This document shows positions 1-49,911 of a stretch of 49,911 nucleotides of DNA, one piece after another. The notes under the pieces are model-generated. The model was not told the origin of the DNA, did not search any database, and saw only the letters and a list, made by a program, of their open reading frames with translations. The DNA is from a phage, in the sequence record PZ445414.1; one strand, 5' to 3'. How positions within the stretch are numbered: position 1 is the stretch's first letter; each line of letters opens with the position of its first letter. Position numbers and translations under genes: made by a program.

Positions 1-1572
1 ATGCTGATATGGGAAGATTTAACAGTGGCGCAGAAACGCGCCATTAAAGAAATGAGTGAAATGTCATTTGAGAAGATGATCCGAATCTGGTTCCAGTTAC
101 TCCAGGGTCAAAAATTCCTTGGTAACTGGCATTTCAGCTATTTGTGCCATGAGGTGGAGAAAATCATTTCCGGCGAGTCGCAAAACGTGATCTTTAACAT
201 CACACCAGGCTCTGGTAAGACTGAGGTTTTCTCGATCCATATGTCGCCTTATGCGTCACTGAAAAGCAAGAAAGTGCGAAACCTAAACCTGTCATTCTCT
301 GATGGACTTGTCCAGCAGAACAGCAACCGGATCAAAGAAATTATAGGCTCTCCAGAGTGGCAGGAGTTATGGCCTGGCAAGCTGGCAAAAGCAAGCGCGA
401 AAGATCTGATTGTTCAGGACGGCAACGGCAAGGTTAAATTGCAGGTCAACTCTCGCTCCATCGGCGGACAGGTAACGGGTTTGCGTGGCGGCTATATGGA
501 TGATGGGTTTACCGGAATGTTGGTGCTTGACGATCCAGATAAACCTGACGACATGTTTTCAAAGGTGCGGCGCGAAGCGATTCACAACCGCTTAAAAAAC
601 ACCGTCCGATCTCGTCGAATGAAGGACACAACGCCTATTGTGATGGTTCAGCAGCGGCTACACGTCAACGATTCGACGTGGTTTATGACTAGCGGCGGCA
701 TGGGTGGCATTGAGTTTAAAGTTGTGAGCATTCCGGCACTGGTCACGAAAGAGTATGGCGATTCACTCCCTGATTGGTTAAAACCAGAGTTTGAGCGTGA
801 CGTGCTGAGCAGCGAGCCAGTTTACATTGACGGCGTGGCTCATTACTCATTCTGGCCTGCAAAGGAGAGTGCAAAGGACTTGCTCGCGCTACGCGAAGCG
901 GATCCGTATACTTTTGCGTCTCAGTACCAGCAGCAGCCGATAGCGCTGGGTGGTAACGTATTCAAGGTGGATTGGTTCCAGTTTTACGGCGACGGCGAAA
1001 AATGCACGCTGCCGAAACCGGATCGCTTTGAATATACGTTTATCACTGGCGATACGGCGCAGAAAGCCGGAGAGCTTAACGACTACTCTGTTTTCTGTTA
1101 TTGGGGCATGTTCAAGAATCGCGTTTACTTCATTGACGGCATCCGTGGAAAGTGGGAGGCTCCAGATCTTGAAACCAATTTCAAGGCGTTTGTCAATCAA
1201 TGCTGGAAGCGTAATAAAGAGTGCGGAAGCTTGCGACGGATCCACATAGAGGACAAAGCGAGCGGTACGGGTCTGATTCAGGGGGCGCAAAAGAGCTTGC
1301 CTATTGATATAAATCCCGTTCAGCGTAGTACGGACAAAGTTACCCGCGCAATGGATGCCGCTCCAGTTATGCGAGCCGGACGCGTTGCGCTGCCAGAGAG
1401 TCACCCGATGTTAAACGAGATTCTCGCAGAGGTAGCAGCTTTCACTTTCGACGACTCGCACCCGAACGACGATATCGTAGATAACATCGTTGATGCGGTT
1501 AACGTTGAAATGAACCTGGCAGACGATCCAGTAGCGCGAATGAAAAAGCTTGCTGGGCTACGGAAGAAATAG
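1..1572 (+). CDS. terminase large subunit (start coincides with window edge)
   Basis: 523-aa ORF; P-loop-like NITPGSGKTE near N-terminus, Walker-B-like LVLDDPDKPDD, acidic nuclease-like C-terminal half; directly follows TerS if the window is circularised. Confidence 0.8.
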   Translation: MLIWEDLTVAQKRAIKEMSEMSFEKMIRIWFQLLQGQKFLGNWHFSYLCHEVEKIISGESQNVIFNITPGSGKTEVFSIHMSPYASLKSKKVRNLNLSFSDGLVQQNSNRIKEIIGSPEWQELWPGKLAKASAKDLIVQDGNGKVKLQVNSRSIGGQVTGLRGGYMDDGFTGMLVLDDPDKPDDMFSKVRREAIHNRLKNTVRSRRMKDTTPIVMVQQRLHVNDSTWFMTSGGMGGIEFKVVSIPALVTKEYGDSLPDWLKPEFERDVLSSEPVYIDGVAHYSFWPAKESAKDLLALREADPYTFASQYQQQPIALGGNVFKVDWFQFYGDGEKCTLPKPDRFEYTFITGDTAQKAGELNDYSVFCYWGMFKNRVYFIDGIRGKWEAPDLETNFKAFVNQCWKRNKECGSLRRIHIEDKASGTGLIQGAQKSLPIDINPVQRSTDKVTRAMDAAPVMRAGRVALPESHPMLNEILAEVAAFTFDDSHPNDDIVDNIVDAVNVEMNLADDPVARMKKLAGLRKK

Positions 1573-1587
1573 CACGAATTGCTAAAA
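1568..1587 (+). promoter_or_regulatory. conserved box AATAGCAC-N5-GCTAAAA (copy 1) with TACAAT 5 nt downstream
   Basis: aatagcacgaattgctaaaa; overlaps TerL stop TAG. Confidence 0.5.
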
Positions 1588-1602
1588 GCGTGTACAATGA
1601 AG

Positions 1603-1628
1603 GCTGGACTTTTCCAGCCTTTTTTATT
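1603..1628 (+). terminator. hairpin + T-tract between TerL and portal
   Basis: ggctgga cttt tccagcc tttttt. Confidence 0.5.
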
Positions 1629-1643
1629 ATGGGAGATCAGATA

Positions 1644-2918
1644 ATGACCGAGAAAACAAAACTCGTTAAGGCTGACGGCTACAACGAGATCTTTAAGGGA
1701 GAGCAGCGAGTAGAAACGCCATTTTACATGCAGGGCGGAGTTGCGAAGCAGAGTCTTGCGACATTCTACGAGCGTGACGGGATGGCAAAGCGAATCATCG
1801 ACGTGATCCCGGAGGACATGGTTACGCCAGGCTTTAACGTTGACGGCGTGAAAGACGAGGCAGCATTCCGCTCTTTGTGGGATGAAAAGAAGCTAAACGC
1901 TAAAATCATTGACGCGCTTTGCTGGTCGCGCTTATTTGGCGGCTCCGCTATTGTCGCAGTTATCAACGATGGGCGCATGTTGAAATCTCCAGTTAAAGAG
2001 GGAGCGCCACTTGAAGATATTCGCGTTTATGACCGATTCCAGATCCGAGTTGAGAAGCGAGAAACAAACGCGCGTAGCGTGCGATACGGCGAGCCTGTTT
2101 TGTACACCATCATGCCAGGCGGCGAGATTCCAGAGTATCAGGTGCATTACACGCGAATCTGCATTATTGACGGAGAGCGCTTACCTAACGAGCAGCGCCG
2201 GAAAAATGATGGATGGGGCGCGTCAGTCCTCAACAAAAAGCTGATTGAAGCAATCCACGATTACAACTATTGTGAGGAGTTAGCAACTCAGCTTTTACGA
2301 CGCAAGCAGCAAGCAGTTTGGAAAGCTAAAGGACTCGCGGATTTGTGCGACGATGAAGAAGGCGTGTCGGCGGCGCGGCTGCGATTGGCTCAAGTTGACG
2401 ACGAGGGCGGCGTTGGTCGGGCAATCGGCATTGACGCAACGGACGAGGAATACGAGGTTCTTAACTCTGATATTTCCGGCGTAGACACTTTCCTTGAGAA
2501 GAAAATGGATCGCATCGTTTCGCTTACTGGCATCCATGAAATCATCTTGAAGAACAAAAACACCGGAGGCGTTAGCGCAAGCCAAAACACCGCGCTTGAT
2601 ACATATCACAAGCTAATTGAGCGCAAGCGCAAAGAGGACTACAAGCCGATCCTGGAGTTCCTCTTGCCATTCATGATCGCGGAGCAAGAATGGTCTATTT
2701 CGTTTGATCCGCTTTCGGTTCCAAGTAGCAAAGACCAGGCTGAGATCTTGAATAAAAACATTGAATCGATCAGTAAGGCGATTGAAGGTCAGTTTATGGA
2801 TGTTGAGGAAGGACGCGACACATTGCGCTCTATCGCTCCGTCTCTTAAACTGAAAGACGGCAACAAAATCAAGCTACCGGAGCCGGAGCAGGAGCCGGAG
2901 CCAGGAACGGAGGTTTAA
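1644..2918 (+). CDS. portal protein (putative)
   Basis: ORF immediately after TerL; ATG at 1644 preceded by GGGAGA; ~424 aa; acidic C-terminus; position/size typical of portal. Confidence 0.6.
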   Translation: MTEKTKLVKADGYNEIFKGEQRVETPFYMQGGVAKQSLATFYERDGMAKRIIDVIPEDMVTPGFNVDGVKDEAAFRSLWDEKKLNAKIIDALCWSRLFGGSAIVAVINDGRMLKSPVKEGAPLEDIRVYDRFQIRVEKRETNARSVRYGEPVLYTIMPGGEIPEYQVHYTRICIIDGERLPNEQRRKNDGWGASVLNKKLIEAIHDYNYCEELATQLLRRKQQAVWKAKGLADLCDDEEGVSAARLRLAQVDDEGGVGRAIGIDATDEEYEVLNSDISGVDTFLEKKMDRIVSLTGIHEIILKNKNTGGVSASQNTALDTYHKLIERKRKEDYKPILEFLLPFMIAEQEWSISFDPLSVPSSKDQAEILNKNIESISKAIEGQFMDVEEGRDTLRSIAPSLKLKDGNKIKLPEPEQEPEPGTEV

Positions 2919-2921
2919 TCC

Positions 2922-3671
2922 ATGAAGGTAAAAGGAATCGTTAAACAGTGGCGATTCCCCGAAGCCAGCGAGCGGCAATTAAGCCGCTCCATTAAAGAGG
3001 CTGTAAGGGATCTGGTTGTGTTTATGCGCAGCAAAACAAAGGCGATGAAGTTTGACGCTACAGATCAGGAGATCAGCAGCGCAGAGGACGAGATCAAGGA
3101 GTTCGCAAAAGAGCTTGCGCTCTCCCTGATTGGTCTGCTTCCGGCGCTCGCGTCGGCTGTATACAAGTTCAACTCAAAACAGTGGGTTAATGTTGCGAAG
3201 TCAACCGGAGGGGCTAACAATCCAGTTATCATCCTGCTAATTGCAGTCGGAGCCAATCAGGGCGAGGAATGGTATAAAACTCTATACGGCGAGTGGTACA
3301 ACATGAGTGCAGCCTCGTTTGACAAGCTTTTCACCAACATAATTAACGACTGGTCTACGAACATACGCCAGGCTAATTTCACCGGAAAGAAAGCGGAGCA
3401 GGTGAACGAGATCGCGGAGCGTCGTTTCGCTGTTTACTCCTCATGGGCTGGCAATCGCGCAACGGGAATTATTGGATCGTGGAATAGCCGCCTTATGCGC
3501 CAGAGGTTGCTAGATGCTGGGGTGAATTCTTATTACTGGCATGGCGTCATGGATGAAAGGGAGAGATTGAAACACGTACTGCTAGAGGGTAAACTGATCT
3601 CACTTAATGAGATACACATCTTTCCAGGAGAGGAGTATGGTTGCAGATGTTGGGCGATTCCAAAATGGTAG
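2922..3671 (+). CDS. head morphogenesis / minor head protein (putative)
   Basis: 249-aa ORF with SD (GGAGG) directly after portal; gene order. Confidence 0.4.
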   Translation: MKVKGIVKQWRFPEASERQLSRSIKEAVRDLVVFMRSKTKAMKFDATDQEISSAEDEIKEFAKELALSLIGLLPALASAVYKFNSKQWVNVAKSTGGANNPVIILLIAVGANQGEEWYKTLYGEWYNMSAASFDKLFTNIINDWSTNIRQANFTGKKAEQVNEIAERRFAVYSSWAGNRATGIIGSWNSRLMRQRLLDAGVNSYYWHGVMDERERLKHVLLEGKLISLNEIHIFPGEEYGCRCWAIPKW

Positions 3672-3682
3672 AGGAGAATTGA

Positions 3683-4798
3683 ATGAAAAAGGTACAGCGT
3701 TTTGATAGCGTTCAGGTGAAAGCAAAGATTGACGAGCACGGTTTTCTTGTAGACCGTCCGATTGTTGCCCGTATCGGCTTGCAGGTTTACAAAACTCCGT
3801 TTGGGGAGCGTAGAGAGTTTCGCCCTGCATCGGAGGTTTTTAAGGCTGACTCATTGGCTACGTTTTCCGGCAAGCCTGTCACAATCGGTCATGTAACGGT
3901 TACGCCGGAGAATGCAAAAGAGGTTGTAGTTGGTGCGTGTGCTGGCGCTGGCGTGCCAAACGGGATCGGCGTTGAGGTTCCGTTGAGCATTTACGACAAG
4001 CGAGCCATTCAGAGCGCGAAGAAAAAACAGACTGCGGAGTTATCGGTTGGCTACACCTCAGTTGATATTGATAAACCAGGCTGGGGGAATAATGCCACTG
4101 GTGAGTATTTCTTTGATGAAGATATGCCTGAGGGCTGGAAAGCTGACTCGGATGATTGGGTGCGATTCGATGCGGTTCAAACGAATATAAGCGTGAATCA
4201 TATCGCTATGGTGTTCAAAGGCCGCGCAGGTATCGCAAAATTAAATCTTGATAGCGAACAGGAATTCCCGTATCATGACGAGGAATTTTCAAACAAAGAG
4301 GATGAAGTTATGACCGTAAAAATCAAACTGGACGGCGCGGTAGAGTTTGACGTGCCAAAAGAGGTAGCAGCTCACATCAACGCGATCACCGCAAAAGCAG
4401 ATGCAGCAACCGCAAAAGCTGACGGCCTGGAAGCGGAGCGTGATGCACTGAAAGCAAAAGTAGACGGCATTCCGGCACAAATCGAGGCTGCGGTTGCTAA
4501 GGCAAAAGCTGATGCAGAGGCGCACGCCGAACTGGTTGCGATTGCTGGTGAGGCTGGCGTTAAGTGCGACGGCCTGGACGCAAAAGCGATCAAAGTTGCC
4601 TACGTCAAAGAGGTTACTGGCGCTGACATCGCAGAGAAAACCGACGCTTATATTGATGCTGCGTTTGATCTGGCGAAAAACTCTGATAAAATGGCAGCAC
4701 AGCGCAAAGCCATTAAAGGCGATGCAGAGAAGCAAGAGAAGCAAGACGGCGAAGATAAACCGCTGAATCCTGCGGCTCGTTTGGCTAAAGTACAGTAA
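3683..4798 (+). CDS. scaffolding protein, possibly with N-terminal protease-like domain
   Basis: 371 aa; strong SD (AGAGGAG); C-terminal half Ala/Lys/Glu-rich predicted coiled coil typical of scaffolds; position before capsid genes. Confidence 0.45.
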   Translation: MKKVQRFDSVQVKAKIDEHGFLVDRPIVARIGLQVYKTPFGERREFRPASEVFKADSLATFSGKPVTIGHVTVTPENAKEVVVGACAGAGVPNGIGVEVPLSIYDKRAIQSAKKKQTAELSVGYTSVDIDKPGWGNNATGEYFFDEDMPEGWKADSDDWVRFDAVQTNISVNHIAMVFKGRAGIAKLNLDSEQEFPYHDEEFSNKEDEVMTVKIKLDGAVEFDVPKEVAAHINAITAKADAATAKADGLEAERDALKAKVDGIPAQIEAAVAKAKADAEAHAELVAIAGEAGVKCDGLDAKAIKVAYVKEVTGADIAEKTDAYIDAAFDLAKNSDKMAAQRKAIKGDAEKQEKQDGEDKPLNPAARLAKVQ

Positions 4799-4810
4799 GG
4801 AGAAATAAAT

Positions 4811-5296
4811 ATGGCAATTCAAGCAACTTATCAAGCTACAATGTCACGCGCACTGCCTGGCCAGGTGTCCGACACCTCAGCTTATAACATTGACGGCGCT
4901 TGCGTGCTCGACGGCACTGACGGGCAGGTAAGTGTGGATCATATCCTGGTTGGTGTTGCGGTACAGCATAACGGCGTTGACTCAATGGGTAACAAAAAAG
5001 TCAAGCCTATGGCATCTGGTGGTAAGGCTTATGGCGTAGCAATCCGCTCACACTTCCAGACTACTTCCGTAGATGGTCGCATGGTTTATGAAGTTGGCGG
5101 CGGAATCAACGTAATGACTAAAGGCCGCGTGTGGATGGTTGCAGCAGGGGAAGTAAACGCCTCATTTGGTGATCAGATCAATCTTGATGATAATGGTCAG
5201 GTTGCATCTGCTGGCGAAGTAACCACTAACTGGATCGCAACTGGCGACAATACCAAGTTTGGCGATATCTTCTTGGTTGAGGTTCAGGTTCAGTAA
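4811..5296 (+). CDS. capsid decoration-like structural protein (paralog A)
   Basis: 161 aa; SD AAGGAG; shares motifs (GVAV..., KGRVW/RGRVW, FGD) with next ORF; followed by intrinsic terminator. Confidence 0.4.
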   Translation: MAIQATYQATMSRALPGQVSDTSAYNIDGACVLDGTDGQVSVDHILVGVAVQHNGVDSMGNKKVKPMASGGKAYGVAIRSHFQTTSVDGRMVYEVGGGINVMTKGRVWMVAAGEVNASFGDQINLDDNGQVASAGEVTTNWIATGDNTKFGDIFLVEVQVQ

Positions 5297-5301
5297 TATA
5301 C

Positions 5302-5328
5302 AGGCGCTCAATGAGCGCCTTTTTTATT
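5302..5328 (+). terminator. intrinsic terminator
   Basis: aggcgctc aatg agcgcct tttttatt. Confidence 0.7.
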
Positions 5329-5338
5329 GGAGGTGAAA

Positions 5339-5836
5339 ATGAGCGATTATTCATCACTGATTGGCGTGCCGTCTCCTGGATGCCTTGTTGACTCGACAAC
5401 TCATACAATAAACGGCACTGGCGTTTGCTATGACGATTATATTTTGCCTGGGGTTGTTGTAAGAATTGCCGACATGGTGGACGGATACAACATGATCGGA
5501 GTTTCTGGTGGAAAGGTTGCCGGAGTTGCTGTAAAGCCTTTTATTTGCGGAGAAGTATACGAGCAAGGAGATCCGGTTAGCGTCATATCTCGCGGAAGGG
5601 TTTGGTGTTTAACATCGTTGGATGAAGCGCCAAACTTTGGCGATCCCGTTCAGGTTGATGTGAGCGGGTTTGTTTGCAGCGATGGGATAGAGGCCGTTCC
5701 AGGATGGAAGTTTTCGGGTGAATTTGAGAGGATCGATTATGATGTTTATATTGCTGGCGTGATTCTTGATTCAGTGATCGTAAACATCCACAAAGTTAAA
5801 AGCGCTGAGATTGTCGCACCATTCGATGAAAGCTAG
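5339..5836 (+). CDS. capsid decoration-like structural protein (paralog B)
   Basis: ATG 5339 after GGAGGTG; paralogous to 4811..5296; ends with TAG that is followed in frame by an Ig-like coding segment. Confidence 0.4.
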   Translation: MSDYSSLIGVPSPGCLVDSTTHTINGTGVCYDDYILPGVVVRIADMVDGYNMIGVSGGKVAGVAVKPFICGEVYEQGDPVSVISRGRVWCLTSLDEAPNFGDPVQVDVSGFVCSDGIEAVPGWKFSGEFERIDYDVYIAGVILDSVIVNIHKVKSAEIVAPFDES

Positions 5837-6058
5837 CCACAACCAAACAACAAGCCATTTACGCTTAAGGTTAATGTCTATCCAGACTACGCAACTGATA
5901 AGACTGGAGTTTGGACTTGCTACAGTGAAGATCTGGCAGAAGTTGATCAGAATGGAAATGTTTTCCCGAAAGGCATTGGCGGCCTTTGCTTTGTTGACTG
6001 GACGGCGAACGATGGAGGAGGGGCTACAGATACCTGTGTGATTACATTTGCCGACTAA
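5837..6058 (+). CDS. in-frame Ig-like (Big_2-like) domain segment downstream of TAG; possible readthrough extension of 5339..5836
   Basis: 73 sense codons in the same frame as upstream gene, no in-frame ATG/GTG with SD; peptide PQPNNKPFTLKVNVYPDYATDKTGVWTCYSEDLAEVDQNGNVFPKGIGGLCFVDWTANDGGGATDTCVITFAD resembles bacterial Ig-like group 2 domains. Confidence 0.35.
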   Translation, partial: PQPNNKPFTLKVNVYPDYATDKTGVWTCYSEDLAEVDQNGNVFPKGIGGLCFVDWTANDGGGATDTCVITFAD

Positions 6059-6077
6059 CATAAAAACCTATTGCACG

Positions 6078-6096
6078 TTTAACAAAAAGTGCTATC
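6078..6096 (-). promoter_or_regulatory. conserved box, inverted orientation, in leader of major capsid gene
   Basis: fwd tttaacaaaaagtgctat = reverse complement of ATAGCACTTTTTGTTAAA. Confidence 0.45.
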
Positions 6097-6140
6097 ATTG
6101 AGGCTGTTAATTGCTAACAGCCTTTAAAGGAGAAAGAAAC

Positions 6141-7103
6141 ATGACTAAAAAGTATGACGAATTTGACGCTAGCGTAGTTACCGCTCACCTGCAAATGCAG
6201 GGCGTTAAGGCTGACGCTTCCGACATGGGTATCTGGACTGCGCAGGAGCTTCACAAGATCCGCTCCTCTGCATACGAAAAAGAATACCCTGTAGGCTCCG
6301 CACTGCGTGTGTTCCCTGTCACCAACGAACTGAGCGACACGGATAAGACTTTCGAATACCAGACTTTCGATAAAGTTGGCTACGCGAAAATCATCGCAGA
6401 CTACACAGACGACCTGCCAACCGTTGACGCGCTGATGTCTACTGAGTTTGGTAAAGTGTTCCGCCTGGGTAACGCGTTCCTGATCTCCATTGACGAAATC
6501 AAAGCGGGTCAGCGTACTGGTAAGAGCCTGAGCGCTCGCAAGGCAAACGCCGCGCAGAATGCTCACGATCAGCTTGTTAACTTCCTGGTGTTCAAGGGTT
6601 CCAAGCCGCACAAAATTCTGAGCGTGTTTGATCACCCTAACCTCACCAAGATTGTTGCGGCTAAACAGTGGTACGACTCAAGCACCAAGACGAAAGAGCC
6701 AGAGCAAGCTTTCGACGATCTGACTGCGGCAATCGAAGCGCTGGAAACTCAGACCAACGGGCAGCATCGCGCTACTCACATTCTGATCCCGCCAAGCGTG
6801 CGCAAAGTCCTAACGGTTCGCATGGAAAACACCACTGAGAGCTACCTGGAATATTTCCAGAAGCAGAACGGCGGTATCACCATTGAAGCAATCGCAGAGC
6901 TTGAAGATATCGATGGCTCAGGCGGCAAGGGCGTACTGGTATACGAAAAAGATCCGATGAATATGTCAATCGAGATCCCGGAAGCATTCAATATGCTGCC
7001 AGCGCAGCCTAAAGACCTGCATTTCAAAGTGCCTTGCACCTCTAAATGCACTGGCCTGACAATCTATCGCCCATTAACTCTTGTGTTAATCACTGGCGTG
7101 TAA
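6141..7103 (+). CDS. major capsid protein (putative)
   Basis: 320 aa; strong SD AAAGGAG; flanked by terminators; size and position consistent with major head subunit. Confidence 0.6.
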   Translation: MTKKYDEFDASVVTAHLQMQGVKADASDMGIWTAQELHKIRSSAYEKEYPVGSALRVFPVTNELSDTDKTFEYQTFDKVGYAKIIADYTDDLPTVDALMSTEFGKVFRLGNAFLISIDEIKAGQRTGKSLSARKANAAQNAHDQLVNFLVFKGSKPHKILSVFDHPNLTKIVAAKQWYDSSTKTKEPEQAFDDLTAAIEALETQTNGQHRATHILIPPSVRKVLTVRMENTTESYLEYFQKQNGGITIEAIAELEDIDGSGGKGVLVYEKDPMNMSIEIPEAFNMLPAQPKDLHFKVPCTSKCTGLTIYRPLTLVLITGV

Positions 7104-7108
7104 TATCA

Positions 7109-7140
7109 TGGGAGCCTCTTTGGAGGTTCCCTTTTTTTAT
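7109..7140 (+). terminator. intrinsic terminator after major capsid gene
   Basis: gggagcctc tttg gaggttccc ttttttt (one mismatch in stem). Confidence 0.6.
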
Positions 7141-7155
7141 TCAGGAGATAAAGTA

Positions 7156-7428
7156 ATGGCTAAAGAAAAAACTGTAACGCTGGTAAACTCTGGCGTTTGC
7201 TCAATTTTCATCAAAGGTGATCGCTATGTTCCAGGTGATGAAATTGAAGTCCTTGAGTCGGATCTGGAAACTTCAGGCATTGAAATGTTGATCGCTCGCG
7301 GCGATCTGAAAGTTAAGAACGACGAAGAAAAGACCGAAGAAGTAAGGGAGCGCGTTACCAAGCGCAAGAAAGCAAGCCCAACCGAGGGCAAGACGAAAAA
7401 CGAGCTTGAGGACGGCGGCGAGTTTTAA
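7156..7428 (+). CDS. small acidic structural-region protein
   Basis: 90-aa ORF with SD CAGGAG; bracketed by two intrinsic terminators; Lys/Glu-rich C-terminus. Confidence 0.4.
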   Translation: MAKEKTVTLVNSGVCSIFIKGDRYVPGDEIEVLESDLETSGIEMLIARGDLKVKNDEEKTEEVRERVTKRKKASPTEGKTKNELEDGGEF

Positions 7429-7434
7429 TAACAA

Positions 7435-7459
7435 GGGAGCCTATGCTCCCTTTTCTTTT
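7435..7459 (+). terminator. intrinsic terminator
   Basis: gggagc ctat gctccc ttttctttt. Confidence 0.65.
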
Positions 7460-7470
7460 AGGGGGAAATC

Positions 7471-7869
7471 ATGAATCAAGATGTTATTGACCAGATCGTA
7501 AAAATTGCGCCTCCTTTCGCTGGTGTTGATCCGGCCTTACTACAGGCCTGGATTGAGCTAGCGGAGGAATTTGTTTGCAAGAAGCGTTTCAAGGACTCAT
7601 ACACCAAAGCTGTTGCGCTCTACACATTGCACCTAATGACGCTTGACGGAGCCATGAAGCAAGAAGGGGAGAGCGTAGAATCTTATTCTCAGCGCGTCGC
7701 GTCATTCTCCCTGACTGGTGAATTTTCTCAGACGTTTGATCGCGTTTCTTCTGATTCATCCGGCAAGGAAATCCGACAGACTCCGTGGGGCAAGATGTAC
7801 GAGGCTTTAAACCGCAAGCGCGGCGGAGGATTTGGGCTTGTAACTGGATTGCGGCGGAGGTCTTGCTAA
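7471..7869 (+). CDS. head-tail adaptor/connector protein (putative)
   Basis: 132 aa; position between capsid and tail genes; SD GGGGGA. Confidence 0.4.
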
Positions 7870-8240
7870 TGAATTATGCTAACATTGCACGAATGGCTAA
7901 ATCTGGAATCGCGTTTTTCAGTGATCGTAATGGGGTGTTTAAGCTTATCACTAGCGGAGGCGGCGTTGAGATTGTCGGCGGAGTTGAGGTTGAAAAGCCG
8001 GAGCAATCCACAACAATTAAGGGGCTTATTCGAGCGCCAAAAGTCCGAGAGGTTGACGGAGAAACAATCCGTGTGACGGACAAGCTGGGAGTGTTTGACG
8101 CAGACATTGAGATCAAGAATGGGAACCAGATTGAGGTTGACGGTGAGCGATATGTCGTTGTTGAGGCAAGACCAATCAGACCAACGGGGCTAACGGTTGC
8201 TTATCGCCCGATACTGCGGAGGGTTGCGGTTCATGGCTAA
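7869..8240 (+). CDS. head-tail joining / head closure protein (putative)
   Basis: ATG overlaps upstream stop (TAATG coupling); 123 aa; gene order. Confidence 0.4.
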   Translation: MNYANIARMAKSGIAFFSDRNGVFKLITSGGGVEIVGGVEVEKPEQSTTIKGLIRAPKVREVDGETIRVTDKLGVFDADIEIKNGNQIEVDGERYVVVEARPIRPTGLTVAYRPILRRVAVHG

Positions 8241-8673
8241 CTATTCGATCCGAGAGTTTCAGGGTAATATTGACAAGTGGATAAGCGCGGTTGAGAGCGG
8301 ACTAACTGATTGCATTGAGATTTTCGGAGGTAAAGTTCAGGAGGCGCTCGTTAATGGATCGCCAGTTGATACTGGAAGATTCCGAGGAAACTGGCAGGTA
8401 ACAGCAAACGAGCCTCCGCTATACGCGCTCAACCAGTACGACAAGGACGGAAGCAAAACAATCGCATACGGAGAGCGAGCTATTCGCGCCATAATGCGCG
8501 GCGGCGGTGCGGTTCGCGCTATCTACTTTTCAAATATGCTTATCTACGCCAACGCGCTAGAATACGGACACTCAAAACAGGCTCCCGCTGGTGTTGTTGG
8601 AATCGTTGCAATTCGCTTGCGTTCATTCATGGCGGAGGCGATCAGAGAGTCGAGGGCTAAAAATGGATTATGA
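8233..8673 (+). CDS. tail completion protein (HK97 gp10-like, putative)
   Basis: 146 aa; DTGRFRGNW motif reminiscent of gp10-family neck proteins; overlaps neighbours. Confidence 0.45.
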   Translation: MANYSIREFQGNIDKWISAVESGLTDCIEIFGGKVQEALVNGSPVDTGRFRGNWQVTANEPPLYALNQYDKDGSKTIAYGERAIRAIMRGGGAVRAIYFSNMLIYANALEYGHSKQAPAGVVGIVAIRLRSFMAEAIRESRAKNGL

Positions 8674-9064
8674 TCTCATGCTGGCGGCACGCAAGGCATT
8701 CGCCGCCGAATACGAAAACAGATACGCAATCGCCTATGAAAACGTGGAGTTTACGCCTCCTGGCGATGGCTCTATGTGGTTGGCGTTTCACTACGTTGAA
8801 TCTGAGCCGTTGAGGTTGTCGCTTGATCGAAAATGCGTTTCTTACATGGGGATGGTGCAAATAAATGTCACGTTTGCGCCTGGTACTGGAACAGACAAGC
8901 CGCGCAAGCTGGCAAAAGAGATTGCTGATTTTTTCAAAGATGGTAAAATGCTGGACGTGGGCTACATCTACGAGGGCGCTAGCGTCCGGTCAGTCCAGAA
9001 ATCAGAAACGGGCTGGATTGTTCCGATCCGGTTTGTTGTAAGAGTTGACACAAAAGGAGAATAA
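8663..9064 (+). CDS. tail terminator-like protein (putative)
   Basis: 133 aa; SD GAGGG; position immediately before major tail protein. Confidence 0.4.
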   Translation: MDYDLMLAARKAFAAEYENRYAIAYENVEFTPPGDGSMWLAFHYVESEPLRLSLDRKCVSYMGMVQINVTFAPGTGTDKPRKLAKEIADFFKDGKMLDVGYIYEGASVRSVQKSETGWIVPIRFVVRVDTKGE

Positions 9065-9065
9065 C

Positions 9066-9725
9066 ATGCATCTTCCAAACGGTTCACAGATTTTTATCGA
9101 AGCGTCTCGCGGCTCCGAGCTTTCCGCTAGCGCAATCAGCAACGCAGAAAAGCCAGTTTTCACCATGGCTGATACTGGCGATCTCGAAAAGGGTGATTAC
9201 GTAATTGTAACTGAGTCCTCTTGGGGTAAACTTCTTGATCGCGTACTGCGCGTTAGCGAGGTTTCCAGCAACTCAAGCGCAACGCTTGAAGGTATCGACA
9301 CCACTGATACCAACGTGTTCCCTACCGGAGCAACAGCGAAGATCGCAAAGATTAACGCGTGGTCTGAAATCCCTTGCGTCCAGGATCTTGCTCAGGACGG
9401 CGGCGAGCAGCAGTATTATACTTATCAGTGCTTGTCCGACGATCAAGAGCAGCAGTTGCCAACCTACAAGAGCGCCGTTTCCCTGACGTACACTTTTGCG
9501 CACGAGTACGACAACGCGATCTATCCTCTACTGCGCACCGCCGATGAAACTGGCGAAGTCACCGCAATGCGTATGTACGTACCGAAAGCGAAAGAAATGC
9601 GTTGCTGGGCTGGCGTGCTGTCATTCAACGAGATCCCGCAAACTGCGGTTAACGAAATGGAAACCGTCTCCCTTTCTTGCTCGCTGAAAGGCCGCTACAC
9701 ATTCCTTCCTGCATCACAGGGTTAA
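9066..9725 (+). CDS. major tail protein (putative)
   Basis: 219 aa from ATG 9066 (SD AAAGGAG); followed by strong terminator; precedes G/GT chaperone genes. Confidence 0.55.
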   Translation: MHLPNGSQIFIEASRGSELSASAISNAEKPVFTMADTGDLEKGDYVIVTESSWGKLLDRVLRVSEVSSNSSATLEGIDTTDTNVFPTGATAKIAKINAWSEIPCVQDLAQDGGEQQYYTYQCLSDDQEQQLPTYKSAVSLTYTFAHEYDNAIYPLLRTADETGEVTAMRMYVPKAKEMRCWAGVLSFNEIPQTAVNEMETVSLSCSLKGRYTFLPASQG

Positions 9726-9731
9726 TCACAA

Positions 9732-9755
9732 GGGGCGTTGCGCCCCTTTTTTATT
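9732..9755 (+). terminator. intrinsic terminator after major tail gene
   Basis: ggggcg ttg cgcccc tttttt. Confidence 0.75.
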
Positions 9756-9800
9756 TGATGTAATATTACCCCAACATTTAACCACTAAGGAGAAACACCA

Positions 9801-10115
9801 ATGGCTAAAATGAAATTGACTCTTGCCCCGCTTCCAGACTTCAAACTTCCAGTTAAATTTGTGTTGCCGGATGGTAGCGAGCAAAAAATTGTGTTTACCG
9901 TTAAGCATAAAAAGGCAAGCGAGATTCAAGAGCTTTACCAGAAAGAAGGTATTAAAGATCCTGAATTCATCATGAATGTTGCAGTAGGTTGGGATCTGGA
10001 AGAAGAATTCAACGAAGAAAACGCGCAACTGTTAGTTGATTATTATCCTAGCGCGGCGCTGGCTCTCATGGGATCTTATTTAAGCGCTCTGGCAGGGCAG
10101 CGAGTAAAAAACTAA
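9801..10115 (+). CDS. tail assembly chaperone G-like
   Basis: 104 aa between major tail and tape measure; ends VKN* with slippery A_AAA_AAC immediately before stop. Confidence 0.7.
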   Translation: MAKMKLTLAPLPDFKLPVKFVLPDGSEQKIVFTVKHKKASEIQELYQKEGIKDPEFIMNVAVGWDLEEEFNEENAQLLVDYYPSAALALMGSYLSALAGQRVKN

Positions 10116-10429
10116 AACGGGCGGTTTATCTGTACTACCAGAAGCCGCCCACAGATGCAGAGCTTGAGGCCGTAGGTTTAACCCGAGCAGACTATGAAGG
10201 AGAGGAACCGCCGGAAGTTATATTTGATGAATCAATGATGCAGTCATGGGATGTATTCTGCGCAATGCAGACTCAATGGAGATCTGCTGGTGGCGGCGCT
10301 TACGGACTTGATTACAATGTTTTGCCTATGTTGTTCAAAATCTATAAAATAGACGATGAAGAAATGGCATTGAACGACTTGCGGATCATGGAAAGTAAAG
10401 CGCTCGAAATGATGCACGCAGGAAAATAA
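9801..10429 (+). CDS. tail assembly chaperone G-T fusion (programmed -1 frameshift at 10106-10112)
   Basis: -1 frame is open from 10112 to TAA 10427-10429 (includes track ORF 10235..10429); canonical X_XXY_YYZ heptamer A_AAA_AAC. Confidence 0.6.
10106..10112 (+). other. -1 ribosomal frameshift slippery heptamer A_AAA_AAC
   Basis: heptamer aaaaaac spanning last codons of G ORF; stop codon follows directly. Confidence 0.65.
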
Positions 10430-10431
10430 AC

Positions 10432-10457
10432 GAGCGCCTTTTGGCGCTCTTTTCTTA
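10432..10457 (+). terminator. intrinsic terminator after G-T
   Basis: gagcgcc tttt ggcgctc ttttctt. Confidence 0.7.
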
Positions 10458-10472
10458 TCTGGAGGTAAATTA

Positions 10473-13376
10473 ATGGCAGAACAATACGCAGGTTTGACGT
10501 TAGGCGTTGACGTTCAGCAGGTAAACAACGCAGTTAAATCTCTAAGAGATTTCAAGACTGCCTCAGAGGGTGCGGCTGATGGTCTTGAGTCTTTCGTCAA
10601 TGAGGAGCAGATTGCCCGACAGAGAGCCAAAGATTTGGTCTCCGAGCTTGCAAAGCAGAGAAAGGAATTTCAGAGCGTACAGGCCGCAATAGATCCGACT
10701 GCGGCAAAAATGGAGCGACTAAAGGTTGCGGCGGCTGACCTTGATAAGCTTTGGAAAAAGGGAGTGGTTCCAGACGAGACATTTTTCCAGCTTGGAGAAA
10801 TGCTTGAGGCTCAGACAAACAAGCTTGCAGCAAACAGAAAAGCGTTAACTGCTGAGGGCATGGCGGCAATCGAGGAGTCAAAACAGAAAGCTAAAGCGGC
10901 GGCTGAGGCTAAGAAATTCATTGCGGCTCTTGAGGCGCAAGCGGCTGCGGCTGGTAAAACTCAATCAGAACTGATGGAAATGAAAGCTGCGCAGCTTGGT
11001 GTAAGTGCTCAGGCCGCGCCATTCATTTCACAGCTTAAAGCGCAAGAAAAACAGATGAAGTTAACCGGAATTAGCGCAGGGCAATATAACCAGGCTATGC
11101 GAATGCTTCCGGCTCAGATCACTGACGTTGTAACGTCGCTTGCTTCCGGTATGCCTGTTTGGATGGTTGCAATTCAGCAGGGCGGGCAGATTAAGGACTC
11201 TTTCGGCGGCATTGGTAATACGTTTAAAGCGTTGTTGTCGTTTCTGAATCCGGTAAACGTTGGCCTTGCAGCATTAGCCGTTTCAATGGGTGCTCTTGTT
11301 AAGGCTGGTTATGATGCGTATAAATCACAACGTGACTTGCAAGAGGCATTGGTTCTGACTGGTGGATACGCTGGCACAAGCGGCGCACAGTTTGATAAGC
11401 TGGCGCAGGACATTAATAACAGCACTGATGCGACGATAGGAAATATCCGATCCATCGCAACAGAGCTTGCAAAGTCCGGCAAGTTCACGATTGATCAGAT
11501 TAAAGCAATCACGAAAACCACCGCTCAGTGGTCAACTGTAACTGGTGAATCAAGCGACAAGATAACCGATTACTTTAATAAGATTGCCGGAGATCCGGTT
11601 AAAGGTCTTGCAGAGCTAAACGAGCAATTCAACTTTTTAAGCGAAGGGCAGTTAACTTATATTGCAGATCTTGAGAAAACGAAAAGCAAGACAGAAGCAG
11701 TAACGACGGCAACAAAGTTATTTGCTGATGTTATGGATCAGAGGTTAGCTGAACTGGCGGACTCCGCAACGCCATTAGAAAAGATGTGGACTGACATTAA
11801 AAAATGGGCGTCAGATGCGTGGGGTTGGGTTGGTGATCATACTCTGGCGGCGCTTAACCTGATCATTGACGTTGTAGCTGGAACGGTTGAGCAGGTTCGT
11901 TATTTGCTTAATCAGGGTGATATTCTCATTGGTGAGTTTATTGTATCTGCAACAAAGGCTATGCAAAAAATACCTGGTCTTGATGGCGTTGGTGACTCAG
12001 TAATTGCACAGCAACAGAATATTATCAATAACGCTAAGGAGAACAACAAGGAGCTATTAAAATCAATTGCCGAACGTAACGAGCGAGTCAAAAAAGGCGA
12101 GCAGGGTTACATTGACATGATGAAAAATCGTGCAGCGGTTGAACAGCAATATGCGACAAAAACAAAAGAGAATATCAGGAAGGAAGCCGAGGAATTAGCT
12201 AAGCGCGATAAAAAGCAAAAGGCTGAAAAAGCTAAGGTATCGGCTGGCGATAAGCTGGAAGAACAATATCAGCGTGATATCCTTGCGCTAGAAACTCAAT
12301 TAAGAGTTTTGAAAGAGCACAAGACGATCACAGATACCATAAGCCAGCAACGTAAATCTTTATGGGCTGAACAAGCTAAAATTCAGATTTTGCAAGAAGC
12401 CTCAACAAAACGGCAACTTACTGATGAAGAAAAAAGCATTTTAGCCAACAAAGATAAGATCCTAGCGATGGCTGAACAAAAAGCTATTTTGGGCGATCAG
12501 ATTGTTGCGCAAACGCGCCTTAATCAGTTGCAAGATAGCTCAATCAAGTTTATCCAGCAGCAGAAAGCAGCAACGGAAGCACTAGCAAAAACCAGAGGGT
12601 TAAGCGAGCGTGAAGCAGCAAGAGCGGCGGAACGTGCAAAGGTTGAATCTGATTATCTTGCTAAGGGAGGACAGAAAGAAGATCCGCAACTTAAAGCCAT
12701 GATGGATGCCTTAGACAACCGCTATAAAGAGGAAGATGCTAAACGTGCTGATTGGTTGGCTGGCGCTAAAAATGCCTTTGCGGAGTACGGAGAAGAAGCA
12801 ATGAACATGTATGATAATATCGGCAACATTGCGAGCCAGGCGCTAAACGGCCTATCGCAGCAAATGGCTGATTTTTTGACTACTGGACAAGCCAACTTCA
12901 AAGACTTTGCAAAATCAATCATTAGCCTGATTGTTCAGATGATCACAAAAATGGTTATCTTCAATAGCATTTCCGGCATGATGGGAGGCTCAACGTGGAC
13001 TATGGGATCTCTAATGAGCGGCTTCTCGTCTGGTGGGTACACTGGCGACGGCGGCAAGTATGATCCGGCTGGCATTGTTCACAAAGGCGAGTTTGTTTTC
13101 ACCAAGGAAGCAACGCAGCGAATCGGGGCGCGTAACCTTTACCGCCTGATGCGTGGATATGCCAACGGCGGCAGTGTTGGCGGTTCCGGTTATAGCAGGG
13201 CTTCAACTGGCGGCGCTGGACTTGCTTACTCGTTCGGTGATATCAACGTTGATATCAACAACGGAAACGATCCAAAAGGTCTTGAAACTGGTGTTAGAAT
13301 GCTGGTTACTGATATGCTCAAGCGTGAAATGGGTCAAGGCGGCAGCATTTACAATTTCGTTATGGAAAGGAGGTAA
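10473..13376 (+). CDS. tail tape measure protein
   Basis: 967 aa, long Ala/Gln/Lys-rich helical N-terminal region, hydrophobic segments, Gly-rich C-terminus; located between G/GT and M-L-K-I. Confidence 0.85.
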
Positions 13377-13378
13377 TT

Positions 13379-13732
13379 TTGGCTAACCTGGAAATGTTTA
13401 AATGGTGTACCCAAACGCAGGGAGGCGGCGGGAGCATGACGACTGAGGACACCGTGAGGGAGGTTGTTTTTGGGAATGGCTACACGCAAGTTGCGTCGTC
13501 TGGTTTAAACACGACGAAAAGAAGCTTTAGCGTTATCTACGCTGGCGCTGATTACATGGATGTGATCAGCTTCATGCAAAGGCATCTTGTTAAACCTTTC
13601 GCGTGGATTGCGCCGGATGGAAAGGCTGGATTGTTCAGGGTTAAATCTGGAACCATCGCAGCCAAGCCAATCTCCCCAACCGTTCAGGAGGTAGCGGCGA
13701 CTTTCGTTGAGCAATTTACCAGCATGGAATAA
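13379..13732 (+). CDS. minor tail protein M (lambda gpM-like)
   Basis: N-terminus MFKW...VREVVFGNGYTQVASSGLNTTKRSFSVIY parallels lambda gpM; TTG 13379 or ATG 13394 start after AGGAGG. Confidence 0.75.
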   Translation: MANLEMFKWCTQTQGGGGSMTTEDTVREVVFGNGYTQVASSGLNTTKRSFSVIYAGADYMDVISFMQRHLVKPFAWIAPDGKAGLFRVKSGTIAAKPISPTVQEVAATFVEQFTSME

Positions 13733-13735
13733 TCA

Positions 13736-13762
13736 AAGCCGCCTTTGTGCGGCTTTTTTATT
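13736..13762 (+). terminator. intrinsic terminator after gpM-like gene
   Basis: aagccgc ctttgt gcggctt ttttatt. Confidence 0.7.
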
Positions 13763-13764
13763 GG

Positions 13765-13773
13765 TGCTACAAT
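13765..13773 (+). promoter_or_regulatory. extended -10 element TGcTACAAT immediately after terminator (internal late promoter candidate)
   Basis: tgctacaat; upstream of gpL-like gene. Confidence 0.4.
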
Positions 13774-13801
13774 ACGCAATTATCACAAAGGAGGTCTATC
13801 A

Positions 13802-14554
13802 ATGGCTACAGGCAAAGAAGAATTTGAGAACTGCTTACAGAGCCTTTACCCTGGCGAGATCATGACACTGGTAGAGGTTGACGGTACAAAGTTTGGCGCT
13901 GGCGTTTACCGATTCCATAATGAGAATGTGCAATACACGCCGGAGGAGATCATGAAAGCGGTTGAGAGCGGCACGCTACCGCCTAAGGAAATTATTTTCC
14001 AGGGCGAGGCATACGGTGCGCGGCCTTTCGGGATCACTGGTATCAGCTTTACAAGTGACGGCAAGGCCGGAAAGCCGGAGTTAACCCTGTCAAACATTGA
14101 CAGCCAGGTATCCGCACTTATCCGATCATTTAATGGGATGATGCAAGCAAAGGTCACAATATGGGTCACGTCAAAAGAAATGATTCAGAGTGACGGCAGC
14201 GTAAAAGACGGCGCTTATCGTAAACTGGTCTACTACGTCGAGCGGCCTAGCTACTGCAACAAGAGCATAGCACGCTTTGAGCTTACATCGCCGTATGATA
14301 TGGATGGCATAATGATCCCTCCGCGAATCACTCAAAGCGTTTGCTATTGGGCGCAGCGTGGATGGTACAGAAGCGGGAAAGGCTGCGGCTACAACGGATC
14401 GCGAATGTTCGATAAGGACAACAACCCTGTAACAGATCCGAGCCTTGACCAATGCGCGGGAACAGCAACGGCCTGTAAGTTGCGTTTTGGTGCGGATCAA
14501 GAGTTAGATTTTGGCGGCTGCGCCGTCGCATCACTTTTAAGGAGCTACCAATGA
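13802..14554 (+). CDS. minor tail protein L (lambda gpL-like)
   Basis: ATG 13802 after AAAGGAGG; conserved Cys cluster (CYW...C.GY.G...C...C) and LTLSNI motif as in gpL. Confidence 0.8.
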   Translation: MATGKEEFENCLQSLYPGEIMTLVEVDGTKFGAGVYRFHNENVQYTPEEIMKAVESGTLPPKEIIFQGEAYGARPFGITGISFTSDGKAGKPELTLSNIDSQVSALIRSFNGMMQAKVTIWVTSKEMIQSDGSVKDGAYRKLVYYVERPSYCNKSIARFELTSPYDMDGIMIPPRITQSVCYWAQRGWYRSGKGCGYNGSRMFDKDNNPVTDPSLDQCAGTATACKLRFGADQELDFGGCAVASLLRSYQ

Positions 14555-15267
14555 TTAGCGCAAAAATTAAACTGGAAATAATGCGCCACGCGCAGGACGT
14601 ATACCCCGCCGAGTGTTGCGGGGTTGTAACCCAAAAGTCACGCGTCCAGCGATATCACCGAATCAAGAACGTGCATGATGATCCAGAAAATCATTTCTTG
14701 ATGGACGCAGACGAATACGCAGAAATTGAGGGGGGAGATCACGAGATAATCGCCATTGCTCACAGTCACACTGGAGACGGCGCAACCACGTTACCGAGCG
14801 CACACGATACATGTATGTGTGATGAAATGGGCGTGACTTGGGTTATCGTATCGCTTCCAGAGGGTGATATGAGAATGATTGAACCTGCAACGCGTCCTCT
14901 GATTGGTCGCCCGTGGTCGCTAGGATCGTATGATTGCTGGGGCTTGATTATGGCGTGGCACAAAGAGCAAGGCGTGATCCTTAATGACTTCCGCAAGCCT
15001 TACGAGTGGTGGAAGCCTGAATATGGCGAAAATCTCTATCAGGAGAACTATCTGAAAGAGGGTTTCATTCCAACAGGTAAGGAGCCGGAGCATGGCGATA
15101 TGATCATAATGCAGCTTCAAGCGCCAGTATGGAACCATGCCGGAATCTACTTAGGTAACAATCAAATCCTGCATCATGCTTTCGGCAAGCTTTCAAGATC
15201 TGATATCTATTCTGGATGGTATCAGGAGCACACGGTAATGATTTGCAGACATAAGGAGCTAAAGTAA
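14551..15267 (+). CDS. tail assembly protein K (JAB/MPN + NlpC/P60 domains)
   Basis: JAMM motif AHSHTGDGATTLPSAHD (HxH..S..D), NlpC/P60-type DCWGL cysteine; ATGA overlap with L. Confidence 0.8.
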   Translation: MISAKIKLEIMRHAQDVYPAECCGVVTQKSRVQRYHRIKNVHDDPENHFLMDADEYAEIEGGDHEIIAIAHSHTGDGATTLPSAHDTCMCDEMGVTWVIVSLPEGDMRMIEPATRPLIGRPWSLGSYDCWGLIMAWHKEQGVILNDFRKPYEWWKPEYGENLYQENYLKEGFIPTGKEPEHGDMIIMQLQAPVWNHAGIYLGNNQILHHAFGKLSRSDIYSGWYQEHTVMICRHKELK

Positions 15268-15866
15268 TGCAGACACTAAAGAGAATTAAGCTTTCCGGCT
15301 CGCTGGGGCGGCGTTTCGGCGTTTTTCATGAGCTAGCCGTCGAATCATACCCCGAAGCAATTCGTGCGCTCTCCGTTTCGCTGGGTGGCTTTAAAGACTA
15401 TATGCAAAGTGAAGTTGGATCGCGTATGCACTACGCTGTTTTTGTTGATGGGAAAAATGTAGGTCAGTATGACGAAAAGGCGTGGAAGTGCGGCAAGGAA
15501 ATCCGAATCATTCCGATCCCGTCCGGCTCAAAATCTGGCGGATTGTTCCAGGTTGTTTTAGGCGCAGCAATCATGGCTACGGCGTTCTTTACTGGCGGTG
15601 CATCACTTGCCGCAATGGGCGCTCTATCCTCCTCAGCGTTCATGATGGGTGGCGCTATGGTTTTGGGCGGTGTTATGCAGATGATATCACCACAGCGCGG
15701 CGGAATGCAGATGGAGGTAAAGAGCACGGAAAATAAGCCGTCCTACGCGTTCGGAGGTGCTGTAAACACAACTGCGGCAGGTTATCCGCTACCGCTGCCA
15801 TACGGTTATCGAACCGTTGGCGGAGCTATCTGGAGTTCGGGAAGCTACGCAGAGGACAAAGTATAA
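15267..15866 (+). CDS. tail assembly protein I (lambda gpI-like)
   Basis: 199 aa, Gly/Ala-rich hydrophobic C-terminal half; ATG overlaps K stop; followed by terminator. Confidence 0.7.
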   Translation: MQTLKRIKLSGSLGRRFGVFHELAVESYPEAIRALSVSLGGFKDYMQSEVGSRMHYAVFVDGKNVGQYDEKAWKCGKEIRIIPIPSGSKSGGLFQVVLGAAIMATAFFTGGASLAAMGALSSSAFMMGGAMVLGGVMQMISPQRGGMQMEVKSTENKPSYAFGGAVNTTAAGYPLPLPYGYRTVGGAIWSSGSYAEDKV

Positions 15867-15872
15867 AATAAA

Positions 15873-15895
15873 CCCCGCATTGCGGGGTTTTTTAT
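15873..15895 (+). terminator. intrinsic terminator after gpI-like gene
   Basis: ccccgca ttgc ggggg-like stem ccccgc/gcgggg + ttttttatt. Confidence 0.75.
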
Positions 15896-15899
15896 TGGT

Positions 15900-15908
15900 T
15901 GCTATAAT
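15900..15908 (+). promoter_or_regulatory. extended -10 element TGCTATAAT immediately after terminator
   Basis: tgctataat; upstream of J. Confidence 0.45.
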
Positions 15909-15918
15909 GCAACCTCAA

Positions 15919-15938
15919 AACAGCACAAATTGTTAAAA
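15919..15938 (+). promoter_or_regulatory. box variant (AACAGCAC-N5-GTTAAAA) in leader of J gene
   Basis: aacagcacaaattgttaaaa downstream of TGCTATAAT. Confidence 0.4.
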
Positions 15939-15953
15939 CTGGAGGCCAAAATT

Positions 15954-18900
15954 ATGATAAGCGGCAATAAGGGCGGCTCCTCTAAGCCGTACAAGCCAAA
16001 GGAGATGGAGGACAACCTGATCTCCATCAACAAAATCAAAATCCTCCTGGCGGTTTCAGACGGAGAGGTAGACGGCGAGTTTTCGCTAAAAAATCTCTAC
16101 CTTGACGACGTGCCAGTGCAAAACGCAGACGGATCGCTTAACTATAGCGGTGTTAGTGCTGAGTTCCGGCCAGGCACTCAAACGCAGGACTACATCAAGG
16201 GATTTTCAGACACGTCAAGCGAAATCACGATTCAGCGAGATCTGGCGCAGAATAACCCTTACAGCATTGCGGTAACAAACAAATCACTATCTGCTATCAG
16301 GATCAAAATCCTGATGCCTCAGGGCTACAAGCAGGAGGATAACGGCGATCTTGTTGGTGTTTCTGTGCAGTACGCAGTTGATATGGCAGTTGATGGCGGT
16401 TCGTTTAAGCGCGTGCTAACTGATACAATCACTGGTAAAACGACTAGCGGCTACGACAGGAGCCAGCGCATTGACCTGCCAAACTTCAACGAGCAGGTGA
16501 TTTTGCGAGTTAGTCGAGTTACGGAGGATTCAACATCAAGCCGCCTTGTCGATAAAATTCGTTTGCAGAGCTATGCGGAGGTTGTTGATGCAAAATTCCG
16601 TTATCCTCTGACTGGTTTAGTTTACGTTGAGTTTGATAGCGAGCTTTTCCCTAACCAGCTACCAAACATTTCTATCAAGAAGAAATGGAAGCTGATAAAC
16701 GTTCCTGTTAACTACGATCCAGAATCACGCGAATACTCAGGAAGCTGGAACGGTCTGTTTAAAAAGGCTTGGAGCAACAACCCAGCTTGGGTTCTGTATG
16801 ACCTGATCACCAATCAGCGCTACGGGCTAGACCAAAGAGAGCTTGGGATTGAGATTGACAAGTGGAGCATCTACGAGGCAGCACAGTATTGCGATCAGAT
16901 GGTTCCAGATGGCAAAGGAGGACTAGAGCCTCGCTATCTGTGTGATGTTGTTATCCAGAGCCAGATTGAAGCGTTTAACCTGATCCGTGATATTTGCTCT
17001 ATCTTCCGTGGCATGAGCTTTTGGAACGGAGAGAGCCTTTCTATCGTGGTGGATAAACCGCGTGATCCGTCTTACATTTTCAGTAATGACAACGTGGTTA
17101 ACGGCGATTTCCAGTACACCTTTGCAAGCGAGAAAAGCATGTACACGCAGTGTAACGTGACTTTCGACGACGAGCAAAACATGTACAGCCAGGATATTGA
17201 GGGCGTTTTCGACACTGAGGCCGCTTTGCGCTTTGGTCACAATCCGACAAGCATCACAGCAATCGGATGCACACGACGCAGCGAGGCGAACCGCCGAGGG
17301 CGCTGGATTCTCAAGACCAACCTGCGCAGCACCACGGTAAACTTTGCAACTGGTCTTGAGGGCATGATCCCGACAATCGGAGATGTGATCGCAATCGCGG
17401 ATAACTTCTGGGCTAGCAACTTGACGCTTAATCTTTCTGGGCGCGTCATGGAGGTTTCAGGGCTGCAAGTTTTCCTCCCGTTCCGAGTTGATGCGAGGCC
17501 TGGTGATTTTATCCTGATCAACAAGCCGGACGGAAAGCCAGTTAAGCGCACTATTTCACGAGTTAGCGCAGACGGGAAAACTATTGAGTTAAACGTTGGC
17601 TTTGGTTTCGACGTTAAGCCGGACACGGTTTTCGCAATCGACAGGACTGATCTTGCGTTGCAGCAGTACGTTGTTACCGGAATAACCAGGGGCGACGATA
17701 CGGAGCAATTCACGTACTCAATAACGGCTGTCGAATACGATCCAAACAAGTACGACGAGATTGATTACGGAGTGAACATTGACGACAGGCCAACAAGCAT
17801 TGTAAACCCTGGCGTGATGAAAGCGCCTGAAAATGTGCAGGTGTCCTCTTACTCTCGCATTGTTCAGGGGCAGAGCGTAGAAACGATGGTTGTTAGCTGG
17901 GATAAAGTCGAATACGCAAGCTTGTACGAGGTGCAATGGAGAAAGGACAATAGCAACTGGCTAAACGTTCCTCAGACTGCAAACAAAGAGGTTAGCGTTG
18001 AGGGTATTTACTCAGGCAACTACTTTGTAAGGGTTCGATCAGTATCCGCGTCTGGAAGCACGTCGCCGTGGTCTAGTGTTGTTTCAGCCGCATTAACTGG
18101 CAAGGTTGGCGAGCCTAAAATGCCTATTAACTTGACCGCCTCAGATAATGAGATATTTGGGATCCGCGTCAAGTGGGGTATACCTGAGGGTGCTGGCGAT
18201 ACTGCTTACATAGAGCTACAGCAAGCGCCGGACGTAGACGGAATGGCTAGCGAAGAAAACGCAACACTGCTAACTCTCGTTCCGTATCCTCAAATGGAGT
18301 ATTGGCACGCAACGTTACCACCTGGATATATCAACTGGTATCGAGTGCGAAGTGTTGACAGGATCGGAAACGTTTCTGCGTGGACTGACTTTGTGCGCGG
18401 TATGTCGTCAACTAACGTTGATGATATTTTAGGCGACATTCTTGATGATATTTTAAACTCTGCTGGGTTTGAGGAGTTCAAAGAGAATGCCGTAGATACT
18501 GCAAACAAGGTTAAAGACCAGGCGCAAAGCGTGATCCAGAATGCGCTAGCTATTGATACCAATCTGCGTTGGAACCGAGTAGAAAACGGGAAGCGTAAAG
18601 CGGAGCACGGACAGGCGCTTGAGCTTATCGCAAACGAAACAGAGGCGCGAATTCAGGCGGTTGAGGTTCTGCGAACTGAGTTTGACGAGGGCATCTCCTC
18701 TAACATTACAGAAGTCAAGAAATTGATTTCTAACGAGGCGGAAACGCGAGCGAGCCAGGTTCAGCAGTTAGACGCTACATTCACGAAAAAAGTTTCTGAC
18801 GTGAATGGTAGGGTTGACGGTGTTTCTCAAGAGATCGTTAAGACAAACGCAAACGTGAGTAGCGCACAGCAAGCGATTGCAAACGAGACTGAGGCAAGGA

Positions 18901-19532
18901 CTCAAGCGGTTAGCTCTCTTGACTCCAAGTTTACAGGGCAGATTAATGGCGTTAAGCAGGATTTATCCTCAAACGTCACGAGGTTGGATCAGTCTATCGC
19001 TAACGAGACTCAAGCGAGAGCCAGTGCTGACACTGCGTTGTCAACTCGTGTTGGTAAAACGGAATCGGCAATTACTCAGAAGCTTGACTCTTGGGTAGAC
19101 AACGGATCTATAGGTGCTCAGTACGCTCTCAAGCTTGGGATTAAACGTGCTGGTGTTGAGTACACGGCTGGAGTTTCGCTATCGCTAATCCAGTCAGGTA
19201 GCGAGATAAAATCTCAATTCCTGGTTGATGCGGCGAGGTTCGGGGTAATGACTAGGCAGGGAGGGAGCTACACATTGCCGTTTGTAGTTGATAATGGAAC
19301 GGTTATCATGAATACGGCGCTAATTAAAAACGGCTCTATAACAAACGCAATGATTGGTAACGTGATTCAGTCAAATAATTATGTTGCTGGCAAGTCCGGT
19401 TGGAGGCTGGACAAAAACGGAAACCTTGAGATCAATGGCAGCGCCGGAAATGGCAGACTGACCATTAACAATAACATTATCGCGGTTTACGATGGTAATG
19501 GTGTCTTGAGGGTTCGAATGGGGTTGTTCTAA
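15954..19532 (+). CDS. tail tip / host specificity protein J
   Basis: 1192 aa from ATG 15954 (SD GGAGG); N-terminus MISGNKGGSSKPYKPKE... like lambda J; FN3-like segments; repeated IANETEAR motifs near C-terminus. Confidence 0.8.
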   Translation: MISGNKGGSSKPYKPKEMEDNLISINKIKILLAVSDGEVDGEFSLKNLYLDDVPVQNADGSLNYSGVSAEFRPGTQTQDYIKGFSDTSSEITIQRDLAQNNPYSIAVTNKSLSAIRIKILMPQGYKQEDNGDLVGVSVQYAVDMAVDGGSFKRVLTDTITGKTTSGYDRSQRIDLPNFNEQVILRVSRVTEDSTSSRLVDKIRLQSYAEVVDAKFRYPLTGLVYVEFDSELFPNQLPNISIKKKWKLINVPVNYDPESREYSGSWNGLFKKAWSNNPAWVLYDLITNQRYGLDQRELGIEIDKWSIYEAAQYCDQMVPDGKGGLEPRYLCDVVIQSQIEAFNLIRDICSIFRGMSFWNGESLSIVVDKPRDPSYIFSNDNVVNGDFQYTFASEKSMYTQCNVTFDDEQNMYSQDIEGVFDTEAALRFGHNPTSITAIGCTRRSEANRRGRWILKTNLRSTTVNFATGLEGMIPTIGDVIAIADNFWASNLTLNLSGRVMEVSGLQVFLPFRVDARPGDFILINKPDGKPVKRTISRVSADGKTIELNVGFGFDVKPDTVFAIDRTDLALQQYVVTGITRGDDTEQFTYSITAVEYDPNKYDEIDYGVNIDDRPTSIVNPGVMKAPENVQVSSYSRIVQGQSVETMVVSWDKVEYASLYEVQWRKDNSNWLNVPQTANKEVSVEGIYSGNYFVRVRSVSASGSTSPWSSVVSAALTGKVGEPKMPINLTASDNEIFGIRVKWGIPEGAGDTAYIELQQAPDVDGMASEENATLLTLVPYPQMEYWHATLPPGYINWYRVRSVDRIGNVSAWTDFVRGMSSTNVDDILGDILDDILNSAGFEEFKENAVDTANKVKDQAQSVIQNALAIDTNLRWNRVENGKRKAEHGQALELIANETEARIQAVEVLRTEFDEGISSNITEVKKLISNEAETRASQVQQLDATFTKKVSDVNGRVDGVSQEIVKTNANVSSAQQAIANETEARTQAVSSLDSKFTGQINGVKQDLSSNVTRLDQSIANETQARASADTALSTRVGKTESAITQKLDSWVDNGSIGAQYALKLGIKRAGVEYTAGVSLSLIQSGSEIKSQFLVDAARFGVMTRQGGSYTLPFVVDNGTVIMNTALIKNGSITNAMIGNVIQSNNYVAGKSGWRLDKNGNLEINGSAGNGRLTINNNIIAVYDGNGVLRVRMGLF

Positions 19533-19538
19533 CAGAAA

Positions 19539-19567
19539 AGGGAGCCTTGCGGCTCCCTCTTTTTTTA
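19539..19567. terminator. bidirectional terminator between J (+) and secreted-protein gene (-)
   Basis: gggagcc ttgc ggctccc tctttttttt; A-rich on the other side. Confidence 0.7.
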
Positions 19568-19897
19568 CATCAATTTGTTGTGGTCAACAGGGATTCTGTT
19601 TGTTTGCTTGGTGATCATATCAAGCTTGTATTCATCGCCGCGATTCCACTCGAAGCGAAGGGTATACGTGTTAGCGTCACCGTGGCACATTACGTGCTTG
19701 AATTTGCGCAAGTGCTTGTCAAAGATCGCGTTTGTGCTCTCCTCAATCTTCACCGTCCGATCTGAGCAGTTTACAACGGCGACGGTTGAGCCAGTAAGAG
19801 ACATTCTGGAAGCTTCAACCGGATAGCCGATATTAACGTTCAAAGCCATAGCGTTTAAAGGCGCTACAAGAGCCATAGCGAGCATGATTTTTTTCAT
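19565..19897 (-). CDS. small secreted protein (signal peptide, 2 Cys); candidate moron
   Basis: 110 aa; N-terminal signal peptide MKKIMLAMALVAPLNAMA; own box-type promoter; opposite strand to structural operon; flanked by hairpins. Confidence 0.6.
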   Translation of the reverse strand: MKKIMLAMALVAPLNAMALNVNIGYPVEASRMSLTGSTVAVVNCSDRTVKIEESTNAIFDKHLRKFKHVMCHGDANTYTLRFEWNRGDEYKLDMITKQTNRIPVDHNKLM

Positions 19898-19953
19898 TTG
19901 TATTTCCTCGTTTCGTTAAGTTGAAATGAGTATAGCCCCATTTGCGGGGCTTG

Positions 19954-19972
19954 TTTTAGCAATTCGTGCGGT
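19954..19972 (-). promoter_or_regulatory. box variant upstream of secreted-protein gene
   Basis: minus-strand CCGCACGAATTGCTAAAA followed by hairpin, TATACT and conserved leader. Confidence 0.4.
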
Positions 19973-20625
19973 TAGTTGTAACCCTGGAATTTCGCGTATG
20001 GTATTTTGAGGTTTCCGCACCCGTTAAAGATTTCAGAGAAAGAGCGCTGGTTTCTTCTGATCCAGTATGTCTGCAACTGCGAACCAGTCCAGCGCATGAG
20101 GTTGCCTGAATAACCCTGCGTTTCTCCGTCGTCGCTCCATTCGCCGTAGCAGGCATCCCATAGAAAGAATGGGTTAAAACCTGGAGTCACGGAGGCAACT
20201 CTAGCCTCAAGATTGAAAGACGCTGGAACGTCAAGGAATCCCATTATTCGAGGCATTGTTGCGGCGCTGGCGGCAGTCCAAACAAGATTACCGGAAGCGT
20301 CGAATACGTCGAGATAGCCGGACTTAAGTGCCTTGTTTCTCGAAGTCCTGATTATCCTGATTGCGTTAGTGCTGAACATATCCGCGCCAGGGTAGCCCCA
20401 CTGGTTATTACCTGTAAACTGAATCCAGGTTAGAAAGCCATCCTTGCGCTTATCACCATCGCGAAGATTGCCAAGGGCTTTAACGTCGCCAAATGGCGTG
20501 CTTAGGCTGTAAGCCCCAACGTCAATTAGCGGTTGCGGAGTGTAGATAGAATCAAAGATCGTATGCTTTTGATCGGAGTTGATCAGGACAACCCCCGCGT
20601 TATTACGTACCTCAAAGCCTGACAT
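19972..20625 (-). CDS. hypothetical protein (possibly tail-associated)
   Basis: 217 aa; SD AGGAGG; shares DASGNLV motif with 20634..20939. Confidence 0.5.
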   Translation of the reverse strand: MSGFEVRNNAGVVLINSDQKHTIFDSIYTPQPLIDVGAYSLSTPFGDVKALGNLRDGDKRKDGFLTWIQFTGNNQWGYPGADMFSTNAIRIIRTSRNKALKSGYLDVFDASGNLVWTAASAATMPRIMGFLDVPASFNLEARVASVTPGFNPFFLWDACYGEWSDDGETQGYSGNLMRWTGSQLQTYWIRRNQRSFSEIFNGCGNLKIPYAKFQGYN

Positions 20626-20633
20626 AAAGCCTC

Positions 20634-20939
20634 CTAGTTAAACATGTAAACTTCAATGGTAAGAGTCTGATCAGCAAACGGATTGCTTGTTGGCAGGTAA
20701 AGAACATCAACGCCGCCGTTTCTCGTCACGGCTGCATAGCTTTGTTTATACACAGCGCCAGCAGATGCCGCCATGACAACCGCGAACGAGTTGGAACCAG
20801 TCAGCCCAGCTACGTTGAAAGAAACCGAGCGAGTAGTTCGCGGGAATGAAATGTTTTTCCGGACAACAAAGCGCGTACTGAAATCGCCAAGATCGACAAC
20901 CAGGTTTCCGCTTGCATCCCATGCTTGAAGACCAGGCAT
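20634..20939 (-). CDS. hypothetical protein (paralogous motif DASGNLV)
   Basis: 101 aa; SD GAGAGGTGG; driven by sigma70-like promoter in AT-rich region. Confidence 0.5.
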   Translation of the reverse strand: MPGLQAWDASGNLVVDLGDFSTRFVVRKNISFPRTTRSVSFNVAGLTGSNSFAVVMAASAGAVYKQSYAAVTRNGGVDVLYLPTSNPFADQTLTIEVYMFN

Positions 20940-20975
20940 AATGCCACCTCTCTAGTTTGCTTATTAAGTGCATTT

Positions 20976-21004
20976 AATATACAGGCGCGGCGTAATCATT
21001 TCAA
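20976..21004 (-). promoter_or_regulatory. sigma70-like promoter TTGAAA-N17-TATATT (minus strand)
   Basis: reverse complement of 20976-21004; upstream of minus gene starting 20939. Confidence 0.55.
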
Positions 21005-21125
21005 TGGCAAATGCAAAACCTTACCTTAATTGTTCTTTTTGTTTCTCTGTGTTCTCGATTGCACCCACCGCAGAATCGCACAACGTTTTAGAACAGAAAA
21101 AACAAAATAAATCATCTATAATATA

Positions 21126-21157
21126 TAATAAAATCAATAGTTTAGTTTATATGTATT
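21126..21157. repeat. conserved ~30-bp AT-rich element containing IHF-consensus-like AATCAATAGTTTA (copy A)
   Basis: taataaaatcaatagtttagtttatatgtat; near-identical copy at 40555. Confidence 0.5.
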
Positions 21158-21388
21158 TGTATGTTGTTATTTATTGTTTCCAATGTTTCAGTGTTAATTG
21201 ATGTACTGGCTTTCTTTAGTCTGGATATCTCTATTATCCATTTGATGTGTGTATTTATATAAACCCCACCGCAAATCCGTGAACAATGAAACAAAAAATA
21301 ACGACGTTTAAAATCATGCACTTAAGAGCTGATTTTGTTATCGGGGTTGAAAGATGTGTTTCGAGAACAGAAAAAACAATTGAAGGTA

Positions 21389-21416
21389 TTGACTAAACGC
21401 CACAAATGGCTACAAT
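21389..21416 (+). promoter_or_regulatory. sigma70-like promoter TTGACT-N16-TACAAT for recombination module
   Basis: ttgact 21389-21394, tacaat 21411-21416; ~30 nt upstream of exonuclease ATG. Confidence 0.6.
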
Positions 21417-21446
21417 GCACGTATACCAACACACAGGAGCGAAAGA

Positions 21447-22505
21447 ATGAGTGAGTTTAAGGTTTTCACTAGCGCAGAAATGCCAAACAGTGAGTATCAC
21501 GATCCGAATAGCTGGACGGCTGAGTACACAAGCGGATCGAATCTGGCTGAGGTTTTCCAGTCCTCCCCCGCATCCTGGAAATTTAAGGAGCGAGACGAAA
21601 ACGCAAAGCCGCTAATTTTCGGCACTCAGTCGCATACAAACTTTGAGAGCAAGGCATTGTTTGAGGCTCAATATCGCAGAGCGCCAGCGCCGGAGGACTT
21701 CAAAGATCTGATTACCAGCCAAACGGCTCTCGCTGCGAAATTGAAATCTTTCGGCCTGAAAGGTACAAGCGGGAAGCAGTATCCAGATCTTATTAAGATG
21801 ATGGTTGATTGTGGTGAGGATTTGCAGGTTCAATGGCTGATTGAAATGATCGCAGAATCCGAAGCGCGTGCGGCTGGAGTAGAGCTTGTAAACGCAAAAG
21901 ATTATGACGCTTGTGTAGCCATGCGCCAGGTTCTTGAGTCGATACCGGAGCATAACGCGTGCATGAATAGCCCAACGGCACAGCGCGAGCTTTCAATTTT
22001 CGGCGTTATCAACGGCGTTAAGGTGAAGGTCAGACTAGACCATATTGACGAGTGCGAAAACGTAGAGTTTACGCTAATCACTGGCTACGACGACAAAGGG
22101 CAGCCTATTTGTGAGGATGTGATTTATCCTGAGGCGATTGTTATAACCGACTATAAAACCACAATGAGCGCCAATCCTCTTGAATTTGAGCGCCTGGCAT
22201 TTAATCACGGTTATTATTTGAAAATGGCTTTGCAGCACGATCTATTCCGCAAGGCTTACCCAAACGAAACGCGACCCGTAGTGGTTAGACTACTGGCGCA
22301 GGAGAAGAAAAAACCTTACTTGCCGCTGGCGTACCGCATGAACAGCGAGCAACTCAAGATCGGGCGCATTCAGTACATGAGCGTGATCAATCAGTTTGCA
22401 ATGTGCCAGGCGCATAACATTTGGCCTTCATACGCAAACGGAGCGCCTGAAATTTCACTAACAACTCCTGATTGGGTGCGCCGCCAGTACAAAGAGTTTC
22501 TGTAA
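21447..22505 (+). CDS. exonuclease, PD-(D/E)xK family (putative recombination exonuclease)
   Basis: 352 aa; motifs RLDHIDE ... ITDYKTT consistent with PD-(D/E)xK core; precedes Erf and SSB. Confidence 0.5.
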   Translation: MSEFKVFTSAEMPNSEYHDPNSWTAEYTSGSNLAEVFQSSPASWKFKERDENAKPLIFGTQSHTNFESKALFEAQYRRAPAPEDFKDLITSQTALAAKLKSFGLKGTSGKQYPDLIKMMVDCGEDLQVQWLIEMIAESEARAAGVELVNAKDYDACVAMRQVLESIPEHNACMNSPTAQRELSIFGVINGVKVKVRLDHIDECENVEFTLITGYDDKGQPICEDVIYPEAIVITDYKTTMSANPLEFERLAFNHGYYLKMALQHDLFRKAYPNETRPVVVRLLAQEKKKPYLPLAYRMNSEQLKIGRIQYMSVINQFAMCQAHNIWPSYANGAPEISLTTPDWVRRQYKEFL

Positions 22506-22524
22506 ACAGCACAAATAGCTAAAC
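22505..22524 (+). promoter_or_regulatory. box variant (AACAGCAC-N5-GCTAAAC)
   Basis: aacagcacaaatagctaaac upstream of 22547 ORF. Confidence 0.35.
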
Positions 22525-22546
22525 AAATGAAAATGGAGGTGTTATA

Positions 22547-22876
22547 ATGCCTCCATCAAGTAAACAAAGAGAGGATATCAGAATGGAAAACATCACCAAT
22601 GAAGAAATGATTAGCGCGGCATGTGAAGCTCATATGCGTATTTTTGTACACCGCGTCACTTTCGCCATGAAGGACTTTGTTAAGCCGCTTAATCCGGCAG
22701 ACGGCGAAGAAGAAATGAAATACATCCGTGACGTTATGGAGGCGGTTGACAACGTTGTAGCCACTGCGCTGATGGTCAAAGATAATCCAGAGGCAATCAA
22801 GATGATGAAGGAATCCACCGACAGGCTGATCAATCAGCTTATCGAGATCCACAACGGCGGCGAAGTAAAACACTAA
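22547..22876 (+). CDS. hypothetical protein
   Basis: 109-aa ORF with SD GGAGGTG; between exonuclease and Erf. Confidence 0.45.
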   Translation: MPPSSKQREDIRMENITNEEMISAACEAHMRIFVHRVTFAMKDFVKPLNPADGEEEMKYIRDVMEAVDNVVATALMVKDNPEAIKMMKESTDRLINQLIEIHNGGEVKH

Positions 22877-22915
22877 TAAATGACGGCGGCGAAAGCCGCC
22901 TTTAAGGAGAATGCA

Positions 22916-23563
22916 ATGAAGTTATCCGAAAAGTTCGACGAGATTTTGCCAGCGCTGCACAAAGCACGCAGTCAGTTTGTTAAAGTTAAAAAAGATCGAC
23001 AAAACACACACCTTAAAAACAAATACGCAACGCTTGATAGCGTGCTTGATGCAATCACGCCAGCATTGACGGAAAACAAATTAATGATCATGCAGGACAG
23101 CGAGCGCATCGAAAGCACAATGCGTGTTGAAACGACTGTGATCCACATTTCCGGTCAGTGGGCTAAATTTTACTTTGATATCCCAATAGTCAAAAACGAC
23201 CCGCAAGGCGTAGGATCTGCTTTTACATACGGGCGACGATATGCACTGGCGGCAGCGTTCGGACTAAGCCAGGCAGACGACGACGCGCAAATTGCTGTGA
23301 AGTCTGCGCAGGATTGGAAACGAGATCTTGACAAGTGCGAGACTGTAGACGACTTGCAAGGCGTGTTGCGTGATGCGTGGAAGTCAAGCGACAAAGCGAA
23401 CCAGGTGATCATTAAAGAGCACTACGAGAAGCGCAAAGCAGAGATTGAGATCGGAAGCGCTCGCGGTTTTAGCGCCGCCGCTCCAAAGCAAAACCTTGCC
23501 GCTAAGGTTGACGAGCCACAAGCGCAAACTGTAGAATCGCAACCAATTACCAGTTTCGAATAA
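22916..23563 (+). CDS. erf: Erf-family single-strand annealing protein
   Basis: ATG 22916 after AAGGAG; motifs KYATLDSV and TYGRRYAL characteristic of ERF superfamily. Confidence 0.7.
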
Positions 23564-23568
23564 TTTAA

Positions 23569-23592
23569 GGGGCGCTAGTCGCCCCATTTTTA
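23569..23592 (+). terminator. terminator-like hairpin after erf
   Basis: ggggcg ctagt cgcccc attttta. Confidence 0.5.
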
Positions 23593-23604
23593 GGAGGTTA
23601 ATAA

Positions 23605-24027
23605 ATGCACGTTATTACAGGTGAAATCCGCAAAGAGCCGCGAATCAAGGAAACAGCAAACGGCAAGCTTTATGTCGTCGAACTCTCTGAGCGGTTCAAA
23701 GATCGTGAAGGTCAATGGCAATACACCAATTATACATTTTTCTTCAACGCAAAAACTGACGGTATGCGCGGCTGGTACGATGAAGCATTCCAGCAGGGTA
23801 AGGTGATCAGCGTTTCATGCGAAACCCTCAAAGCGGAAATGCGAGAGTACAACGGCAACACTTACGTTACGCTCCAGGCGGCAGACTTCCCGAAACTGTT
23901 GTTTAGCCAGCGCGGGGAGGGTGGAGCGCCTCAGCAGCAAAGCCAGCCACGTCAGCAGCAGACGCAGCAGCAGCCACGGCAAAACAACGAGCCGCCAATT
24001 GATTTTGACGACGATATCCCGTTCTAA
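23605..24027 (+). CDS. ssb: single-stranded DNA-binding protein
   Basis: 140 aa; OB-fold-like N-terminus, Gln/Pro-rich linker, acidic C-terminal tail DFDDDIPF typical of SSB. Confidence 0.8.
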   Translation: MHVITGEIRKEPRIKETANGKLYVVELSERFKDREGQWQYTNYTFFFNAKTDGMRGWYDEAFQQGKVISVSCETLKAEMREYNGNTYVTLQAADFPKLLFSQRGEGGAPQQQSQPRQQQTQQQPRQNNEPPIDFDDDIPF

Positions 24028-24032
24028 AAGAA

Positions 24033-24058
24033 AAGCCCCCAATTGGGGGCTTTTTTAT
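24033..24058. terminator. bidirectional terminator between ssb (+) and tail fibre (-)
   Basis: aaaag ccccc aatt ggggg cttttttatt. Confidence 0.8.
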
Positions 24059-26058
24059 TACTTGTTTTTCAGCATTACGATGTCAGCCTTTAACGCTTCA
24101 ATCTCTGCTTTCTGCGCATCAATTAGATCGCGCATTTCCTTGAATGCCTCAACATACAGCGCGGATAATGCGTTGTAGTCGAGCGTTAGCGGGTTTTCCA
24201 CCTTGTCACAATTCTTTGTAAGCACATTGTGATCTTTTCCCTCTGTGACGCTAACAGCCTCCGGTAGCACCTTCTGCACGTCCTGCGCGATCACGCCAGC
24301 ATTTCGAACGGTATTCTGAATCGTGGTGTGCATGGAGTATGTAACGCCGCGCAGGGAGCAAATCTTATCAAGCGCACCAGTTACGGGCTTGATCCAGAAT
24401 TTCGCTCGCTCGTCTGACGTTGCAGTGAATTTCACCGCCTTACATTCACCCGTTGCGCCGTAAATGCTGAGTGCTTGGCCACCCGCGCCAGTGCTAGCAT
24501 TATCAGATCGCAATTGCAACACTTGCGTATCGTTTGAGTAAATCACGGCACGGTTTCTGCCAGATCTGTTTTGCAGCCATACGTGAGTATTGTCACTTCC
24601 ATCACCTCCGCGAACGTATGCGCTAGAGCCGTCAACAAACAAATTGCCTTGGCAGTTTGTGTCACCTCCGTTAAGTCGAATGCGATCTGAGATCTGAATG
24701 CCTTTTTTGTGTACATAACTCCAAAGGCCAATGCTATCATCATTGTTAGATGGATTCCCCACCCATCCTGTGTTCTTGTTCAGATCGTTGAACATGATGT
24801 AATGCGAGTTTCCAGCAGTTCTAGGCCTGACAACAAACGAATCAGCATCCCATGACGTGTACAGCTTCGTCCTAAGGTTGATATCAGAGGTTTCAATGGT
24901 GAGGCGCCCACCATTAAACAGATATCCGCCAGCAATGTTTGCGCTCATATATCCAGCAGTAAACCTTAGGTTCCCGCCTCCGTTCGCATCTCTGTTCATT
25001 CCGTCGCAGTAAATTCGCGCGTCGTAGTCATACTTTCCGCTGTAGTGAAGATCAATGTAGGCCGTTGAGTTTTTTGTTCGGTAGCCTAACTCAAGCTGAT
25101 TAGCCTCCACCCCCATTGACGCAACAAGGTTAGGTACGCTGAAATCACCAGTAGGAGACAATGACGCGAACTGCGGAGAGTTTTGGTTGCTCCTGTTAAT
25201 GATTGAAATGTTCTGGTTGCGATCCGCCCTAAACTCTGCCTGTGACAATATTGTGCTTCCGCTCATTAGCTGAGCAGCGAATGCGGCGCTGGGGTTGTCA
25301 TTGTTTGCGTTTGAAGGAGTTCTGATCAGATATCCGTTAGCTGTGATCGCATTACCAAACTCAACCGTGCTACTCTTACCCAACCCCAAATTTTCTCTTG
25401 ATGTTGGCTTGTCAGCAACATCACTCAAGTTATTAGCTTTCTTCAACTGGTTATCAGGGTTTGCAGTTTGTGCGCGGTCTGCTTCCGATTTTGCGCGATC
25501 CGCTTGCTGCGTTGCCGTTGTAGCTGATGCCGCCGCAGCGCTCTTTGACGCGTTTGCGCTTGATGCGGCTGTCTGAGCCTCGTTCTTTGCTGTATTTGCC
25601 GCGCTTGCACTGCTTGCTGCGTTTGTTTCGCTTGATTTTGCAGACTTTGCGCTTGCGTCAGCAGCGGCGGCGTTTGCTTCCGTGTTTCGCTCAAGTTGCT
25701 CCAGCTTTTGCCAATCAAAGCTTTTCAGGAAGTCAACAAACTCCTGATACATTGTTTCCTGACCCTGGTAATAACGCAGAGTTTCGGCAACATCTTGCGC
25801 CAGGCCGTCAACCGTCAGAGAGTCATGAAGCAGGATCACATAGTCTCCGCGAGGCACTACCGCGCCGCCAGTAGACGTGGCACGCAGTGAGGTATCATTC
25901 ACGATCTCGCTAATGGTTGCGTATGCAACCGGATTGGATGCAAACACGATTGTTGCACCTGGACGAATCAGCGTTAATGCTGTTTTCCACTTTGTTCCGT
26001 AACCAGTGATATAGCCGTTAGCGTCCATTGACGCTTGACCAGTGCGATAAATAGCCAT
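24058..26058 (-). CDS. side tail fibre protein with C-terminal intramolecular-chaperone-like domain
   Basis: 666 aa from ATG 26058 (SD GGAGA); Ala/Ser-rich low-complexity region; C-terminal TSDERAKFWIKPV...LDYNALSALYVEAFKE resembles S74 autoproteolytic chaperone domain. Confidence 0.65.
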   Translation of the reverse strand: MAIYRTGQASMDANGYITGYGTKWKTALTLIRPGATIVFASNPVAYATISEIVNDTSLRATSTGGAVVPRGDYVILLHDSLTVDGLAQDVAETLRYYQGQETMYQEFVDFLKSFDWQKLEQLERNTEANAAAADASAKSAKSSETNAASSASAANTAKNEAQTAASSANASKSAAAASATTATQQADRAKSEADRAQTANPDNQLKKANNLSDVADKPTSRENLGLGKSSTVEFGNAITANGYLIRTPSNANNDNPSAAFAAQLMSGSTILSQAEFRADRNQNISIINRSNQNSPQFASLSPTGDFSVPNLVASMGVEANQLELGYRTKNSTAYIDLHYSGKYDYDARIYCDGMNRDANGGGNLRFTAGYMSANIAGGYLFNGGRLTIETSDINLRTKLYTSWDADSFVVRPRTAGNSHYIMFNDLNKNTGWVGNPSNNDDSIGLWSYVHKKGIQISDRIRLNGGDTNCQGNLFVDGSSAYVRGGDGSDNTHVWLQNRSGRNRAVIYSNDTQVLQLRSDNASTGAGGQALSIYGATGECKAVKFTATSDERAKFWIKPVTGALDKICSLRGVTYSMHTTIQNTVRNAGVIAQDVQKVLPEAVSVTEGKDHNVLTKNCDKVENPLTLDYNALSALYVEAFKEMRDLIDAQKAEIEALKADIVMLKNK

Positions 26059-26073
26059 ATGTAAAATCTCCCA

Positions 26074-26092
26074 AATAGCACGTTTTGTTAAT
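26074..26092 (+). promoter_or_regulatory. conserved box in leader of (minus-strand) tail fibre gene, inverted relative to gene
   Basis: aatagcacgttttgttaa between TGCTATAAT (minus) and tail-fibre SD. Confidence 0.45.
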
Positions 26093-26102
26093 GACAAGTC
26101 GG

Positions 26103-26111
26103 ATTATAGCA
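26103..26111 (-). promoter_or_regulatory. extended -10 element TGCTATAAT (minus) upstream of tail fibre gene
   Basis: fwd attatagca; follows primase terminator. Confidence 0.45.
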
Positions 26112-26124
26112 TTGCGCAAGGCAT

Positions 26125-26147
26125 AAAAAAACCCCGCCGAAGCGGGG
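26125..26147 (-). terminator. intrinsic terminator after primase gene (minus)
   Basis: fwd aaaaaaa ccccgc cgaa gcgggg. Confidence 0.7.
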
Positions 26148-26162
26148 CAAGAAAGCAATGGT

Positions 26163-27119
26163 TTACCGTGTCGGGAGTAAAGTCTCAGGCTTGTAAAGCT
26201 TTCGCTCTATCCCTTGCCGGAAATTATCGTTAACAGGAAGCATTACGTCAAGTCCTCTCTCCTCAGCGGCAATTATCACGTCCTGATCGGTTGACTTGCA
26301 CACCACGCGCATTTTTCGATCTCCTTTATACCGATGCGCAACAATCTCAACGTTATAACTTGAGAAGCAAGCCCACACCTCCTGGCCTGTAGATAGGTGA
26401 ATGTGTTGAGCATCAACCCAATCAACGCACAGATAGATCGTGTTGTCAGTTTTACCAGTCACCGCAACGGAGCCTCGCGTATAGTCCTTTGCATAGAAAC
26501 TTTTCTCGCCTAGCTCGTCAATCATGAGGATGTTACACATTTCATCATCTAAACCATCGTCATGCACAAGGTAGCAAGGGATTGCATGAATAAGCGATTC
26601 TCCGCCATTCTCCAGCGATTTTACGCCTACAGAGTACATTTCATCATCTGGCGGAGCGATGCCCTCAAAAACGCTTAGGGGCGTTTTTAGCACGCCTTTG
26701 GTTCTCTCCATTACTGCAACGCAGTTTTCATGTGGAGCCTGGGATCCAAAAGAGTAACCTGATGCGCGGGAGGCTCGCTTGTTCGCCTTAACTATATACT
26801 CCTGAGGAACCTTTCCGAGAAAGCGCCCTAAGATGTTGATGCACTCGCTATATGATTCGCCAGTGAGCTTCATTAGCCAGCCAATACCGCTATCGTTCCC
26901 ACAACCGTTGCACACTGCGCCGCCGTCTCCGTCAGTGCTAAGTTTGTCAGTCCAGCGGAATCTGTCTTTACCTCCGCAGTGGGGGCAAGGTTGGTGTTTC
27001 TTGTTGAAAACGTCATTGCTCAATCCGCAAAGGCTTTGTAGCGCATCGCGCCACATGCCTTTCATGTACGGCAAAACGTCCTCTTTCTGAAAAATCATGT
27101 TTGGGTGTACTTCTTGCAT
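26163..27119 (-). CDS. DNA primase (zinc-ribbon type, putative)
   Basis: CPHCGG ... CNGCG zinc-ribbon motif near N-terminus; ATG 27119 after GGAGCGAG; adjacent to helicase gene. Confidence 0.5.
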   Translation of the reverse strand: MQEVHPNMIFQKEDVLPYMKGMWRDALQSLCGLSNDVFNKKHQPCPHCGGKDRFRWTDKLSTDGDGGAVCNGCGNDSGIGWLMKLTGESYSECINILGRFLGKVPQEYIVKANKRASRASGYSFGSQAPHENCVAVMERTKGVLKTPLSVFEGIAPPDDEMYSVGVKSLENGGESLIHAIPCYLVHDDGLDDEMCNILMIDELGEKSFYAKDYTRGSVAVTGKTDNTIYLCVDWVDAQHIHLSTGQEVWACFSSYNVEIVAHRYKGDRKMRVVCKSTDQDVIIAAEERGLDVMLPVNDNFRQGIERKLYKPETLLPTR

Positions 27120-27131
27120 GACTCGCTCCAA

Positions 27132-27170
27132 TAAAAAAATCGCGTAGCCGGATGATACCAGATACGCGAT
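27132..27170 (-). terminator. terminator-like hairpin after HTH gene (minus)
   Basis: fwd aaaaaaa atcgcgta ... tacgcgat (8-bp stem, 16-nt loop). Confidence 0.4.
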
Positions 27171-27177
27171 CTTTGAT

Positions 27178-27618
27178 TTAGCTATTTGTGCTGTTTATGA
27201 AGTCCGACTCTTTCACTACGCGCAGCATTTCGTATCGGTCGCATTTCGTCGTTAACGCTTTGCCGTTTGAGTCAAATCTCAGATCTGGACGGCAGAATGA
27301 AGCGCGATAGCCCTTGCAGCCGTTTCGCTTATAGTCGGCGTGAACCTTTTCGGCTCCAGAAACGGAAATCATTCCGCGCTTGCGCCACTGCTGGATAACC
27401 TGGTGAGTAACCTTTAAGCGCCTTGTCATTTCTGCCTGAGATCCGTAATATTCGCAAACGGCATCCAGACGAGCACGCAATCCGGCTTTGACTTCATCCT
27501 TTAGAACGTAGTAGCCTGTTTTGCGCTTGCGCTTTTTCTTGTCTTTACCGCGCTTTACACCGTTGTTGCCATTGATTGTGCGCTTGTCAATTTCGCCAGT
27601 TGATGCAGCAATTTTCAT
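27178..27618 (-). CDS. HTH DNA-binding protein (Cro/YdaS-like, putative regulator)
   Basis: 146 aa from ATG 27618 (SD GGAGG); basic N-terminus; HTH-like SQAEMTRRLKVTHQVIQQWRKRGMIS. Confidence 0.45.
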   Translation of the reverse strand: MKIAASTGEIDKRTINGNNGVKRGKDKKKRKRKTGYYVLKDEVKAGLRARLDAVCEYYGSQAEMTRRLKVTHQVIQQWRKRGMISVSGAEKVHADYKRNGCKGYRASFCRPDLRFDSNGKALTTKCDRYEMLRVVKESDFINSTNS

Positions 27619-27629
27619 ATTAAACCTCC

Positions 27630-27649
27630 GATAGCACTTTTTGCTAAAA
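27630..27649 (+). promoter_or_regulatory. conserved box upstream of helicase gene
   Basis: gatagcactttttgctaaaa; TATTAT at 27669-27674. Confidence 0.5.
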
Positions 27650-27706
27650 ACACTCAAAACGTAGGAGCTATTATACATTCAATCGGTTAACGAATAAAGG
27701 TTAAAA

Positions 27707-29707
27707 ATGGCAATTCCAAATATTGACAAACAGCTTTCCGCTTTGGGTGAAGCGGTAATCAAGGCGATTCAAGATCGCTTTACGTTTGGCGGAATCACCC
27801 CATACCCTTACCAGTGCGTTGCGTACACTGAGATCGCAAAACGCATGAAAAATTACGAACATCCTTTCTTTGTGAAAGCGTCCGTATCTGCTGGCAAAAC
27901 AATGATTTTTGCAATGGTCGCGGCGCAGTGTCAGAGGATGGGGCTTAAAATGATGGTTCTCGCTCGCCAGGGTGAGATTGTGGATCAGGATTCAGAGGAG
28001 ATCAGTAATTTCGGAGTGCCTAACTCCGTCTACTGCGCGGCGCTGAAACTCAAGGGCGTACACTTCCCCATCGTGGTTGGCTCTGAGGGAACCGTTTCAA
28101 ACGGACTCTTTAAGGCGCTGGGCGACTACGTGCCGCACGTTATCGGGATTGACGAATGCCACCAGGTAGATTGGGAGGATTTAGCGGAGGCAATCGAAAA
28201 CGATGAGCCGTGGCAGCAAATGACCACGAAAAAAGGCGAGATTGTCCTGAATGGTGACGGCTCCCGCGCTCTCAACAATGACGGTGAGCCAATGGAGGGA
28301 ACCGGACGCACGCAATACACTCTTATAATTCGAGAAATGCAGCGCCGATGCAAAGAGACATACGGGCATGAGTTGCGCATTTTTGGAATGACTGGATCAG
28401 AATTTCGCGGCGTTGTTCCAATCCTGGTAGAAGATAAGCGCCAGCGCGGTTTCTGGCGTGAACAGGTGACGAACATTGATACCAACTACCTTATCAAGTT
28501 CGGCTCCGTTGTGCCTACAAACTTTGGCGGCGTAGATGGATTGGGTTATGACCTTTCAGAGTTCACCGCATCCAGCGAGGACGGAGTAGCAGACTTTGAC
28601 CAGAAAACCCTCCGAAAGATGGAGGAGAAGATCCATAAAGATGCAACCATGACGCAAAAAATCATGGCACGCGTGCATGAGATCTGCAAAGACCGCAACG
28701 GCGTGCTGGTAACTTGCGCTGGAGAGCGTCACTGCAAAGAGGCTGCCGCCGCACTTCCGCCAGGGGCAACATACAGGATCATCACTGGCAAGACCGGAGA
28801 GAAACAACGTAAAGAATGGTTAAAAGAGGCATTCGAGGGAAAAGTAAAATACATTTTCCAGGTTCAAGCACTAACAACTGGCGTAAACGTTCCATATTGG
28901 GATACGTCCGTTATCCTGCGCAAAATAGGATCGCTTACTCTGCTGATCCAGCTTTTGGGGCGCGGTATGCGACTTTTAAAGAAATGGCACATCGAGCAAG
29001 GATTCAAAAAAGACGATCACCTTGTTCTCGACTTTGCCGGATGCATGGACGAGTTGGGGCAGCTTTACTTTGATCCTATTCTGGAACAGGCGCAATATCA
29101 GCGACGTGGCGATAACGGAAAGGATCCCAAATTCTGCCCTGACTGCGGCACTGAAAACTCATTCTATGCACGCCGTTGCGTTCACGTTGACGAAAACGGG
29201 AATCGATGCGAGTATTTTTGGAAGTATCGAGAGTGCGAGGATCAGGTAGACCCGCGCACTAAAAAGGTTATCGTCAAAGGCTGCGGCACTAAAAACGACA
29301 TAGCCGCCAGGGTTTGCCGCTGCTGTGATGTGTCGCTCATTGACCCGAACGAAAAACTATCAGGCAAGCACTACACTAAGAATGATTGGTGCAATGTGAA
29401 ATCTTTCCGTGTCGATATGACCAAAAACCAGAGAGGGATCGTGTTCTGTTATGAGCTTGAGGCGCACGGGGAAACGTTCAAGGCTTATGAGCGATTCTTC
29501 CCTGAGTCTGACAACCAGATCTGCAAGACGCTATGGAGGCAAACGGCGCTCAAGCATATTGCAGATCGCAGGATTGCAGGTGTTACGGCGAGCTATCGCA
29601 ACGCTCGCAAGATTATGCAAAACGCGCATCACATTATGGCTCCGAAACGCGTTACGCATCGCAAAAACGCGAAAGGAGAGGACATTATTTATCATCGGGA
29701 GTTTTGA
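27707..29707 (+). CDS. ATP-dependent helicase (SF2, DEAH-like)
   Basis: 666 aa; Walker A SVSAGKTM, motif II GIDECHQV; C-terminal Cys clusters. Confidence 0.7.
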   Translation: MAIPNIDKQLSALGEAVIKAIQDRFTFGGITPYPYQCVAYTEIAKRMKNYEHPFFVKASVSAGKTMIFAMVAAQCQRMGLKMMVLARQGEIVDQDSEEISNFGVPNSVYCAALKLKGVHFPIVVGSEGTVSNGLFKALGDYVPHVIGIDECHQVDWEDLAEAIENDEPWQQMTTKKGEIVLNGDGSRALNNDGEPMEGTGRTQYTLIIREMQRRCKETYGHELRIFGMTGSEFRGVVPILVEDKRQRGFWREQVTNIDTNYLIKFGSVVPTNFGGVDGLGYDLSEFTASSEDGVADFDQKTLRKMEEKIHKDATMTQKIMARVHEICKDRNGVLVTCAGERHCKEAAAALPPGATYRIITGKTGEKQRKEWLKEAFEGKVKYIFQVQALTTGVNVPYWDTSVILRKIGSLTLLIQLLGRGMRLLKKWHIEQGFKKDDHLVLDFAGCMDELGQLYFDPILEQAQYQRRGDNGKDPKFCPDCGTENSFYARRCVHVDENGNRCEYFWKYRECEDQVDPRTKKVIVKGCGTKNDIAARVCRCCDVSLIDPNEKLSGKHYTKNDWCNVKSFRVDMTKNQRGIVFCYELEAHGETFKAYERFFPESDNQICKTLWRQTALKHIADRRIAGVTASYRNARKIMQNAHHIMAPKRVTHRKNAKGEDIIYHREF

Positions 29708-29709
29708 AT

Positions 29710-30126
29710 ATGGTTACTGACAAAGGCGATTATCTGGAATATTACGAGAGGGATCCGAGCGATACGCGCAAGGAAGATTCTCACCAGGTTGATTGTGTGG
29801 CGTGGTTGCGCCACCACTACCCACACTTGCTCTTTTGGCACACTGTAAACGAGGGGAGCAAGACAATCACCGCCGCGCTGCGTGACGAACAGGCCGGATT
29901 GCTAAAGGGCGTATCAGACTTTGTTATCCTGATTGGTTCTGGTAAATACCCGTTTGCAGCCATAGAGCTAAAGCAAGCCAACAAATCAGGCAAGCGCAAG
30001 GCTTCACCAGTCAGCGACAACCAGAAAGCTTTCTTGAGCAGGGTTAGACACTTGGGAGGTTTCGCAGCCGTTTGCTATGGCGTGAAGCAATTCAAGCTTG
30101 CAATTGCAGATCTCTTGCAGGAATAG
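29710..30126 (+). CDS. VRR-NUC domain nuclease
   Basis: 138 aa; motif DFVILIGSGKYPFAAIELKQ (D..E.K) typical of VRR-NUC; start ATG right after helicase stop. Confidence 0.6.
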   Translation: MVTDKGDYLEYYERDPSDTRKEDSHQVDCVAWLRHHYPHLLFWHTVNEGSKTITAALRDEQAGLLKGVSDFVILIGSGKYPFAAIELKQANKSGKRKASPVSDNQKAFLSRVRHLGGFAAVCYGVKQFKLAIADLLQE

Positions 30127-30141
30127 CACTTTTTGCTAAAA
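30122..30141 (+). promoter_or_regulatory. conserved box + hairpin + CATAAT upstream of lipoprotein gene
   Basis: aatagcactttttgctaaaa; inverted repeat ggcgca/tgcgcc; overlaps VRR-NUC stop TAG. Confidence 0.55.
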
Positions 30142-30198
30142 CAGGCGCAAAGGAATGCGCCATAATGCACCCAACGAAACAAACACGGAGAATTAACC

Positions 30199-30477
30199 AT
30201 GAAAAAGATGTTATCAGTAGTTGCTTTATCGCTTGCCATTGTCGGTTGCATGGATAAACCAAAAGCATATATTTGCGGAAATGAAGTGTTTGAGGTTACA
30301 AGCGAATACATGAAAGTTGTACAAGGTAAAAACACAGGCGTTGTAATGGATAATATCAGCAAAAATAAATACAAGCTGTTTACGCCAATTGGAACAGCTT
30401 TTTACACTGTTAACGATAGCACCATTGATGTTAGAGTCGGAATCTTTCAGCACACTTTAACTTGCGAGGTGAAATAA
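30199..30477 (+). CDS. lipoprotein (candidate superinfection-exclusion protein)
   Basis: 92 aa; signal peptide with lipobox LAIVGC; box-type promoter upstream. Confidence 0.55.
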   Translation: MKKMLSVVALSLAIVGCMDKPKAYICGNEVFEVTSEYMKVVQGKNTGVVMDNISKNKYKLFTPIGTAFYTVNDSTIDVRVGIFQHTLTCEVK

Positions 30478-30478
30478 A

Positions 30479-31225
30479 ATGGCTAAAGACGTTCTGGATA
30501 ACTCAACAATCGACGGTATCGAGCAGGTTGATGAAATGGACTTTCACGAATTGCAGCACGGCAAGTATTCAGACATAACCCTGCGCTCAGGCGGTCACTA
30601 CCAGGCCGTGAAACCATGCCAGTATTACAAGGTTACAGGCAACCGTTACGCCGGAAGCAACACTCCAGATGTTGTCCGTGACCTTTGGGCTACTCCGCGC
30701 GATGTTGTCGCGTATATGGAAAGCCGCTACGGTAAATATGATCTTGACGCTGCGGCTAGTGAGGACAATAAAGTCTGTGAAAAATTCTACAGCAAAGAAA
30801 CAAACTGCTTAAAGCGTTGGTGGGGTAGCAAGAAGCACGTATGGCTGAATCCTCCATATTCTAATCCAGATCCGTTTGTGCTCAAGGCCATTGAGCAAAT
30901 GGAGCACGAAAACCAGATCGACATATTGCTTCCAGCCGATAACTCAACGGCATGGTTTAGCGATGCGCAAAAGCACGCTGCGGAAATTATCTGGATCACT
31001 GGCGAAACCTGGAAAGATGAAGATGGGCGCGAGTATTCACGAACCGGACGATTAGCGTTTATTTCCGGCCTGACAGGTGAGCCAGTTAGCGGCAACAACA
31101 AAGGCAGCGTGATCTTTGTCATGCGCAAATTGAAAGAGGGCGAAACGCAGCAAACTCACTACGTGAAAATCAGCGATATTTGCACGTCTGTAAAAAACAA
31201 GCGAGCCAAAGCAAGGAGTTTTTAA
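30479..31225 (+). CDS. dam: DNA N6-adenine methyltransferase (phage Dam family)
   Basis: 248 aa; motif IV WLNPPYS (NPPY) and DLDAAAS SAM-binding-like motif. Confidence 0.75.
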   Translation: MAKDVLDNSTIDGIEQVDEMDFHELQHGKYSDITLRSGGHYQAVKPCQYYKVTGNRYAGSNTPDVVRDLWATPRDVVAYMESRYGKYDLDAAASEDNKVCEKFYSKETNCLKRWWGSKKHVWLNPPYSNPDPFVLKAIEQMEHENQIDILLPADNSTAWFSDAQKHAAEIIWITGETWKDEDGREYSRTGRLAFISGLTGEPVSGNNKGSVIFVMRKLKEGETQQTHYVKISDICTSVKNKRAKARSF

Positions 31226-31335
31226 TGAAAGATGATATTTCAGCACTTGGAATGCTTTGTGCATTCATGATCGGCGGCGGTTTTTGTTCTTACGCGCTCA
31301 TTGCGCTAATCATCAAAGTAGGGGAGTTGATTTAA
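31225..31335 (+). CDS. small hydrophobic peptide (36 aa)
   Basis: ATG overlaps dam stop (TAATG); single predicted TM segment; not in ORF track because <60 aa. Confidence 0.3.
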   Translation: MKDDISALGMLCAFMIGGGFCSYALIALIIKVGELI

Positions 31336-31583
31336 TGGGCGAGAGAAATGTAACACTAAACGAGACTGGTTTATTTCTGCTGTATCGCGCTATGGTGTGC
31401 CAGGCTATTGACCTAAATCCACACATTAAGGATGTAATAGAGGTTGACCCGTGGGAGTATTCCAGCGCTCTTGACATGAGCTTTGAGGAAACCGCAAAAC
31501 TACCTCTTGAGAAGTGGCATATCAAGATTGCTGATGATCTGGATGAAATGTGGCAAGACCTTAAAAAGCGAGTTGCTCACTAA
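31335..31583 (+). CDS. hypothetical protein
   Basis: 82 aa from ATG 31335 (TAATG coupling); ends at box. Confidence 0.4.
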   Translation: MGERNVTLNETGLFLLYRAMVCQAIDLNPHIKDVIEVDPWEYSSALDMSFEETAKLPLEKWHIKIADDLDEMWQDLKKRVAH

Positions 31584-31602
31584 ATAGCACTTTTTGTTAA
31601 AA
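31583..31602 (+). promoter_or_regulatory. conserved box + hairpin + CATAAT
   Basis: aatagcactttttgttaaaa; hairpin gcccg...cgggc. Confidence 0.55.
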
Positions 31603-31659
31603 ATGCCCGGCGAAAGTCGGGCATAATTATTTCCAACGAAAACCACTGAGGAAAACGAA

Positions 31660-31851
31660 ATGAAAATTTACAGCAAACGCTCTTTCAAAATCGCTCAGGA
31701 ATTAGCACGCGAGGCGGTAGCAGGAGGAAGCGAAGGGGGATACGGTTTCGATTGGGATATAGCAATGATTTACTTGCAGATGGCAACAGGTCACGCTCCA
31801 ATAGAGAAGATCGAGCAGGTTGATCGCATGGTTGAGGAGGGATTGGTTTAA
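31660..31851 (+). CDS. hypothetical protein
   Basis: 63 aa; box promoter and conserved leader upstream; SD GAGGAA. Confidence 0.5.
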   Translation: MKIYSKRSFKIAQELAREAVAGGSEGGYGFDWDIAMIYLQMATGHAPIEKIEQVDRMVEEGLV

Positions 31852-32099
31852 TGAAGGTTGAGCAAGGCCGCGAGGCCGTTTGGAATCACGCCAAAGAAAC
31901 CGGAATGGCAGACGATATAGCACGAATTGCTAAAATATTTGATCTGGCTGATGTTAGTATTATCAGCAACGGGAAAATGACTTACTTGCACGAGAGGCCG
32001 CGCAAAATGCACCGCGTGCCAGCAAACCCGACAAAAATTGACTTCAAAGAAGCAATGGCAAAAATCAGAGAGCCGAAAAAGTATTACAAAGGAGAATAG
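31851..32099 (+). CDS. hypothetical protein
   Basis: 82 aa; TAATG coupling to upstream ORF. Confidence 0.45.
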   Translation: MKVEQGREAVWNHAKETGMADDIARIAKIFDLADVSIISNGKMTYLHERPRKMHRVPANPTKIDFKEAMAKIREPKKYYKGE

Positions 32100-32104
32100 T
32101 TATC

Positions 32105-32179
32105 ATGTGGCGCTTGCTTGTTCTTCCAATGCCCGTTATCATTGCCGCCGTTGTTATGTACGCACTTGTTATGTGATTT
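32105..32179 (+). CDS. tiny hydrophobic peptide (24 aa)
   Basis: ATG after AAAGGAG; single hydrophobic stretch; very short. Confidence 0.2.
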
Positions 32180-32193
32180 AAGAGGAAAAATTA

Positions 32194-33312
32194 ATGATTC
32201 AGAAAATGACAGATCAGCAGTTTAAAGACGCACGAGCGGAGGGTAAAACCTACAAGCAGATCGCGGAGGAGTTCGGCTTGAATGTTCGCACCGTTGAGCG
32301 CCGCGCCGCTCGCCTGGCTCGCGCAGGTGAAACCGAAATCAAAGGAGCACCAGGTTTTGCGGTTGTTCGTGAGTCAGTCCTTACCCGCGCAAACGGCGAA
32401 GAAGTGATGCGCTGGACTATCACCAACAAAGATAAAGAGCAGTTGGAAGCACTCATGCAAGCCGCGATGGATGCATTTGCTGAGGAAGTTCCGCGCCTTG
32501 AGCCTCAGCCGGAAAGCCGAAAGGACTACAGCGAAAGCCTGGCGCTATACCCTATCTTTGACATGCACATTGGCGCAATGGCTCACAAGCATGAATGTGG
32601 TGAGAATTGGGACACGGCAACAGCCGAGAAGGTCATGAATGACTTCTTTGATTATGCGGTTGAGTGTGCGCCAAATAGCGAGAAAGCCGTGCTCCTGATT
32701 GGTGGAGACATGCTTCACAGTGACGGCCTGGAGGCTGTAACACCTGCCAGCGGTCACGTTCTGGATCAGGATAGCCGCTACGCCAAACTTGTTTATGTCG
32801 CAATCCGAGCAACTCGCCGCGCTATCTCATTGATGTTGACCAAGCACAAAGAAGTTGAAATTCAGGTAATCGAGGGCAATCATGACCAATCAGGCATGAT
32901 CTGGCTACGCGCAGCAATGGCTGCGGCATACGAGGACGAGCCGCGCGTGATGGTTGATGTTTCACCTCGCGTAGTGCATCACACGCAGTACGGAAAAACA
33001 TTCCTCGCGTATCATCACGGTCACACCGTGCGCAAGCCGGAAACGTTATTGATGATGTGTGCGGCAGATTGGCGAGAGGATTTTGGCAAATCAAAATCAA
33101 TGTATGCTCATGTAGGCCATTGGCATCACCAGACCGTAACAGAAACCAGCCTGGGTATTGTTGAAGTTCACAGCACTATGGCGGCTAAAGATGCGTATGC
33201 GGCACGTGGCGGCTGGCGCTCTCGTCGTCGCGCTGCGGTTATAATCTACGACAAAGAGCACGGCGAGATCGGTCGATTCATGTTCTACCCTGAAATGATG
33301 GAGTCAAAATAA
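32194..33312 (+). CDS. metallophosphoesterase (calcineurin-like) with N-terminal HTH
   Basis: motifs DMH, GDMLHSD, GNHDQ, YHHGH, HVGHWHH; N-terminal YKQIAEEFGLNVRTVERR HTH-like segment. Confidence 0.6.
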   Translation: MIQKMTDQQFKDARAEGKTYKQIAEEFGLNVRTVERRAARLARAGETEIKGAPGFAVVRESVLTRANGEEVMRWTITNKDKEQLEALMQAAMDAFAEEVPRLEPQPESRKDYSESLALYPIFDMHIGAMAHKHECGENWDTATAEKVMNDFFDYAVECAPNSEKAVLLIGGDMLHSDGLEAVTPASGHVLDQDSRYAKLVYVAIRATRRAISLMLTKHKEVEIQVIEGNHDQSGMIWLRAAMAAAYEDEPRVMVDVSPRVVHHTQYGKTFLAYHHGHTVRKPETLLMMCAADWREDFGKSKSMYAHVGHWHHQTVTETSLGIVEVHSTMAAKDAYAARGGWRSRRRAAVIIYDKEHGEIGRFMFYPEMMESK

Positions 33313-33482
33313 TGAAGGTTAAATGCGTTGAGAATTCATCTAAAACACTGCCTTACTACGAGGGCTTTGTGTACGAGGCCGATCCATTACCTGGCGGGAT
33401 GTACAAGATTAAAGATGAATCAGGGCAGCATATTATTGCGCCGCTAAAAGGGCATTATCTGGAGTTTTTACAGATTGATTAA
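33312..33482 (+). CDS. hypothetical protein (56 aa)
   Basis: ATG overlaps upstream stop (TAATG); followed by intrinsic terminator. Confidence 0.35.
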   Translation: MKVKCVENSSKTLPYYEGFVYEADPLPGGMYKIKDESGQHIIAPLKGHYLEFLQID

Positions 33483-33506
33483 CATTTAATTTCATGAGCT
33501 TACAAA

Positions 33507-33534
33507 GGGCTGGCGTTTGCTAGCCCTTTTTTTA
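33507..33534 (+). terminator. intrinsic terminator before lysis cassette
   Basis: gggctgg cgtttg ctagccc ttttttt. Confidence 0.65.
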
Positions 33535-33609
33535 TTGTTTCGCTTTTGCTCATTGCTGGTTAACATACACTCACTTAATTATTGACATTTTGCACGAGGA
33601 GGTTAGATC

Positions 33610-33825
33610 ATGAGAGAATTTTTAAACGCAGCAACCACCAGCACCGGAGGCGCATCACTGACGGGCGCGGCGACGGGGCAAATTACCATTGCGGTTGCTG
33701 GTCTTATCCTAATGGCGGCTTTCGGCTTTTGGGGCGCGTATCTGCGCTGGAAGGATAGCAAGGCGCTGCGAGAGGCTTTGGATCGTGAAGATATCAAAGA
33801 GGCAATTCGAATCAGGGGGAAATAA
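33610..33825 (+). CDS. holin (pinholin-like)
   Basis: 71 aa; Gly/Ala/Ser/Thr-rich weakly hydrophobic TMD1 then hydrophobic TMD2, charged C-terminus; directly upstream of SAR-type endolysin; SD GAGGAGG. Confidence 0.65.
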
Positions 33826-33827
33826 TC

Positions 33828-34322
33828 ATGAGTTTACAGAGAAGCGCGGCATACGCTTTATTTGGCGCTGCGCTCTCGTTAACTTCTCCGCTCCTGGAGG
33901 AGATCGAGGGCATCCGGTACAAGCCTTATAAAGATATTGCCGGAATCTGGACAGTCTGCGCGGGTATTACCGGATCTGACGTTGTGCTTGGTAAGACGTA
34001 CACGCAGAGAGAATGTGACGCACTTCTTGCCAAGCATATCGGGATTGCAAAGGCAGAAGTCGATAAGCGCGTAAATGTTGAGATACCGGACACTATGCGT
34101 GCGGCAATGTACTCCTTTACGTACAACGCTGGTACTGGAGCGTTTCGCAAGTCAACCATGCTCAAGAAGATCAACAATGGCGATCTTTATGGGGCGTGCG
34201 ACGAGCTTTGGAAATGGACGTATTACTACAATCCAAAAACGGGAAAGCGCGAGAAGTCCAAAGGTTTAAAAAACCGTCGCGCGGTTGAGTATAAATATTG
34301 CACTAAGGATCTGAAAAAATGA
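33828..34322 (+). CDS. endolysin, lysozyme (GH24-like) with N-terminal SAR-like segment
   Basis: [26 protein letters not shown] and [13 protein letters not shown] closely parallel phage 21-type SAR lysozymes as recalled; N-terminal [18 protein letters not shown] weakly hydrophobic. Confidence 0.75.
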
Positions 34323-34714
34323 AACGATTAGCTTTGGCGGTACTGGTTGCCGCCTCTCTTTCTGGTTGTTCAGCGTCAAGCGCTCTGAGCGGTTTAATCG
34401 GCAGCAAGCCGGAAATCACAGCACAGGCCGGAGCCGAAAACGTAAAGCAAACAGTAGGCGTGACGGCAAAGAATGACGAGAGCAGCAAGCAGGAAAACAC
34501 GATCAAGGATTCGCAGGTTGGCAAGGTTGACTCCTCCAACAAAAAGAAGGTGAGCACTTCAAGCATCCAGGCTGAGACAATCACAGCCGACAAGATCGAG
34601 ATCAGAAACAGCGAGAGCGATTTGTATGTGATGTTCTTTGCGCTTGCTTGCTTATTTGTTGCTGGCTTTGCCGCTGGCGTTTTTTGGAAGGGCAGAAAAA
34701 ATAAAGGGGCATAA
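34319..34714 (+). CDS. unimolecular spanin (lipoprotein with C-terminal TMD)
   Basis: N-terminal lipobox LSGC, C-terminal TM helix [22 protein letters not shown]; position after endolysin, as for T1 gp11-type u-spanins. Confidence 0.7.
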
Positions 34715-34727
34715 TGCCCCTTTTTTC
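34706..34727. terminator. bidirectional terminator after spanin gene
   Basis: aaaggggc ataat gcccc tttttt. Confidence 0.7.
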
Positions 34728-34917
34728 ATTCCAGTAGTCTGACGTTGACTAATACAACTCCGTCCTCGTCGTGCAGGTTGTGCTCCTTTGCCGGATTAGC
34801 TCGCATATCGCTGTACAGGATCAGGAGCAGCGCCGCAATCATTTCGTCATGCGATACCGAATTTTTTGCGCAGTGCATCATAATCGCATCTATTAGATTT
34901 TGTGTTGAATAATTCAT
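34726..34917 (-). CDS. hypothetical protein (uncertain start)
   Basis: 63-aa ORF overlapping end of 34847..35239; real start may be internal. Confidence 0.25.
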   Translation of the reverse strand: MNYSTQNLIDAIMMHCAKNSVSHDEMIAALLLILYSDMRANPAKEHNLHDEDGVVLVNVRLLE

Positions 34918-35239
34918 CGTCGCTTAACTCGTCAAGGTGAAACAGATCGTAAATGTATTTATTGCTCTCACCCTCCAGGCTATACAGTTCAAACCCAAAC
35001 GGCCTCTTGTGCGAGCCGTGGCACGTCACTACGCCTTTATCTATCCCAAGATATCCCAATGTAGCCATTCGCGGGATAAACTCAAGAGAAACGCTTGAGG
35101 CGAATTTGCGAGGAGTCATATTGGCGGCTCTTGCGAGCCGCTCACATTCTTTGTGCTGAAAAACAAATCTGGCTAAGTGCTGACGGTTAAACCAATCGTA
35201 ACTTTCGCAAAACTTATACAGATCCAGCAGAAACATCAT
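34847..35239 (-). CDS. hypothetical protein
   Basis: 130-aa ORF; ATG shortly after stop of upstream P-loop gene. Confidence 0.45.
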   Translation of the reverse strand: MMFLLDLYKFCESYDWFNRQHLARFVFQHKECERLARAANMTPRKFASSVSLEFIPRMATLGYLGIDKGVVTCHGSHKRPFGFELYSLEGESNKYIYDLFHLDELSDDELFNTKSNRCDYDALRKKFGIA

Positions 35240-35242
35240 TTA

Positions 35243-36820
35243 TCACCCCATTAAAGCAGGATTCACAAACACGCGCCCATTCGTGAGGCATACGTAATTC
35301 AGATCTTCAAGGATTGGCAGTAAGTGATCTTCAATTCGCTTCATCACGCCAGCCTGACCTAAGAACGGACGAACCTTTCGCACAGATTCGTAAATCGCTC
35401 GCGCAGTGATAGCGCCCTTGTTGGCTTTTCCGAGTCTGGTTATCGTGTCGATAATCTTGATCAACTCTGCATCCTGACCAGCATGACCGGAGGCGTTTGC
35501 CGCGCTAATGTAGGTCTTGCTCAACTCCTGGAACATCAAGAGCGCCTCCTGCATCGTCTCAACGTCAATCTCTCGTGACTTTGTGGCGGTTCCGTTAACA
35601 TCCTGCCAGTTTCGGATCGTGTGAATAACGGATGCCAGGCGAATGACTTGTTTATCCATTTTACCCAACGCGCCGCGTAGCATGGTGTGAGAATATTCTC
35701 CTCCGTCTGCAAGCTTTGGCTCCATTTCCTGGCGTGCCATGTTGAGCACTCGCATAGCGGAGCGGCTAACCTTTAATGAAACGGATTGCTCCATCATGAT
35801 ATTATGGATCAGCTTGTAATAATCCGCCTTAAGACCTGCATCAACTGGCGTGTAGGTTGTGTCTCCGTTGTCGTCAACGAATTTACGGCGGCCTAAGAAT
35901 GACTCCTCGCGCACCAGCAGGAAACGCTCAGAAACACCGATACCACGAGCACCAGCCTCCATAATGCCGCTGATTGTTTCGTCCTGCGCAATCACAGCCA
36001 TGCAGCCGAGAGCCGTAAAGCTCATGTTGTTTTCTGCAGTTGCACGGGCAATGGAAACGTGACCGCTATCCCAAGCCTTTAGCACCAATTCGCTGTTAGT
36101 CTTGCGCTCGCTATTGGCGTATGTCAGACCGAGCAGTGAGTTGATACTTGTTGCCTCGTCCGAGATAACAGCAAAGTTGCCCTGGCGGAAGTTGATTTTA
36201 GCCAAACCCTCTGGAGTGGTGTCTGAAACCGGAAACACCACATCGCACAGTTTTGCAAGCTTTTCCTCATACTCCTCTTTTTCCTCGTAAAGAGCGGCAT
36301 ACTCAGTGCCGGAGCGCTCGCTCTTTAATTCCTTTACGATCCCGTTGAGTTTGGCCTGAATCTTTTTGCGCTCTTTCTTGCGTTGCTCGTTGATGCTCTC
36401 AACCTCTGCAACAATCGGAGCAATAGCCATTGAGTTGATCGCGGATTTACCAGTAGACGGCGGCTGGCTGGTAACAACGTATAGCGCCGTTGGCTGATCG
36501 GTTCCGTGGTACTCCACGGTGAATCGTCCGAGCATTGCGGCAGACACGCAGCCTACAAAGTGCATATAGGCAGATGAAACAGGGAATTGCACAGACTCCG
36601 CCAGGCTGCGAGACAACTTGCCTACAACGTCGCAATCGTTGCCGAGGGAAATAACAGGGTATTTGTCGTTTCCGCTGTTAATGTCCTTCACGTCACCCCA
36701 AAAACCAGACGAGCGAGAGTATCCGTTTGCCTGGATTGCAACCTTAACGGCGCTCAAGCCTTGAGCCTCAGCCGTTGAAATGATTTGTTGTGGTGTCAGC
36801 GTGGATTGTTCAAAAAACAT
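35243..36820 (-). CDS. P-loop NTPase (putative replication/DNA-metabolism ATPase)
   Basis: 525 aa; Walker A-like SQPPSTGKSA; box promoter with hairpin-embedded TATAAT upstream. Confidence 0.45.
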   Translation of the reverse strand: MFFEQSTLTPQQIISTAEAQGLSAVKVAIQANGYSRSSGFWGDVKDINSGNDKYPVISLGNDCDVVGKLSRSLAESVQFPVSSAYMHFVGCVSAAMLGRFTVEYHGTDQPTALYVVTSQPPSTGKSAINSMAIAPIVAEVESINEQRKKERKKIQAKLNGIVKELKSERSGTEYAALYEEKEEYEEKLAKLCDVVFPVSDTTPEGLAKINFRQGNFAVISDEATSINSLLGLTYANSERKTNSELVLKAWDSGHVSIARATAENNMSFTALGCMAVIAQDETISGIMEAGARGIGVSERFLLVREESFLGRRKFVDDNGDTTYTPVDAGLKADYYKLIHNIMMEQSVSLKVSRSAMRVLNMARQEMEPKLADGGEYSHTMLRGALGKMDKQVIRLASVIHTIRNWQDVNGTATKSREIDVETMQEALLMFQELSKTYISAANASGHAGQDAELIKIIDTITRLGKANKGAITARAIYESVRKVRPFLGQAGVMKRIEDHLLPILEDLNYVCLTNGRVFVNPALMG

Positions 36821-36876
36821 CTTAAAGTCTCCTTGTTGGTTGACCTGTATTATAGGTCAACCATCTTACAGCCTTT

Positions 36877-36896
36877 TGGCAATTCGTGCTATTTTA
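36877..36896 (-). promoter_or_regulatory. conserved box upstream of P-loop ATPase gene
   Basis: minus AAAATAGCACGAATTGCCAA; TATAAT inside hairpin GGTTGACC/GGTCAACC. Confidence 0.5.
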
Positions 36897-37134
36897 AACG
36901 TTCAACTTTTGCGAGAAGTTTCGATCCGTCATGGCTCCAGCATTCGAGCGTCTCAGGATCAAAGTCTAAAGACCTGTGGAATGTGTGACCAATCAGCAGA
37001 TATCCGCCGCGCTGACGAATCTGATAAACCGTTTCGCCAACCGTGAATATTGAAATGTCGCTGTATGTCACCTTGAATCTGTTAGCCAGCATACTCTTTG
37101 GTATGTGGCGAGTGTATTCTACGCCTTGAATCAT
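36889..37134 (-). CDS. hypothetical protein
   Basis: 81 aa; ATGA coupling with upstream ORF. Confidence 0.4.
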   Translation of the reverse strand: MIQGVEYTRHIPKSMLANRFKVTYSDISIFTVGETVYQIRQRGGYLLIGHTFHRSLDFDPETLECWSHDGSKLLAKVERLK

Positions 37135-37496
37135 GAGTATTTCGCCTGGAATAAGTAAGCCCCACCAGCAGAGAAACCAACCTCCTCCCGATACAGAGTG
37201 AATCGGTCGCCGTCCTCGTCAAACACATAGCCAGCAACTCCGCCCAATACGCGCCCTTGTTCGATCTGGTAGCGCTTGCCAGCCTTAAACGTTTTCTTGT
37301 GCTTCATGCTATGGTCTACCCAAGTGCATTTTATCGTTTTGGTCTTGATCTCACGGAAGTCATTAAAATTTGCGTGCTCCCACTTTGCGCCTTTGGTTAA
37401 TTCCTTGACCTGGAAAGCGCCAGTTTCAAAGAATTGAACCTCGTCAACAATGCGAGCTTTCATTAATTTGTTGTCGGCGTTGCGGATAACTTTCAT
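37131..37496 (-). CDS. hypothetical protein
   Basis: 121 aa from ATG 37496 (SD GGAG); coupled to neighbours. Confidence 0.45.
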   Translation of the reverse strand: MKVIRNADNKLMKARIVDEVQFFETGAFQVKELTKGAKWEHANFNDFREIKTKTIKCTWVDHSMKHKKTFKAGKRYQIEQGRVLGGVAGYVFDEDGDRFTLYREEVGFSAGGAYLFQAKYS

Positions 37497-37498
37497 GA

Positions 37499-37705
37499 TC
37501 ATTTCTCCATCCATTTACGATATTTGGTTAACTGGTTCATTGAGGACAAAATGCCTTGCTCTTTCATGTTGCTTGCGCGGTAAATCTCAGCTAAATAAGT
37601 CTCGCCGTTGTATAGATAAACAGAGCCGCGAAAGGTTTTCAGCTTTGGATTATCAAGACCTGCAATCATTGCCAGGAAATCCGCTTTCTTAGTCATGTGA
37701 GCCAT
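37499..37705 (-). CDS. hypothetical protein
   Basis: 68 aa from ATG 37705 after conserved leader and GAGGA; box promoter at 37764-37784. Confidence 0.45.
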   Translation of the reverse strand: MAHMTKKADFLAMIAGLDNPKLKTFRGSVYLYNGETYLAEIYRASNMKEQGILSSMNQLTKYRKWMEK

Positions 37706-37763
37706 TTGTTTTATCCTCAATTCGTTTCGTTGAGAAGATAATAGCGGATCTTATCGACCCGCT

Positions 37764-37784
37764 TTTAACAAAAAGTGCTATTTT
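37764..37784 (-). promoter_or_regulatory. conserved box (minus)
   Basis: minus AAAATAGCACTTTTTGTTAAAA; overlaps MTase stop TAG; TATTAT and leader CTCAACGAAACGAATTGAGGA follow. Confidence 0.55.
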
Positions 37785-38491
37785 GAGTTTGCAAGCCATA
37801 CAGCAATAGCCAGGCCGCGAGGAGTGAGCGAGCGAATCAGTTTTGTTCGCGCTGATTTACCGCCTAATTTCTTCCAGCCTGGATTATCATTCCCAACCGG
37901 ATCCACTGGCAAAGCCTCAGGCATCACAAAGCCGTTACCAGTCCAAAGGCAAGTTTGCTTATTGTAAGCGTCACTCGATGGGATGATATCAGGAAAAGCA
38001 GGGTGAGCTTCATCCTTGATATGGATATAGCCGCCATAGTCGCACGGATGAAATTTGTGATCCGGCTTGCGCCATAGCGTTGACAGCTTGCCTACAGGGT
38101 TTTCGATCATGTACGGAGCACCGAAGTGATCAGCAATCTCCGCCGCAATCTTGCAGGTAGTCGCCGCCTTGACCTGGAAATCTGGATCAATCTCAGCTTT
38201 GCGCTTCCAGTGGCGAGAGCCGGAGTTTGCCAGGTCAGTACATGGAGGAAACGCCATAACGAAATCAGGTTTACCCCAAAGCAGGTTGCACGCGCTCGCC
38301 TTGAAATCCTCGTCAATCCAGGCGTTAACGTAGCTGATATTGGGATGCATTACGCGCACTGACTGGTACGAACCGTGATCGCCTTCATCGGCATTGAAGC
38401 AGACGACTTTATAACCAGCTTTCGCCCACGGCAGCGCCGCATAGCCGGAGCCGTCGAACATTGAGAAAACCAGGCCTTTACGTTCAAACAT
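37778..38491 (-). CDS. DNA (cytosine-5)-methyltransferase-like protein (compact)
   Basis: 237 aa from ATG 38491 (SD AGGTG); motif I-like FSMFDGSGYA, PC motif AFPPCTDLANSG, ENV motif MIENPVGKL. Confidence 0.5.
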   Translation of the reverse strand: MFERKGLVFSMFDGSGYAALPWAKAGYKVVCFNADEGDHGSYQSVRVMHPNISYVNAWIDEDFKASACNLLWGKPDFVMAFPPCTDLANSGSRHWKRKAEIDPDFQVKAATTCKIAAEIADHFGAPYMIENPVGKLSTLWRKPDHKFHPCDYGGYIHIKDEAHPAFPDIIPSSDAYNKQTCLWTGNGFVMPEALPVDPVGNDNPGWKKLGGKSARTKLIRSLTPRGLAIAVWLANSK

Positions 38492-38501
38492 ATCTATCAC
38501 C

Positions 38502-38726
38502 TCAGAACGGGAAGCAACGTTTGCAAGCCGGATCAAAATCACAGCCGCAGTCATTTACAATCATGGTTGGATCGGCAAACATCGCTCCGCTTTCCATATC
38601 CATATCCATATCGCCAAGCGCATCATCAAGCGTGCGCAGTTTATAAGCAACCTCAAGCGCTGCCTCTTTATTTAGTCCAGCCGCCTCCGCCTCTTGCAGA
38701 CGGGCAAAGAAACCATCTTGTGCCAC
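38502..38726 (-). CDS. hypothetical acidic protein
   Basis: 74 aa, GTG start after GGAG; Cys-rich C-terminus (CGCDFDPACKRC). Confidence 0.4.
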   Translation of the reverse strand: MAQDGFFARLQEAEAAGLNKEAALEVAYKLRTLDDALGDMDMDMESGAMFADPTMIVNDCGCDFDPACKRCFPF

Positions 38727-38783
38727 AATTCACTCCTCTAAAACTGGCGGCGCAATTGCCGCCTTTAAACCAATCAGGACTTA

Positions 38784-39011
38784 TCAAGCTTTCCAGGTTT
38801 CGATATACATCGAATTTTCATCCAGGAAGTCGATCACATCTTGCTTTCTGTACTGGCGCAGAGTGCAGCGCGGCGATGTTCCAACGGTGTAGCAGCCTTT
38901 CCCCTCGGTGATGGTCACTTGCTTGATTTTCTCGCCTGGGATATCGCACTTGATGATCACGCGATGATGGCTATCAAGAGTTTTCATGATGTTTTCGGTT
39001 TTGAGTTTCAT
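38784..39011 (-). CDS. hypothetical protein
   Basis: 75 aa; box promoter (variant) at 39068-39087 with hairpin containing TGgTATAGT. Confidence 0.45.
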   Translation of the reverse strand: MKLKTENIMKTLDSHHRVIIKCDIPGEKIKQVTITEGKGCYTVGTSPRCTLRQYRKQDVIDFLDENSMYIETWKA

Positions 39012-39067
39012 TCGTTTATCCTCGCTCGTTGTTGATGGCGCTACTATACCAGGACTCAGCGCCGGAG

Positions 39068-39087
39068 TTTTAACAAAAAGTGCTGTC
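39068..39087 (-). promoter_or_regulatory. box variant (minus)
   Basis: minus GACAGCACTTTTTGTTAAAA; hairpin with TGgTATAGT downstream. Confidence 0.45.
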
Positions 39088-39352
39088 AGTTGTAGATAAC
39101 ACTTTTAATCTTCTTGATCTCGTTAACAAGCTCTTGCTCGTCGTGAATCATGGCTGGCGAGCACTCCCAACAAGCGGAGGGAAGCTTCTTGTTCTTGCCC
39201 TTGATCAGAAATCCGCCCATCAACTCCCAATTGCAGATAAGGCGATCATCGCGCATATCGTACAGGTTGAACAAGTTGCGGCGCTCGCCACTAACATAAA
39301 TCTTCATGCCATTGTTGCGGCAGAATACGCGCAATTCTTTCGTCACTCGCAT
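39086..39352 (-). CDS. hypothetical protein
   Basis: 88 aa; TAATG coupling with upstream ORF. Confidence 0.4.
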   Translation of the reverse strand: MRVTKELRVFCRNNGMKIYVSGERRNLFNLYDMRDDRLICNWELMGGFLIKGKNKKLPSACWECSPAMIHDEQELVNEIKKIKSVIYN

Positions 39353-39546
39353 TATTCACTCTCCAGTACGGTTACAGGCTCCAGGCGCTCCAGCACAACT
39401 TTAAAGTCGGCAAAGAATGTCGGCCTACGTTCGGTTAACTCCGTATAGGTGTCAGTCGCCAGCGTTGCGCGATCACCTTCATAGCACACCACGCGCTTTC
39501 CGTTCTCGCGGCTGATTGCCACCACGCGATAGGTATTCTTGACCAT
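39352..39546 (-). CDS. hypothetical protein
   Basis: 64 aa; translationally coupled. Confidence 0.4.
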   Translation of the reverse strand: MVKNTYRVVAISRENGKRVVCYEGDRATLATDTYTELTERRPTFFADFKVVLERLEPVTVLESE

Positions 39547-39746
39547 TAAATAACCTCCATAACAGTATGCTCGTCACCAGCCAGTGACCAGAGAGTGTTA
39601 GTAAGTTGCTTCACTTTCCAGGTTAGGCCGGAGTGATAGCAGACCATTTCCTCAAGGTCGATTGTGATTTCAACGCCTTTCTTGAAGATTCCGGGTGTCA
39701 GCTCTGGATTGCGGCGAATAACTTTAACCTCGATCTGGTCTTGCAT
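39546..39746 (-). CDS. hypothetical protein
   Basis: 66 aa; box promoter at 39804-39823; conserved leader. Confidence 0.45.
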   Translation of the reverse strand: MQDQIEVKVIRRNPELTPGIFKKGVEITIDLEEMVCYHSGLTWKVKQLTNTLWSLAGDEHTVMEVI

Positions 39747-39803
39747 TTTTTGATTCCTCAGTTGTTTTGTTGAGGCAATGATAGCGCATCGCCTCTGATT
39801 GGT

Positions 39804-39823
39804 TTTAACAAAAAGTGCTATTC
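39804..39823 (-). promoter_or_regulatory. conserved box (minus)
   Basis: minus AATAGCACTTTTTGTTAAAA. Confidence 0.5.
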
Positions 39824-39927
39824 CATTTCAGGAATCTAATCCTGCCTGGTGCGCATGGCCTCGCACGCCCATAGTAGCCATTACACACAGTCACCATAAA
39901 AGTTGAACGTTTCACTCCAACACCTCC

Positions 39928-40191
39928 TCAGTTCTTAACCTGGCTCATGCGATCCATTTCGCGATACCAGACGATCAAATCTTCCAGCGCCTGGAACAAG
40001 TCAGCTTTCTTTGTCTCTTTAATGGTGTCACATACTAGGTTGATATCACATTCCAGCACACCGAGATACTCACCATACTGGCGGCAACCTTCAATGTTGT
40101 CTGCCTTGCTGGTGCGGCGATTGTTACGCTGCGCACGGCAAATCAGGCTGATGATGTTGCTGGTTTCTTTGCTGGTGATGTGATAGGTCAT
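39928..40191 (-). CDS. hypothetical protein
   Basis: 87 aa from ATG 40191 (MTYHITSKE) placed by conserved leader/SD; box at 40248-40267. Confidence 0.45.
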   Translation of the reverse strand: MTYHITSKETSNIISLICRAQRNNRRTSKADNIEGCRQYGEYLGVLECDINLVCDTIKETKKADLFQALEDLIVWYREMDRMSQVKN

Positions 40192-40247
40192 TTCGTTTTC
40201 CTCATTTCGTTTCGATGAATGCATTATGCCAAATCCAGATCACGTAG

Positions 40248-40267
40248 TTTTAGCAAAAAGTGCTATT
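40248..40267 (-). promoter_or_regulatory. conserved box (minus)
   Basis: minus AATAGCACTTTTTGCTAAAA; CATAAT and leader CATCGAAACGAAATGAGGA follow. Confidence 0.55.
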
Positions 40268-40280
40268 CAATCGGTAGTTA

Positions 40281-40390
40281 GATGATTTGGTGATTTTCTG
40301 ACCTGCATTTTGATGGTTAGTTTGATGTGCGTCAGCTTTTGACGAGATTTGATGATTGTTGATTAGATTTGATTGAATTTGATTGTGGGA
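40281..40390. repeat. iteron-like array of ATTTGAT(G/T) repeats
   Basis: TTTGAT at 40309, 40321, 40348, 40358, 40367, 40378 with ~10-12 bp spacing inside 690-bp non-coding AT-rich region. Confidence 0.55.
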
Positions 40391-40554
40391 ATCAGCATGG
40401 TCTGACGATGCCGTTTTTGCGCTCTCGAAAACTCCGCTCTGTTATCTTCTGTTTACACTCGTTTCCTCTTGTTACCGAAAGTGCGGTGGCGTAGTTTGTT
40501 CGCGTTTTTCGCGTAGCAGAAACAAAAAAAACTTTTAATCCCCCTATAAACAAC

Positions 40555-40586
40555 TAATAAAATCAATAGTTTATTTTATATATATT
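40555..40586. repeat. conserved ~30-bp AT-rich element containing IHF-consensus-like AATCAATAGTTTA (copy B)
   Basis: taataaaatcaatagtttattttatatatat; matches WATCAANNNNTTR. Confidence 0.5.
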
Positions 40587-40851
40587 ATATTTGTTTTCAC
40601 TACGTTATACTTGTTCCACATGGTATGGGGTGGTTATGGGATTTTATTATTGGTGGTATTGGTTAATTTATAGGCATGTTCCGCTCAGGATGTGTGCGAC
40701 TCATCATTTCGTTGTGGTTGCTTTGGGTGACATATACATATTGATTATGGCCTCCGAAAAAACTGTAACAGCTGTAACATGCAAAAAACAGAATTTATCA
40801 TCATGCAAATCAACAACTTGCGATAAATTTTGTTTTTCGGCTCAAAAAAAA

Positions 40852-40880
40852 CTTGTGGAAACCGATTGTAACATGCATAA
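40852..40880 (+). promoter_or_regulatory. sigma70-like promoter TTGTGG-N17-CATAAT for rightward early array
   Basis: followed by leader CACCGAAACGAACAAACGGAGG and ATG 40914. Confidence 0.5.
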
Positions 40881-40913
40881 TGCACACCGAAACGAACAAA
40901 CGGAGGTAAAACG

Positions 40914-41339
40914 ATGTCAGATCAATCATTTGGCGACCAGTTGCGTGCAGCGGCGCGAATGCTGGCGAGTGGGGAGCGTGATGAAATTATCATGACCGAC
41001 TACCAGTTACAGCAAGCGTCCGGCAAGGAGAAAATCAACCCAAGCCATATCCGTACAACTATGGCGCGAGAGGTTCGCACCCTGGGGGCTATCAGCGTGA
41101 AGCGCATCACGGATCCGGTTGGCTACGTTTGCACATTCAACCCTGACCCGAAAAAGCGAGCGATTGCCAGCGACGAGCTACCAGCAATCAAGGCGCGTGC
41201 GGCTAACAAGGCACTGAAAGCGATTGCAGACGTGATGCCAAATCTCACATACCTGGAGGGCGAGCAGTTGCAGGGCGCTATCATTGCGGTGCAGCGCTAC
41301 CAGGATTTAATCAAGAAGCAAATCAACGAGGAGGTTTAA
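40914..41339 (+). CDS. hypothetical early protein
   Basis: 141 aa; sigma70-like promoter and conserved leader upstream; SD GGAGG. Confidence 0.5.
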   Translation: MSDQSFGDQLRAAARMLASGERDEIIMTDYQLQQASGKEKINPSHIRTTMAREVRTLGAISVKRITDPVGYVCTFNPDPKKRAIASDELPAIKARAANKALKAIADVMPNLTYLEGEQLQGAIIAVQRYQDLIKKQINEEV

Positions 41340-41341
41340 TT

Positions 41342-41602
41342 ATGTGCAACGAGAAAATCGATCAGCTTGTGGACGAAATCATTGAGACGCACGACCGCGT
41401 CGGATTCAACTCTATCTTTATGGTATGCCCTGACGCGTGCGGCGTAACAGAGAGCGAGCTTAAAGAAGCGGTTGAGCAGGTGGAGTCCGTACTCCGAACC
41501 GATAACCCTGGCGACGAAATCTTTTCAGCCTTGACTGCTTGCGATGGTGGCGGAGTGTTTGCCCTATCATTCATCAATGCGAATACGATCTTGACCATCT
41601 GA
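41342..41602 (+). CDS. hypothetical protein
   Basis: 86 aa; closely follows upstream gene. Confidence 0.4.
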   Translation: MCNEKIDQLVDEIIETHDRVGFNSIFMVCPDACGVTESELKEAVEQVESVLRTDNPGDEIFSALTACDGGGVFALSFINANTILTI

Positions 41603-41608
41603 TTGGTA

Positions 41609-41628
41609 AATAGCACTTTTTGTTAAAA
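41609..41628 (+). promoter_or_regulatory. conserved box + hairpin + ATAATA
   Basis: aatagcactttttgttaaaa; hairpin gcccc...ggggc. Confidence 0.55.
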
Positions 41629-41686
41629 CTGCCCCGCGCGAGTGGGGCATAATAGCCTCAACGAAACGAATTGAGGAGATTGCAAA

Positions 41687-41842
41687 ATGGTTACACTGAT
41701 TACCTGGGAGCACGAGAGCAGCAACGCGGTAGTGCGCGAGTTTGATTCAGTAGCAGCGTGCCACAGCCTGGCCGCTAACGGCGGTTTCTATAAAGCGCAG
41801 ATTGTAAACGAGTTTGGGGTGGTTGATTATGAGTTTCATTAA
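41687..41842 (+). CDS. hypothetical small protein (51 aa)
   Basis: ATG after box promoter, conserved leader and SD GAGGAG; below ORF-track length cutoff. Confidence 0.35.
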   Translation: MVTLITWEHESSNAVVREFDSVAACHSLAANGGFYKAQIVNEFGVVDYEFH

Positions 41843-42038
41843 TGCAAGCGATGTTAAGCCTGGCGTGGTGTACCGCGCCAAATATACAGATCGGCTGTGG
41901 CGCTGGGATGGTGAAACCATGTGGACGAAAGGCGCTGGCGATGTGATTTGGCATCAATCCGGCTGGCCTCACCCAACAATGACGCGCAAGGACATTGCAT
42001 ATTATCTGGCAGTTGGCGAATTCGAGGAGGTTAAATAA
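41829..42038 (+). CDS. hypothetical protein
   Basis: 69 aa from internal ATG 41829 of track ORF 41814..42038. Confidence 0.4.
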   Translation: MSFINASDVKPGVVYRAKYTDRLWRWDGETMWTKGAGDVIWHQSGWPHPTMTRKDIAYYLAVGEFEEVK

Positions 42039-42226
42039 TGCTCAAGACTGTACACCCTGACACGCACGGCGACGAAATGAAAATCTATGATCGCCATGAC
42101 AAGATCCACATTGATGGATGCTTTGACGGCGACAGAGTGGCATGGCGTGGCATTTACACGCCGGATGGAGCGCGAGAAATCGCAAAGCGACTTAATGACC
42201 TGGCCGACATTATGGAGGGCAAATAA
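42038..42226 (+). CDS. hypothetical protein
   Basis: 62 aa; TAATG coupling. Confidence 0.4.
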   Translation: MLKTVHPDTHGDEMKIYDRHDKIHIDGCFDGDRVAWRGIYTPDGAREIAKRLNDLADIMEGK

Positions 42227-42411
42227 TGATCCGATTTAACGCCGACTATCCAGGATTTAAATCTGGCAAGAACTACCAGGCAAAATACGCCATGCATCCA
42301 TATTACGGCTACCTGGCGATCAAAGTTGTAGACGAGGACGGCGACACGCGATATCTACCGTTCGGTCTGCTTGAGGACGGCTCAATCGTTGAGGTGGACG
42401 ATGAAGATTAA
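42226..42411 (+). CDS. hypothetical protein
   Basis: 61 aa; TAATG coupling. Confidence 0.4.
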   Translation: MIRFNADYPGFKSGKNYQAKYAMHPYYGYLAIKVVDEDGDTRYLPFGLLEDGSIVEVDDED

Positions 42412-42751
42412 CGCTCAGGCACGCAACTATGCGCTAAAGCACGGCGTGCATATCTACGGACTGACCAATGAGCAGAGCCGCGCCCTGGTTTTCTACGATA
42501 TCGCCAGCGGTACAAAGCTTTGCACTTACAAGAGCTACAGCGATGATAACCCATTGCAGAAGTCGATCAACTACAAGATGAAGCCGGAAACCTGGCAAGC
42601 GATGCCGGATGATATCCGCACGGCTCAGGGTGTGCAAAAGGCAATCGAGGCGATGGTTGCAACTGGCACGGCGCGACTGCTGGACGAGGACGAATTAGCG
42701 GAAGCACGAAACAAGATCCTGGCGCGGTCAACGGGAGTTGAGATCCTATGA
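42401..42751 (+). CDS. hypothetical protein
   Basis: 116 aa from ATG 42401 after GAGGTGG. Confidence 0.4.
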   Translation: MKINAQARNYALKHGVHIYGLTNEQSRALVFYDIASGTKLCTYKSYSDDNPLQKSINYKMKPETWQAMPDDIRTAQGVQKAIEAMVATGTARLLDEDELAEARNKILARSTGVEIL

Positions 42752-42810
42752 GTAGTTGGCACAATGAGCACGTCATGCAATTCTACCGCCAACGGATAAA
42801 GAAAATCCTC

Positions 42811-42830
42811 AATAGCACGAATTGCTAAAA
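42811..42830 (+). promoter_or_regulatory. conserved box + hairpin containing TATAGT
   Basis: aatagcacgaattgctaaaa. Confidence 0.55.
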
Positions 42831-42891
42831 CACCAGATCGGGGTTGCGCTATAGTAACCCCATCGAAACGAAACACACTGAGGAGCACAAA

Positions 42892-43059
42892 ATGAAATCT
42901 CGCAAATACCGCAACATCTTCAACAACCTGACGTACTGGCTGGAGGACGGCGCTGTCATGGTTAGCAACGGCGAGAAAACAAAGAAATCGCTGTTAAGCG
43001 CAGAGGAGTTTTTCATTGCGGTAGGCCGTGACGTTCTGGTACTGATTGAGGGGGAATAA
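42892..43059 (+). CDS. hypothetical protein (55 aa)
   Basis: ATG 42892 after box promoter, conserved leader CATCGAAACGAAAC and SD GAGGAG. Confidence 0.45.
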   Translation: MKSRKYRNIFNNLTYWLEDGAVMVSNGEKTKKSLLSAEEFFIAVGRDVLVLIEGE

Positions 43060-43062
43060 TAC

Positions 43063-43305
43063 ATGCTATCAATTCGCAACTGGTTTATGCGCTTCATCGG
43101 GAAAGAGGTTGAGGCTTTCGGCTACAACATTCCGGCAAACTTCAAGCGTGCTTGTCCTGGCAATGCCAGCGGGGTTTATTGGGAAATGCCAGACGGCACA
43201 TACTGGTTCACGGTTATTTCTGGAATGCCGATCCAGGTTAGTGAGCGCGACTATGAGCGCGGAACGTGGTTTACAGCAATGCAAGAGGTCGGGGAGGAAT
43301 TTTAA
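43063..43305 (+). CDS. hypothetical protein
   Basis: 80-aa ORF; Trp/Phe-rich. Confidence 0.4.
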   Translation: MLSIRNWFMRFIGKEVEAFGYNIPANFKRACPGNASGVYWEMPDGTYWFTVISGMPIQVSERDYERGTWFTAMQEVGEEF

Positions 43306-43841
43306 TGATCAAATTTGAGCTTTGGGGTTACACATACCATCTGCGCGGCACTTATGGTGTCGCAATCGTTGACCTGGACGGCACGCTTTCGGACGGCACG
43401 CACCGCTTGCACCTGCTGCCAACAAAGGACTTGCACCTCACTGAAAGCTGGAGCGAGTTTAACAAGGCGGCTGCAAACGACAAGCCGATCCAGAGCACGA
43501 TTGATGTTGTGCGCAACCTTTGGCGTGCTGGAATGGGCGTCGTTATCCTGACTGGTCGCAGTGACGAGGTGGAAACCGACACTATCCTTTGGCTAGACCG
43601 CCATAAGGTGAAATATGACTGGCTTATCATGCGCCGCGCCGAGGATAACCGAAAGGACACCGTTATCAAAGAGGAGGTGTTGCGTGCAATAGGTCTGCAT
43701 CATATTACGTGCGCCTTTGACGACTCGCCAAACGTGATCAGCCATTTCCGCAGCCTGGGAATCACAACCTATCAGGTGACGGAATACGACAAGCCTCACT
43801 CTCATTTGCAGAGTCACGGCGTGGATGAATTAGATGGATAA
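43305..43841 (+). CDS. HAD-superfamily phosphatase (DxDGT motif)
   Basis: 178 aa from ATG 43305 (SD GGGGAGG); motif I VAIVDLDGTLSDGTHR as in HAD hydrolases / polynucleotide 3'-phosphatases. Confidence 0.5.
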   Translation: MIKFELWGYTYHLRGTYGVAIVDLDGTLSDGTHRLHLLPTKDLHLTESWSEFNKAAANDKPIQSTIDVVRNLWRAGMGVVILTGRSDEVETDTILWLDRHKVKYDWLIMRRAEDNRKDTVIKEEVLRAIGLHHITCAFDDSPNVISHFRSLGITTYQVTEYDKPHSHLQSHGVDELDG

Positions 43842-44046
43842 GATCGTAACATGGATTTTCGGAGCGGTGATTGCCGCTCTATCCGTCCTGCTGGTGCTCA
43901 TAATTTGGGCGGCGGTATACATGACAGCGAGCGACGATTACACCTGCGAGAAAACAGGCCGCCAAGTTCTTGTTATGATTCCGTCTGGTAAAGTCATGGT
44001 TCCTATCATGCAGGACGAAACTATTTGCAAGAGGGTTGAGAAATGA
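43834..44046 (+). CDS. small membrane protein
   Basis: 70 aa; N-terminal TM helix IFGAVIAALSVLLVLIIWAAV. Confidence 0.4.
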   Translation: MDKIVTWIFGAVIAALSVLLVLIIWAAVYMTASDDYTCEKTGRQVLVMIPSGKVMVPIMQDETICKRVEK

Positions 44047-44258
44047 TTGTGACGCACGATGTAGAGCCAGGCGCGAGCACTGCGCGTGATATGATTGCCG
44101 GAATGCCGCCAAAATCGCACAGAATGGTACGTGTACGCGGTTATAATTTCAATGTCAGCCAAACGCTCAAGGAAATTTTAGCCTTGCCAGAAGTCGATAC
44201 AGCGCTTGTGGGAGTGCATACAAATGAATATGTTTCTTTCCACATTGTGACAAAGTGA
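44043..44258 (+). CDS. hypothetical protein
   Basis: 71 aa; ATGA coupling. Confidence 0.4.
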   Translation: MIVTHDVEPGASTARDMIAGMPPKSHRMVRVRGYNFNVSQTLKEILALPEVDTALVGVHTNEYVSFHIVTK

Positions 44259-44265
44259 GGTTGAC

Positions 44266-44475
44266 GTGATTCTTACAGTAGCTTTTGCCAATCCGCGAGC
44301 GTGCAACATCTTTGGATTCAGGGAGAGGATGCGCATTGAGGCCGAGCGCAACGATAAAGGCATCCTTTACGTCAAATCGCCAAAAACTGGCGTTGCAATG
44401 ATGGTCAAGGAGAATGGAGGCCGGATGTTCATTCGCTCAATGTCAGGCCAGGATCTGGTGACTTTCACAAAATAG
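44266..44475 (+). CDS. hypothetical protein
   Basis: 69 aa; GTG start after GAGG; stop TAG embedded in next box. Confidence 0.35.
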   Translation: MILTVAFANPRACNIFGFRERMRIEAERNDKGILYVKSPKTGVAMMVKENGGRMFIRSMSGQDLVTFTK

Positions 44476-44490
44476 CACGAATTGCTAAAA
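44471..44490 (+). promoter_or_regulatory. conserved box; TATAAT at 44510-44515
   Basis: aatagcacgaattgctaaaa; overlaps upstream stop TAG. Confidence 0.55.
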
Positions 44491-44547
44491 CGCGCTCCGA
44501 TAGGGGCGCTATAATGCACCCATACCAAGCAACGAGAGGAAAACAAA

Positions 44548-44778
44548 ATGAAATATCAAGTATTCAAGGCAGTAGACAAAATCGACGGCGACTTGTCAAT
44601 TTTCGTTTTCGACGAGAATGATAATTACACTGTGATTTTTTATTCTGATTACCTGCTTGGCCGAGTCATTGATCGAATTAAAAATGGGGATGGTTGCGAC
44701 TTGTCGGCGGACTCAATCGAATGCCCGCGCCGAAATGACATGGTAAATCCTGTTTTACTGTGCGAGATTGAAGCATGA
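44548..44778 (+). CDS. hypothetical protein
   Basis: 76 aa; box promoter with TATAAT at 44510-44515 upstream. Confidence 0.45.
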   Translation: MKYQVFKAVDKIDGDLSIFVFDENDNYTVIFYSDYLLGRVIDRIKNGDGCDLSADSIECPRRNDMVNPVLLCEIEA

Positions 44779-44966
44779 AGTGCATCCGGTCAACATACGA
44801 TCTATTCAAGGCGGGTGAGAGCTACCCGCTAATTGAGAAAGGCCAGGCTGGGCGGTTCACGGTGTACGAATACACCGACTCGCAGGGTTGGGTTTACACG
44901 TTCGGCCTAGACGAGAATCTTGAGCAAGAAACAGACGGCAATTTCATTAAATTTACAAAGGAGTAA
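44775..44966 (+). CDS. hypothetical protein
   Basis: 63 aa; ATGA coupling. Confidence 0.4.
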   Translation: MKCIRSTYDLFKAGESYPLIEKGQAGRFTVYEYTDSQGWVYTFGLDENLEQETDGNFIKFTKE

Positions 44967-44970
44967 CAAG

Positions 44971-45201
44971 ATGATTGAGATCAAATTCGATGGCAACTCT
45001 AAGCGATTCAACGGCGTACAGATCCACAAAGATGCAACACACGCGGTAGCTGGTCGCAATTTCGGCACTTATTTTAAGCTAAATGGCGAATGGTATTTCA
45101 CAGTTTTCTCTGGCTACGCGCTGAAAGCAACGGTTGCGTCTCATGACTTTGATATCCGCGATCACATCAGAGACGACGCAAAAATCACAGAGTTTAAATA
45201 G
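44971..45201 (+). CDS. hypothetical protein
   Basis: 76 aa from ATG 44971 after AAAGGAG. Confidence 0.4.
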   Translation: MIEIKFDGNSKRFNGVQIHKDATHAVAGRNFGTYFKLNGEWYFTVFSGYALKATVASHDFDIRDHIRDDAKITEFK

Positions 45202-45216
45202 CACTTTTTGCTAAAG
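45197..45216 (+). promoter_or_regulatory. conserved box; TGgTATAGT in hairpin loop
   Basis: aatagcactttttgctaaag. Confidence 0.55.
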
Positions 45217-45280
45217 ACTTTCCGCGAGGCCATTGGTATAGTGGCCTCATTGAAAGCAATCACGCAAACAGGAGATAAAA

Positions 45281-45438
45281 ATGCGTAACTTTGAGAAAAT
45301 CCGCACTAACAAAGACCGTCGCGCCGCTGGTGAGATTGTGGACTCACACCGTCGACGCAAGAAAACCCAAAAGCGCGGGAGTGAGGCAAAGCGCATGGAT
45401 TGGGATCAACTTCAAACTAACTACAAGGCAGGTCGATA
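45281..45438 (+). CDS. small basic protein (52 aa)
   Basis: ATG 45281 after box promoter, leader and SD CAGGAG; Arg/Lys-rich; preferred over out-of-frame track ORF 45291..45533. Confidence 0.45.
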
Positions 45439-46005
45439 ATGAAAAAGGTAATTATTCTCAACGCGCCACCAGGGGCTGGCAAAGACACCATCGGAAATCT
45501 GATTTGCAAGCATGCTCCGCAATACGTTGTTAAGCGCTCATTCAAAGAGCCGATGTTCAAGATCGCAAAGGCAATGTTGGGTGATTATCGTTTCGGTCTG
45601 TTTATGCAAGCGTATGACGACAGGGGGCAGAAAGAAAGAGCGCAATCTTTCCTGAATGGTAAATCACCTCGCCAGTTTATGATCTGGATTAGCGAGGACG
45701 TGATAAAACCTCAATTTGGGGATCAGTATTTTGGCGTGGTAATGGCTGAGGCCGTGCGAGATAGCCAGGTTCCGGTTGTCATTACTGACGGCGGTTTCCC
45801 CGATGAAGTTAAACCACTGGTCAGTGCTGGGATTCAGGTAAACATTTGCCGCCTACATCGTGACGGCTACACGTTTGCCGGAGATAGCAGGGATTATCTC
45901 AATCTTGAGGGCTACCATCACCGAATCGTGACGCGAGATTACATCCTGGTAAATGGCGATCCGATGCATACAATGATTCAGATCTGTGAGGATATTTTGG
46001 AATGA
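45439..46005 (+). CDS. P-loop kinase (putative nucleotide/polynucleotide kinase)
   Basis: 188 aa; Walker A NAPPGAGKDT at N-terminus; TAATG coupling. Confidence 0.5.
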   Translation: MKKVIILNAPPGAGKDTIGNLICKHAPQYVVKRSFKEPMFKIAKAMLGDYRFGLFMQAYDDRGQKERAQSFLNGKSPRQFMIWISEDVIKPQFGDQYFGVVMAEAVRDSQVPVVITDGGFPDEVKPLVSAGIQVNICRLHRDGYTFAGDSRDYLNLEGYHHRIVTRDYILVNGDPMHTMIQICEDILE

Positions 46006-46105
46006 TAACCACACCACACGATCCAAAAGAGCCGTTTGACTTCCACAAGGCCGCCGTTATCGGCCTTACAATCCTAACTGTCATTTACACTGTACGAGGT
46101 ATTTT

Positions 46106-46303
46106 ATGGCTGTTAACACACTAAAACGAATTGGCGTTATCATGCTAATTATCGGAGGGTCATTGCTAACAGAGCCAGGTTTTGCAAACACGGCTGGAAG
46201 TATGGCGCTGTTAATCGGCGGTCTTATTGGCGGCTACATGGACGGCGTAAAGGCTGGGCGGCGTGAGGCGTTCGGCGGTGAAGATAAAAATCCGATTAAA
46301 TAG
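46106..46303 (+). CDS. small membrane protein
   Basis: 65 aa; two hydrophobic Gly-rich segments; SD GAGG. Confidence 0.4.
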   Translation: MAVNTLKRIGVIMLIIGGSLLTEPGFANTAGSMALLIGGLIGGYMDGVKAGRREAFGGEDKNPIK

Positions 46304-46318
46304 CACGAATCGCTAAAA
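46299..46318 (+). promoter_or_regulatory. conserved box variant (TCGCTA)
   Basis: aatagcacgaatcgctaaaa; TGgTAAAGT downstream. Confidence 0.5.
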
Positions 46319-46384
46319 CTTCCGCGAGGGCATTTGGTAAAGTGTCCTCATTGAAGCAAAGCAACCAATCAAGGAGATAACGAA

Positions 46385-46663
46385 ATGGCTACTATCCGCA
46401 AACACCTGGTAAACGCATTCGAGAACGTTGGCGAGCGCTACGGCTGGGATGATGGACTGAAAACACCATACACGGCACGCCGCCAGGGTTTCAACTCACT
46501 GCGCGAGTGGGCGCGATGCATGGCGGCTAACTACATGCCGGAGAACTGGCAACTCATGCCTGACTCACTGCGCGAAATGATCGAAGATGCACAGGCGGCA
46601 GGTGTGCCACTCACTCAGCATGATTTTGACGATTACGCAGAGGAAGAAATTTTATGCTGGTGA
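46385..46663 (+). CDS. hypothetical protein
   Basis: 92 aa; box promoter (variant) and leader upstream; SD AAGGAG. Confidence 0.45.
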   Translation: MATIRKHLVNAFENVGERYGWDDGLKTPYTARRQGFNSLREWARCMAANYMPENWQLMPDSLREMIEDAQAAGVPLTQHDFDDYAEEEILCW

Positions 46664-46848
46664 AAATCCGTACTGATTATGAGGACTCGCCGTGGATAGC
46701 GGCGGGTAAGATTTACGAGGCGGTATTGGTTAAAACAGGCCGCTACGCAGGAACGTATAAGTTTATTGGGGAGTTAGGCTCCCCGTGCTACACAAGGCTT
46801 GAGCGTTCAATTCACATCGGCGGGAAAGATTGGGAGATTGTAGAATGA
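46654..46848 (+). CDS. hypothetical protein
   Basis: 64 aa; overlaps neighbours by a few nt. Confidence 0.4.
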   Translation: MLVKIRTDYEDSPWIAAGKIYEAVLVKTGRYAGTYKFIGELGSPCYTRLERSIHIGGKDWEIVE

Positions 46849-47318
46849 AATATTATGTGCGTCCTACTGTAGATGGTGAAAACTTTACTGCTGGCAAACT
46901 CTACGAGATCCAGCATTGCTTTGGAACTGGTCGCGTTATCGTGCTCAACGATGCAAAAGAGGAAACCATTGTGCGTTGCGATGGAATTGTGTCGGCTCGC
47001 CTGGACTGGCGCGGAAAGTTTGATCGCGTGAACATTCCAGGCGCTCAAGAAGCTATGGAGTCGGCGCAATCCGCTGCGGAGTATATGCTGAAAGTTGGGA
47101 TTGGTCGCCATGGCGGCTGGCAGCACAGCAAGATCGGGCAGGTGACTATCAGCGACGGGCAAATCTACGCAAGTGCATCGCCTCGCAACGAGTACGTCGA
47201 AGTGCTGGAACAGTTACGCGAAATTCTGCGCGTGCCGGAGGGTGAGAATATCCTGACTCATGCGAAAGTTGTGCGCGTGCTGGCTGATGGGTTAATCAAC
47301 CTCCAGAAAACGAAATAG
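46845..47318 (+). CDS. hypothetical protein
   Basis: 157 aa from ATG 46845. Confidence 0.45.
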   Translation: MKYYVRPTVDGENFTAGKLYEIQHCFGTGRVIVLNDAKEETIVRCDGIVSARLDWRGKFDRVNIPGAQEAMESAQSAAEYMLKVGIGRHGGWQHSKIGQVTISDGQIYASASPRNEYVEVLEQLREILRVPEGENILTHAKVVRVLADGLINLQKTK

Positions 47319-47333
47319 CACTTTTTGCTAAAA
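47314..47333 (+). promoter_or_regulatory. conserved box; TGgTATAGT in hairpin loop
   Basis: aatagcactttttgctaaaa. Confidence 0.55.
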
Positions 47334-47389
47334 CTCAGATGGGGTAGGCTGGTATAGTTACCCCATCGAAACGAAACGGAGACACCAAA

Positions 47390-47602
47390 ATGAAAATTCG
47401 CATCACCAAAATCGACACCATCAACGGCGACGGCTCACTCACCCTTGATGAGTGCGGCCTTAAAATCGGTGACGTTCTTGAGGTTGATGGACATTTCAAC
47501 GATGGATCTTATTGCGTTATTGCTCCGCGTAACAGTGGGTTTATCCAGGCTGGTGACAATATCAGCGTAAACAAAGACGAGTGCGAGGTTGTAGAAGAAT
47601 GA
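47390..47602 (+). CDS. hypothetical protein
   Basis: 70 aa; box promoter with TGgTATAGT and leader CATCGAAACGAAAC upstream. Confidence 0.45.
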   Translation: MKIRITKIDTINGDGSLTLDECGLKIGDVLEVDGHFNDGSYCVIAPRNSGFIQAGDNISVNKDECEVVEE

Positions 47603-47835
47603 TCACGATTAACCTTTCAGACGAGCAAGCGCGGAAACTTCTTGCAGCTACGGGGTGGAATGACCCAATCCCAAACGATGTAGCCAGGGAGATTTTTATA
47701 CAGCTTGAGAACAAGCTTACACCGCCAGGAAATGAGCAAGCGGAAATCGCAGCCTGGCGAGCGGAAAATGGCTACACTGCTGAGGTTATCGAAAACTGGA
47801 AGCGCAAGCATGAGACAATGGAGGGCTTTGAATGA
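47599..47835 (+). CDS. hypothetical protein
   Basis: 78 aa from ATG 47599 (ATGA coupling). Confidence 0.4.
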   Translation: MITINLSDEQARKLLAATGWNDPIPNDVAREIFIQLENKLTPPGNEQAEIAAWRAENGYTAEVIENWKRKHETMEGFE

Positions 47836-48173
47836 TTTTCGTACACACATACAAGATCGGAACCAACGAGAACAAGAAGGAGCGCCGCGCTCTTTGGGAT
47901 ACTGAGGAGCAAGCGTTGGCGCAGCAGCGAGTTTTAGGTGGTGCTGTTCAGGCTTTTGAATCGGTAGAGAACATCGAAAGCGAGTACGCTGAGCGCGAGC
48001 ACATCAAAGAGCTTGTTATTGACGATGTTGCTTGTTTGATAGATGATCTGACAACCGACGCGCCAGGCTCTCCGAGAAACTATGAGCCAGGTTCGGCGGA
48101 GTGGGATAGCTGGAAGGTGAAAACGCTTAACAACCTACGCAATATCATTGATGGAAAATTTAACGAAATTTGA
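47832..48173 (+). CDS. acidic early protein (candidate DNA mimic, speculative)
   Basis: 113 aa, markedly Asp/Glu-rich; ATGA coupling. Confidence 0.4.
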   Translation: MIFVHTYKIGTNENKKERRALWDTEEQALAQQRVLGGAVQAFESVENIESEYAEREHIKELVIDDVACLIDDLTTDAPGSPRNYEPGSAEWDSWKVKTLNNLRNIIDGKFNEI

Positions 48174-48184
48174 TAGTGTTTAAA

Positions 48185-48218
48185 GCGCCTCAGACGCTCT
48201 ACACGAGGCGCAAATTTT
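48185..48218 (+). terminator. terminator-like hairpin
   Basis: gcgcctc ...13 nt... gaggcgc aaatttt. Confidence 0.4.
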
Positions 48219-48232
48219 AGGAAGGTGATTAC

Positions 48233-48361
48233 ATGGATAACTACGAAAAACCGTCTCAGTGGTGCGCACGCAAGCAGGAGGAGGCGCTTGAGCGCGGAGA
48301 CCAGAAAGCGTCTTTAAATTATTTTCAGATGTTCCAACTTTGGCAGAGCAGAGGGCTATAA
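48233..48361 (+). CDS. hypothetical small protein (42 aa)
   Basis: ATG after GGAAGGTG; below track cutoff. Confidence 0.3.
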   Translation: MDNYEKPSQWCARKQEEALERGDQKASLNYFQMFQLWQSRGL

Positions 48362-48362
48362 A

Positions 48363-48593
48363 ATGTTCGGATTGAATGAGGCAGAATTCAACATCGTCAA
48401 GCGTGCGGCAAAAGATTGCGTAAACGAGATCGCTGATCGCATTGAGCAGAAGGACGAGAAATATGATCGCATTGCTGCGGGTATTATCTGCAAACACTAT
48501 CAGCCGATTAGCACTCTGCTGACGAAAACGCAGTTTATATGGCTCGCCGGATATCTGCGCGGAAGGTGGGGAAAGAATTTTGACCGCGAATGA
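48363..48593 (+). CDS. hypothetical protein
   Basis: 76-aa ORF. Confidence 0.4.
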   Translation: MFGLNEAEFNIVKRAAKDCVNEIADRIEQKDEKYDRIAAGIICKHYQPISTLLTKTQFIWLAGYLRGRWGKNFDRE

Positions 48594-48622
48594 TTGACGT
48601 CACGGCTCTGATTGGTTAACCT
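48594..48622 (+). promoter_or_regulatory. sigma70-like promoter TTGACG-N17-TAACCT preceding a non-coding region
   Basis: ttgacg 48594-48599, taacct 48617-48622. Confidence 0.35.
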
Positions 48623-48624
48623 AA

Positions 48625-48728
48625 GTCCCGTGAACATAAGAACGGCCTTTTAGCCGAACGAGTAGCGCGGAGCTACACAACAACGGCGCTATGCTGGTGG
48701 ATAACCGTAAGACGTAGCGCCTTTTTTT
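48625..48728 (+). ncRNA. candidate small non-coding RNA (promoter-to-terminator unit without ORF)
   Basis: TTGACG-N17-TAACCT promoter at 48594-48622, terminator at 48685-48728, only 7-8 codon ORFs between. Confidence 0.25.
48685..48728 (+). terminator. terminator (hairpin with long loop + T7)
   Basis: ggcgcta ... tagcgcc ttttttt. Confidence 0.5.
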
Positions 48729-48741
48729 ACAGGAGAAAGCA

Positions 48742-48909
48742 ATGAAACGATATCCAGAAGAAACAGCCAAAGTGACCATCATCGTAGAGCGAAACGGCGT
48801 TAAGACTCGCTACAAGAAACGATTCAAGAAAGGCGAGGCGATGTTAGGCCGAATCTCTGACTTCATGATCAAGATTCAAGAGGATAAGCCAGATGAAATG
48901 GAAGGTTAA
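48742..48909 (+). CDS. hypothetical small protein (55 aa)
   Basis: ATG after AGGAGAAAG directly downstream of terminator-like hairpin. Confidence 0.35.
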   Translation: MKRYPEETAKVTIIVERNGVKTRYKKRFKKGEAMLGRISDFMIKIQEDKPDEMEG

Positions 48910-49078
48910 GCTTACCATCCGGCGCATGGGGCGACAATGCCGCTCCTGCAAGCAAGTTTTTGAATGCGAGGTTTCAGCCTCAAACGAGGTAGAGGCGGCG
49001 CAGTTTGCAAAAGAGCTTTCTGGCGCAGATCCAGAAACACATAAATTTTCAATCGACTATTTAAGGAGCTTATCATGA
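48893..49078 (+). CDS. hypothetical protein (Cys-containing)
   Basis: 61 aa; CxxC pair (CRSC) ; overlaps upstream small ORF. Confidence 0.4.
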   Translation: MKWKVKLTIRRMGRQCRSCKQVFECEVSASNEVEAAQFAKELSGADPETHKFSIDYLRSLS

Positions 49079-49308
49079 TCTTAGGTTTTGTAATTGGATT
49101 CATTGCCGCTATCGTTATGGTTTTGGTTGTTGGTGGCGCTGCGCAGAAATACGCAATCAAAAAAGGCTGGTACGCCTCCGCGATCTGGATTGAGAAAGAG
49201 AAGCGCTGGAAAGTGCGCGGTCGATTCCTCAGTGTGGCATCTAAGCTTCACGCTGGAATCCTGGAAGAATACCGCTCAGGACGGAAAACCGTCAAATACG
49301 TAGATTAA
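49075..49308 (+). CDS. small membrane protein
   Basis: 77 aa; N-terminal TM helix ILGFVIGFIAAIVMVLVVGG; followed by strong terminator. Confidence 0.45.
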   Translation: MILGFVIGFIAAIVMVLVVGGAAQKYAIKKGWYASAIWIEKEKRWKVRGRFLSVASKLHAGILEEYRSGRKTVKYVD

Positions 49309-49311
49309 CCT

Positions 49312-49337
49312 AAGCCCCGCGTTTGCGGGGTTTTTTT
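49312..49337 (+). terminator. intrinsic terminator before terminase small subunit gene
   Basis: ccccgc gttt gcgggg ttttttt. Confidence 0.8.
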
Positions 49338-49378
49338 GTGCCTGTTATAATTGGCCTCCAACAAGAGGAGGATTAACC

Positions 49379-49909
49379 ATGAGCAGAGAAGAAAAACAAA
49401 AGCCATTCACGGCTTACAACTTCAAGAAGCTATATAACAAGCAATATGGCGACATTGCCACGTTAGGCAAGCAACACCGATACACGCCGGAGCAGGTTTT
49501 CAATCTTGCGGTCAAATACTTTGAGTGGGCGGAGTCCAACGCGCTAAAGGCGGCTGAATCTTCATCGTTCCAGGGTCGCACTTACCAGGACGAGGTAAAC
49601 AAGCCGCGCGTTTTCACGTTCAACGGTCTGCGCCTGTTTTGCGGCTGGTCGCGCTGTGCTATGGAGAAATGGAAGAAAGAGCCTGGCTTCTCTGAGGTCA
49701 TGGAGTTTATCGAATCCGTGATCTATGAGCAGAAATTCCAGCTTGCGGCTAACGGCGTGATTAACGCTGCATTCATCGCCAAAGACCTGGGAGTTGACCA
49801 GCCGACGCAAATCAACGTTAGCGCAAACTCCGAGTCAAGCGCTGCAATCGCAGAGGTTGGGGCTGATGAAGTGCGCGAGGCGGTTCGTGATATCCTGGCG
49901 GAGATCTGA
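49379..49909 (+). CDS. terminase small subunit
   Basis: 176 aa; SD GAGGAGG; position immediately upstream of TerL in circular map; typical small-terminase size and charge pattern. Confidence 0.65.
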   Translation: MSREEKQKPFTAYNFKKLYNKQYGDIATLGKQHRYTPEQVFNLAVKYFEWAESNALKAAESSSFQGRTYQDEVNKPRVFTFNGLRLFCGWSRCAMEKWKKEPGFSEVMEFIESVIYEQKFQLAANGVINAAFIAKDLGVDQPTQINVSANSESSAAIAEVGADEVREAVRDILAEI

Positions 49910-49911
49910 TT

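Follow-up and report, generated by a model that had tools for sequence, protein, structure and literature searches.

A repeated box in a T1-like coliphage matches the host marbox and probably marks early promoters without a -35 element

The window analysed here, a stretch of 49,911 nucleotides, is the T1-like coliphage Escherichia phage IsaakIselin (Bas10, Drexlerviridae) with a rotation of 533 bp. We found that this phage probably borrows the host stress activators MarA, SoxS and Rob for approximately 18 early promoters which lack a -35 element. It is with moderate confidence that we interpret the 18 early/middle boxes described below as class II promoters which would be switched on by host Rob, MarA or SoxS. 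The sequence match, orientation and spacing of the boxes, the missing -35 and the conservation across the family were observed directly, and no phage counterpart of the activators was found. A 2024 paper on phage TLS had already reported the repeat and left its function open; no interpretation of it as a marbox turned up in the literature that we searched.

A first-pass annotation had listed about 20 copies of a partially palindromic box, and all of these are present, at 0–3 nt from the positions it gave. The pattern AATAGCAC-N5-GCTAAAA had 19 matches in the window at ≤ 2 mismatches (0.14 ± 0.38 expected from shuffles), with 3-mismatch variants at 6077(-), 26074(+) and 39068(-). Two further copies had been overlooked, one at 27176(-), which belongs to the primase promoter, and one at 31916(+), within bas10_0041. 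The orientation of the box is that of local transcription, and its TAG serves as the upstream gene's stop codon at 1570, 30124, 44473, 45199, 46301 and 47316, as had been noticed.

When moved by one base, this box fits the E. coli marbox/robbox, an asymmetric 20-bp site which is bound by a monomer with two helix-turn-helix motifs (the AraC-family proteins MarA, SoxS and Rob; RamA is the corresponding activator in Klebsiella and Enterobacter). On a matrix derived from 87 sites mapped by ChIP-seq for MarA/SoxS/Rob/RamA in Salmonella (PMC10268841 Table 1), the phage boxes score 14.0–17.5 bits, compared to a maximum of 18.2 and a median of 11.4 for real sites, and the window contains 24 sites with ≥ 14 bits vs 1.1 expected. 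Over 75 copies, the variation tracks the degeneracy of the marbox rather than palindromic symmetry: position 2 is Y, RYY occurs as GCT, GTT or GCC, the centre is W, and GCAC and AAA are invariant. Only three versions of the five bases at the centre occur (TTTTT, GAATT and AAAT[T/A]).

The distance from box to -10 had been described as variable (8–25 bp), and this part of the earlier observation did not hold. Using a -10 score threshold of 5, reached by just 0.6% of hexamers in the window, the -10 starts 18–20 nt after the 20-mer as originally drawn in 18 copies (19 nt in 15 copies, 18 nt in two and 20 nt in one). Counted from the 20-bp marbox, the -10 hexamer begins after 18 nt (17–19), placing the marbox centre at approximately -40.5, and the gap of 20 nt from 15-mer to -10 is identical to the distance read directly in E. 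coli micF. Class II sites are described as forward-oriented, overlapping the -35 and having their centre close to -41 (PMC10268841; PMC8811837; PMC12052159). Across five phages, 73 of 93 sites are forward relative to the -10 and 3 are mirrored. No -35 was recognisable in the box promoters, where the match to TTGACA at 16–18 nt was 2.39/6 vs 2.45 at random positions (the mean -35 match of Salmonella class II promoters is 1.9), and scanning the early region for sigma70 -35/-10 pairs gave no excess (28 hits vs 24.3 expected). A conserved A is located at the predicted transcription start.

These promoters resemble the micF-type class II promoters of MarA/SoxS/Rob (RamA) in Enterobacteriaceae, which have an asymmetric 20-bp box with GCAC-N8-AAA and an A/T-rich centre (PMC10268841, PMC9178005, PMC8811837), lying forward over the -35 position. 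Both groups also share the distance from box to -10, the lack of a recognisable -35 and a -10 of the normal sigma70 type. The phage promoters differ from host class II promoters in that they belong to a virulent phage and occur 18 times per 50 kb of its genome, with binding predicted from sequence, in that they are nearer to the optimum (16–17.5 bits vs 14.7 for micF and 12.8 for mar on the same matrix), and in that the cassette is joined to a hairpin of the upstream transcript. GC-rich hairpins between box and -10, or around the -10, had been noted before and were recovered with z < -2 in 14/18 promoters (mean z -3.4). A scan of related phages, which had been proposed as a check, found the cassette in T1, Webervirus mtp17, Braunvirinae Msk and Tempevirinae A120, with a spacer of varying sequence and constant length; T7 lacks it, as does a Vibrio phage whose terminase is related.

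The re-annotation of TLS listed just three sigma70-like promoters, together with a repeat of unknown function in 21 copies, for which stoperator-like, enhancer-binding or UP-like roles were suggested (PMC11447400). This 21-nt direct repeat, aaATAGCACnnnTTGnTAAAA, also noted in T1, Rtp and Rogue1, is the same element, sharing the consensus, the orientation with transcription, a position ~76 nt before start codons and the A/T/G subgroups (PMC11447400). The fixed -10 spacing and the marbox match, which are not in the TLS paper (PMC11447400), are described here.

Table 1 Predicted class II-type early/middle promoters, box copies at late genes and the candidate regulator gene (d, nt from 15-mer to -10; z, spacer hairpin)
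Feature	Position (strand)	Marbox	-10	PWM (bits)	d	Remarks
bas10_0024 promoter	19929..19972 (-)	19953-19972 (ACCGCACGAATTGCTAAAAC)	TATACT 19929-19934	17.3	20	z -4.7
bas10_0028 promoter	22506..22548 (+)	22506-22525	TATAAT 22543-22548	16.7	19	Orthologous cassettes: T1 31446, A120 28687, mtp17 16578
DNA primase promoter	27152..27194 (-)	27175-27194	TATCAT 27152-27157	16.7	19	Absent from first-pass list
DNA helicase promoter	27631..27674 (+)	27631-27650	TATTAT 27669-27674	17.5	20	Marbox in leader of divergent regulator gene; no spacer hairpin (z +1.1); orthologous sites: T1 36447, Msk 24594, A120 34839, mtp17 13597
bas10_0036 promoter	30123..30166 (+)		CATAAT	17.5	20	Box TAG is stop of bas10_0035
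bas10_0040 promoter	31584..31627 (+)		CATAAT	16.0	20	Hairpin CCCGGC-GAAA-GUCGGG, z -5.6; terminator-like match 31603-31624
Promoter inside bas10_0041, upstream of bas10_0042	31917..31960 (+)		TAGTAT	17.3	20	Absent from first-pass list; orthologous intragenic site: T1 40311
Putative helicase bas10_0048 promoter	36849..36892 (-)	GCC variant	TATAAT (in hairpin loop)	16.9	20	z -4.4
bas10_0051 promoter	37738..37781 (-)		TATTAT	16.0	20	Terminator-like hairpin 37763-37743
bas10_0054 promoter	39043..39086 (-)		TATAGT	16.0	20	
bas10_0057 promoter	39778..39821 (-)		TATCAT	16.0	20	
bas10_0059 promoter	40223..40266 (-)		CATAAT	17.5	20	First of leftward early unit; no spacer hairpin (z +0.2)
bas10_0062 promoter	41610..41653 (+)		CATAAT	16.0	20	
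bas10_0067 promoter	42812..42855 (+)		TATAGT	17.3	20	
bas10_0073 promoter	44472..44515 (+)		TATAAT	17.3	20	
bas10_0076 promoter	45198..45242 (+)		TATAGT	17.5	21	
bas10_0080 promoter	46300..46343 (+)		TAAAGT	14.0	20	
bas10_0083 promoter	47315..47358 (+)		TATAGT	17.5	20	Cassette also in mtp17 44500 and T1 1453
Box at TerL stop codon	1569..1588 (+)	Forward	TACAAT	17.3	6	Outside class II geometry; arrangement kept in BHUENT9, degenerate in A120
Box before major capsid gene	6076..6095 (-)	Inverted		16.0		Position and orientation kept in T1 15083(-), A120 12168(-) and BHUENT9
Box in J-like tail tip gene leader	15920..15939 (+)	Forward		16.8		~+2 to +21 after extended -10 promoter TGCTATAAT; GCAC half kept in BHUENT9 and A120
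Weak box in lateral tail fibre gene leader	26074..26093 (+)	Inverted, AAT for AAA		7.5		Downstream of TGCTATAAT on - strand; 3 mismatches to first-pass pattern; identical in BHUENT9
bas10_0033, putative HTH transcriptional regulator	27178..27618 (-)					Candidate binder of first-pass annotation

The same promoter architecture could also be served by a phage factor, either bas10_0033, binding TAGCA-N5-TGCTA as a dimer, or a small early protein that has escaped recognition, with the likeness to the marbox being coincidence or mimicry, which we consider unlikely. The gene for bas10_0033 lies between boxes 27175-27194 and 27631-27650, the second in its own leader in an autoregulation-like arrangement, and homologues with 57–73% identity are kept in all four box-carrying relatives (T1, mtp17, Msk and A120). 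The protein has weak Pfam matches to YdaS/Cro/MerR HTH domains and matches phrog_2856 ‘transcriptional regulator’ at 1e-72; no PDB relative was found. The inverted repeat on which a dimer would act is present, with half-site centres 10 bp apart; however, it has only 5 bp per arm, and six strongly conserved positions, five of which are marbox positions, lie outside it. The flanks AA and AAAA have no complementarity, and the conservation is asymmetric, with an information content of 2.0 for G at position 5 vs 0.8 for the mirror C/T at position 15. The one-way orientation of the sites (73 vs 3 of 93) would be needless for a symmetric dimer site, and we could not uphold the box as one. It should also be noted that the box is near-invariant across subfamilies though the regulator falls to 57% identity, and that an unrelated operator would reach ≥ 16 bits on the ChIP-derived host matrix with a probability of about 6e-7 per position and would need the micF spacing in addition. 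As nearly all early units rely on the box, a phage-made activator would delay everything. Nothing specific singles out bas10_0033 as the binder, and the box is a near-perfect match to the site of a known host factor. Searches for a phage activator were negative: a MarA-like protein was not found by tblastn (best E 0.44), MarA/SoxS/Rob HMMs gave no phage homologue among all ORFs (best E 1.4) and a Pfam search of ten early proteins gave no matches.

That the box is read by RNA polymerase alone, as an UP-element-like alpha-CTD site or a displaced -35 (TTGCTA), is in our view very unlikely. Its A/T-rich centre and 3′ end lie between -50 and -31, it contains TTGCTA/TTGTTA and a UP-like role was proposed by the TLS authors (PMC11447400), but TTGnTA is 22 nt (21–23) from the -10, beyond the sigma70 range of 16–18 nt, the invariant GCAC core is not UP-like, and UP elements lie upstream of a -35, which is missing here. 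Highly improbable, and the least probable of these readings, is that the box works as a roadblock of the stoperator type or at the RNA level (as a processing site or hairpin) in polycistronic transcripts, the latter having been offered earlier as an alternative. The boxes are intergenic and oriented with transcription, as in TLS (PMC11447400), some copies are in late-gene leaders and the box is able to fold a 5-bp hairpin; however, this hairpin is weak (-3.7 to -1.0 kcal/mol), its variants are not compensatory, the predicted start lies downstream of the box, Rfam gave no match and the fixed distance to the -10 hexamer is left unexplained. The phage is virulent and to our knowledge has no repressor or lysogeny module, which counts against this reading. 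Of the first-pass interpretation, an early promoter element with predicted protein binding is supported; the variable spacing, the dimer site and the RNA-level alternative are not.

Some points also count against activation by a host protein. T1-like phages thrive in plain broth, and we know of no report of T1 resistance in rob, marA or soxS mutants, although redundancy and basal promoter activity could mask such an effect. Without inducers Rob is mostly sequestered and inactive (PMC10268841, PMC9178005), and MarA and SoxS are inducible, not constitutive (PMC9178005). The phage boxes are stricter than the marbox consensus (A at marbox position 3, TT at positions 11–12), and this excess conservation might point to an additional constraint or to another binding protein.

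The use of an activator box with TTTGCT in place of -35 recognition, next to a normal -10, is known from T4 middle promoters (MotA box, AsiA sigma appropriation). The T4 MotA box is centred at -30, 11–13 bp from the -10, whereas the phage TGCT is ~24 bp from the -10, and the T4 activator is phage-encoded, whereas no such protein was identified in Bas10.

From the features above we infer the identity of the binding protein, what the hairpin does, and activation at the early and repression at the late sites. A pre-existing host activator would bind the GCAC and YTAAA half-sites, Rob being the likeliest candidate because of its constitutive high-level synthesis, or MarA or SoxS under stress. Rob is constitutive and abundant and at micF blocks the access of sigma region 4 to the -35 (PMC9178005). 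In the 18 early/middle promoters the marbox would take the position of the missing -35, and the bound activator would oust sigma70 region 4 from -35 DNA, touch this region as well as the alpha C-terminal domain, and bring RNA polymerase to the -10. Transcription would start at the conserved A seven nt past the -10, giving a leader of ~25 nt, (A)UCGAAACGAA...GAGGA. The GC-rich hairpin may lie outside the promoter proper and belong to the 3′ end of the co-directional transcript from upstream, as a leaky terminator or stabiliser, so that one cassette of ~77 bp would run from the stop codon through box, hairpin, -10 and leader to the start codon.

The late-gene copies were found where they had been reported: inverted before the major capsid gene, in the J leader and inverted in the tail-fibre leader. 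MarA represses where the marbox overlaps core promoter elements (rob, purA, hdeA), and the portal, major capsid, J and tail-fibre boxes likewise overlap the -35/spacer/-10 or start region; unlike MarA-repressed promoters, these sites vary in orientation, and their repression is predicted from position. At the TerL stop codon, TACAAT follows 5 nt after the 20-bp marbox, then a terminator hairpin and the portal gene, and the box spans the -35/spacer place of this -10, a predicted repressive position. The reverse complement of the capsid box gives TGcTATCAT, an extended -10 directed at the capsid gene. The earlier suggestion that the box may activate early and gate late transcription remains plausible, with the late-promoter copies placed where bound protein would hinder RNA polymerase: the same host protein which is predicted to open the early units may repress at the few boxes on or just after the late promoters.

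The repeated box of this phage, Escherichia phage IsaakIselin, is probably, from its sequence and layout, a class II marbox promoter element, that is, a site for the host activators MarA, SoxS and Rob (RamA in Klebsiella and Enterobacter), in an unexpected place. Gene context was taken from the GenBank annotation of MZ501077.1 (IsaakIselin/Bas10; Drexlerviridae, Tempevirinae, Henuseptimavirus), to which the window is 100% identical but rotated (window position x is record position x+533). Searching the window for AATAGCAC-N5-GCTAAAA at ≤ 2 mismatches gave 19 matches, compared to 0.14 expected from shuffles. All copies listed in the first-pass annotation were found, 0–3 nt from where it had placed them, as were two it had not listed, upstream of the primase gene and within bas10_0041. 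In at least 6 cases the upstream gene does use the TAG of the box as its stop codon.

With a shift of one base, the box becomes ATAGCAC-(TTTTT, GAATT or AAATW)-G(C/T)TAAAAc, and the marbox shared by MarA, SoxS and Rob was reportedly defined by Martin et al. in 1999 as AYnGCACnnWnnRYYAAAYn. [quoted passage not shown] The window contains 24 sites at ≥ 14 bits vs 1.1 expected, and the exact per-position probability of ≥ 16 bits is 6e−7. We also examined per-position conservation in 75 boxes from five phages, selected by the symmetric-neutral pattern of the first-pass annotation. This profile follows the degeneracy of the marbox: T/C at marbox position 2, an invariant GCAC, A/T at the central W, G-(C/T)-T at RYY and an invariant AAA.

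The box had been described as an inverted repeat and read as the two-fold symmetric operator of a dimer. The repeat itself is real (17 matches to the core TAGCA-N5-TGCTA vs 1.55 expected), but its arms are only 5 bp long and symmetry was not borne out: one mirror pair is unequally conserved (information content 2.0 vs 0.8), six strongly conserved positions are non-palindromic, five of them marbox positions, and the boxes are oriented one way. As the ChIP consensus GCACTAATTGCTAAA itself holds GCA...TGC, a partial palindrome is inherent in an optimal marbox. The Lrp consensus fits the outer halves of TAGCA-N5-TGCTA; this candidate was dropped because the one-base-shifted marbox alignment also accounts for the flanks and centre.

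Eighteen copies share one layout: upstream stop codon, box, a 19-nt spacer holding a GC-rich hairpin in most cases, a sigma70-type −10 hexamer (TATAAT, CATAAT, TATAGT or alike), a nnnCnCATCnAAACnAA consensus, Shine-Dalgarno and ATG, with 52–65 nt (mostly 55–57) from box to start codon. The box-to-(−10) distance, previously given as a variable 8–25 bp, is 18–20 nt past the original 20-mer and exactly 19 in 15 copies. Measured from the 15-mer core of the marbox it is 20 nt in 15 promoters, 19 in 2 and 21 in 1, and only 0.6% of window hexamers reach the −10 score threshold of 5. The best-conserved leader position is an A at the seventh nucleotide past the −10, which is where sigma70 promoters normally start; if this A is the predicted +1, the box is centred at about −40.5. 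TTGCTA had been judged too variably spaced and mostly too far away to be a −35, and with 22 nt to the −10 it is ruled out as one, although the distance is fixed and not variable. A recognisable −35 is absent: matches to TTGACA 16–18 nt upstream of the −10 averaged 2.39 of 6, compared to 2.45 at random positions (class II promoters in the literature average 1.9). A conventional −35/−10 scan of the early region gave 28 hits vs 24.3 expected, which is no excess, and detected none of the box promoters.

The micF promoter is the model class II promoter in Rob, SoxS and RamA cryo-EM complexes. In E. coli it has the same 20 nt from 15-mer to −10 (annotated RNA 5′ end, −10 TAGAAT, marbox GCACTGAATGTCAAA), and the phage boxes, like micF, lie over the −35 position with a predicted centre near −41. 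It is very unlikely that a near-perfect match to the host matrix and the micF spacing would arise together by chance. In published descriptions, class II sites point forward and overlap the −35 position with their centre close to −41, and the promoters that carry them have no −35 (PMC10268841, PMC12052159, PMC6900184, PMC8811837). At micF, Rob keeps sigma70 region 4 off the −35, and Rob is constitutive and abundant (PMC9178005).

Class II sites follow a forward-orientation rule (PMC12052159, PMC6900184, PMC10268841). Relative to the transcribed gene, 73 of 93 sites in five Drexlerviridae phages have forward geometry and only 3 are mirrored. Between phages the spacer keeps its length and differs in sequence. 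Conservation of position in T1-like relatives, which the first-pass annotation had made a condition of its reading, was found for the promoters of the helicase and primase genes, for the cassette that follows the exonuclease gene and for the inverted copy in front of the capsid gene. In an exact-pattern scan of IMG/VR, the multi-copy contigs among the matches listed were 41–52 kb long, mostly 46–52 kb, as expected for T1-like genomes.

Marbox-like sites in the window, related phages and controls
Genome	Sites ≥ 14 bits	Forward class II geometry
IsaakIselin (the window)	24	18
T1 (Tunavirinae)	21	15
Klebsiella phage mtp17 (Webervirus)	17	13
Msk (Braunvirinae)	13	12
A120 (Tempevirinae)	19	16
T7 (control)	1	0
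Vibrio phage with related terminase	0	0

It should be noted that A120 is deposited as "Campylobacter phage A120" (MG065671.1, an unverified record labelled Campylobacter jejuni); the genome belongs to Tempevirinae and carries 16 enterobacterial-type marbox promoters, and its host label looks doubtful. The five central bases of the box take only the forms TTTTT, GAATT and AAAT[T/A] in IsaakIselin and T1, and the boxes of phage TLS are limited to the same three (PMC11447400). The marbox consensus needs less uniformity than this; DNA bending, minor-groove width or a second constraint may be behind it. Four further high-scoring sites lie within coding sequence or across a start codon (ATGGCTAAA, Met-Ala-Lys) and have no −10 at the right distance. 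They are probably incidental; the prohead protease copy reappears in relatives owing to conservation of the protein.

A leader motif, C-A-T-C-g-A-A-A-C-g-A-A, running from the predicted +1 (7th to about 17th nucleotide after each −10), is common to promoters of five phages that belong to different subfamilies; candidate roles are an initial transcribed sequence, an enhancer of translation and an RNase site. The annotated ATG of bas10_0059 (40224) falls within the gene's own predicted −10, CATAAT(G). Since a second ATG in the same frame, 33 nt further downstream and behind GAGGAA, matches the common cassette layout, the annotated start is probably too early.

The GC-rich hairpin reported to end at or enclose the −10 was confirmed, being significantly stable in 14 of the 18 cassettes (mean z −3.4). 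It is marginal at 31920 (z −1.9) and 39083 (z −1.3) and wholly absent from the helicase promoter at 27631 (z +1.1) and the first leftward promoter at 40247 (z +0.2). These last are the two promoters without a co-directional upstream gene, so the hairpin probably acts on the upstream transcript (as leaky terminator or 3′ stabiliser) rather than on the promoter. Two of the hairpins passed a terminator-like scan, and several orthologous hairpins are labelled rho-independent terminators in the T1 annotation.

Coordinates of features in the window
Feature	Position	Strand	Sequence or remark
Box, previously unlisted	27176	-	upstream of primase gene
Box, previously unlisted	31916	+	within bas10_0041
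Hairpin-free spacer	27651-27668		helicase promoter
Hairpin-free spacer	40229-40246		first leftward promoter
TACAAT and terminator	1589-1628		between TerL and portal
Extended −10 late promoter	13775-13790		TGCTACAAT
Extended −10 late promoter	15895-15910		TGCTATAAT
Extended −10 late promoter	26095-26110	-	TGCTATAAT
Extended −10 late promoter	49340-49355		TGTTATAAT
Leader motif, example	30173-30185		
Leader motif, example	41660-41672		
Leader motif, example	47365-47377		
bas10_0059 start region	40191-40228	-	annotated ATG within −10
Marbox-like site, no −10	4442-4461		
Marbox-like site, no −10	7884-7903		
Marbox-like site, no −10	9792-9811		
Marbox-like site, no −10	1187-1206	-	
Divergent non-coding region	20940-21446		507 bp
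Divergent non-coding region	40225-40913		689 bp

The late copies are also where they had been described: inverted at the capsid gene, in the J leader and inverted in the tail fibre leader. The reverse complement of the inverted capsid box gives an extended −10, TGcTATCAT, which is conserved in T1, A120 and the relative BHUENT9. The J-like gene has a forward box at about +2 to +21 behind its extended −10 promoter TGCTATAAT, the tail fibre copy is weak (7.5 bits), and T1 has a forward box in the terS leader. Ahead of the portal gene, the TerL stop codon carries a forward box, and TACAAT comes 5 nt past the 20-bp marbox (6 nt past the 15-mer core); the box spans the −35/spacer of this hexamer, and a terminator hairpin (GGCTGGA...TCCAGCC-T6) comes next. 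This order is kept in BHUENT9 and degenerate in A120. Transcripts from TACAAT would begin inside the stem and escape the terminator, while read-through from TerL would be stopped there. Because a protein bound to the late boxes would be in the way of RNA polymerase, it is reasonable, as first proposed, that it could gate late transcription. Late units open with a strong terminator and then an extended −10 promoter without an obvious −35, and these are a second type, distinct from the box promoters. Of the two long non-coding divergent regions, the shorter carries a classical exonuclease promoter, TTGACT-16-TACAAT, and the longer lies between the two early arms.

We lean towards the host proteins Rob, MarA and SoxS as the binders of the box. 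A phage-encoded MarA-like protein was rejected: the best tblastn E value with E. coli MarA, SoxS and Rob as queries was 0.44, a three-sequence HMM of the same proteins gave a best E of 1.4 against 601 six-frame ORFs, and Pfam found no AraC-type HTH in ten early proteins of 92–188 aa. The earlier candidate, bas10_0033, lies between two boxes, one within its own leader, and is a conserved single-HTH protein classed as 'transcriptional regulator' in PHROGs. Its Pfam hits to Cro, YdaS and MerR HTHs are sub-threshold only, no relative was found in the PDB, and its presence in all relatives examined does not discriminate between the hypotheses. However, the conservation and orientation data are unlike a symmetric dimer site, and a phage-encoded binder seems unlikely to us. 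The earlier reading of the box as an activator site is supported, and its choice of binder and its symmetry are probably wrong.

A factor-independent or RNA-level role is more improbable still. The box hairpin is weak and its variants are not compensatory, so that a role as an RNA hairpin was rejected, and Rfam covariance models gave no match at gathering thresholds across the whole window. UP elements consist of A/T only and precede a −35 hexamer, at −59 to −38; here the GCAC core is invariant, the span is about −50 to −31 and the −35 is absent. Stoperators of the mycobacteriophage L5 type are asymmetric repressor sites, oriented along transcription, which, in a temperate phage that has a repressor, stop elongation. 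The phage boxes are likewise oriented with transcription, but they are locked to −10 hexamers and the annotation has no lysogeny module.

The repeat is already published. The 2024 re-annotation of TLS described 21 copies of aaATAGCACnnnTTGnTAAAA, which point with transcription, lie some 76 nt ahead of start codons and fall into A/T/G subgroups; it also noted the repeat in T1, Rtp and Rogue1, suggested stoperators, enhancer sites or UP elements, and found only three sigma70-like promoters (PMC11447400). In the literature searched (mainly open, with the 2004 T1 genome paper outside its scope), we found no marbox reading and no link of the repeat or of any Drexlerviridae promoter to MarA, SoxS or Rob; the KanT1 paper has nothing on promoters. 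If the repeat is a class II marbox, the promoter gap left by the TLS re-annotation closes, and the early programme of a virulent phage would depend on a host stress and antibiotic-resistance regulon. Phage growth would then be predicted to interact with inducers of MarA, SoxS and Rob (salicylate, paraquat, bile salts and dipyridyl), which would be relevant to phage-antibiotic combinations, and the phages would offer promoter cassettes that are compact, near-optimal and responsive to Rob/MarA.

T1 belongs to the seven classical T phages, and phages related to it, whose promoters have so far been poorly located, are abundant in sewage, the gut and phage-therapy collections. We tentatively propose, as a joint reading of the sequence data that we hold to be possible and somewhat short of probable, that the T1 family (Drexlerviridae) lacks an early activator of its own and runs 12–18 promoters per genome on host MarA, SoxS, Rob or RamA, with stress tuning, titration and an early-to-late switch as consequences. 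If true, early expression would vary with bile salts, antibiotics, salicylate or oxidative stress. Replicating phage DNA, with its dozens of optimal marboxes, would also titrate the regulators, weakening the host efflux/porin response and freeing the marbox-overlapped late promoters (portal, capsid, J and tail fibre), and thereby switch the phage from early to late expression.

What the first reader, a model, noticed from the sequence alone, without database searches (positions are those of the whole stretch)
5834..6058. Ig-like domain encoded in frame immediately after the TAG stop of a capsid-decoration-like gene
Seen in sequence: gene 5339..5836 ends ...APFDES-TAG (5834-5836). The same reading frame then stays open for 73 codons to TAA 6056-6058, encoding PQPNNKPFTLKVNVYPDYATDKTGVWTCYSEDLAEVDQNGNVFPKGIGGLCFVDWTANDGGGATDTCVITFAD. 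There is no in-frame ATG/GTG with a Shine-Dalgarno that could start this segment independently. The peptide has a Pro-rich linker followed by a pattern typical of bacterial Ig-like group 2 domains (T..K..V.W.s.d..vA.Vd.nG.v...G...dgg....c.vtV). Established knowledge: Ig-like domains commonly decorate phage virion proteins and are frequently appended by programmed recoding. Inference: a fraction of this decoration-like protein may be C-terminally extended by amber readthrough (or in a suppressor host), displaying an Ig-like domain on the capsid; alternatively this is a recent nonsense mutation.
Basis: partly seen in the sequence, partly recalled or inferred. Interest (0 to 1): 0.8.

Follow-up and report, generated by a model that had tools for sequence, protein, structure and literature searches.

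The report
Nonsense-truncated capsid cement protein, Ig domain orphaned
In phage IsaakIselin a single G-to-T change has put a stop codon between the capsid-binding part and the Ig-like "antenna" of a known T1-type capsid cement protein, so this is an ordinary isolate-specific truncation and not a programmed read-through device.

Summary
The gene at 5339..5836 ends in TAG, and the same frame stays open for 73 codons to TAA 6056-6058. That segment encodes a genuine Big_2/Ig-like domain.

The window is Escherichia phage IsaakIselin (Bas10, Drexlerviridae). The gene is the orthologue of T1 gp48, a cement protein with an N-terminal beta-tulip domain and a flexible C-terminal Ig-like protrusion. T1 gp48 has been solved in the T1 and FCWL1 capsids.

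The evidence points to a private nonsense mutation:
- Every close relative found encodes one uninterrupted 239-aa protein. These are phage AS5 and four metagenomic protein clusters at 79-94% identity, including 13 of the 15 members of the 90% cluster.
- Codon 166 in those relatives is GAG or GAA (Glu). IsaakIselin's TAG is one G->T step from GAG.
- 181 phage records carry the fused architecture.
- The TAG is present in two independent assemblies, so it is not a sequencing error.
- No suppressor tRNA, no conserved stop and no downstream RNA structure support programmed read-through.

The 165-aa product keeps the whole capsid-binding domain. Same-genus phages naturally carry 153-aa Ig-less versions of this gene. 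Three other isolates carry different disruptions of the same Ig segment, so the domain appears dispensable.

GenBank's bas10_0008 (window 5826..6041) is a spurious out-of-frame call.

The parts
4811..5296 (+). First cement-protein paralogue (161 aa), orthologue of T1 gp49. GenBank bas10_0006 'capsid decoration protein'.
   Evidence: Pfam Phage_cement E 9.6e-27. Annotation. The PDB sequence hit 9kmg_a, 'cement protein II', belongs to this paralogue class. T1 paper PMC11945409.
5302..5328 (+). Intrinsic-terminator-like hairpin plus T-run between the two cement-protein genes.
   Evidence: 8-bp stem with 6 GC pairs, followed by TTTTTTATT. The T1 and Chapo records annotate a terminator at the equivalent place (rows H113 and H110).
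5339..5836 (+). Truncated orthologue of T1 gp48 (165 aa, 17.5 kDa). It contains the complete beta-tulip cement domain and ends at the premature TAG.
   Evidence: PDB 9kzj_H (T1 gp48) at E 8e-25. Foldseek matches of the AF2 model to FCWL1 and T1 cement chains. Molecular weight.
5834..5836 (+). Premature amber codon at codon 166. Relatives have GAG (5 of 7) or GAA (2 of 7), encoding Glu. The change is a single G->T at 5834.
   Evidence: The TAG is also present in the independent assemblies SRR28231188 and SRR28231189.
5837..6058 (+). Orphaned coding segment in the same frame as the upstream gene: a Pro-rich linker plus a Big_2 Ig-like domain (73 codons), ending at the ancestral TAA stop.
   Evidence: Big_2 hit and PHROG Ig families. 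93-100% amino-acid identity to residues 167-239 of the four closest 239-aa relatives. pN/pS 0-0.10. The AF2 model shows a beta-sandwich at residues 177-237, and Foldseek matches Big_2 structures.
5826..6041 (+). GenBank CDS bas10_0008 (71 aa 'hypothetical protein'). This is a spurious out-of-frame ORF call that fills the gap left by the nonsense mutation.
   Evidence: Annotation. No Pfam hit and only an E 0.17 PHROG hit. This frame contains stop codons in two close relatives.
6141..7103 (+). Major capsid protein gene, the downstream neighbour. It fixes the synteny protease - gp49-like - gp48-like - MCP.
   Evidence: Annotation. Pfam Major_capside on the equivalent gene in related contigs.

Best explanation
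Window 5339..6058 is one ancestral gene, the orthologue of phage T1 gp48. That protein is a capsid cement protein whose N-terminal beta-tulip domain sits in heterotrimers with the gp49-type paralogue on quasi-threefold sites of the T=7 head. Its C-terminal Big_2 Ig-like domain protrudes on a flexible linker. In IsaakIselin a single G->T transversion changed codon 166 from GAG (Glu) to TAG, in the linker just after the cement domain.

Shown by the data: the mutation is private to this isolate, it is real, and the downstream segment is still intact. Inferred: translation terminates at the TAG, giving a 165-aa (17.5 kDa) protein that still cements the capsid but no longer displays the Ig domain. 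Any extended 25.5 kDa product would come only from background near-cognate read-through. At about 60 gp48 sites per head, that would yield less than about one Ig domain per virion. The Ig module is dispensable for plaque growth on laboratory E. coli K-12.
For: (1) The nearest phage, AS5 (about 98% mean column identity over the gene region aligned), has GAA at the TAG position and one 239-aa ORF.
(2) Four further protein clusters at 79-94% identity are all 239 aa. In the 90% cluster, 13 of 15 members are 239 aa. The two exceptions are IsaakIselin at 165 aa and a 99-aa member on a 1.7-kb contig.
(3) Codon 166 is GAG in 5 and GAA in 2 relative sequences. T at gene position 496 is private to IsaakIselin.
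(4) 181 phage records match at least 80% of the fused protein in one piece.
(5) The downstream segment is under strong purifying selection in relatives: 31.5 synonymous against 2.5 non-synonymous differences versus P0004, and pN/pS 0-0.10 overall. IsaakIselin has no private change there, so the stop is young.
(6) Sequence match to the solved T1 gp48 (9kzj_H, E 8e-25, query residues 10-233) and to FCWL1 gp29. The T1 paper describes gp48 residues 2-153 as the beta-tulip and 154-255 as a flexible protrusion, with 60 heterotrimers of 1 gp48 and 2 gp49.
(7) The AF2 model of the 94%-identical P0001 (mean pLDDT 84.9) has two domains. Residue 166 lies in the linker between strands 155-159 and 177-181. 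Foldseek matches the N-terminal domain to the T1 and FCWL1 cement chains and the C-terminal domain to Big_2 structures.
(8) Same-genus phages Henu7 and JohannLBurckhardt naturally encode 153-aa Ig-less versions that end 19 residues before the TAG position. A truncated form is therefore a viable architecture.
(9) Three other isolates carry independent, different lesions in the Ig segment: ityhuna (TGAA duplication), JLBYU19 (+1 G) and vB_SsoS_008 (4-nt gap).
(10) The TAG is identical in two independent read-set assemblies.
(11) The window holds no tRNA gene, and TAG ends about 15 other long ORFs in the window.
Against: No protein data are available, so a low level of read-through product in virions cannot be excluded. 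The stop falls neatly at the domain boundary and the downstream frame is perfectly preserved. That is what a functional read-through site would also look like, although it is equally expected for a young mutation filtered by selection on the N-terminal domain. The base after the stop is C, and I could not quantify the effect of that context on termination. Whether the truncated protein still assembles into heterotrimers is inferred from homologues and was not shown for this phage.
Confidence: 0.87

Rival explanations
1. Programmed or functionally exploited amber read-through, in the manner of the Qbeta A1 protein. Under this reading a set fraction of ribosomes read through the TAG, so a minority of cement subunits display the Ig domain, or the domain is displayed only in suppressor-carrying natural hosts.
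For: The downstream frame is intact and in frame 0. The stop lies in the linker exactly between the two domains. The extension has no independent start. The Ig domain is strongly conserved in relatives.
Against: The stop is not conserved in any of 7 close-relative sequences, in 13 other members of the 90% cluster, or in 181 fused phage records. Conservation of the downstream frame is fully explained by the uninterrupted gene in relatives. The 100 nt around and after the stop show no unusual RNA structure (z -0.51). No tRNA is encoded. TAG is used as an ordinary terminator for many other ORFs in this genome. The phage was isolated on MG1655, which by general knowledge is sup0.
Confidence: 0.05
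2. The truncation is not neutral. Under this reading, loss of the capsid Ig domain is selected during isolation or propagation on rough (O-antigen-less) E. coli K-12, which would explain recurrent independent knock-outs in laboratory isolates.
For: Four independent lesions, all confined to the linker/Ig segment and none in the cement domain: IsaakIselin, ityhuna, JLBYU19 and vB_SsoS_008. The first three were isolated on K-12 MG1655 derivatives. [quoted passage not shown] Laboratory T1 is described as 'fiberless' and laboratory-adapted, which is an analogous loss of an accessory adhesin.
Against: Many phages isolated on the same K-12 hosts keep the intact long form, for example orkinos, tunzivis and JLBYU16. 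Roughly half of the listed records come from K-12 hosts, so 3 of 3 on K-12 is not significant. Only a few passages separated sewage from sequencing. The pattern fits simple dispensability plus drift equally well. No complete survey of all records was possible.
Confidence: 0.2
3. Sequencing or assembly error in the GenBank record, with the real phage having an intact 239-codon gene.
For: Only one deposited genome carries the stop. The gene model around it is odd, because annotators called an overlapping out-of-frame ORF.
Against: Two independent Logan assemblies of other read sets, SRR28231188 and SRR28231189 (49.9-kb contigs), have the identical TAG. One of them differs from the window at another site, so they are not copies of the record. 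The change is a substitution, not a homopolymer indel.
Confidence: 0.02

Closest known systems
Phage T1 cement protein gp48 (PDB 9KZJ chain H, 'BIG2 domain-containing protein') and FCWL1 decoration protein gp29 (PDB 9KMH)
   Same: Same gene position: protease - gp49-like - gp48-like - MCP. Same two-domain architecture of a beta-tulip cement domain, a PQPNN linker and a Big_2 domain with the ATDKTGxW and WTAND motifs. Sequence E 8e-25 over residues 10-233, and Foldseek E about 1e-8 to 1e-10.
   Different: Only about 33% identical. In IsaakIselin the two domains are separated by a TAG, so only the cement domain should be made.
Uninterrupted 239-aa orthologues: Enterobacter phage vB_EclS_AS5 WZK93049.1 and the metagenomic clusters P0001-P0004
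   Same: 79-97% amino-acid identity, the same length to the same TAA, and the same neighbouring genes.
   Different: They have Glu (GAG/GAA) where IsaakIselin has TAG.
Natural Ig-less short forms of the same gene: Henu7 gp49 (QEA09703.1) and JohannLBurckhardt bas11_0007, both 153 aa
   Same: Same genus, same locus, the same cement domain, and no Ig domain in the product.
   Different: Their genes genuinely end there, with no residual Ig-coding DNA, and they are only about 35% identical. IsaakIselin reaches the same protein architecture by a nonsense mutation and still carries the Ig-coding DNA.
Ig-like domains appended to phage structural proteins by programmed frameshifting (Fraser et al. 2006) and the Qbeta A1 read-through protein. 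Both are cited from my own knowledge.
   Same: A C-terminal accessory domain on a virion protein lying beyond the normal termination point of a shorter product.
   Different: Here the interruption is not conserved, lacks any recoding signal, and is absent from all relatives. It behaves as a mutation, not a recoding site.
Laboratory loss of accessory adhesins: the lambda PaPa stf frameshift (own knowledge) and the 'laboratory-adapted fiberless' T1 (PMC11945409)
   Same: A non-essential surface-exposed host- or glycan-contact module inactivated by a point lesion in a cultured isolate while the remnant DNA persists.
   Different: Those cases affect tail fibres, whereas this one affects a capsid Ig domain. 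Selection for the loss is not demonstrated here.

Membership tests
Phage_cement (PF22758) / T1 gp48-type capsid cement protein | Profile match above the curated threshold | tested here: met
   PF22758 at 54.3 bits and PF23982 at 62.3 bits, against a cut-off of 27. phrog_1989 at E 1.9e-30.
Phage_cement (PF22758) / T1 gp48-type capsid cement protein | Beta-tulip fold matching solved cement proteins | tested here: met
   AF2 model of the 94%-identical P0001 (pLDDT 84.9). Foldseek matches 9kmg_b at E 3.9e-10, 9kzj_H at 6.9e-9 with TMt 0.74, and Pam3 8hdt_G at 3.3e-5. This was tested on the homologue, not on the window protein itself.
Phage_cement (PF22758) / T1 gp48-type capsid cement protein | Synteny: second of two paralogues between the prohead protease and the MCP | tested here: met
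   T1 gene order.
Phage_cement (PF22758) / T1 gp48-type capsid cement protein | Incorporated in the virion as a 1:2 heterotrimer with the paralogue | not testable with these tools
   Known for T1 only. Testing it here needs cryo-EM or MS of Bas10.
Big_2 bacterial Ig-like domain (PF02368) | Profile match at or above the gathering score | tested here: met
   23.7 bits against 22.8, E 4.6e-5. The match is marginal and partial (profile 21-56 of 79). Precomputed PF02368 hits on homologues P0007-P0017.
Big_2 bacterial Ig-like domain (PF02368) | Ig-like beta-sandwich fold | tested here: met
   The model has seven strands between residues 177 and 237, with pLDDT 85-93. Foldseek matches Big_2-CBM56 7quz at E 1.5e-4, intimin 2zqk/3ncx, and the Ig domain of T5 pb6.
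Programmed stop-codon read-through | Stop codon conserved among relatives that also conserve the extension | tested here: not met
   0 of 7 relative sequences, 0 of 13 other full-length cluster members and 0 of 181 fused phage records have the stop.
Programmed stop-codon read-through | Stimulatory 3' context or RNA structure | tested here: inconclusive
   No significant structure in 5825-5924 (MFE -16.9 kcal/mol, z -0.51). The effect of the 'TAG C' tetranucleotide context was not quantified.
Programmed stop-codon read-through | Extended protein detectable alongside the short one | not testable with these tools
   Needs virion proteomics.
Programmed ribosomal frameshift appending an Ig domain | Extension lies in a different frame, reached via a slippery site | tested here: not met
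   The Ig domain is in frame 0 with the upstream gene. The ORF in the other frame (bas10_0008) is unconserved and has stops in relatives.

The most novel reading that the evidence does not exclude
The capsid Ig-like domain of T1-type cement proteins is counter-selected, or at least repeatedly lost, when Drexlerviridae are isolated on rough O-antigen-less E. coli K-12. IsaakIselin's amber allele would be one of at least four independent knock-outs. On this reading its residual background read-through could leave a tiny tunable fraction of Ig-bearing virions. That would make Bas10 paired with its TAG->GAG revertant a ready-made isogenic system for testing what capsid Ig domains do.
Probability: 0.12. 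Interest if true: 0.45.

Novelty: already known. Interest (0 to 1): 0.15.

Why it matters
The main value is for annotation and for users of the BASEL collection.

- **Annotation.** bas10_0007 is a truncated T1 gp48-type cement protein, not a plain 'hypothetical protein'. bas10_0008 is a spurious ORF and should be replaced by a note that the Ig-domain coding segment has been orphaned by an amber codon.
- **Bas10 virions.** They probably lack the roughly 60 capsid Ig protrusions that close relatives carry. This could matter for experiments on adsorption, mucus or glycan adherence, or capsid display.
- **Family pattern.** Natural short forms and four independent lesions in the Ig segment show that the domain is an optional accessory module in Drexlerviridae.

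The finding gives no evidence for a new recoding mechanism.

Tried and rejected
- **Exact-pattern scan of IMG/VR** for the 47-nt junction with the codon wild-carded: no hit.
- **Peptide-pattern scan of IMG/VR** with the family alignment: only 18 loci, mostly isolate genomes. This was too few to estimate a natural baseline rate of disruption, although it did reveal the vB_SsoS_008 lesion.
- **RNA fold of the 100 nt around and after the TAG:** nothing unusual.
- **tRNA scan for a phage suppressor:** none found.
- **Literature searches:** 'Drexlerviridae + cryo-EM + decoration protein' found nothing, and the primary FCWL1 paper is not in the library.
- **The GenBank frame for bas10_0008 as a real gene:** rejected, because it has no family hits and contains stops in relatives.
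- **Private-change counts to date the mutation:** IsaakIselin has 8 private changes upstream and 0 downstream. Five of the upstream ones cluster at gene positions 27-57, probably a recombination patch, so the contrast is not informative.
- **Complete survey of all 365 matching phage records for disruptions:** not possible, because only 60 rows are listed per search. Two listings were inspected, the best-ranked and an evenly spread sample.

Full report
**Identity of the window.** A megablast of 5300-6150 gives a 100% match to Escherichia phage IsaakIselin (Bas10, MZ501077.1; Drexlerviridae, Tempevirinae, Henuseptimavirus), a 49,911-bp BASEL-collection phage. Over the region matched, window coordinates equal record coordinates minus 533.

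**Check of the observation.**
- ATG 5339, preceded by GGAGGTG, opens a 165-codon ORF that ends ...APFDES-TAG at 5834-5836.
- The same frame stays open for 73 more codons (PQPNNKPFTLKV...VITFAD) to TAA 6056-6058.
- The extension holds no in-frame ATG or TTG, and its only GTG is at codon 68.
- An open run of this length is only mildly unusual by chance, at about 4-5%. The real support is homology.
- The 73-aa peptide passes the Pfam Big_2 gathering score narrowly (23.7 against 22.8 bits, E 4.6e-5). It also hits PHROG families of Ig-domain structural proteins.
- The upstream 165 aa hit Phage_cement PF22758 and XM1_gp53 PF23982, as does the preceding gene 4811..5296. The two genes are therefore paralogues.

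**What the gene is.** The conceptual fusion of 165 aa, one residue and 73 aa matches solved structures by sequence.
- T1 capsid chain 9kzj_H, a 255-aa 'BIG2 domain-containing protein', matches at E 8e-25 over query residues 10-233.
- FCWL1 'decoration protein gp29' (9kmh) also matches.
- The 158-aa 'cement protein II' (9kmg_a) matches the N-terminal domain only.

The T1 structure paper (PMC11945409) describes the T1 head as follows.
- It carries 80 homotrimers of gp49 and 60 heterotrimers of one gp48 and two gp49.
- gp48 residues 2-153 form a beta-tulip domain.
- gp48 residues 154-255 form a weakly resolved outward protrusion, which the authors modelled as an Ig-like domain and proposed to aid adsorption.

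An AlphaFold2 model of P0001, a 94%-identical relative, has mean pLDDT 84.9 and two domains. A low-confidence hinge lies at residues 146-149 and a seven-strand C-terminal sandwich spans 177-237. Foldseek places the N-terminal domain on the FCWL1 and T1 cement chains (E 4e-10 to 2e-8). It places the C-terminal domain on Big_2 structures: 7quz, intimin and the Ig domain of T5 pb6. Window 4811..5296 is thus the gp49 orthologue and 5339..6058 is the gp48 orthologue.

**The stop is private to this isolate.**
- The closest phage, Enterobacter phage vB_EclS_AS5, annotates a single 239-aa CDS over the same interval. At the TAG position it has GAA.
- A search of 5.8 billion proteins found four more clusters at 94, 86, 83 and 79% identity, all exactly 239 aa.
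- In the 90% cluster, 13 of 15 members are 239 aa. One is a 99-aa member on a 1.7-kb contig, and only IsaakIselin is 165 aa.
- I retrieved the DNA of six of these contigs. Counting AS5, codon 166 is GAG in five and GAA in two of the seven relative sequences. The T at gene position 496 is private to IsaakIselin. One G->T transversion from GAG explains the stop.
- More widely, 181 phage records match at least 80% of the fused protein in one contiguous piece, as ORFs of roughly 250-265 aa. The fused architecture is therefore the norm for this gene type.

**The downstream frame.**
- Against relatives, the 73-codon segment shows 4, 8, 5, 14 and 31.5 synonymous differences and 0, 0, 0, 5 and 2.5 non-synonymous differences. 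That gives pN/pS of 0-0.10, which is tighter than the N-terminal domain at 0.14-0.30.
- IsaakIselin has no private substitution in the segment, so the nonsense mutation is young.
- The frame that GenBank annotated as bas10_0008 (window 5826..6041) has no family hit and contains stop codons in two relatives. It is a gene-caller artefact.

**Not a sequencing error.** Two independent assemblies of other read sets, SRR28231188 and SRR28231189 (49.9-kb contigs), carry the identical TAG. One of them differs from the window at another position.

**Evidence against programmed read-through.**
- No relative conserves the stop.
- The window encodes no tRNA.
- TAG terminates about 15 other long ORFs in the window.
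- The 100 nt around and after the stop fold no better than shuffles (z -0.51).
- The phage was isolated by direct plating and at least three single-plaque passages on E. coli K-12 MG1655 deltaRM. By general knowledge that strain carries no amber suppressor.
- T1 has about 60 gp48 positions per head. My own rough estimate of background UAG read-through is 1% or less, which would give fewer than one Ig domain per virion.

**Why the truncated protein should still work (inferred).**
- The TAG lies in the linker, 19 residues after the end of the cement domain.
- Same-genus phages Henu7 and JohannLBurckhardt, and Hanrivervirus herni, naturally encode short Ig-less versions that end at the position equivalent to IsaakIselin residue 146.
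- About half of the 365 matching phage records match only the N-terminal 60% of the query.
- The Ig module is therefore optional in Drexlerviridae. The locus is also mosaic: the flanks of IsaakIselin are 96-98% identical to Henu7-type phages, while this gene is only about 35% identical.

**Other lesions in the same segment.** Three other isolates carry independent and different disruptions, each absent from a near-identical or closely related comparator.

| Isolate | Lesion | Comparator without it |
|---|---|---|
| ityhuna | TGAA tandem duplication creating a TGA inside the Ig domain | orkinos |
| JLBYU19 | One extra G in the linker | JLBYU16 |
| vB_SsoS_008 | 4-nt gap just before the WTAND motif | ISF002, T1 |

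The sites and mechanisms all differ, which argues for dispensability rather than a recoding signal. Whether these losses are selected on rough laboratory hosts is open. The numbers are too small to decide, and many K-12 isolates keep the intact gene.

**Verdict.** This is a truncated allele of a structurally characterised protein family together with a GenBank mis-annotation, so interest is low. The most novel reading that remains is recurrent, possibly selected, loss of capsid Ig domains in laboratory isolates. It is weakly supported and would need wet-lab tests.

Noticed in passing
window 5826-6041 (+): GenBank CDS bas10_0008 (71 aa) is in a different frame from the conserved Ig-domain frame. 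It has no family hits and contains stops in two close relatives, so it is a spurious ORF call caused by the nonsense mutation.
   Followed up: yes
window 5302-5328 (+): A strong intrinsic-terminator-like hairpin (AGGCGCTCAATGAGCGCCT followed by TTTTTTATT) sits between the two cement-protein paralogues. The T1 and Chapo records annotate a terminator at the same place. Partial termination there would fit the 360:60 gp49:gp48 copy ratio reported for the T1 head.
   Followed up: partly
window 6056-6150 (+): The 95 nt upstream of and into the MCP start are 96-98% identical in phages whose adjacent gp48-like gene is only about 35% identical. The region contains TTGCAC (6071-6076), a 16-nt spacer and TGCTATCAT (6090-6098, extended -10-like), followed by a 9-bp hairpin at 6101-6123. 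Warwickviruses have GGCCGTTA...TAACGGCC at the hairpin, a compensatory T-A to C-G pair change. This is possibly a late promoter plus a 5'-UTR stabiliser or processing site for the MCP mRNA.
   Followed up: no
L003 1195-2068 (ityhuna); L004 1195-2068 (JLBYU19); L037 2300-2580 (vB_SsoS_008): Three other Drexlerviridae isolates carry independent frame-disrupting lesions confined to the linker/Ig segment of the orthologous gene: a TGAA duplication, a +1 G and a 4-nt gap. The first two are absent from near-identical sister phages, and the gap in vB_SsoS_008 is absent from related ISF002 and T1.
   Followed up: partly
L018 1201-1662 (Henu7); L020 1042-1503 (JohannLBurckhardt); L019 1246-1635 (herni): Same-genus and sister-genus phages have naturally short (about 130-153 aa) Ig-less versions of the second cement paralogue. 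The IsaakIselin/AS5 version is a mosaic replacement of this gene within otherwise 96-98% identical flanks.
   Followed up: partly
window 5365-5395 (gene positions 27-57 of 5339..5836): Five of the eight nucleotides private to IsaakIselin in this gene cluster within 31 nt near the 5' end. This suggests a small recombination patch rather than point mutations.
   Followed up: no
whole window against MZ501077.1: The window has the same length as the GenBank record (49,911 bp), but window coordinates are offset by -533 over the region examined. The window therefore appears to be a circular permutation of the deposited record.
   Followed up: no

Follow-up and report, generated by a model that had tools for sequence, protein, structure and literature searches.

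We found that the phage analysed here very probably makes two tail assembly chaperones from one gene, a short protein G and a long protein GT, the latter by a programmed -1 frameshift on the slippery heptamer A_AAA_AAC. Gene order, domain content, coding signature, deep conservation and the joined-CDS annotations of relatives all speak for this reading. The original observation is correct, and a frameshift of this sort is ordinary and has been annotated before in this family of phages. For the G/GT paradigm it brings nothing new biologically; what is gained is a correction of the annotation, a downstream hairpin and the wide conservation of the slip cassette. Recoding specialists may take a modest interest in the fact that a weak shifter in E. 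coli is kept flush with the stop codon over very large evolutionary distances.

The window, i.e. the whole stretch of 49,911 nucleotides that was analysed, is the complete genome of Escherichia phage IsaakIselin (Bas10, MZ501077.1; Drexlerviridae, Tempevirinae, Henuseptimavirus), which was a 100% match to positions 9000-11000 in a megablast search. The window starts with the large terminase gene and is rotated by 533 nt, a window position being the MZ501077.1 position minus 533. The gene order is tail tube (Phage_tail_3), G (Phage_TAC_4), -1 ORF (DUF1799), tape measure (TMP_2) and then M/L/K/I/J-like genes. The tail tube protein, product of the major tail gene, is encoded at 9045/9066-9725 (Phage_tail_3, 2.5e-62) and the tape-measure protein at 10473-13376 (TMP_2 and Tape_meas_lam_C). 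The G/T pair sits between these two genes, which is the lambda-like location in the definition of Xu et al. (2004). Terminator-like hairpins with T-runs were found on the plus strand at 9730..9748, between the major tail gene and G, where it marks the upstream boundary of the G/GT cistron, and at 10432..10449, between T and the tape-measure gene. Counterparts of the first are annotated in Sazh and HK639, and counterparts of the second in Sazh, Shelby and T1. Rfam gave no match at the gathering threshold in the whole window, and its sub-threshold matches fell on the two terminators only. The Shine-Dalgarno sequence AAGGAG (9787..9792, plus strand), 8 nt 5' of the ATG of G, is the only ribosome entry site for G and GT alike, and the records of Sazh, Shelby and T1 also annotate one RBS for both products. 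Two minus-strand ORFs (9726-10028 and 10244-10417) were considered as genes and taken to be shadows of plus-strand genes because the codon-position signature fits the plus-strand frames.

Gene G (9801..10115, plus strand) encodes the tape-measure (tail assembly) chaperone as its zero-frame product of 104 aa and 11.7 kDa, which matches Pfam Phage_TAC_4 over its full length (residues 1-104; E=3e-37, 128 bits, cut-off 21.1). The surrounding sequence is ...CAG CGA GTA AAA AAC TAA AAC GGG CGG... and the protein ends V-K-N-stop; the original prediction had read the end of ORF 9801-10115 correctly as GTA AAA AAC TAA. The T segment (10112..10429, plus strand) consists of 105 codons in the -1 frame and the stop TAA at 10427-10429, and T residues 22-101 match DUF1799 (2.8e-13, 50.3 bits, cut-off 26). 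That the -1 frame is open from 10112 to 10429 was likewise confirmed up to this TAA. The frame is already open from 10052, the upstream stop being TAG at 10049-10051, and its overlap with G (10052-10115) measures 64 nt. The start coordinate 10091 that had been assigned to the frameshift region has no special meaning. With C10112 read twice, GT is join(9801..10112,10112..10429), a protein of 209 aa with the junction ...LAGQRVKN-LKRAVY... and the junction peptide ...AGQRVKNLKRAVY...; its computed mass is 23.8 kDa and not the ~22 kDa expected earlier. The conceptual fusion matches phrog_17368 end to end, over positions 1-210 of 213 (E=3e-114), so this PHROG family was built from fused products. 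No relative of GT with a solved structure was found in the PDB by sequence, and NCBIfam holds no model for G or T.

From these observations we infer the following course of events. Ribosomes would start at the single RBS and the ATG at 9801, and most would end at the TAA at 10113 to give G (104 aa). A small fraction would slip back one nucleotide on 10106-10112, tRNA-Lys re-pairing from AAA to AAA and tRNA-Asn from AAC to AAA, and would then read CUA AAA CGG ... in the -1 frame to give GT (209 aa). The slip is probably promoted by a 12-bp hairpin that begins 6 nt downstream; the zero-frame stop codon, on entering the A site, may have a modulating effect as well. If lambda serves as a guide, the tape-measure protein (10473-13376) would be coated by many copies of G and few of GT, the T domain would recruit the tail-tube protein (9066-9725), and neither G nor GT would stay in the virion. 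The claim of a tail chaperone G/G-T frameshift upstream of the tape-measure gene is backed by synteny, Pfam domains, PHROG 17368, the coding signature and conservation.

The slip cassette and its conservation

The slippery heptamer A_AAA_AAC lies at 10106..10112 on the plus strand and contains the zero-frame codons Lys AAA (10107-10109) and Asn AAC (10110-10112). Its position and its X_XXY_YYZ phase relative to G are as had been predicted, and it is the only in-phase heptamer within the overlap. The stop codon TAA of G (10113..10115, plus strand) is flush with the heptamer and accounts for the first three of the 6 nt that separate the heptamer from the hairpin. As a bare string AAAAAAC is not unusual: the window contains 19 copies, where 16.9 +/- 3.8 would be expected. 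The significance of the heptamer therefore rests on its position, phase and conservation. In-phase X_XXY_YYZ motifs occur at 0.32% of codons in 30 ORFs of at least 150 aa from the same genome. The chance probability is ~0.06 for such a motif somewhere in the 20-codon overlap and ~0.003 per ORF for one that exactly abuts the stop, an arrangement present in 0/30 other ORFs of at least 150 aa in this genome.

The heptamer had been called a textbook slippery site, which holds for its form and for the ribosomes of eukaryotes. AAAAAAC is, however, a weak shifter in E. coli: frameshifting amounts to 0.16% when no stimulator is present, to 0.19% when the IS911 stimulators are added and to 0.74% in combination with the IS3 pseudoknot, compared with 0.29%, 4.3% and 39% for AAAAAAG in the same three contexts (PMC4066793 Table S3). 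The level of GT may therefore be well below that of lambda, where the G:GT ratio is ~30:1 (PMC5009743), unless the context stimulates the shift. A low level would be in keeping with lambda, which requires about 1 GT per 30 G of its chaperone.

We compared the cassette in ~100 distinct relatives, down to ~30% identity and including prophages of other Proteobacteria. The loci were taken from IMG/VR, from annotated phage records (each Drexlerviridae lineage from the tblastn spread as well as Dhillonvirus, HK639, a Ralstonia phage and Fuzzy_ER39), from phage T1 and from 15 bacterial genome or MAG contigs, mostly prophages in Proteobacteria (Lysobacter, Rhodanobacter, Luteibacter, Pseudomonas, Paraburkholderia, Pseudoxanthomonas, Xenophilus and Gilliamella among them). 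Two IMG/VR contigs with a broken frame (L093 and L103) were left out of the comparison. An apparent in-frame G-T fusion or truncation in IMG/VR locus L025 (= L092, same contig) was dismissed as well, since several single-base homopolymer deletions identify it as a product of assembly errors.

Conservation of the slippery site in relatives had been named as a check on the original prediction, and we found X_XXA_AAC flush before the stop in nearly all of the ~100 relatives. The stop is TAA, TGA or TAG, and X is A, G or T, always as a triplet. Most relatives carry A_AAA_AAC, while G_GGA_AAC occurs in the Ralstonia phage and in loci L050, L053, L055 and L058, and T_TTA_AAC in two Pseudomonas loci (L054, L056). 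The residue encoded by XXA switches between Lys, Gly and Leu while X_XXA stays; it is therefore the RNA, rather than the protein, that is constrained. The third bases of the three slip-site codons were compared among 87 close relatives and are A (87/87), A (80/87) and C, with T never used at the last one (no AAT), whereas each of the five codons 5' of the slip site shows at least three of the four possible third bases. Among relatives, the two frames overlap by 10 to 211 nt. In Dhillonvirus, a -1-frame TGA lies directly 5' of the heptamer (GCG TGA AAA AAA CTA), and the shift is therefore possible only on the heptamer there.

A few lineages depart from this arrangement. Canonical heptamers are missing in Rogunavirinae (GCA AAG GTC TAA), in Webervirus (GCA AAA GTY TAA; a frameshift join is annotated in its member Shelby), in Fuzzy_ER39 (CAA AAG CAC TAA) and in the MAG contig L044 (GCA AAG CCC TAA). 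All four have only an A_AAG or A_AAA tetramer, located one codon (3 nt) from the stop. In the Gilliamella locus (L051) the heptamer stands one codon before the stop. Across the loci compared, the flush X_XXA_AAC-stop arrangement is kept far beyond the T1-like phages.

Candidate stimulators of the shift

A stable hairpin that the original prediction had overlooked is predicted at 10119..10150 on the plus strand and starts 6 nt after the heptamer. It has 12 bp, a 2-nt bulge and a 6-nt loop, with GGGCGGUU-UA-UCUG on the 5' side, the loop UACUAC and CAGA-AGCCGCCC on the 3' side. The predicted free energy is -18.7 kcal/mol (z=-5.2), and 0/200 dinucleotide shuffles were as stable. Compared with synonymous recodings of the same T peptide, the hairpin is more stable than 99% (z=-3.1), and it is partly built from codons that are rare in the structural genes (CGG, 4/136 Arg; CCC, 1/98 Pro). 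In the near-identical Henu7 locus (L003) it ranks in the top 0.4% of windows. Other Tempevirinae, T1 and further Tunavirinae, and Vibrio phage Vc1 share this hairpin, and Dhillonvirus, HK639 and several prophages have hairpins that differ in sequence but keep the spacing. When the 45 nt following the stop were ranked among the windows of the respective locus, the median over 73 distinct sequences was the 3.8th percentile.

In most lineages a hairpin of unusual stability is seen 6-7 nt downstream of the heptamer.

A comparable structure is absent from Braunvirinae, Rogunavirinae, NBD2, L022 and L084, of which Braunvirinae and NBD2 keep the heptamer. RNAalifold predicted no pairs and hence no family-wide consensus for 29 Drexlerviridae sequences, and when hairpin pairs were counted across relatives, 78% of cells were paired with a covariation score no better than that of a slid control. 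Because some sublineages have no hairpin and neither a consensus nor clear covariation was seen, we think that the hairpin at 10119-10150 is likely to stimulate the shift in this lineage without being essential to the family.

Two further elements were tried and rejected. An H-type pseudoknot between the loop ATCTGT (10128-10133) and ACAGAT (10151-10156) shows no covariation, has a sterically implausible 3-nt loop 1, and its pairs 26:52 and 28:50 are broken in about half of the relatives. As to an SD-like stimulator, which would be expected 10-14 nt 5' of the heptamer, the sole candidate AGGG (10094-10097) lies 8 nt upstream and falls in a Gly codon that varies between GGG, GGC, GGT and GGA among relatives, i.e. 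it is unconserved.

We wondered whether the adjoining stop codon might be the main stimulator instead. The slip would then occur post-translocation, with the heptamer tRNAs in the E and P sites (or tRNA-Asn alone in the P site) and the slowly decoded stop codon in the A site, where release factors compete with the shift. The flush adjacency is found family-wide with all three stop codons, also in the sublineages without a hairpin, and it is atypical: the lambda stop lies 15 nt downstream, and the distance from heptamer to stop in SEA-PHAGES chaperones is 26 nt on average (PMC10885494). The adjacency is clearly selected, and it is unusual compared with lambda and the SEA-PHAGES chaperones. 'Shifty stops' are moreover an established concept (Weiss 1987, as cited in PMC5009743), and RSV and BYDV carry a stop at the same position. 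However, the HIV heptamer in E. coli behaved in the opposite way, at least as summarised in PMC4373837: a stop as the next codon lowered -1 frameshifting, and overexpression of release factor abolished it (Horsfield 1995). The adjacency could also merely reflect that GT needs to carry all of G, or that the overlap is minimised, and most lineages, including this phage, have a well-placed hairpin in addition. We therefore consider the stop as main stimulator to be a possible but rather unlikely explanation. The original prediction had cast the stop as the pause element; the adjacency on which this was based is strongly conserved, but a role in pausing is not established and the HIV-heptamer result cited above points the other way. 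Of the two elements, the hairpin is the better-supported stimulator and of the more conventional kind.

A broader proposal is that flush X_XXA_AAC plus stop forms a class of its own among bacterial -1 recoding signals, conserved since ancient times, to which the termination codon would be integral through competition between frameshifting and release once the heptamer tRNAs have been translocated. Such a class would span the Phage_TAC_4 family, with T1-like coliphages at one end and prophages of Xanthomonadales, Pseudomonas and Burkholderiales at the other. It would explain why a heptamer that performs poorly in E. coli is used, why it ends in AAC (never AAU or AAG) and why it has not drifted away from the stop. 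We put this forward tentatively and think it doubtful.

Coding of the T segment and alternative routes to it

Whatever promotes the shift, the programmed -1 frameshift has to be weighed against the deposited annotation. MZ501077 lists a 'tape measure chaperone' (bas10_0016) and, as a CDS of its own, a 64-aa 'hypothetical protein' (bas10_0017; 10235..10429, plus strand, start ATG 10235), and there is no joined CDS anywhere in this GenBank record. Many relatives also annotate a separate short ORF. If these annotations were right, T would be an independent gene of 64 aa starting at ATG 10235 and the heptamer would be coincidental. In the -1 frame, no ATG, GTG or TTG occurs from the stop at 10049 to 10235, which is the first start codon. 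No SD-like sequence is found at the usable distance of 5-12 nt 5' of ATG 10235, the nearest (GGAAG) being 17 nt upstream. The DUF1799 match begins 20 residues upstream of the Met at 10235.

The 39 codons upstream of this Met, T residues 3-41, also evolve as coding sequence. In a set of 87 distinct close relatives, pairs of sequences differ on average by 0.27/0.24/0.56 at codon positions 1/2/3 in T residues 3-41, compared with 0.31/0.19/0.48 in T residues 42-105 and 0.31/0.24/0.59 in G. T residues 3-41 hence vary in the same way as G, and the coding signature is present from the first -1 codon. At the protein level, the peptide L-K-R-A-V-Y-L-x-Y-Q-K-P-P-T-D-x-E-L is kept across relatives from the first -1 codon on, i.e. 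from the shift site. The annotated 'starts' of the short ORF in relatives are inconsistent, with locus offsets from 1146 to 1368, while the heptamer-stop cassette is kept at the nucleotide level over 30-100% identity. An independent T gene is therefore very unlikely, and bas10_0017 is the tail end of the T domain, comprising its C-terminal 64 codons, and no independent gene. We propose to merge bas10_0016 and bas10_0017 into one gene with two products, the longer being join(10334..10645,10645..10962) in MZ501077 coordinates. The same correction extends to many related records.

The -1 product could in principle arise by another route, namely slippage of RNA polymerase on the A6 run, which would put an extra A into some transcripts and give ...VKK-LKR... 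instead of ...VKN-LKR.... The site is indeed homopolymeric. Productive transcriptional slippage is generally tied to runs of about 8-9 or more, and A6 is below these lengths. Relatives carry GGGAAAC or TTTAAAC, with A3 only, at exactly the same place, which is compatible with tandem tRNA re-pairing and not with polymerase stuttering. Furthermore, the conserved in-phase X_XXA_AAC is a signature of ribosomal slippage. Although certain bacterial genes and IS elements are known to obtain -1 products by transcriptional slippage (PMC5009743), we consider it extremely improbable here. Products of the +1 frame or of readthrough were discarded, as they would add only 13-27 codons.

Comparison with known systems

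The closest counterparts of the proposed G/GT frameshift are the T1-type chaperones. T1, Citrobacter phage Sazh and Klebsiella phage Shelby have the same protein families, gene order and product sizes as the phage studied here. In T1 (AY216660, CPTT1_038/039; our locus L115), a joined CDS named 'tape measure chaperone, frameshift product' is annotated over the same cassette, which reads GCA AAA AAC TAA and is identical in AAAAAAC-TAA. Sazh, the G of which is 98% identical to that of this phage, is annotated with a frameshift joined CDS too, and both T1 and Sazh share the AAAAAAC-TAA cassette as well as the downstream hairpin. Shelby (Webervirus) has an annotated joined CDS but carries GCA AAA GTT TAA, without a canonical heptamer. 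A frameshift is also mentioned in the genome announcement of the T1-like phage Skenny (PMC6763657). In the searchable literature we found no experimental demonstration of GT in any T1-like phage. Compared with T1-type chaperones there is no difference of substance, save for the join that is missing from the record of this phage.

The gpG/gpGT system of lambda (Levin 1993; Xu 2004, 2013, 2014, as reviewed in PMC5009743) is alike in that it lies between the tube and tape-measure genes, in that the second ORF is in the -1 frame without a start of its own, and in that a heptamer is located near the end of G. Its role is presumably alike too: the tape measure is coated by G and GT, and the tube protein is brought in by T. 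The protein families differ, being Phage_TAC_2 and Phage_tail_T in lambda and Phage_TAC_4 and DUF1799 here, and no homology to lambda G/T was detectable (hhalign probability 0.07%). The pair described here is therefore a positional and presumably functional analogue of the lambda proteins and not a member of their sequence family. The signals differ as well: lambda uses G_GGA_AAG, an efficient heptamer in E. coli, with the G stop 15 nt downstream, whereas this phage has the weak A_AAA_AAC flush with the stop and followed by a hairpin.

Outside tail chaperones, IS1 InsAB' uses the same heptamer A_AAA_AAC in E. coli for a deliberately low-level fusion protein; it has no established stimulator, and its product is a transposase of unrelated function. 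With signals of the dnaX / IS911 type, our site shares a predicted stable stem-loop that starts 5-9 nt after the heptamer (a 6-nt spacer in this case). RSV and BYDV resemble it in the zero-frame stop directly after the slippery heptamer, but they are evolutionarily unrelated eukaryotic viruses that rely on strong downstream structures or long-range interactions. 'Shifty stop' sites, finally, have a zero-frame stop immediately 3' of the shift site, as seen here in AAC TAA.

Slippery sites and codons at the shift

In the Dhillonvirus Over9000, a -1-frame TGA adjoins the heptamer on its 5' side (chaperone locus L039, 1250-1263) and the overlap of the frames is only 10 nt. In this phage, the shift is thereby naturally confined to the heptamer. 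The Over9000 record does not assign a chaperone function and contains no joined CDS. The canonical heptamer was missing in Rogunavirinae, Webervirus, Fuzzy_ER39 and the MAG contig L044, in which all that remains is a tetramer (A_AAG or A_AAA), in phase and one codon 5' of the stop. The motifs read GCA AAG GTC TAA in Rogunavirinae (loci L035, L096-L101), GCA AAA GTY TAA in Webervirus (L037, L038, L121-L134), CAA AAG CAC TAA in Fuzzy_ER39 (L042) and GCA AAG CCC TAA in L044. Since the -1 frame encoding the T segment is still intact in the relatives that carry the tetramer in place of the heptamer, their sequences suggest single-tRNA slippage in these lineages.

We found that the first -1-frame codons past the shift (window 10112-10120) are CUA-AAA-CGG, with AGG occurring in some relatives. 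The Leu codon CUA as well as the Arg codons CGG and AGG are rare in E. coli. CUA is present because the overlapping stop forces it, and CGG because it is forced by the hairpin arm.

Annotation of the T segment and doubtful records

The GenBank record MZ501077.1 and the window represent the same complete 49,911-bp genome of phage IsaakIselin, the window being circularly rotated by 533 nt with respect to the record. The record does not contain a joined CDS, and the distal 64 codons of T are entered as a separate 'hypothetical protein', bas10_0017 (window 10235-10429, MZ501077.1 10768-10962). Many related records also annotate the distal part of T as a stand-alone gene, and their start positions disagree.

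In the IMG/VR contig L025 (identical to L092), the chaperone region displays several single-base homopolymer deletions compared to a near-identical relative, one of which falls in the A6 run and mimics an in-frame G-T fusion. We attributed these deletions to sequencing or assembly error and rejected a natural fusion. The frame is also broken in the chaperone region of the IMG/VR contigs L093 and L103.

The MAGs L044 ('Fibrobacter sp.', A_AAG tetramer) and L045 ('Peptococcaceae', AAAAAAC-TAA cassette) carry chaperone genes 50-56% identical to that of the enterobacterial phage IsaakIselin. The genes lie on contigs of 3.7-12.7 kb, which are probably of phage origin and mis-binned. Nineteen 'Campylobacter phage' records (host C. 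jejuni; among them MG065640, MG065641, MG065673 and MG065679) show ~78% identity to the IsaakIselin tail region, a level similar to that of Salmonella and Citrobacter T1-like phages. By sequence, these records look like Drexlerviridae contamination or wrong host assignment.

Terminator-like hairpins flanking G/GT

Neither tRNA genes nor Rfam families at gathering threshold were detected in window 1-49911. Intrinsic-terminator-like hairpins with T-runs are located after the tail tube gene (window 9730-9748) and before the tape-measure gene (window 10432-10449). The position of the G/GT cistron between these two hairpins suggests that transcription is attenuated stepwise from tube to chaperones to tape measure. 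The annotations of T1, Sazh, Shelby and HK639 include equivalent terminators.

What the first reader, a model, noticed from the sequence alone, without database searches (positions are those of the whole stretch)
13756..15938. Terminator-promoter tandems with extended -10 elements inside the late operon
Seen in sequence: after terminators at 13736-13762 and 15873-15895 the sequence continues TTATTGG-TGCTACAAT and TTATTGGT-TGCTATAAT (extended -10, TGn-TAnAAT); the same TGCTATAAT lies upstream of the tail fibre gene on the minus strand (26103-26111). No -35 is available because the terminator occupies that position. Inference: internal late promoters that boost distal tail gene expression, possibly activator dependent.
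Basis: seen in the sequence. Interest (0 to 1): 0.35.

Follow-up and report, generated by a model that had tools for sequence, protein, structure and literature searches.

The report
Promoters built into phage transcription terminators
In this T1-like coliphage, several strong transcription stop signals in the tail-gene cluster are each followed by a host-type promoter that partly overlaps them; the layout is conserved across the phage family, was sketched for phage T1 in 2004, and has never been tested experimentally.

Summary
The window is Escherichia phage IsaakIselin (Bas10, Drexlerviridae), rotated by 533 bp. TGCTAYAAT occurs three times only, each time just after a canonical intrinsic terminator and upstream of a co-oriented late gene (L-like minor tail gene, J, lateral fibre). 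I found two more such composites, before terS (49312-49351) and after the major tail gene (9730-9766).

About 60 relatives, including T1, keep a terminator followed by a TAnAAT hexamer at the homologous junctions.

A TTG in the terminator loop lies exactly 17 bp upstream of the -10 hexamer. At I|J, seven different combinations of stem, T-run and linker length all sum to 17 (permutation p about 1e-4). The canonical TGn is specific to some lineages at these sites. It is family-wide at terS (64 of 68) and common at the fibre gene (9 of 11), where there is indeed no -35.

These are most likely autonomous sigma70 promoters that restart transcription after each terminator. Nothing in the sequence calls for an activator. 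This matches the "transcripton" layout proposed for T1.

No transcript mapping exists, so promoter activity, timing and strength remain inferred. Interest is moderate.

The parts
13735..13762 (+). Intrinsic terminator after the M-like minor tail gene (stop codon 13730-13732): hairpin AAAGCCGC/GCGGCTTT with loop CTTTGT, then T6-A-TT.
   Evidence: (-11.9 kcal/mol, z -3.5). The homologous T1 site is annotated as a terminator, 22793-22816.
13745..13750 (+). -35-like hexamer TTGTGC in the loop and 3' arm of the terminator, 17 bp upstream of the -10 hexamer.
   Evidence: TTG lies at 17 bp in 29 of 42 distinct M|L sequences.
13765..13773 (+). Extended -10 element TGCTACAAT (TG 13765-13766, hexamer 13768-13773). 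Predicted start about 13778-13780, SD AAGGAGG 13788-13794, L-like gene ATG 13802.
   Evidence: The hexamer is conserved as TACAAT, TATAAT or TAGAAT in relatives.
15870..15895 (+). Intrinsic terminator after tail assembly gene I (stop codon 15864-15866): hairpin AAACCCCGC-ATT-GCGGGGTTT, then T6-A-TT.
   Evidence: (-14.3 kcal/mol). Homologues: T1 terminator 24972-24994 and TLS T49.
15880..15885 (+). -35-like hexamer TTGCGG in the loop and 3' arm of the terminator, 17 bp upstream of the -10 hexamer.
   Evidence: TTG lies at 17 bp in 36 of 38 distinct I|J sequences. Seven length decompositions all sum to 17. The alignment has no gaps between TTG and the -10.
15900..15908 (+). Extended -10 element TGCTATAAT (hexamer 15903-15908). 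Predicted start about 15912-15917, J ATG 15954.
   Evidence: TATAAT or TACAAT in 37 of 38 distinct relatives. TA.AAT columns are invariant in the alignment.
15918..15938 (+). Copy of the family-wide 21-nt direct repeat (AAACAGCACAAATTGTTAAAA), lying in the predicted 5' leader of the J transcript, about +5 to +25.
   Evidence: It corresponds to DR8 of phage TLS, placed just after T49. AGCA..AA..G..AAA is invariant across 19 relatives.
26125..26148 (-). Intrinsic terminator after the DNA primase gene (stop codon 26165-26163): hairpin GCCCCGC-TTCG-GCGGGG, then T7.
   Evidence: (-15.1 kcal/mol).
26103..26111 (-). Extended -10 element TGCTATAAT upstream of the lateral tail fibre gene (ATG 26058), 16 nt after the T-run. 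There is no TTG at the -35 position.
   Evidence: TGn is present in 9 of 11 distinct relatives, with a 16-nt linker.
26073..26093 (+). Direct-repeat copy (AAATAGCACGTTTTGTTAATG) reading antisense to the fibre gene. It lies in the fibre leader between the -10 and the SD.
   Evidence: Conserved as CATTAACAAAACGTGCTATTTAGGAG in relatives.
49312..49351 (+). Fourth composite, at the head of the late operon: terminator hairpin 49312-49333 plus T7, TTGCGG 49323-49328, 17-bp spacer, TGTTATAAT 49343-49351. terS ATG is at 49379.
   Evidence: (-15.6 kcal/mol). 68 distinct relatives have a terminator followed by TGnTATAAT, TATACT or TAAAAT.
9730..9766 (+). Fifth composite, after the major tail protein gene: hairpin 9730-9748 plus T6, TTGCGC 9738-9743, 17-bp spacer, TAATAT 9761-9766. 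The tape-measure chaperone ATG is at 9801.
   Evidence: -13.4 kcal/mol; score 6. TTG lies at 17 bp in 42 of 46 distinct relatives, with TAAAAT, TAATAT, TAGAAT or TACAAT as the hexamer.

Best explanation
Each tandem is a compact composite of a rho-independent terminator and a host sigma70 promoter that share DNA. The terminator ends the upstream transcript. The promoter starts a new transcript about 20 nt further on, just ahead of the ribosome-binding site of the next gene.

The composites come in two layouts.
- Compact layout (tandems 1 and 2, plus the composites at 9730 and 49312). The -35 contact is a TTG in the terminator loop. The 17-bp spacer consists of the 3' stem arm, the T-tract and a short linker. 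The -10 is TAnAAT, reinforced in this phage by TGn.
- Extended layout (tandem 3 here, and terS in most relatives). The terminator lies about 15-16 nt further upstream, there is no -35, and a TGn extended -10 carries the promoter alone.

The late region is thereby cut into units: terS to major tail gene V, then G to M, then L-K-I, then J, and the fibre gene separately. Distal, low-copy tail genes stay expressed despite the upstream terminators, and each unit's level can be set independently.

Shown: the motifs, their placement, hairpin stability, conservation and the spacing constraint. Inferred: promoter activity, recognition by unmodified sigma70 holoenzyme, start sites, terminator efficiency and timing.
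For: - Identity and context: the window is IsaakIselin, and the tandems sit at gene junctions on the coding strand of the downstream gene.
- Terminators: canonical hairpins plus U-tracts. T1 and TLS annotate terminators at the homologous sites.
- Non-random placement: 4 of 19 strong terminators carry a high-scoring promoter, against 0.07 expected.
- Conservation of the -10: found at M|L, I|J and V|G in 42, 38 and 46 distinct sequences. The pattern matches the known sigma70 profile (own knowledge), with the third hexamer position free (T49, A33, C23, G21), position 1 T in 123 of 126 and position 5 A in 125 of 126. Flanking linker and leader bases vary.
- Spacing: TTG lies exactly 17 bp upstream in 29 of 42, 36 of 38 and 42 of 46 sequences.
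- Length compensation at I|J: the splits (3,8,6), (4,6,7), (2,6,9), (3,6,8), (3,7,7), (3,9,5) and (2,5,10) all sum to 17, permutation p about 1e-4. The stem register shifts between clades while the TTG stays fixed relative to the -10.
- Second layout: TGn in 64 of 68 at terS and 9 of 11 at the fibre gene.
Against: - No transcript 5' or 3' end mapping, reporter assay or in vitro transcription exists for any Drexlerviridae in the searched literature.
- The -35 match is only 3 of 6 (TTGTGC, TTGCGG). The tool's own promoter scan did not list these sites and found no overall promoter enrichment.
- TTG also occurs in loops of terminators that lack any -10, for example 19539. Its presence alone is therefore weak evidence; the case rests on the spacing.
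- The spacing test is not significant at M|L (p 0.49). One clade there has TTG at 15 bp, and one relative (L011) has lost the promoter.
- A careful 2024 re-annotation of TLS listed no promoter at the homologous sites.
- Sequences within a site are related by descent, so counts of sequences overstate the number of independent events.
- Hexamers were chosen with A at position 2 and T at position 6 required, so those two positions are conserved by construction.
Confidence: 0.75

Rival explanations
1. These are -35-less extended -10 late promoters that depend on a phage-encoded or host activator, or on a modified RNA polymerase, and so fire only late.
For: - Tandem 3 and most terS promoters in the family do lack a -35 and rely on TGn.
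- The genes served are late structural genes.
- The phage encodes a small protein annotated as a putative transcriptional regulator, with sub-threshold Cro/YdaS-like helix-turn-helix hits.
- Copies of the conserved repeat lie in the leaders of J and the fibre gene and could bind a regulator.
Against: - TGnTATAAT promoters are active with sigma70 holoenzyme alone (established knowledge of extended -10 promoters; not tested here).
- Tandems 1 and 2 also have TTG at 17 bp.
- No conserved element lies upstream of these promoters other than the terminator itself.
- The family's upstream repeat is found at a fixed 19 nt before the -10 of other, mostly early-region, promoters, not before these.
- No RNA polymerase or sigma gene is known in the family (PMC11447400).
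Confidence: 0.12
2. The TAnAAT hexamers are not promoters. They are conserved as part of the terminator tail, as an RNA processing site in read-through transcripts, or as a shared boundary sequence that promotes recombination between modules.
For: - The hexamers are A/T-rich and directly follow U-tracts, which are often followed by A/T-rich sequence.
- In this phage the two internal sites share about 20 nt (TTTTTTATTGGT(T)GCTAYAAT), which could reflect gene conversion between cassettes.
- In T1 the M|L and I|J terminators are nearly identical.
Against: - Five other strong late-region terminators in this phage (1599, 5302, 7110, 7433, 10432) run straight into an SD with no such hexamer, so termination does not require it.
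- Conservation is confined to the positions sigma70 reads, with the third hexamer position free, while the linker varies. Recombination would need long identical stretches instead.
- The constant 17-bp distance to a loop TTG, kept by compensating indels, has no rationale under these models.
- Each hexamer sits 22-45 nt upstream of a start codon, leaving room for a leader with an SD.
Confidence: 0.07
3. A refinement of the best explanation, not an alternative. The overlap is functional coupling. RNA polymerase that has released its RNA at the T-tract stays on the DNA, already within the promoter, and is recaptured by sigma70 to reinitiate. The composite thus cuts the transcript without losing polymerase flux.
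For: - In single-molecule work, E. coli RNA polymerase usually remains on DNA after intrinsic termination, diffuses, and reinitiates at nearby promoters. Efficiency was 37-55% and is expected to depend on terminator-promoter distance (PMC6978380).
- Here that distance is zero, because the release site lies in the promoter spacer.
- The arrangement recurs at five sites and across the family.
Against: - Recycling has not been observed in vivo (PMC6978380).
- Simple economy of intergenic space in a compact phage genome explains the overlap equally well.
- In the extended layout the promoter lies about 15-16 nt further away, which shows that overlap with the hairpin is not required.
- Nothing in the sequence distinguishes reinitiation from de novo binding.
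Confidence: 0.15

Closest known systems
Phage T1 late-region 'transcriptons' (Roberts, Martin and Kropinski 2004, as summarised in PMC11447400)
   Same: The family, gene order and junctions are the same. T1 has terminators after the major tail gene, the M-like gene and the I-like gene, each followed by TTGCRC-N17-TAAAAT, TAGAAT or TATAAT. [quoted passage not shown]
   Different: I could not read the 2004 paper. I therefore cannot say whether it noted that the -35 lies in the terminator loop or that the spacing is fixed. The 2024 TLS re-annotation listed no promoters at these junctions and said it could not confirm transcriptons. IsaakIselin adds a canonical TGn at the M|L and I|J sites.
Extended -10 (TGn) sigma70 promoters of E. 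coli
   Same: TG sits one base upstream of a near-consensus -10 hexamer at 13765, 15900, 26111 (minus strand) and 49343. The fibre site has no -35, as in classical extended -10 promoters (own knowledge).
   Different: At the internal sites a TTG at 17 bp is also present and is the better conserved feature. TGn is absent from most relatives at those sites.
Lambda late operon (single promoter PR' with Q antitermination; own knowledge)
   Same: The tail gene order is homologous (V, G/T, H, M, L, K, I, J). Both have a long co-directional late operon transcribed by host RNA polymerase.
   Different: Lambda reads through its terminators with one antiterminated transcript and has no internal terminator-promoter pairs at M|L or I|J. 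This phage has nine terminators in about 20 kb and restarts after at least three of them. No antiterminator was identified or looked for here.
T7 class II terminators that act as TGn sigma70 promoters (Bao and Forster, bioRxiv 10.64898/2026.02.12.705533)
   Same: One short DNA segment carries both terminator and extended -10 promoter activity for E. coli RNA polymerase.
   Different: Those are hairpin-less class II signals for T7 RNA polymerase, and the promoter activity was found by accident. Here the terminators are class I hairpins for the host enzyme, and the arrangement is conserved by selection across a phage family.
Post-termination RNA polymerase recycling and reinitiation (Kang et al. 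2020, PMC6978380)
   Same: It supplies a mechanism by which a promoter next to an intrinsic terminator could capture the terminating polymerase.
   Different: It was shown only in vitro on artificial templates. No evidence here links the phage composites to it.

Membership tests
Intrinsic (rho-independent) terminator | GC-rich RNA hairpin immediately followed by a U-tract | tested here: met
   Hairpins fold at -11.9, -14.3 and -15.1 kcal/mol, followed by U6-U7, with z-scores of -2.8 to -3.5. The pattern scan also lists them.
Intrinsic (rho-independent) terminator | Located at the 3' end of a co-oriented gene | tested here: met
   The hairpins start 3-15 nt after the stop codons of the M-like gene, gene I and the primase gene.
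Intrinsic (rho-independent) terminator | Transcript 3' ends at the U-tract, with measurable termination efficiency | not testable with these tools
   Needs Term-seq or in vitro termination assays.
Extended -10 (TGn) sigma70 promoter | TG at -15/-14, one base upstream of the -10 hexamer | tested here: met
   TGCTACAAT, TGCTATAAT, TGCTATAAT and TGTTATAAT. Among relatives TGn occurs in 17 of 42 (M|L), 6 of 38 (I|J), 9 of 11 (fibre) and 64 of 68 (terS) sequences.
Extended -10 (TGn) sigma70 promoter | -10 hexamer close to TATAAT, with A at -11 and T at -7 | tested here: met
   5 of 6, 6 of 6 and 6 of 6 matches. Conserved in relatives. A at -11 and T at -7 were required when hexamers were picked, so only the other four positions are informative.
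Extended -10 (TGn) sigma70 promoter | Activity independent of a -35 element and of activators | not testable with these tools
   Needs in vitro transcription or reporter assays with mutants.
Canonical -35/-10 sigma70 promoter | -35-like hexamer 17 +/- 1 bp upstream of the -10 | tested here: met
   TTGTGC and TTGCGG lie at exactly 17 bp in tandems 1 and 2. This is not met in tandem 3, where the position reads TTTTTT. The spacing is conserved in relatives.
Canonical -35/-10 sigma70 promoter | At least 4 of 6 matches to TTGACA in the -35 hexamer (the usual scanning criterion) | tested here: not met
   Only the TTG matches (3 of 6). For this reason the scans and the strict TLS criteria miss these sites.
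T1-type transcripton boundary | A terminator-promoter pair at the homologous gene junction in T1 and other Drexlerviridae | tested here: met
   T1 positions 18770, 22793 and 24972 are followed by TTGCRC-N17-TAnAAT. About 58 IMG/VR relatives show the same.
T1/TLS 21-nt direct repeat (aaATAGCACnnnTTGnTAAAA) | Match to the published consensus | tested here: met
   15922-15938 matches the 17-nt core with no mismatch. The window has 24 copies with up to 2 mismatches, against 2.05 expected. The consensus is from PMC11447400.

The most novel reading that the evidence does not exclude
The composites may be dedicated terminate-and-reinitiate modules. Because the RNA release site lies inside the promoter spacer, the terminating polymerase would be recaptured by sigma70 and restart about 20 nt downstream. 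The phage could then chop a 20-kb late transcript into separate mRNAs, each with a protective 3' hairpin and a fresh 5' end, without losing polymerase flux. That would be the first natural, selected use of the post-termination recycling stage, so far seen only in vitro. A related possibility is that the repeat copies in the J and fibre leaders are operators that time these promoters.
Probability: 0.15. Interest if true: 0.7.

Novelty: new member of a known kind. Interest (0 to 1): 0.38.

Why it matters
T1-like phages are among the commonest coliphages, are used in therapy collections and contaminate laboratories, yet their transcription programme has never been mapped. If these composites work as inferred, the late region is a chain of short self-starting units and not one operon. 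That would change how gene dosage, engineering insertion sites and polar effects should be thought about in this family.

The comparative result also explains why strict promoter searches find almost no promoters in these genomes. The -35 is reduced to a TTG hidden in the terminator loop.

The compact design is a natural example of terminator and promoter sharing DNA. It could be useful as a small insulating part, and it gives a test case for polymerase recycling.

Tried and rejected
- The built-in promoter scan found no enrichment (18 found against 21.9 expected in 1-20 kb). It did not list the sites because it requires 4 of 6 matches in the -35, so it was uninformative here.
- Motif counts alone are weak: TGCTAYAAT 3 against 0.85 expected, TGNTANAAT 11 against 7, TTG-N20-TANAAT 4 against 2.3. 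Only placement relative to terminators and conservation carry weight.
- My first terminator/-10 association test used too loose a -10 definition (shuffle hit rates 0.1-0.3) and crashed. I replaced it with a stricter composite score.
- I searched for experimental start-site or transcriptome data on Drexlerviridae and found none. The one paper with transcriptomics studied a T5-like phage.
- The T1 (2004) and Rtp (2006) genome papers are not held.
- No public record annotates a promoter at the I|J junction.
- Rfam and tRNA scans of the whole window were empty.
- I considered the 21-nt repeat as a -35 element. Its TTGnTA lies 22 bp from the -10, too far for sigma70, so it is not a canonical -35.
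- I considered the repeat at 15922-15938 as a second promoter for J. The only -10-like hexamer after it overlaps the J start codon, so I rejected this.
- Pfam on the annotated regulator gave only sub-threshold helix-turn-helix hits.
- I looked for a promoter upstream of the repeat copy in the major capsid gene leader and saw none.
Full report
**Identity and context.** The window is the complete genome of Escherichia phage IsaakIselin (Bas10, MZ501077.1; Drexlerviridae, Tempevirinae, Henuseptimavirus). It is rotated so that window position equals record position minus 533. By the record's annotation:
- tandem 1 lies between an M-like minor tail gene (window 13436-13732) and an L-like minor tail gene (13802-14554);
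- tandem 2 lies between tail assembly protein I (15267-15866) and the J-like tail tip gene (15954-19532);
- the third element lies on the minus strand between the DNA primase gene (26163-27119) and the lateral tail fibre gene (24058-26058).

**The observation.**
- Tandem 1: AAAGCCGCCTTTGTGCGGCTTTTTT-ATTGG-TGCTACAAT.
- Tandem 2: AAACCCCGCATTGCGGGGTTTTTT-ATTGGT-TGCTATAAT.
- Minus strand: GCCCCGCTTCGGCGGGGTTTTTTT-ATGCCTTGCGCAA-TGCTATAAT.

The hairpins are canonical intrinsic terminators. They fold at -11.9, -14.3 and -15.1 kcal/mol, are followed by U6-U7, and score well below shuffled sequence.

TGCTAYAAT occurs three times only, against 0.85 expected, but 5 of 100 shuffles do as well. The broader patterns TGNTANAAT and TTG-N20-TANAAT are also not enriched genome-wide. 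Placement carries the signal. I collected 19 strong hairpin-plus-T-run sites on both strands. Four of them carry a composite promoter score of 7 or more within 24 nt, against 0.07 expected when the downstream 24 nt are shuffled. The score adds -10 matches, TGn, and TTG at 16-18 bp.

**Two further composites.**
- Upstream of terS, at the head of the late operon: hairpin 49312-49333, T7, then TGTTATAAT at 49343-49351.
- After the major tail protein gene: hairpin 9730-9748, T6, then TAATAT at 9761-9766.

Five other strong late-region terminators (1599, 5302, 7110, 7433, 10432) run straight into a ribosome-binding site with no -10-like hexamer.

**A -35 is available.** In tandems 1 and 2, and in both extra composites, a TTG lies exactly 17 bp upstream of the -10 hexamer: TTGTGC 13745-13750, TTGCGG 15880-15885, TTGCGG 49323-49328, TTGCGC 9738-9743. 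It sits in the loop and first bases of the 3' arm of the terminator hairpin. The 17-bp spacer is made of the rest of the arm, the T-tract and a short linker. Only the fibre element lacks it, because its terminator lies 16 nt further upstream and the -35 position falls in the T-tract.

**Comparative evidence.** I retrieved 58 IMG/VR contigs encoding a relative of the K-like tail protein. All but one distant contig (29% identity) share 60-99% identity with it. I also retrieved the whole T1 genome, from a different subfamily, and extracted three junctions: M|L, I|J and V|G (major tail gene | tape-measure chaperone).
- Distinct sequences analysed: 42 at M|L, 38 at I|J and 46 at V|G. All 126 have a terminator followed by a TAnAAT-type hexamer. 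Eight further junction sequences, most of them from diverged or rearranged contigs, were skipped by my script because it found no terminator hairpin.
- The four informative hexamer positions behave as a sigma70 -10 element should (own knowledge of the sigma70 consensus). Position 1 is T in 123 of 126. Position 3 is free (T49, A33, C23, G21). Position 4 is A in 112 and T in 14. Position 5 is A in 125 of 126. Positions 2 and 6 were required to be A and T when the hexamers were chosen, so they are uninformative.
- In a MAFFT alignment of 19 diverse I|J regions the invariant columns are the TTG, part of the stem, the T-run, TA.AAT and part of a downstream repeat. The linker before the -10 and the first 13-16 nt after it vary freely. 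No sequence has a gap between the TTG and the -10.

**The spacing constraint.** The TTG lies exactly 17 bp from the hexamer in 29 of 42 (M|L), 36 of 38 (I|J) and 42 of 46 (V|G) distinct sequences. At I|J this is not simply an absence of indels. The spacer splits into 3'-arm remainder, T-run and linker as (3,8,6), (4,6,7), (2,6,9), (3,6,8), (3,7,7), (3,9,5) and (2,5,10), always summing to 17. Shuffling the three components among the nine unique decompositions reaches seven sums of 17 with p about 1e-4. The same test gives p = 0.03 at V|G and is not significant at M|L, where there are few variants.

The distance from stem end to -10 varies (13-15 nt) and the stem register shifts between clades. 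The TTG stays fixed relative to the -10. The constraint is therefore on the TTG and not on the hairpin.

Exceptions:
- Two contigs (L026, L034) deviate in T-run length at the M|L and I|J junctions, and L034 also at V|G. These look like homopolymer sequencing errors.
- One clade has TTG at 15 bp at M|L.
- One relative (L011) has lost both a good T-tract and the promoter at M|L.

A caveat applies. TTG also occurs in loops of terminators without any -10, for example at 19539. Its presence alone proves little.

**The extended -10.** Many relatives have TG directly abutting the hexamer instead (cTGTAnAAT).

TGn is the conserved feature at two other sites.
- Upstream of terS, 68 distinct sequences (terS identity down to 44%) have a terminator, T7, a linker of about 15 nt, then TGnTATAAT, TATACT or TAAAAT. 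TGn is present in 64 of 68, and 58 of the 68 have no TTG at the -35 position.
- Upstream of the fibre gene, 9 of 11 have TGn after a 16-nt linker.

So there are two layouts. The compact one has the -35 in the loop. The extended one has no -35 and depends on TGn. The IsaakIselin clade shortened the terS linker to 8-10 nt, which brings the loop TTG to 17 bp. At M|L and I|J this phage has both TTG and TGn.

The shared stretch TTTTTTATTGGT(T)GCTAYAAT at its two internal sites is peculiar to this clade at I|J. It may reflect copying between the two cassettes; this is inference.

**Mechanism.** The best-supported reading is that these are autonomous sigma70 promoters physically overlapping intrinsic terminators. 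Each terminator closes one transcription unit, and the promoter opens the next about 20 nt downstream, leaving a 22-45 nt leader with a ribosome-binding site. The late region then reads as follows:
- promoter before terS;
- four promoter-less terminators through the head genes;
- terminator plus promoter after the major tail gene;
- a terminator before the tape-measure gene;
- terminator plus promoter after M;
- terminator plus promoter after I;
- a terminator after J.

The fibre gene has its own terminator-promoter pair after the primase gene. Promoter and terminator strengths are unknown, so it remains an inference.

Nothing in the sequence calls for an activator. The elements are near consensus, and no conserved sequence lies upstream other than the terminator.

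**Literature.**
[quoted passage not shown] Its authors could not confirm this for TLS with strict criteria (PMC11447400).
- Their supplementary table lists terminators T42, T46 and T49, the homologues of V|G, M|L and I|J, but no promoter there.
- The T1 RefSeq record annotates the terminators but no promoters. T1 nevertheless has TTGCRC-N17-TAAAAT, TAGAAT or TATAAT at all three junctions.
- No public record annotates a promoter at I|J.
- I found no transcript mapping for any member of the family.

The kind of arrangement is therefore already in the literature for T1. The loop-embedded -35, the fixed 17-bp spacing and the two layouts are not mentioned in what I could read.

Two recent papers give context.
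- E. coli RNA polymerase often stays on DNA after intrinsic termination and reinitiates at nearby promoters in vitro (PMC6978380).
- T7 class II terminators turned out to be TGn sigma70 promoters (bioRxiv 10.64898/2026.02.12.705533).

Either paper makes a natural, conserved terminator-promoter overlap somewhat more interesting. Nothing here shows coupling.

**Rivals.** Activator dependence cannot be excluded without experiments, and temporal control of these late genes is unexplained. The sequence does not ask for it. Non-promoter readings (terminator tail, processing site, recombination boundary) do not explain three things: conservation restricted to the positions sigma70 reads, the fixed distance to the loop TTG, and the absence of the hexamer at five other terminators.

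**Seen along the way.** The published 21-nt direct repeat aaATAGCACnnnTTGnTAAAA occurs 24 times in the window with up to 2 mismatches, against 2 expected.
- In 14 of 19 good copies here, and 12 of 16 in T1, a -10-like hexamer starts exactly 19 nt after the repeat. The repeat would then span about -48 to -32 of a second promoter class, found mostly in the early regions.
- The 19-nt gap usually holds a GC-rich hairpin, or the -10 sits in a hairpin loop. T1 annotates some of these hairpins as terminators. Terminator-promoter overlap therefore seems to be a general habit of these genomes.
- One copy lies inside the finding, at 15918-15938, but downstream of the tandem 2 promoter, in the J leader. 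It is conserved across the family.
- Reverse-oriented copies lie in the fibre leader (26073-26093) and the major capsid gene leader (6077-6093).

The function of the repeat is unknown. An operator role in timing the late promoters is possible but untested.

**Verdict.** The elements are real and conserved. They are most likely autonomous sigma70 promoters fused to terminators, not -35-less activator-dependent promoters. This is a new member of an arrangement already proposed for T1, with some new anatomical detail. Interest is moderate.

Noticed in passing
window, about 19 copies, e.g. 27633-27649(+), 30125-30141(+), 31586-31602(+), 36874-36890(-), 39068-39084(-), 41612-41628(+), 44474-44490(+), 47317-47333(+); also L036 (T1): The published 21-nt repeat (core AGCACnnnTTGnTAAAA) is followed at exactly 19 nt by a -10-like hexamer (TATAAT, CATAAT, TATAGT, TATTAT) in 14 of 19 copies here and 12 of 16 in T1. 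It therefore looks like the fixed upstream element (about -48 to -32) of a second promoter class found mostly in the early regions. Its TTGnTA is 22 bp from the -10, too far to act as a normal -35. The TLS paper left the repeat's function open.
   Followed up: partly
window, e.g. 36891-36925(-), 47334-47365(+), 42831-42862(+), 31603-31624(+), 41629-41650(+): The 19 nt between that repeat and its -10 hexamer usually contain a GC-rich inverted repeat. In some copies the inverted repeat brackets the -10 so that the hexamer sits in the loop, e.g. GGTTGACC-tataatac-AGGTCAACC. T1 annotates some of these hairpins as terminators, with the -10 inside the U-rich tail. The purpose is unexplained.
   Followed up: no
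window 15918-15938(+), 26073-26093 (antisense to the fibre gene), 6077-6093(-): Copies of the same repeat lie downstream of predicted late promoters, in the leaders of J (forward), the lateral fibre gene (reverse) and the major capsid gene (reverse; no obvious promoter upstream). The J and fibre copies are conserved in relatives. T1 also has copies after its terS and V|G promoters. They may be regulator binding sites that time late expression.
   Followed up: partly
relatives L003-L009, L021-L028, L036 and others, in the V|G intergenic region; absent from the window (9767-9800): Many relatives carry an extra 25-35 nt in the leader of the tape-measure chaperone gene. It includes a perfect hairpin, CACTTTT-AACA-AAAAGTG, which is a reverse copy of the repeat, directly before the SD. 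IsaakIselin, TLS and some others have a short version without it.
   Followed up: no
window, leaders after the repeat-associated promoters, e.g. 47366-47385(+), 42863-42880(+), 41651-41670(+), 40195-40215(-): A conserved leader motif, (C)ATCGAAACGAAA or CAACGAAACGAATTGAGGA, follows many of the repeat-associated promoters and runs into the SD. Repeat, hairpin, -10 and leader thus form a recurring cassette of about 75 nt between small early genes. From memory, this resembles the promoter-stem-loop cassettes described in T4-type phages.
   Followed up: no
window 27178-27618(-): The gene annotated as a putative transcriptional regulator (bas10_0033, homologue of T1 gp23) gives only sub-threshold Pfam hits to the YdaS/Cro-type helix-turn-helix (E 2.7e-4 and 8e-3, below the curated cut-offs). 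It is a candidate binder of the 21-nt repeat.
   Followed up: partly
L026 and L034 (IMG/VR contigs), M|L, I|J and V|G junctions: These two contigs deviate from all relatives in terminator T-run length: L026 has two extra T at M|L and I|J, and L034 is up to four T shorter at all three junctions. This breaks the 17-bp spacing. The likely cause is homopolymer sequencing error and not biology.
   Followed up: no
window 15954 versus relatives (alignment A2, columns 100-118): In most relatives an in-frame ATG five codons upstream of the position aligned with the IsaakIselin J start, preceded by AAGG from the repeat, looks like the real J start. The IsaakIselin clade replaced that stretch with a GGAGG SD and starts at the downstream ATG.
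   Followed up: no

What the first reader, a model, noticed from the sequence alone, without database searches (positions are those of the whole stretch)
19565..19972. Moron-like secreted protein gene inserted antisense after the tail operon
Seen in sequence: 19565..19897 (minus) encodes a 110-aa protein with a cleavable signal peptide (MKKIMLAMALVAPLNAMA) and two cysteines; it has its own box-type promoter (19954-19972) with conserved leader, and is bracketed by hairpins (19539-19567, 19935-19950), opposite in orientation to the preceding 19.5-kb structural operon. Inference: periplasmic moron, possibly receptor-masking or superinfection-exclusion function.
Basis: partly seen in the sequence, partly recalled or inferred. 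Interest (0 to 1): 0.5.

Follow-up and report, generated by a model that had tools for sequence, protein, structure and literature searches.

The report
Phage TonB-like receptor-blocking periplasmic protein (SIP-1)
This small secreted phage protein looks like the tip of the bacterial TonB protein and most likely plugs the phage's own receptor (PqqU/YncD) from inside the cell envelope to stop further phage attachment, but that idea was already published in 2025 from computer models and has not been tested at the bench.

The parts
19565..19897 (-). CDS bas10_0024 / QXV80559 ('SIP-1'), 110 aa, including the stop codon
   Evidence: ORF list and GenBank annotation. Homologues in 44 phage records and 69 protein clusters. 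dN/dS 0.14.
19844..19897 (-). Signal peptide codons 1-18 (MKKIMLAMALVAPLNAMA), with predicted SPase I cleavage after A18
   Evidence: Sequence features. The equivalent position holds an A-x-A signal, a lipobox or an internal anchor in homologues. Published SignalP-6.0 call. A recombination breakpoint with the NBD2-type allele falls here.
19568..19843 (-). Mature periplasmic domain (92 aa). Residues 1-70 form a TonB-CTD-like alpha-beta-beta-alpha-beta core with Cys26 and Cys53 (C44 and C71 of the precursor). Residues 72-92 form a low-confidence tail that contains invariant R101.
19954..19974 (-). 21-nt 'box' (TAACCGCACGAATTGCTAAAA), G-type copy of the T1-like repeat aaATAGCACnnnTTGnTAAAA. It overlaps the stop codon of RBP-1.
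   Evidence: The repeat is described in phage TLS with unknown function. It is conserved upstream of the homologous gene in JohannLBurckhardt, NBD2, IME347 and TH30.
19929..19934 (-). -10-like hexamer TATACT at the family's fixed offset (40 nt from 5 nt upstream of the GCAC core). The transcription start is predicted near 19922.
   Evidence: 13 box copies have a -10-like hexamer at exactly this offset, and 16 within +/-1 nt. No canonical -35 lies at 16-18 nt.
19934..19951 (.). 6-bp GC hairpin in the box/-10 spacer. It is terminator-like only on the + strand.
   Evidence: -13.4 kcal/mol, z -2.3. Present in NBD2 and IME347; degenerate in JohannLBurckhardt and TH30.
19905..19909 (-). Shine-Dalgarno GAGGA, 7 nt upstream of the ATG, at the end of the conserved 'AACGAAACGA' leader
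19539..19558 (.). Bidirectional intrinsic terminator shared by gpJ (+) and the minus-strand cassette
   Evidence: -19.6 and -16.9 kcal/mol, z -4.7 and -4.4, U-tracts on both strands.
19972..20625 (-). RBP-1 (bas10_0025, QXV80560, 217 aa), the PqqU-binding protein family (phrog_4524; Pfam DUF8377 in homologues)
   Evidence: Predicted PqqU-binding role from PMC12124388 and from receptor/locus correlation.
20634..20939 (-). RBP-2 (bas10_0026, QXV80561, 101 aa), predicted partner of RBP-1
20976..21004 (-). Sigma-70-like promoter TTGAAA-17-TATATT upstream of RBP-2. It could drive read-through transcription of all three genes.
   Evidence: 10 of 12 matches. Consensus match only.
15954..19532 (+). 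gpJ-like central tail fibre, the last gene of the tail operon, convergent with the cassette

Best explanation
bas10_0024 encodes a receptor-blocking ('superinfection exclusion' or lytic-conversion) protein specific for PqqU/YncD, the TonB-dependent transporter that phage IsaakIselin uses as its terminal receptor.

Shown by the sequence: the protein is made with a cleavable signal peptide, and the mature 92-residue domain carries two conserved cysteines.

Predicted: it folds like the C-terminal domain of TonB.

Inferred steps:
1. It is transcribed from its own box-type promoter together with the non-structural genes, and possibly also by read-through from the RBP promoter.
2. It is exported by Sec and forms one disulfide.
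3. It docks on the periplasmic face of PqqU, probably using TonB-like beta-strand pairing with the TonB box and plug.
4. It holds the transporter in a state whose extracellular loops no longer accept the RBP-1/RBP-2 tip. As a result, infected cells and their debris stop adsorbing PqqU-dependent phages.

In temperate lambdoid relatives the same domain is an outer-membrane lipoprotein encoded antisense in the tail region. There it would protect lysogens.
For: 1. Identity and receptor. The window is IsaakIselin. Its infection depends on YncD/PqqU, is complemented by yncD, and is blocked by PQQ.
2. Linkage. All 44 phage records with a homologue also carry the RBP-1 family. PqqU dependence has been shown experimentally for five carriers: Bas10, Bas11, IME347, KLB19 and KLB26. 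The gene is absent from most Drexlerviridae; for comparison, an unrelated core lipoprotein is found in 273 records.
3. Periplasmic location is conserved through three different targeting devices: SPase I signal, lipobox without Asp+2, and internal anchor.
5. Sequence. The family profile hits only TonB chains among 177,635 PDB sequences (best E=0.059), aligning YPvdAaRlSLgGdv.v with YPxRAxALxIEGxVxV. hhalign gives P about 1e-3 to 3e-3. There is a weak NCBIfam TonB hit on the CTD region.
6. Position. The locus downstream of gpJ encodes RBPs plus exclusion factors in sister alleles. Rtp45 and Llp are structurally proven periplasmic-face blockers.
7. Expression signal. The box/-10/leader module is otherwise found in front of non-structural genes.
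8. Independent published in-silico work on this exact protein ('SIP-1') reports a high-confidence AF2-multimer complex with the periplasmic side of PqqU, a SignalP signal peptide, and Foldseek similarity to the TonB C-terminus.
Against: - No experiment exists. No exclusion, adsorption or binding assay was found in the literature searched.
- The models are of moderate confidence (pTM 0.58-0.59). The C-terminal 20 residues, which contain invariant R101, are unmodelled.
- Similarity to TonB is below every curated threshold. No member hits Pfam TonB_C. An exhaustive HMMER search of 1.84 billion representatives found only 21 family members and no TonB. hhalign probability is low. Homology as opposed to convergence is therefore not proven.
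- TonB-box binding is generic to all TonB-dependent transporters, so the basis of PqqU specificity is unexplained.
- Alleles of this gene and of RBP-1 recombine independently. Against JohannLBurckhardt the identities are 96% for this gene and 59% for RBP-1; against NBD2 they are 52% and 98%. This is compatible with a target on the receptor's periplasmic face, but it gives no positive support.
- Some phages with RBP-1/2 relatives lack the gene (SG01, JVSB2), so it is dispensable for infection.
- The 'early' timing rests only on promoter-family membership, and the function of the box itself is an open question.
Confidence: 0.7

Rival explanations
1. General TonB decoy. The protein competes with TonB for the TonB boxes of many transporters. 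It would shut down TonB-dependent uptake as a whole and exclude TonB-dependent phages (T1, phi80) and colicins, rather than acting specifically on PqqU.
For: The fold and motif resemble the part of TonB that binds the TonB boxes of all transporters. Nothing in the sequence yet explains specificity for PqqU.
Against: The gene is found only together with the PqqU-type RBP-1 family (44 of 44 records). It is not found in FhuA-, BtuB- or LptD-type loci of otherwise similar phages. The published multimer model shows a defined complex with PqqU. Bas10 itself does not need TonB, so a general TonB block would not exclude its own kind unless PqqU's conformation also changes.
Confidence: 0.12
2. Post-adsorption block. 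The protein binds PqqU or another periplasmic partner and prevents a step after RBP binding (plug displacement, tail-tip insertion or DNA passage) without changing adsorption.
For: Periplasmic location. TonB normally acts on the plug. Some exclusion proteins act after adsorption (general knowledge, for example T4 Imm/Sp).
Against: The structurally solved analogues at the same genomic position (Llp, Rtp45) abolish RBP binding by altering extracellular loops. PQQ-induced loop closure alone already blocks this phage. There is no evidence that siphophage DNA crosses through the transporter.
Confidence: 0.1
3. Virion-assembly or RBP-maturation factor, co-transcribed with RBP-2 and RBP-1 as a structural accessory.
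For: Same strand and same cassette as the RBP genes. In KLB26, PHB17 and KMI8 it follows RBP-1 by about 10 nt with no separate promoter. The hairpin between the genes is not a minus-strand terminator.
Against: Every family member has an export signal, whereas tails assemble in the cytoplasm. In lambdoid relatives the gene is antisense to the tail operon and encodes an outer-membrane lipoprotein. In KW1E_UTAR and KLB22 it lies about 28 kb away from the RBP genes. Phages with RBP-1/2 but without this gene exist.
Confidence: 0.03

Closest known systems
SIP-1 (QXV80559) of phage IsaakIselin, as proposed in 'High-affinity PQQ import is widespread in Gram-negative bacteria', Sci Adv 2025 (PMC12124388)
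   Same: It is the same protein. That paper already reports the signal peptide (SignalP-6.0), Foldseek similarity to the TonB C-terminus, a high-confidence AlphaFold2-multimer complex with the periplasmic side of PqqU, and the exclusion hypothesis. It also names RBP-1 (QXV80560) and RBP-2 (QXV80561).
   Different: Nothing differs in substance.
- a family census (69 clusters at 90% identity, 21 representatives at 50%);
- the lipoprotein and membrane-anchored variants;
- the shared TonB sequence motif;
- the 44/44 linkage to RBP-1;
- the promoter-family membership;
- the recombination breakpoints.
Llp of phage T5 (and the related Cor lipoproteins of T1, phi80, N15)
   Same: A small exported phage protein encoded next to the RBP gene. 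Llp is expressed early and has one intramolecular disulfide. It binds the periplasmic face of a TonB-dependent transporter (FhuA) and allosterically closes extracellular loops so that the RBP cannot bind.
   Different: Llp and Cor are lipoproteins of about 60-80 residues with an unrelated fold, and Llp does not contact the TonB box. The Bas10 protein has an SPase I signal and no lipobox, a mature size of 92 residues, and a TonB-CTD-like fold. It has no detectable sequence similarity to any PHROG or Pfam family annotated as Cor, Llp or exclusion. The receptor is PqqU, not FhuA.
Rtp45 of phage Rtp (and its counterpart SE_Oeko in phage Oekolampad)
   Same: An accessory gene of the same hypervariable locus downstream of gpJ in small siphoviruses. 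The cryo-EM structure shows it on the periplasmic side of the receptor, preventing RBP binding.
   Different: It is a lipoprotein of about 6 kDa that targets LptDE, which is not a TonB-dependent transporter. It acts by steric insertion of a hairpin into the LptD lumen, and it has no TonB-like fold.
TonB C-terminal domain (Pfam TonB_C, PF03544; PDB 2GRX, 1XX3, 6I97, 7ZC8)
   Different: It has no N-terminal ExbBD-coupled anchor and no proline-rich spacer, so it cannot transduce energy. It has two cysteines that TonB lacks. It fails the Pfam and HMMER thresholds. It is phage-encoded and receptor-linked.

Membership tests
Receptor-blocking exclusion proteins of siphophage RBP loci (Llp / Cor / Rtp45 class) | Encoded next to the receptor-binding protein gene, in the variable locus at the tail-tip gene | tested here: met
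   The gene lies 74 nt downstream of RBP-1 in the cassette after gpJ. The same linkage is seen in JohannLBurckhardt, NBD2, IME347, KLB26, KMI8, PHB17, HK639, CharmingMan, Flotzy and Enterobacter prophages. Exceptions: KW1E_UTAR and KLB22, where it is unlinked.
Receptor-blocking exclusion proteins of siphophage RBP loci (Llp / Cor / Rtp45 class) | Exported to the periplasm | tested here: met
   N-terminal signal with A-x-A. All homologues carry an export signal. Published SignalP-6.0 prediction. This is prediction only; there is no localisation experiment.
Receptor-blocking exclusion proteins of siphophage RBP loci (Llp / Cor / Rtp45 class) | Lipoprotein (lipobox with acylated Cys, anchored in the outer membrane) | tested here: not met
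   The Bas10 protein has no Cys before residue 44 and has an SPase I site. The feature is met by the ~120-aa homologues of HK639-type phages and prophages (LLAGC, MFGC and similar, with no Asp at +2).
Receptor-blocking exclusion proteins of siphophage RBP loci (Llp / Cor / Rtp45 class) | Sequence similarity to Llp or Cor | tested here: not met
   The only PHROG hit is phrog_25729 (unknown function). There are no significant Pfam, NCBIfam or PADLOC hits.
Receptor-blocking exclusion proteins of siphophage RBP loci (Llp / Cor / Rtp45 class) | Binds the periplasmic face of the receptor and abolishes adsorption of same-receptor phages | not testable with these tools
   Complex prediction with PqqU could not be run here. 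A published AF2-multimer model supports binding. No phenotype data were found.
TonB C-terminal domain (Pfam TonB_C) | Characteristic alpha/beta fold (three-stranded sheet packed against helices) | tested here: met
TonB C-terminal domain (Pfam TonB_C) | Sequence signature YP-x-x-A...G-x-V-x-V, at a level that passes curated or statistical thresholds | tested here: inconclusive
   The motif aligns, and TonB chains are the only PDB hits, but at E=0.059-1.5. hhalign P is 1e-3 to 3e-3 with low probability. No Pfam TonB_C hit for any of 60 members. No TonB among the exhaustive HMMER hits.
TonB C-terminal domain (Pfam TonB_C) | Part of an energy transducer: N-terminal inner-membrane anchor coupled to ExbBD, plus a proline-rich periplasmic spacer | tested here: not met
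   The mature protein is the 92-aa domain alone. The fused variants have an unrelated N-terminal region with HxEALAMD repeats and no Pro-rich spacer.
TonB C-terminal domain (Pfam TonB_C) | Binds TonB boxes by beta-strand augmentation | not testable with these tools
   Needs a complex structure or TonB-box mutants of PqqU.
Moron (independent transcription unit added between genes that are adjacent in relatives) | Own promoter and own terminator | tested here: inconclusive
   The terminator is clear. The promoter is a full copy of the phage's box/-10/leader module, whose activity is unproven. There is no separate promoter in KLB26, PHB17 or KMI8.
Moron (independent transcription unit added between genes that are adjacent in relatives) | Absent from between the same neighbours in related phages | tested here: met
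   RBP-1 abuts the tail fibre gene in KW1E_UTAR and JVSB2. SG01 has no such gene after RBP-1. In HK639-type phages the antisense lipoprotein gene lies between RBP-1 and the tail fibre gene.
Moron (independent transcription unit added between genes that are adjacent in relatives) | Base composition distinct from the surrounding genome | tested here: not met
   GC is 45.9%, against 48.2% for the genome and 49.4% for RBP-1.

The most novel reading that the evidence does not exclude
The family is a host TonB C-terminal domain captured by phages. It acts more broadly than a one-receptor blocker. As a soluble, lipid-anchored or inner-membrane-anchored decoy, it would compete with TonB at the TonB boxes of several transporters. 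Lysogens or infected cells would then lose PQQ and possibly other TonB-dependent uptake, and would gain cross-resistance to TonB-dependent phages and colicins. The three targeting formats would tune reach and dosage.
Probability: 0.12. Interest if true: 0.55.

Novelty: already known. Interest (0 to 1): 0.3.

Why it matters
If confirmed, this would be the first exclusion factor built from a copy of the host's own energy-transducer domain. That is a different structural solution from the Llp, Cor and Rtp45 lipoproteins for the same task. It would give a natural protein ligand for the periplasmic face of a TonB-dependent transporter, and a simple way to predict or engineer resistance to PqqU-targeting phages. 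The idea is already in print as a modelling result. What remains valuable is the bench test, together with the wider family picture: lipoprotein versions in Enterobacter, E. coli and Klebsiella prophages, and independent shuffling of the blocker and RBP alleles.

Tried and rejected
- **Canonical sigma-70 promoter upstream of the ORF.** The scan finds none. TTGCTA and TATACT are 22 nt apart, so the promoter claim rests only on membership of the box family.
- **Curated family searches.** Pfam, NCBIfam and PADLOC give no significant hits. PHROGs gives only families of unknown function.
- **Rfam over the whole window.** Nothing found.
- **Homology to Cor or Llp.** None detectable.
- **Second lipoprotein as the true PqqU blocker.** The gene at 30199..30477 was considered and rejected. 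It occurs in 273 phage records whatever the receptor, including the TolC phage LL5 and Klebsiella weberviruses.
- **Exhaustive profile search to bridge the family to TonB.** It found only 21 family representatives and no TonB.
- **afdb50 Foldseek.** Not available. BFVD returned only unannotated family members.
- **Census in complete E. coli genomes.** The HK639-type gene is in only 3 of 5,426 genomes, so it is rare in E. coli itself.
- **Complex modelling with PqqU.** Not possible under the tool's input restrictions.
- **Transcriptome data for Drexlerviridae promoters.** A literature search found nothing relevant.

Full report
**What the window is.** The region 19300..21000 matches Escherichia phage IsaakIselin (Bas10, MZ501077.1; Drexlerviridae, Tempevirinae) at 99.9%, and the record has the same length as the window. 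Window coordinate = record coordinate - 533. Bas10's terminal receptor is the TonB-dependent transporter YncD, now called PqqU. Infection is lost in a yncD mutant and restored by complementation (supplementary table). Infection is TonB-independent and is blocked by the substrate PQQ.

**Check of the observation.**
- The ORF 19565..19897(-) exists and is annotated as bas10_0024, a hypothetical protein, QXV80559.
- It has a GAGGA ribosome-binding site 7 nt before the ATG.
- It matches phrog_25729 at E=5.8e-29 and has homologues in 44 phage records.
- dN/dS is 0.14 against its JohannLBurckhardt orthologue. It is a real gene.
- The N-terminus MKKIMLAMALVAPLNAMA|L has the n/h/c layout and A-x-A of a signal peptidase I substrate.
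- The two cysteines are C44 and C71. C71 is invariant and C44 nearly so in a 60-sequence alignment.
- The downstream hairpin 19539..19558 is a strong bidirectional terminator.
- The upstream hairpin 19934..19951 is weaker and has a T-run only on the + strand. It sits inside the promoter spacer and does not terminate the preceding minus-strand gene.

**The 'box-type promoter'.**
- The motif at 19974..19954(-) belongs to a repeat family with 21 exact matches to GCAC-N4-DGYTAA, where 0.7 are expected by chance.
- Thirteen copies have a TATAAT-like hexamer at exactly the same offset (16 within one base), followed by a 'CAaCGAAACGA' leader, GAGGA, and a start codon 74-85 nt from the box.
- The copy in front of the target gene has TATACT at that offset and its ATG at 77 nt.
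- Full copies otherwise precede non-structural genes. Copies in the structural region lack the -10 and leader part.
- The same 21-nt repeat (aaATAGCACnnnTTGnTAAAA, about 76 nt upstream of start codons) is described for phage TLS, and its function is listed there as an open question.
- The box, -10 and leader are conserved in front of the orthologous gene in JohannLBurckhardt, NBD2, IME347 and TH30. They are absent in KLB26, PHB17 and KMI8, where the gene follows RBP-1 by about 10 nt.
- No canonical -35/-10 pair is present.
Its promoter activity and early timing are inferences.

**Context.**
- The gene is not a solitary antisense insert. Three consecutive minus-strand genes follow gpJ: 20634..20939 (101 aa), 19972..20625 (217 aa), and the target.
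- A sigma-70-like promoter lies upstream of the first of the three.
- This is the 'bona fide RBP locus', whose alleles correlate with receptor specificity in small siphoviruses. The literature expects it to encode RBPs plus exclusion factors.

**Comparative evidence.**
- All 44 phage records with a homologue of the target also contain a homologue of the 217-aa protein. Fifteen further records have only the latter.
- PqqU dependence is experimentally documented for Bas10, Bas11, IME347, KLB19 and KLB26.
- The two genes recombine independently:

| Phage | Target gene identity | 217-aa protein (RBP-1) identity |
|---|---|---|
| JohannLBurckhardt | 96% | 59% |
| NBD2 | 52% | 98% |

- JohannLBurckhardt also shares the end of gpJ. 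The breakpoints lie at the signal-peptide codons.
- In the lambdoid phages HK639, CharmingMan and Flotzy, and in Enterobacter prophages, the 100-aa and 213-aa genes follow gpJ on the same strand with overlapping stops. The target's homologue lies antisense between them and the side tail fibre gene. It is unannotated in the HK639 record.
- In KW1E_UTAR, KLB22 and related sequences, the domain is the C-terminal part of proteins of 196-271 aa, placed behind an internal signal-like hydrophobic segment. In KW1E_UTAR and KLB22 the gene lies far from the RBP genes.
- The conserved domain is thus delivered to the periplasm in three ways: a cleavable signal in virulent Drexlerviridae, a lipobox without Asp+2 in temperate phages and prophages, and an internal anchor in the fused forms. 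This argues strongly against a virion or assembly role.
- The family is small: 69 clusters at 90% identity, 21 representatives among 1.84 billion at 50% identity, and only 3 of 5,426 complete E. coli genomes.

**Fold.**
- An AlphaFold2 model of the mature Bas10 protein has pLDDT 75 and pTM 0.59. The core, residues 1-70, scores 74-91, and the C-terminal 20 residues are unmodelled. The topology is alpha-beta-beta-alpha-beta.
- A second model, of a 28%-identical prophage lipoprotein (core pLDDT 90-95), gives the same seven hits with 12-23% structure-based identity.
- At the sequence level, the family profile hits only TonB chains among all PDB sequences (E=0.059, 0.41, 1.5). It aligns 'YPvdAaRlSLgGdvevnidC' with 'YPxRAxALxIEGxVxVxFD'.
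- hhalign against E. coli TonB CTD gives P about 1e-3. Against a 12-sequence TonB alignment it gives P about 3e-3 over 67 columns that include the third strand.
- An NCBIfam TonB model weakly hits the HK639 homologue over its CTD region (E=0.029).
- No member reaches Pfam TonB_C, and the exhaustive search does not reach TonB.
- The TonB-like fold is therefore well supported as a prediction. True homology is plausible but unproven.

**Mechanism.** The best reading is a periplasmic decoy of the TonB C-terminal domain. It would dock on PqqU from the inside and lock the transporter in a state that the RBP-1/RBP-2 tip cannot bind. This is functionally analogous to two solved cases. Llp acts on FhuA and causes loops EL7 and EL8 to fold inward. 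Rtp45 acts on LptDE. It also fits the finding that loop closure of PqqU on PQQ binding already blocks this phage. The export signal and the conserved cysteines are shown by the sequence, the fold is predicted, and the linkage to the RBP genes is shown by comparison. Binding to PqqU, the use of the TonB box, the disulfide, the early timing and the exclusion phenotype are all inferred.

**Prior art.** A targeted literature search led to Sci Adv 2025;11:eadr2753 (PMC12124388). That paper names QXV80559 'SIP-1'. It reports a SignalP-6.0 signal peptide, Foldseek similarity to the TonB C-terminus, and a high-confidence AlphaFold2-multimer complex with the periplasmic side of PqqU. [quoted passage not shown] It also models QXV80560 and QXV80561 as RBP-1 and RBP-2 on the extracellular face. 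The analysis here reached the same conclusion independently, so the finding is already known as a computational proposal. No experimental test was found.

**Rivals.**
- A general TonB competitor is disfavoured by the exclusive linkage to PqqU-type RBPs.
- A post-adsorption block cannot be excluded without adsorption assays.
- A structural or assembly role is contradicted by the export signals, the antisense lipoprotein versions and the unlinked versions.

**Verdict.** The functional interpretation is right in kind. The 'moron inserted antisense' framing fits the temperate relatives better than it fits this virulent phage. Novelty is low because of the 2025 paper. The remaining value lies in the untested phenotype and in the family-wide picture assembled here.

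Noticed in passing
Window, more than 20 sites. Full copies at 19969(-), 27634(+), 30126(+), 31587(+), 36889(-), 37778(-), 39083(-), 39818(-), 40263(-), 41613(+), 42815(+), 44475(+), 45201(+), 46303(+), 47318(+). Truncated copies at 1572(+), 6092(-), 7887(+), 15923(+).: A composite element: 21-nt box aaATAGCAC-N3-TTGYTAAAA, a spacer of about 18 nt that often forms a GC hairpin of varying sequence, a TATAAT-like hexamer at a fixed offset (22 nt after TTGYTA, too far for a normal -35), a 'CAaCGAAACGA' leader, GAGGA, and an ATG. The box is the repeat described in phage TLS, whose function is listed there as an open question. The fixed -10 spacing and the restriction of full copies to non-structural genes suggest an unusual promoter class that needs a factor or an UP-like contact.
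   Followed up: partly
window 30199..30477 (+): A 92-aa predicted lipoprotein (MKKMLSVVALSLAIVGC..., phrog_7420) behind a full box promoter. It is present in 273 phage records whatever the receptor (Klebsiella weberviruses, TolC phage LL5, Citrobacter phages). It is therefore a conserved envelope-targeted protein of unknown role, not a receptor-specific blocker.
   Followed up: partly
L005 3920..4282 (+), which is HM208537.1 23535..23897, complement: Phage HK639 encodes a 120-aa lipoprotein homologue of the target (MKLLFAAALLLVAGC...). It is not annotated in the GenBank record. The annotated 52-aa 'HK639_26' on the opposite strand overlaps its start and is probably spurious.
   Followed up: yes
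L006 3021..3791 and L014 2521..3291; proteins P0132-P0135: Fused variants of 196-271 aa. They have a variable N-terminal region with repeated 'HxEALAMD(A/V)E' motifs, then an internal signal-like segment (RRNSLSHK-IGLAFAGAALLFSG-T(H/R)A|EV), then the TonB-like domain. In KW1E_UTAR and KLB22 the gene lies in the replication or early region, far from the RBP genes. Whether the internal segment is cleaved is unknown.
   Followed up: partly
window 19972..20939 (-), compared with L005, L007, L019 and L020: The RBP-2/RBP-1 pair is inverted relative to gpJ in Bas10-like Drexlerviridae. It is co-directional with gpJ and overlaps it in HK639-type phages, KW1E_UTAR, JVSB2 and SG01. The cassette therefore moves and flips as a unit.
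   Followed up: partly
window 20634..20939 (-) residues 4-14, and 19972..20625 (-) residues 105-115: RBP-2 and RBP-1 share a short motif: LQAWDASGNLV and LDVFDASGNLV. A similar motif occurs at the RBP-1 N-terminus (GFEVRNNAGVV). This hints at a repeated beta-hairpin unit or distant paralogy.
   Followed up: no
window 20940..21446; repeat 21126..21157 and 40555..40586: An AT-rich (33.7% GC) 500-nt intergenic region lies between the divergent RBP-2 and exonuclease genes. It contains a 32-nt sequence repeated at 94% identity in another intergenic region about 19 kb away. Its function is unknown.
   Followed up: no
protein P0138 (1,641 aa, from the representative library): A very long protein matches positions 35-65 of the family profile in eight separate stretches (E=9.5e-10). 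It may be a repeat protein that shares the beta-hairpin motif. It was not examined.
   Followed up: no
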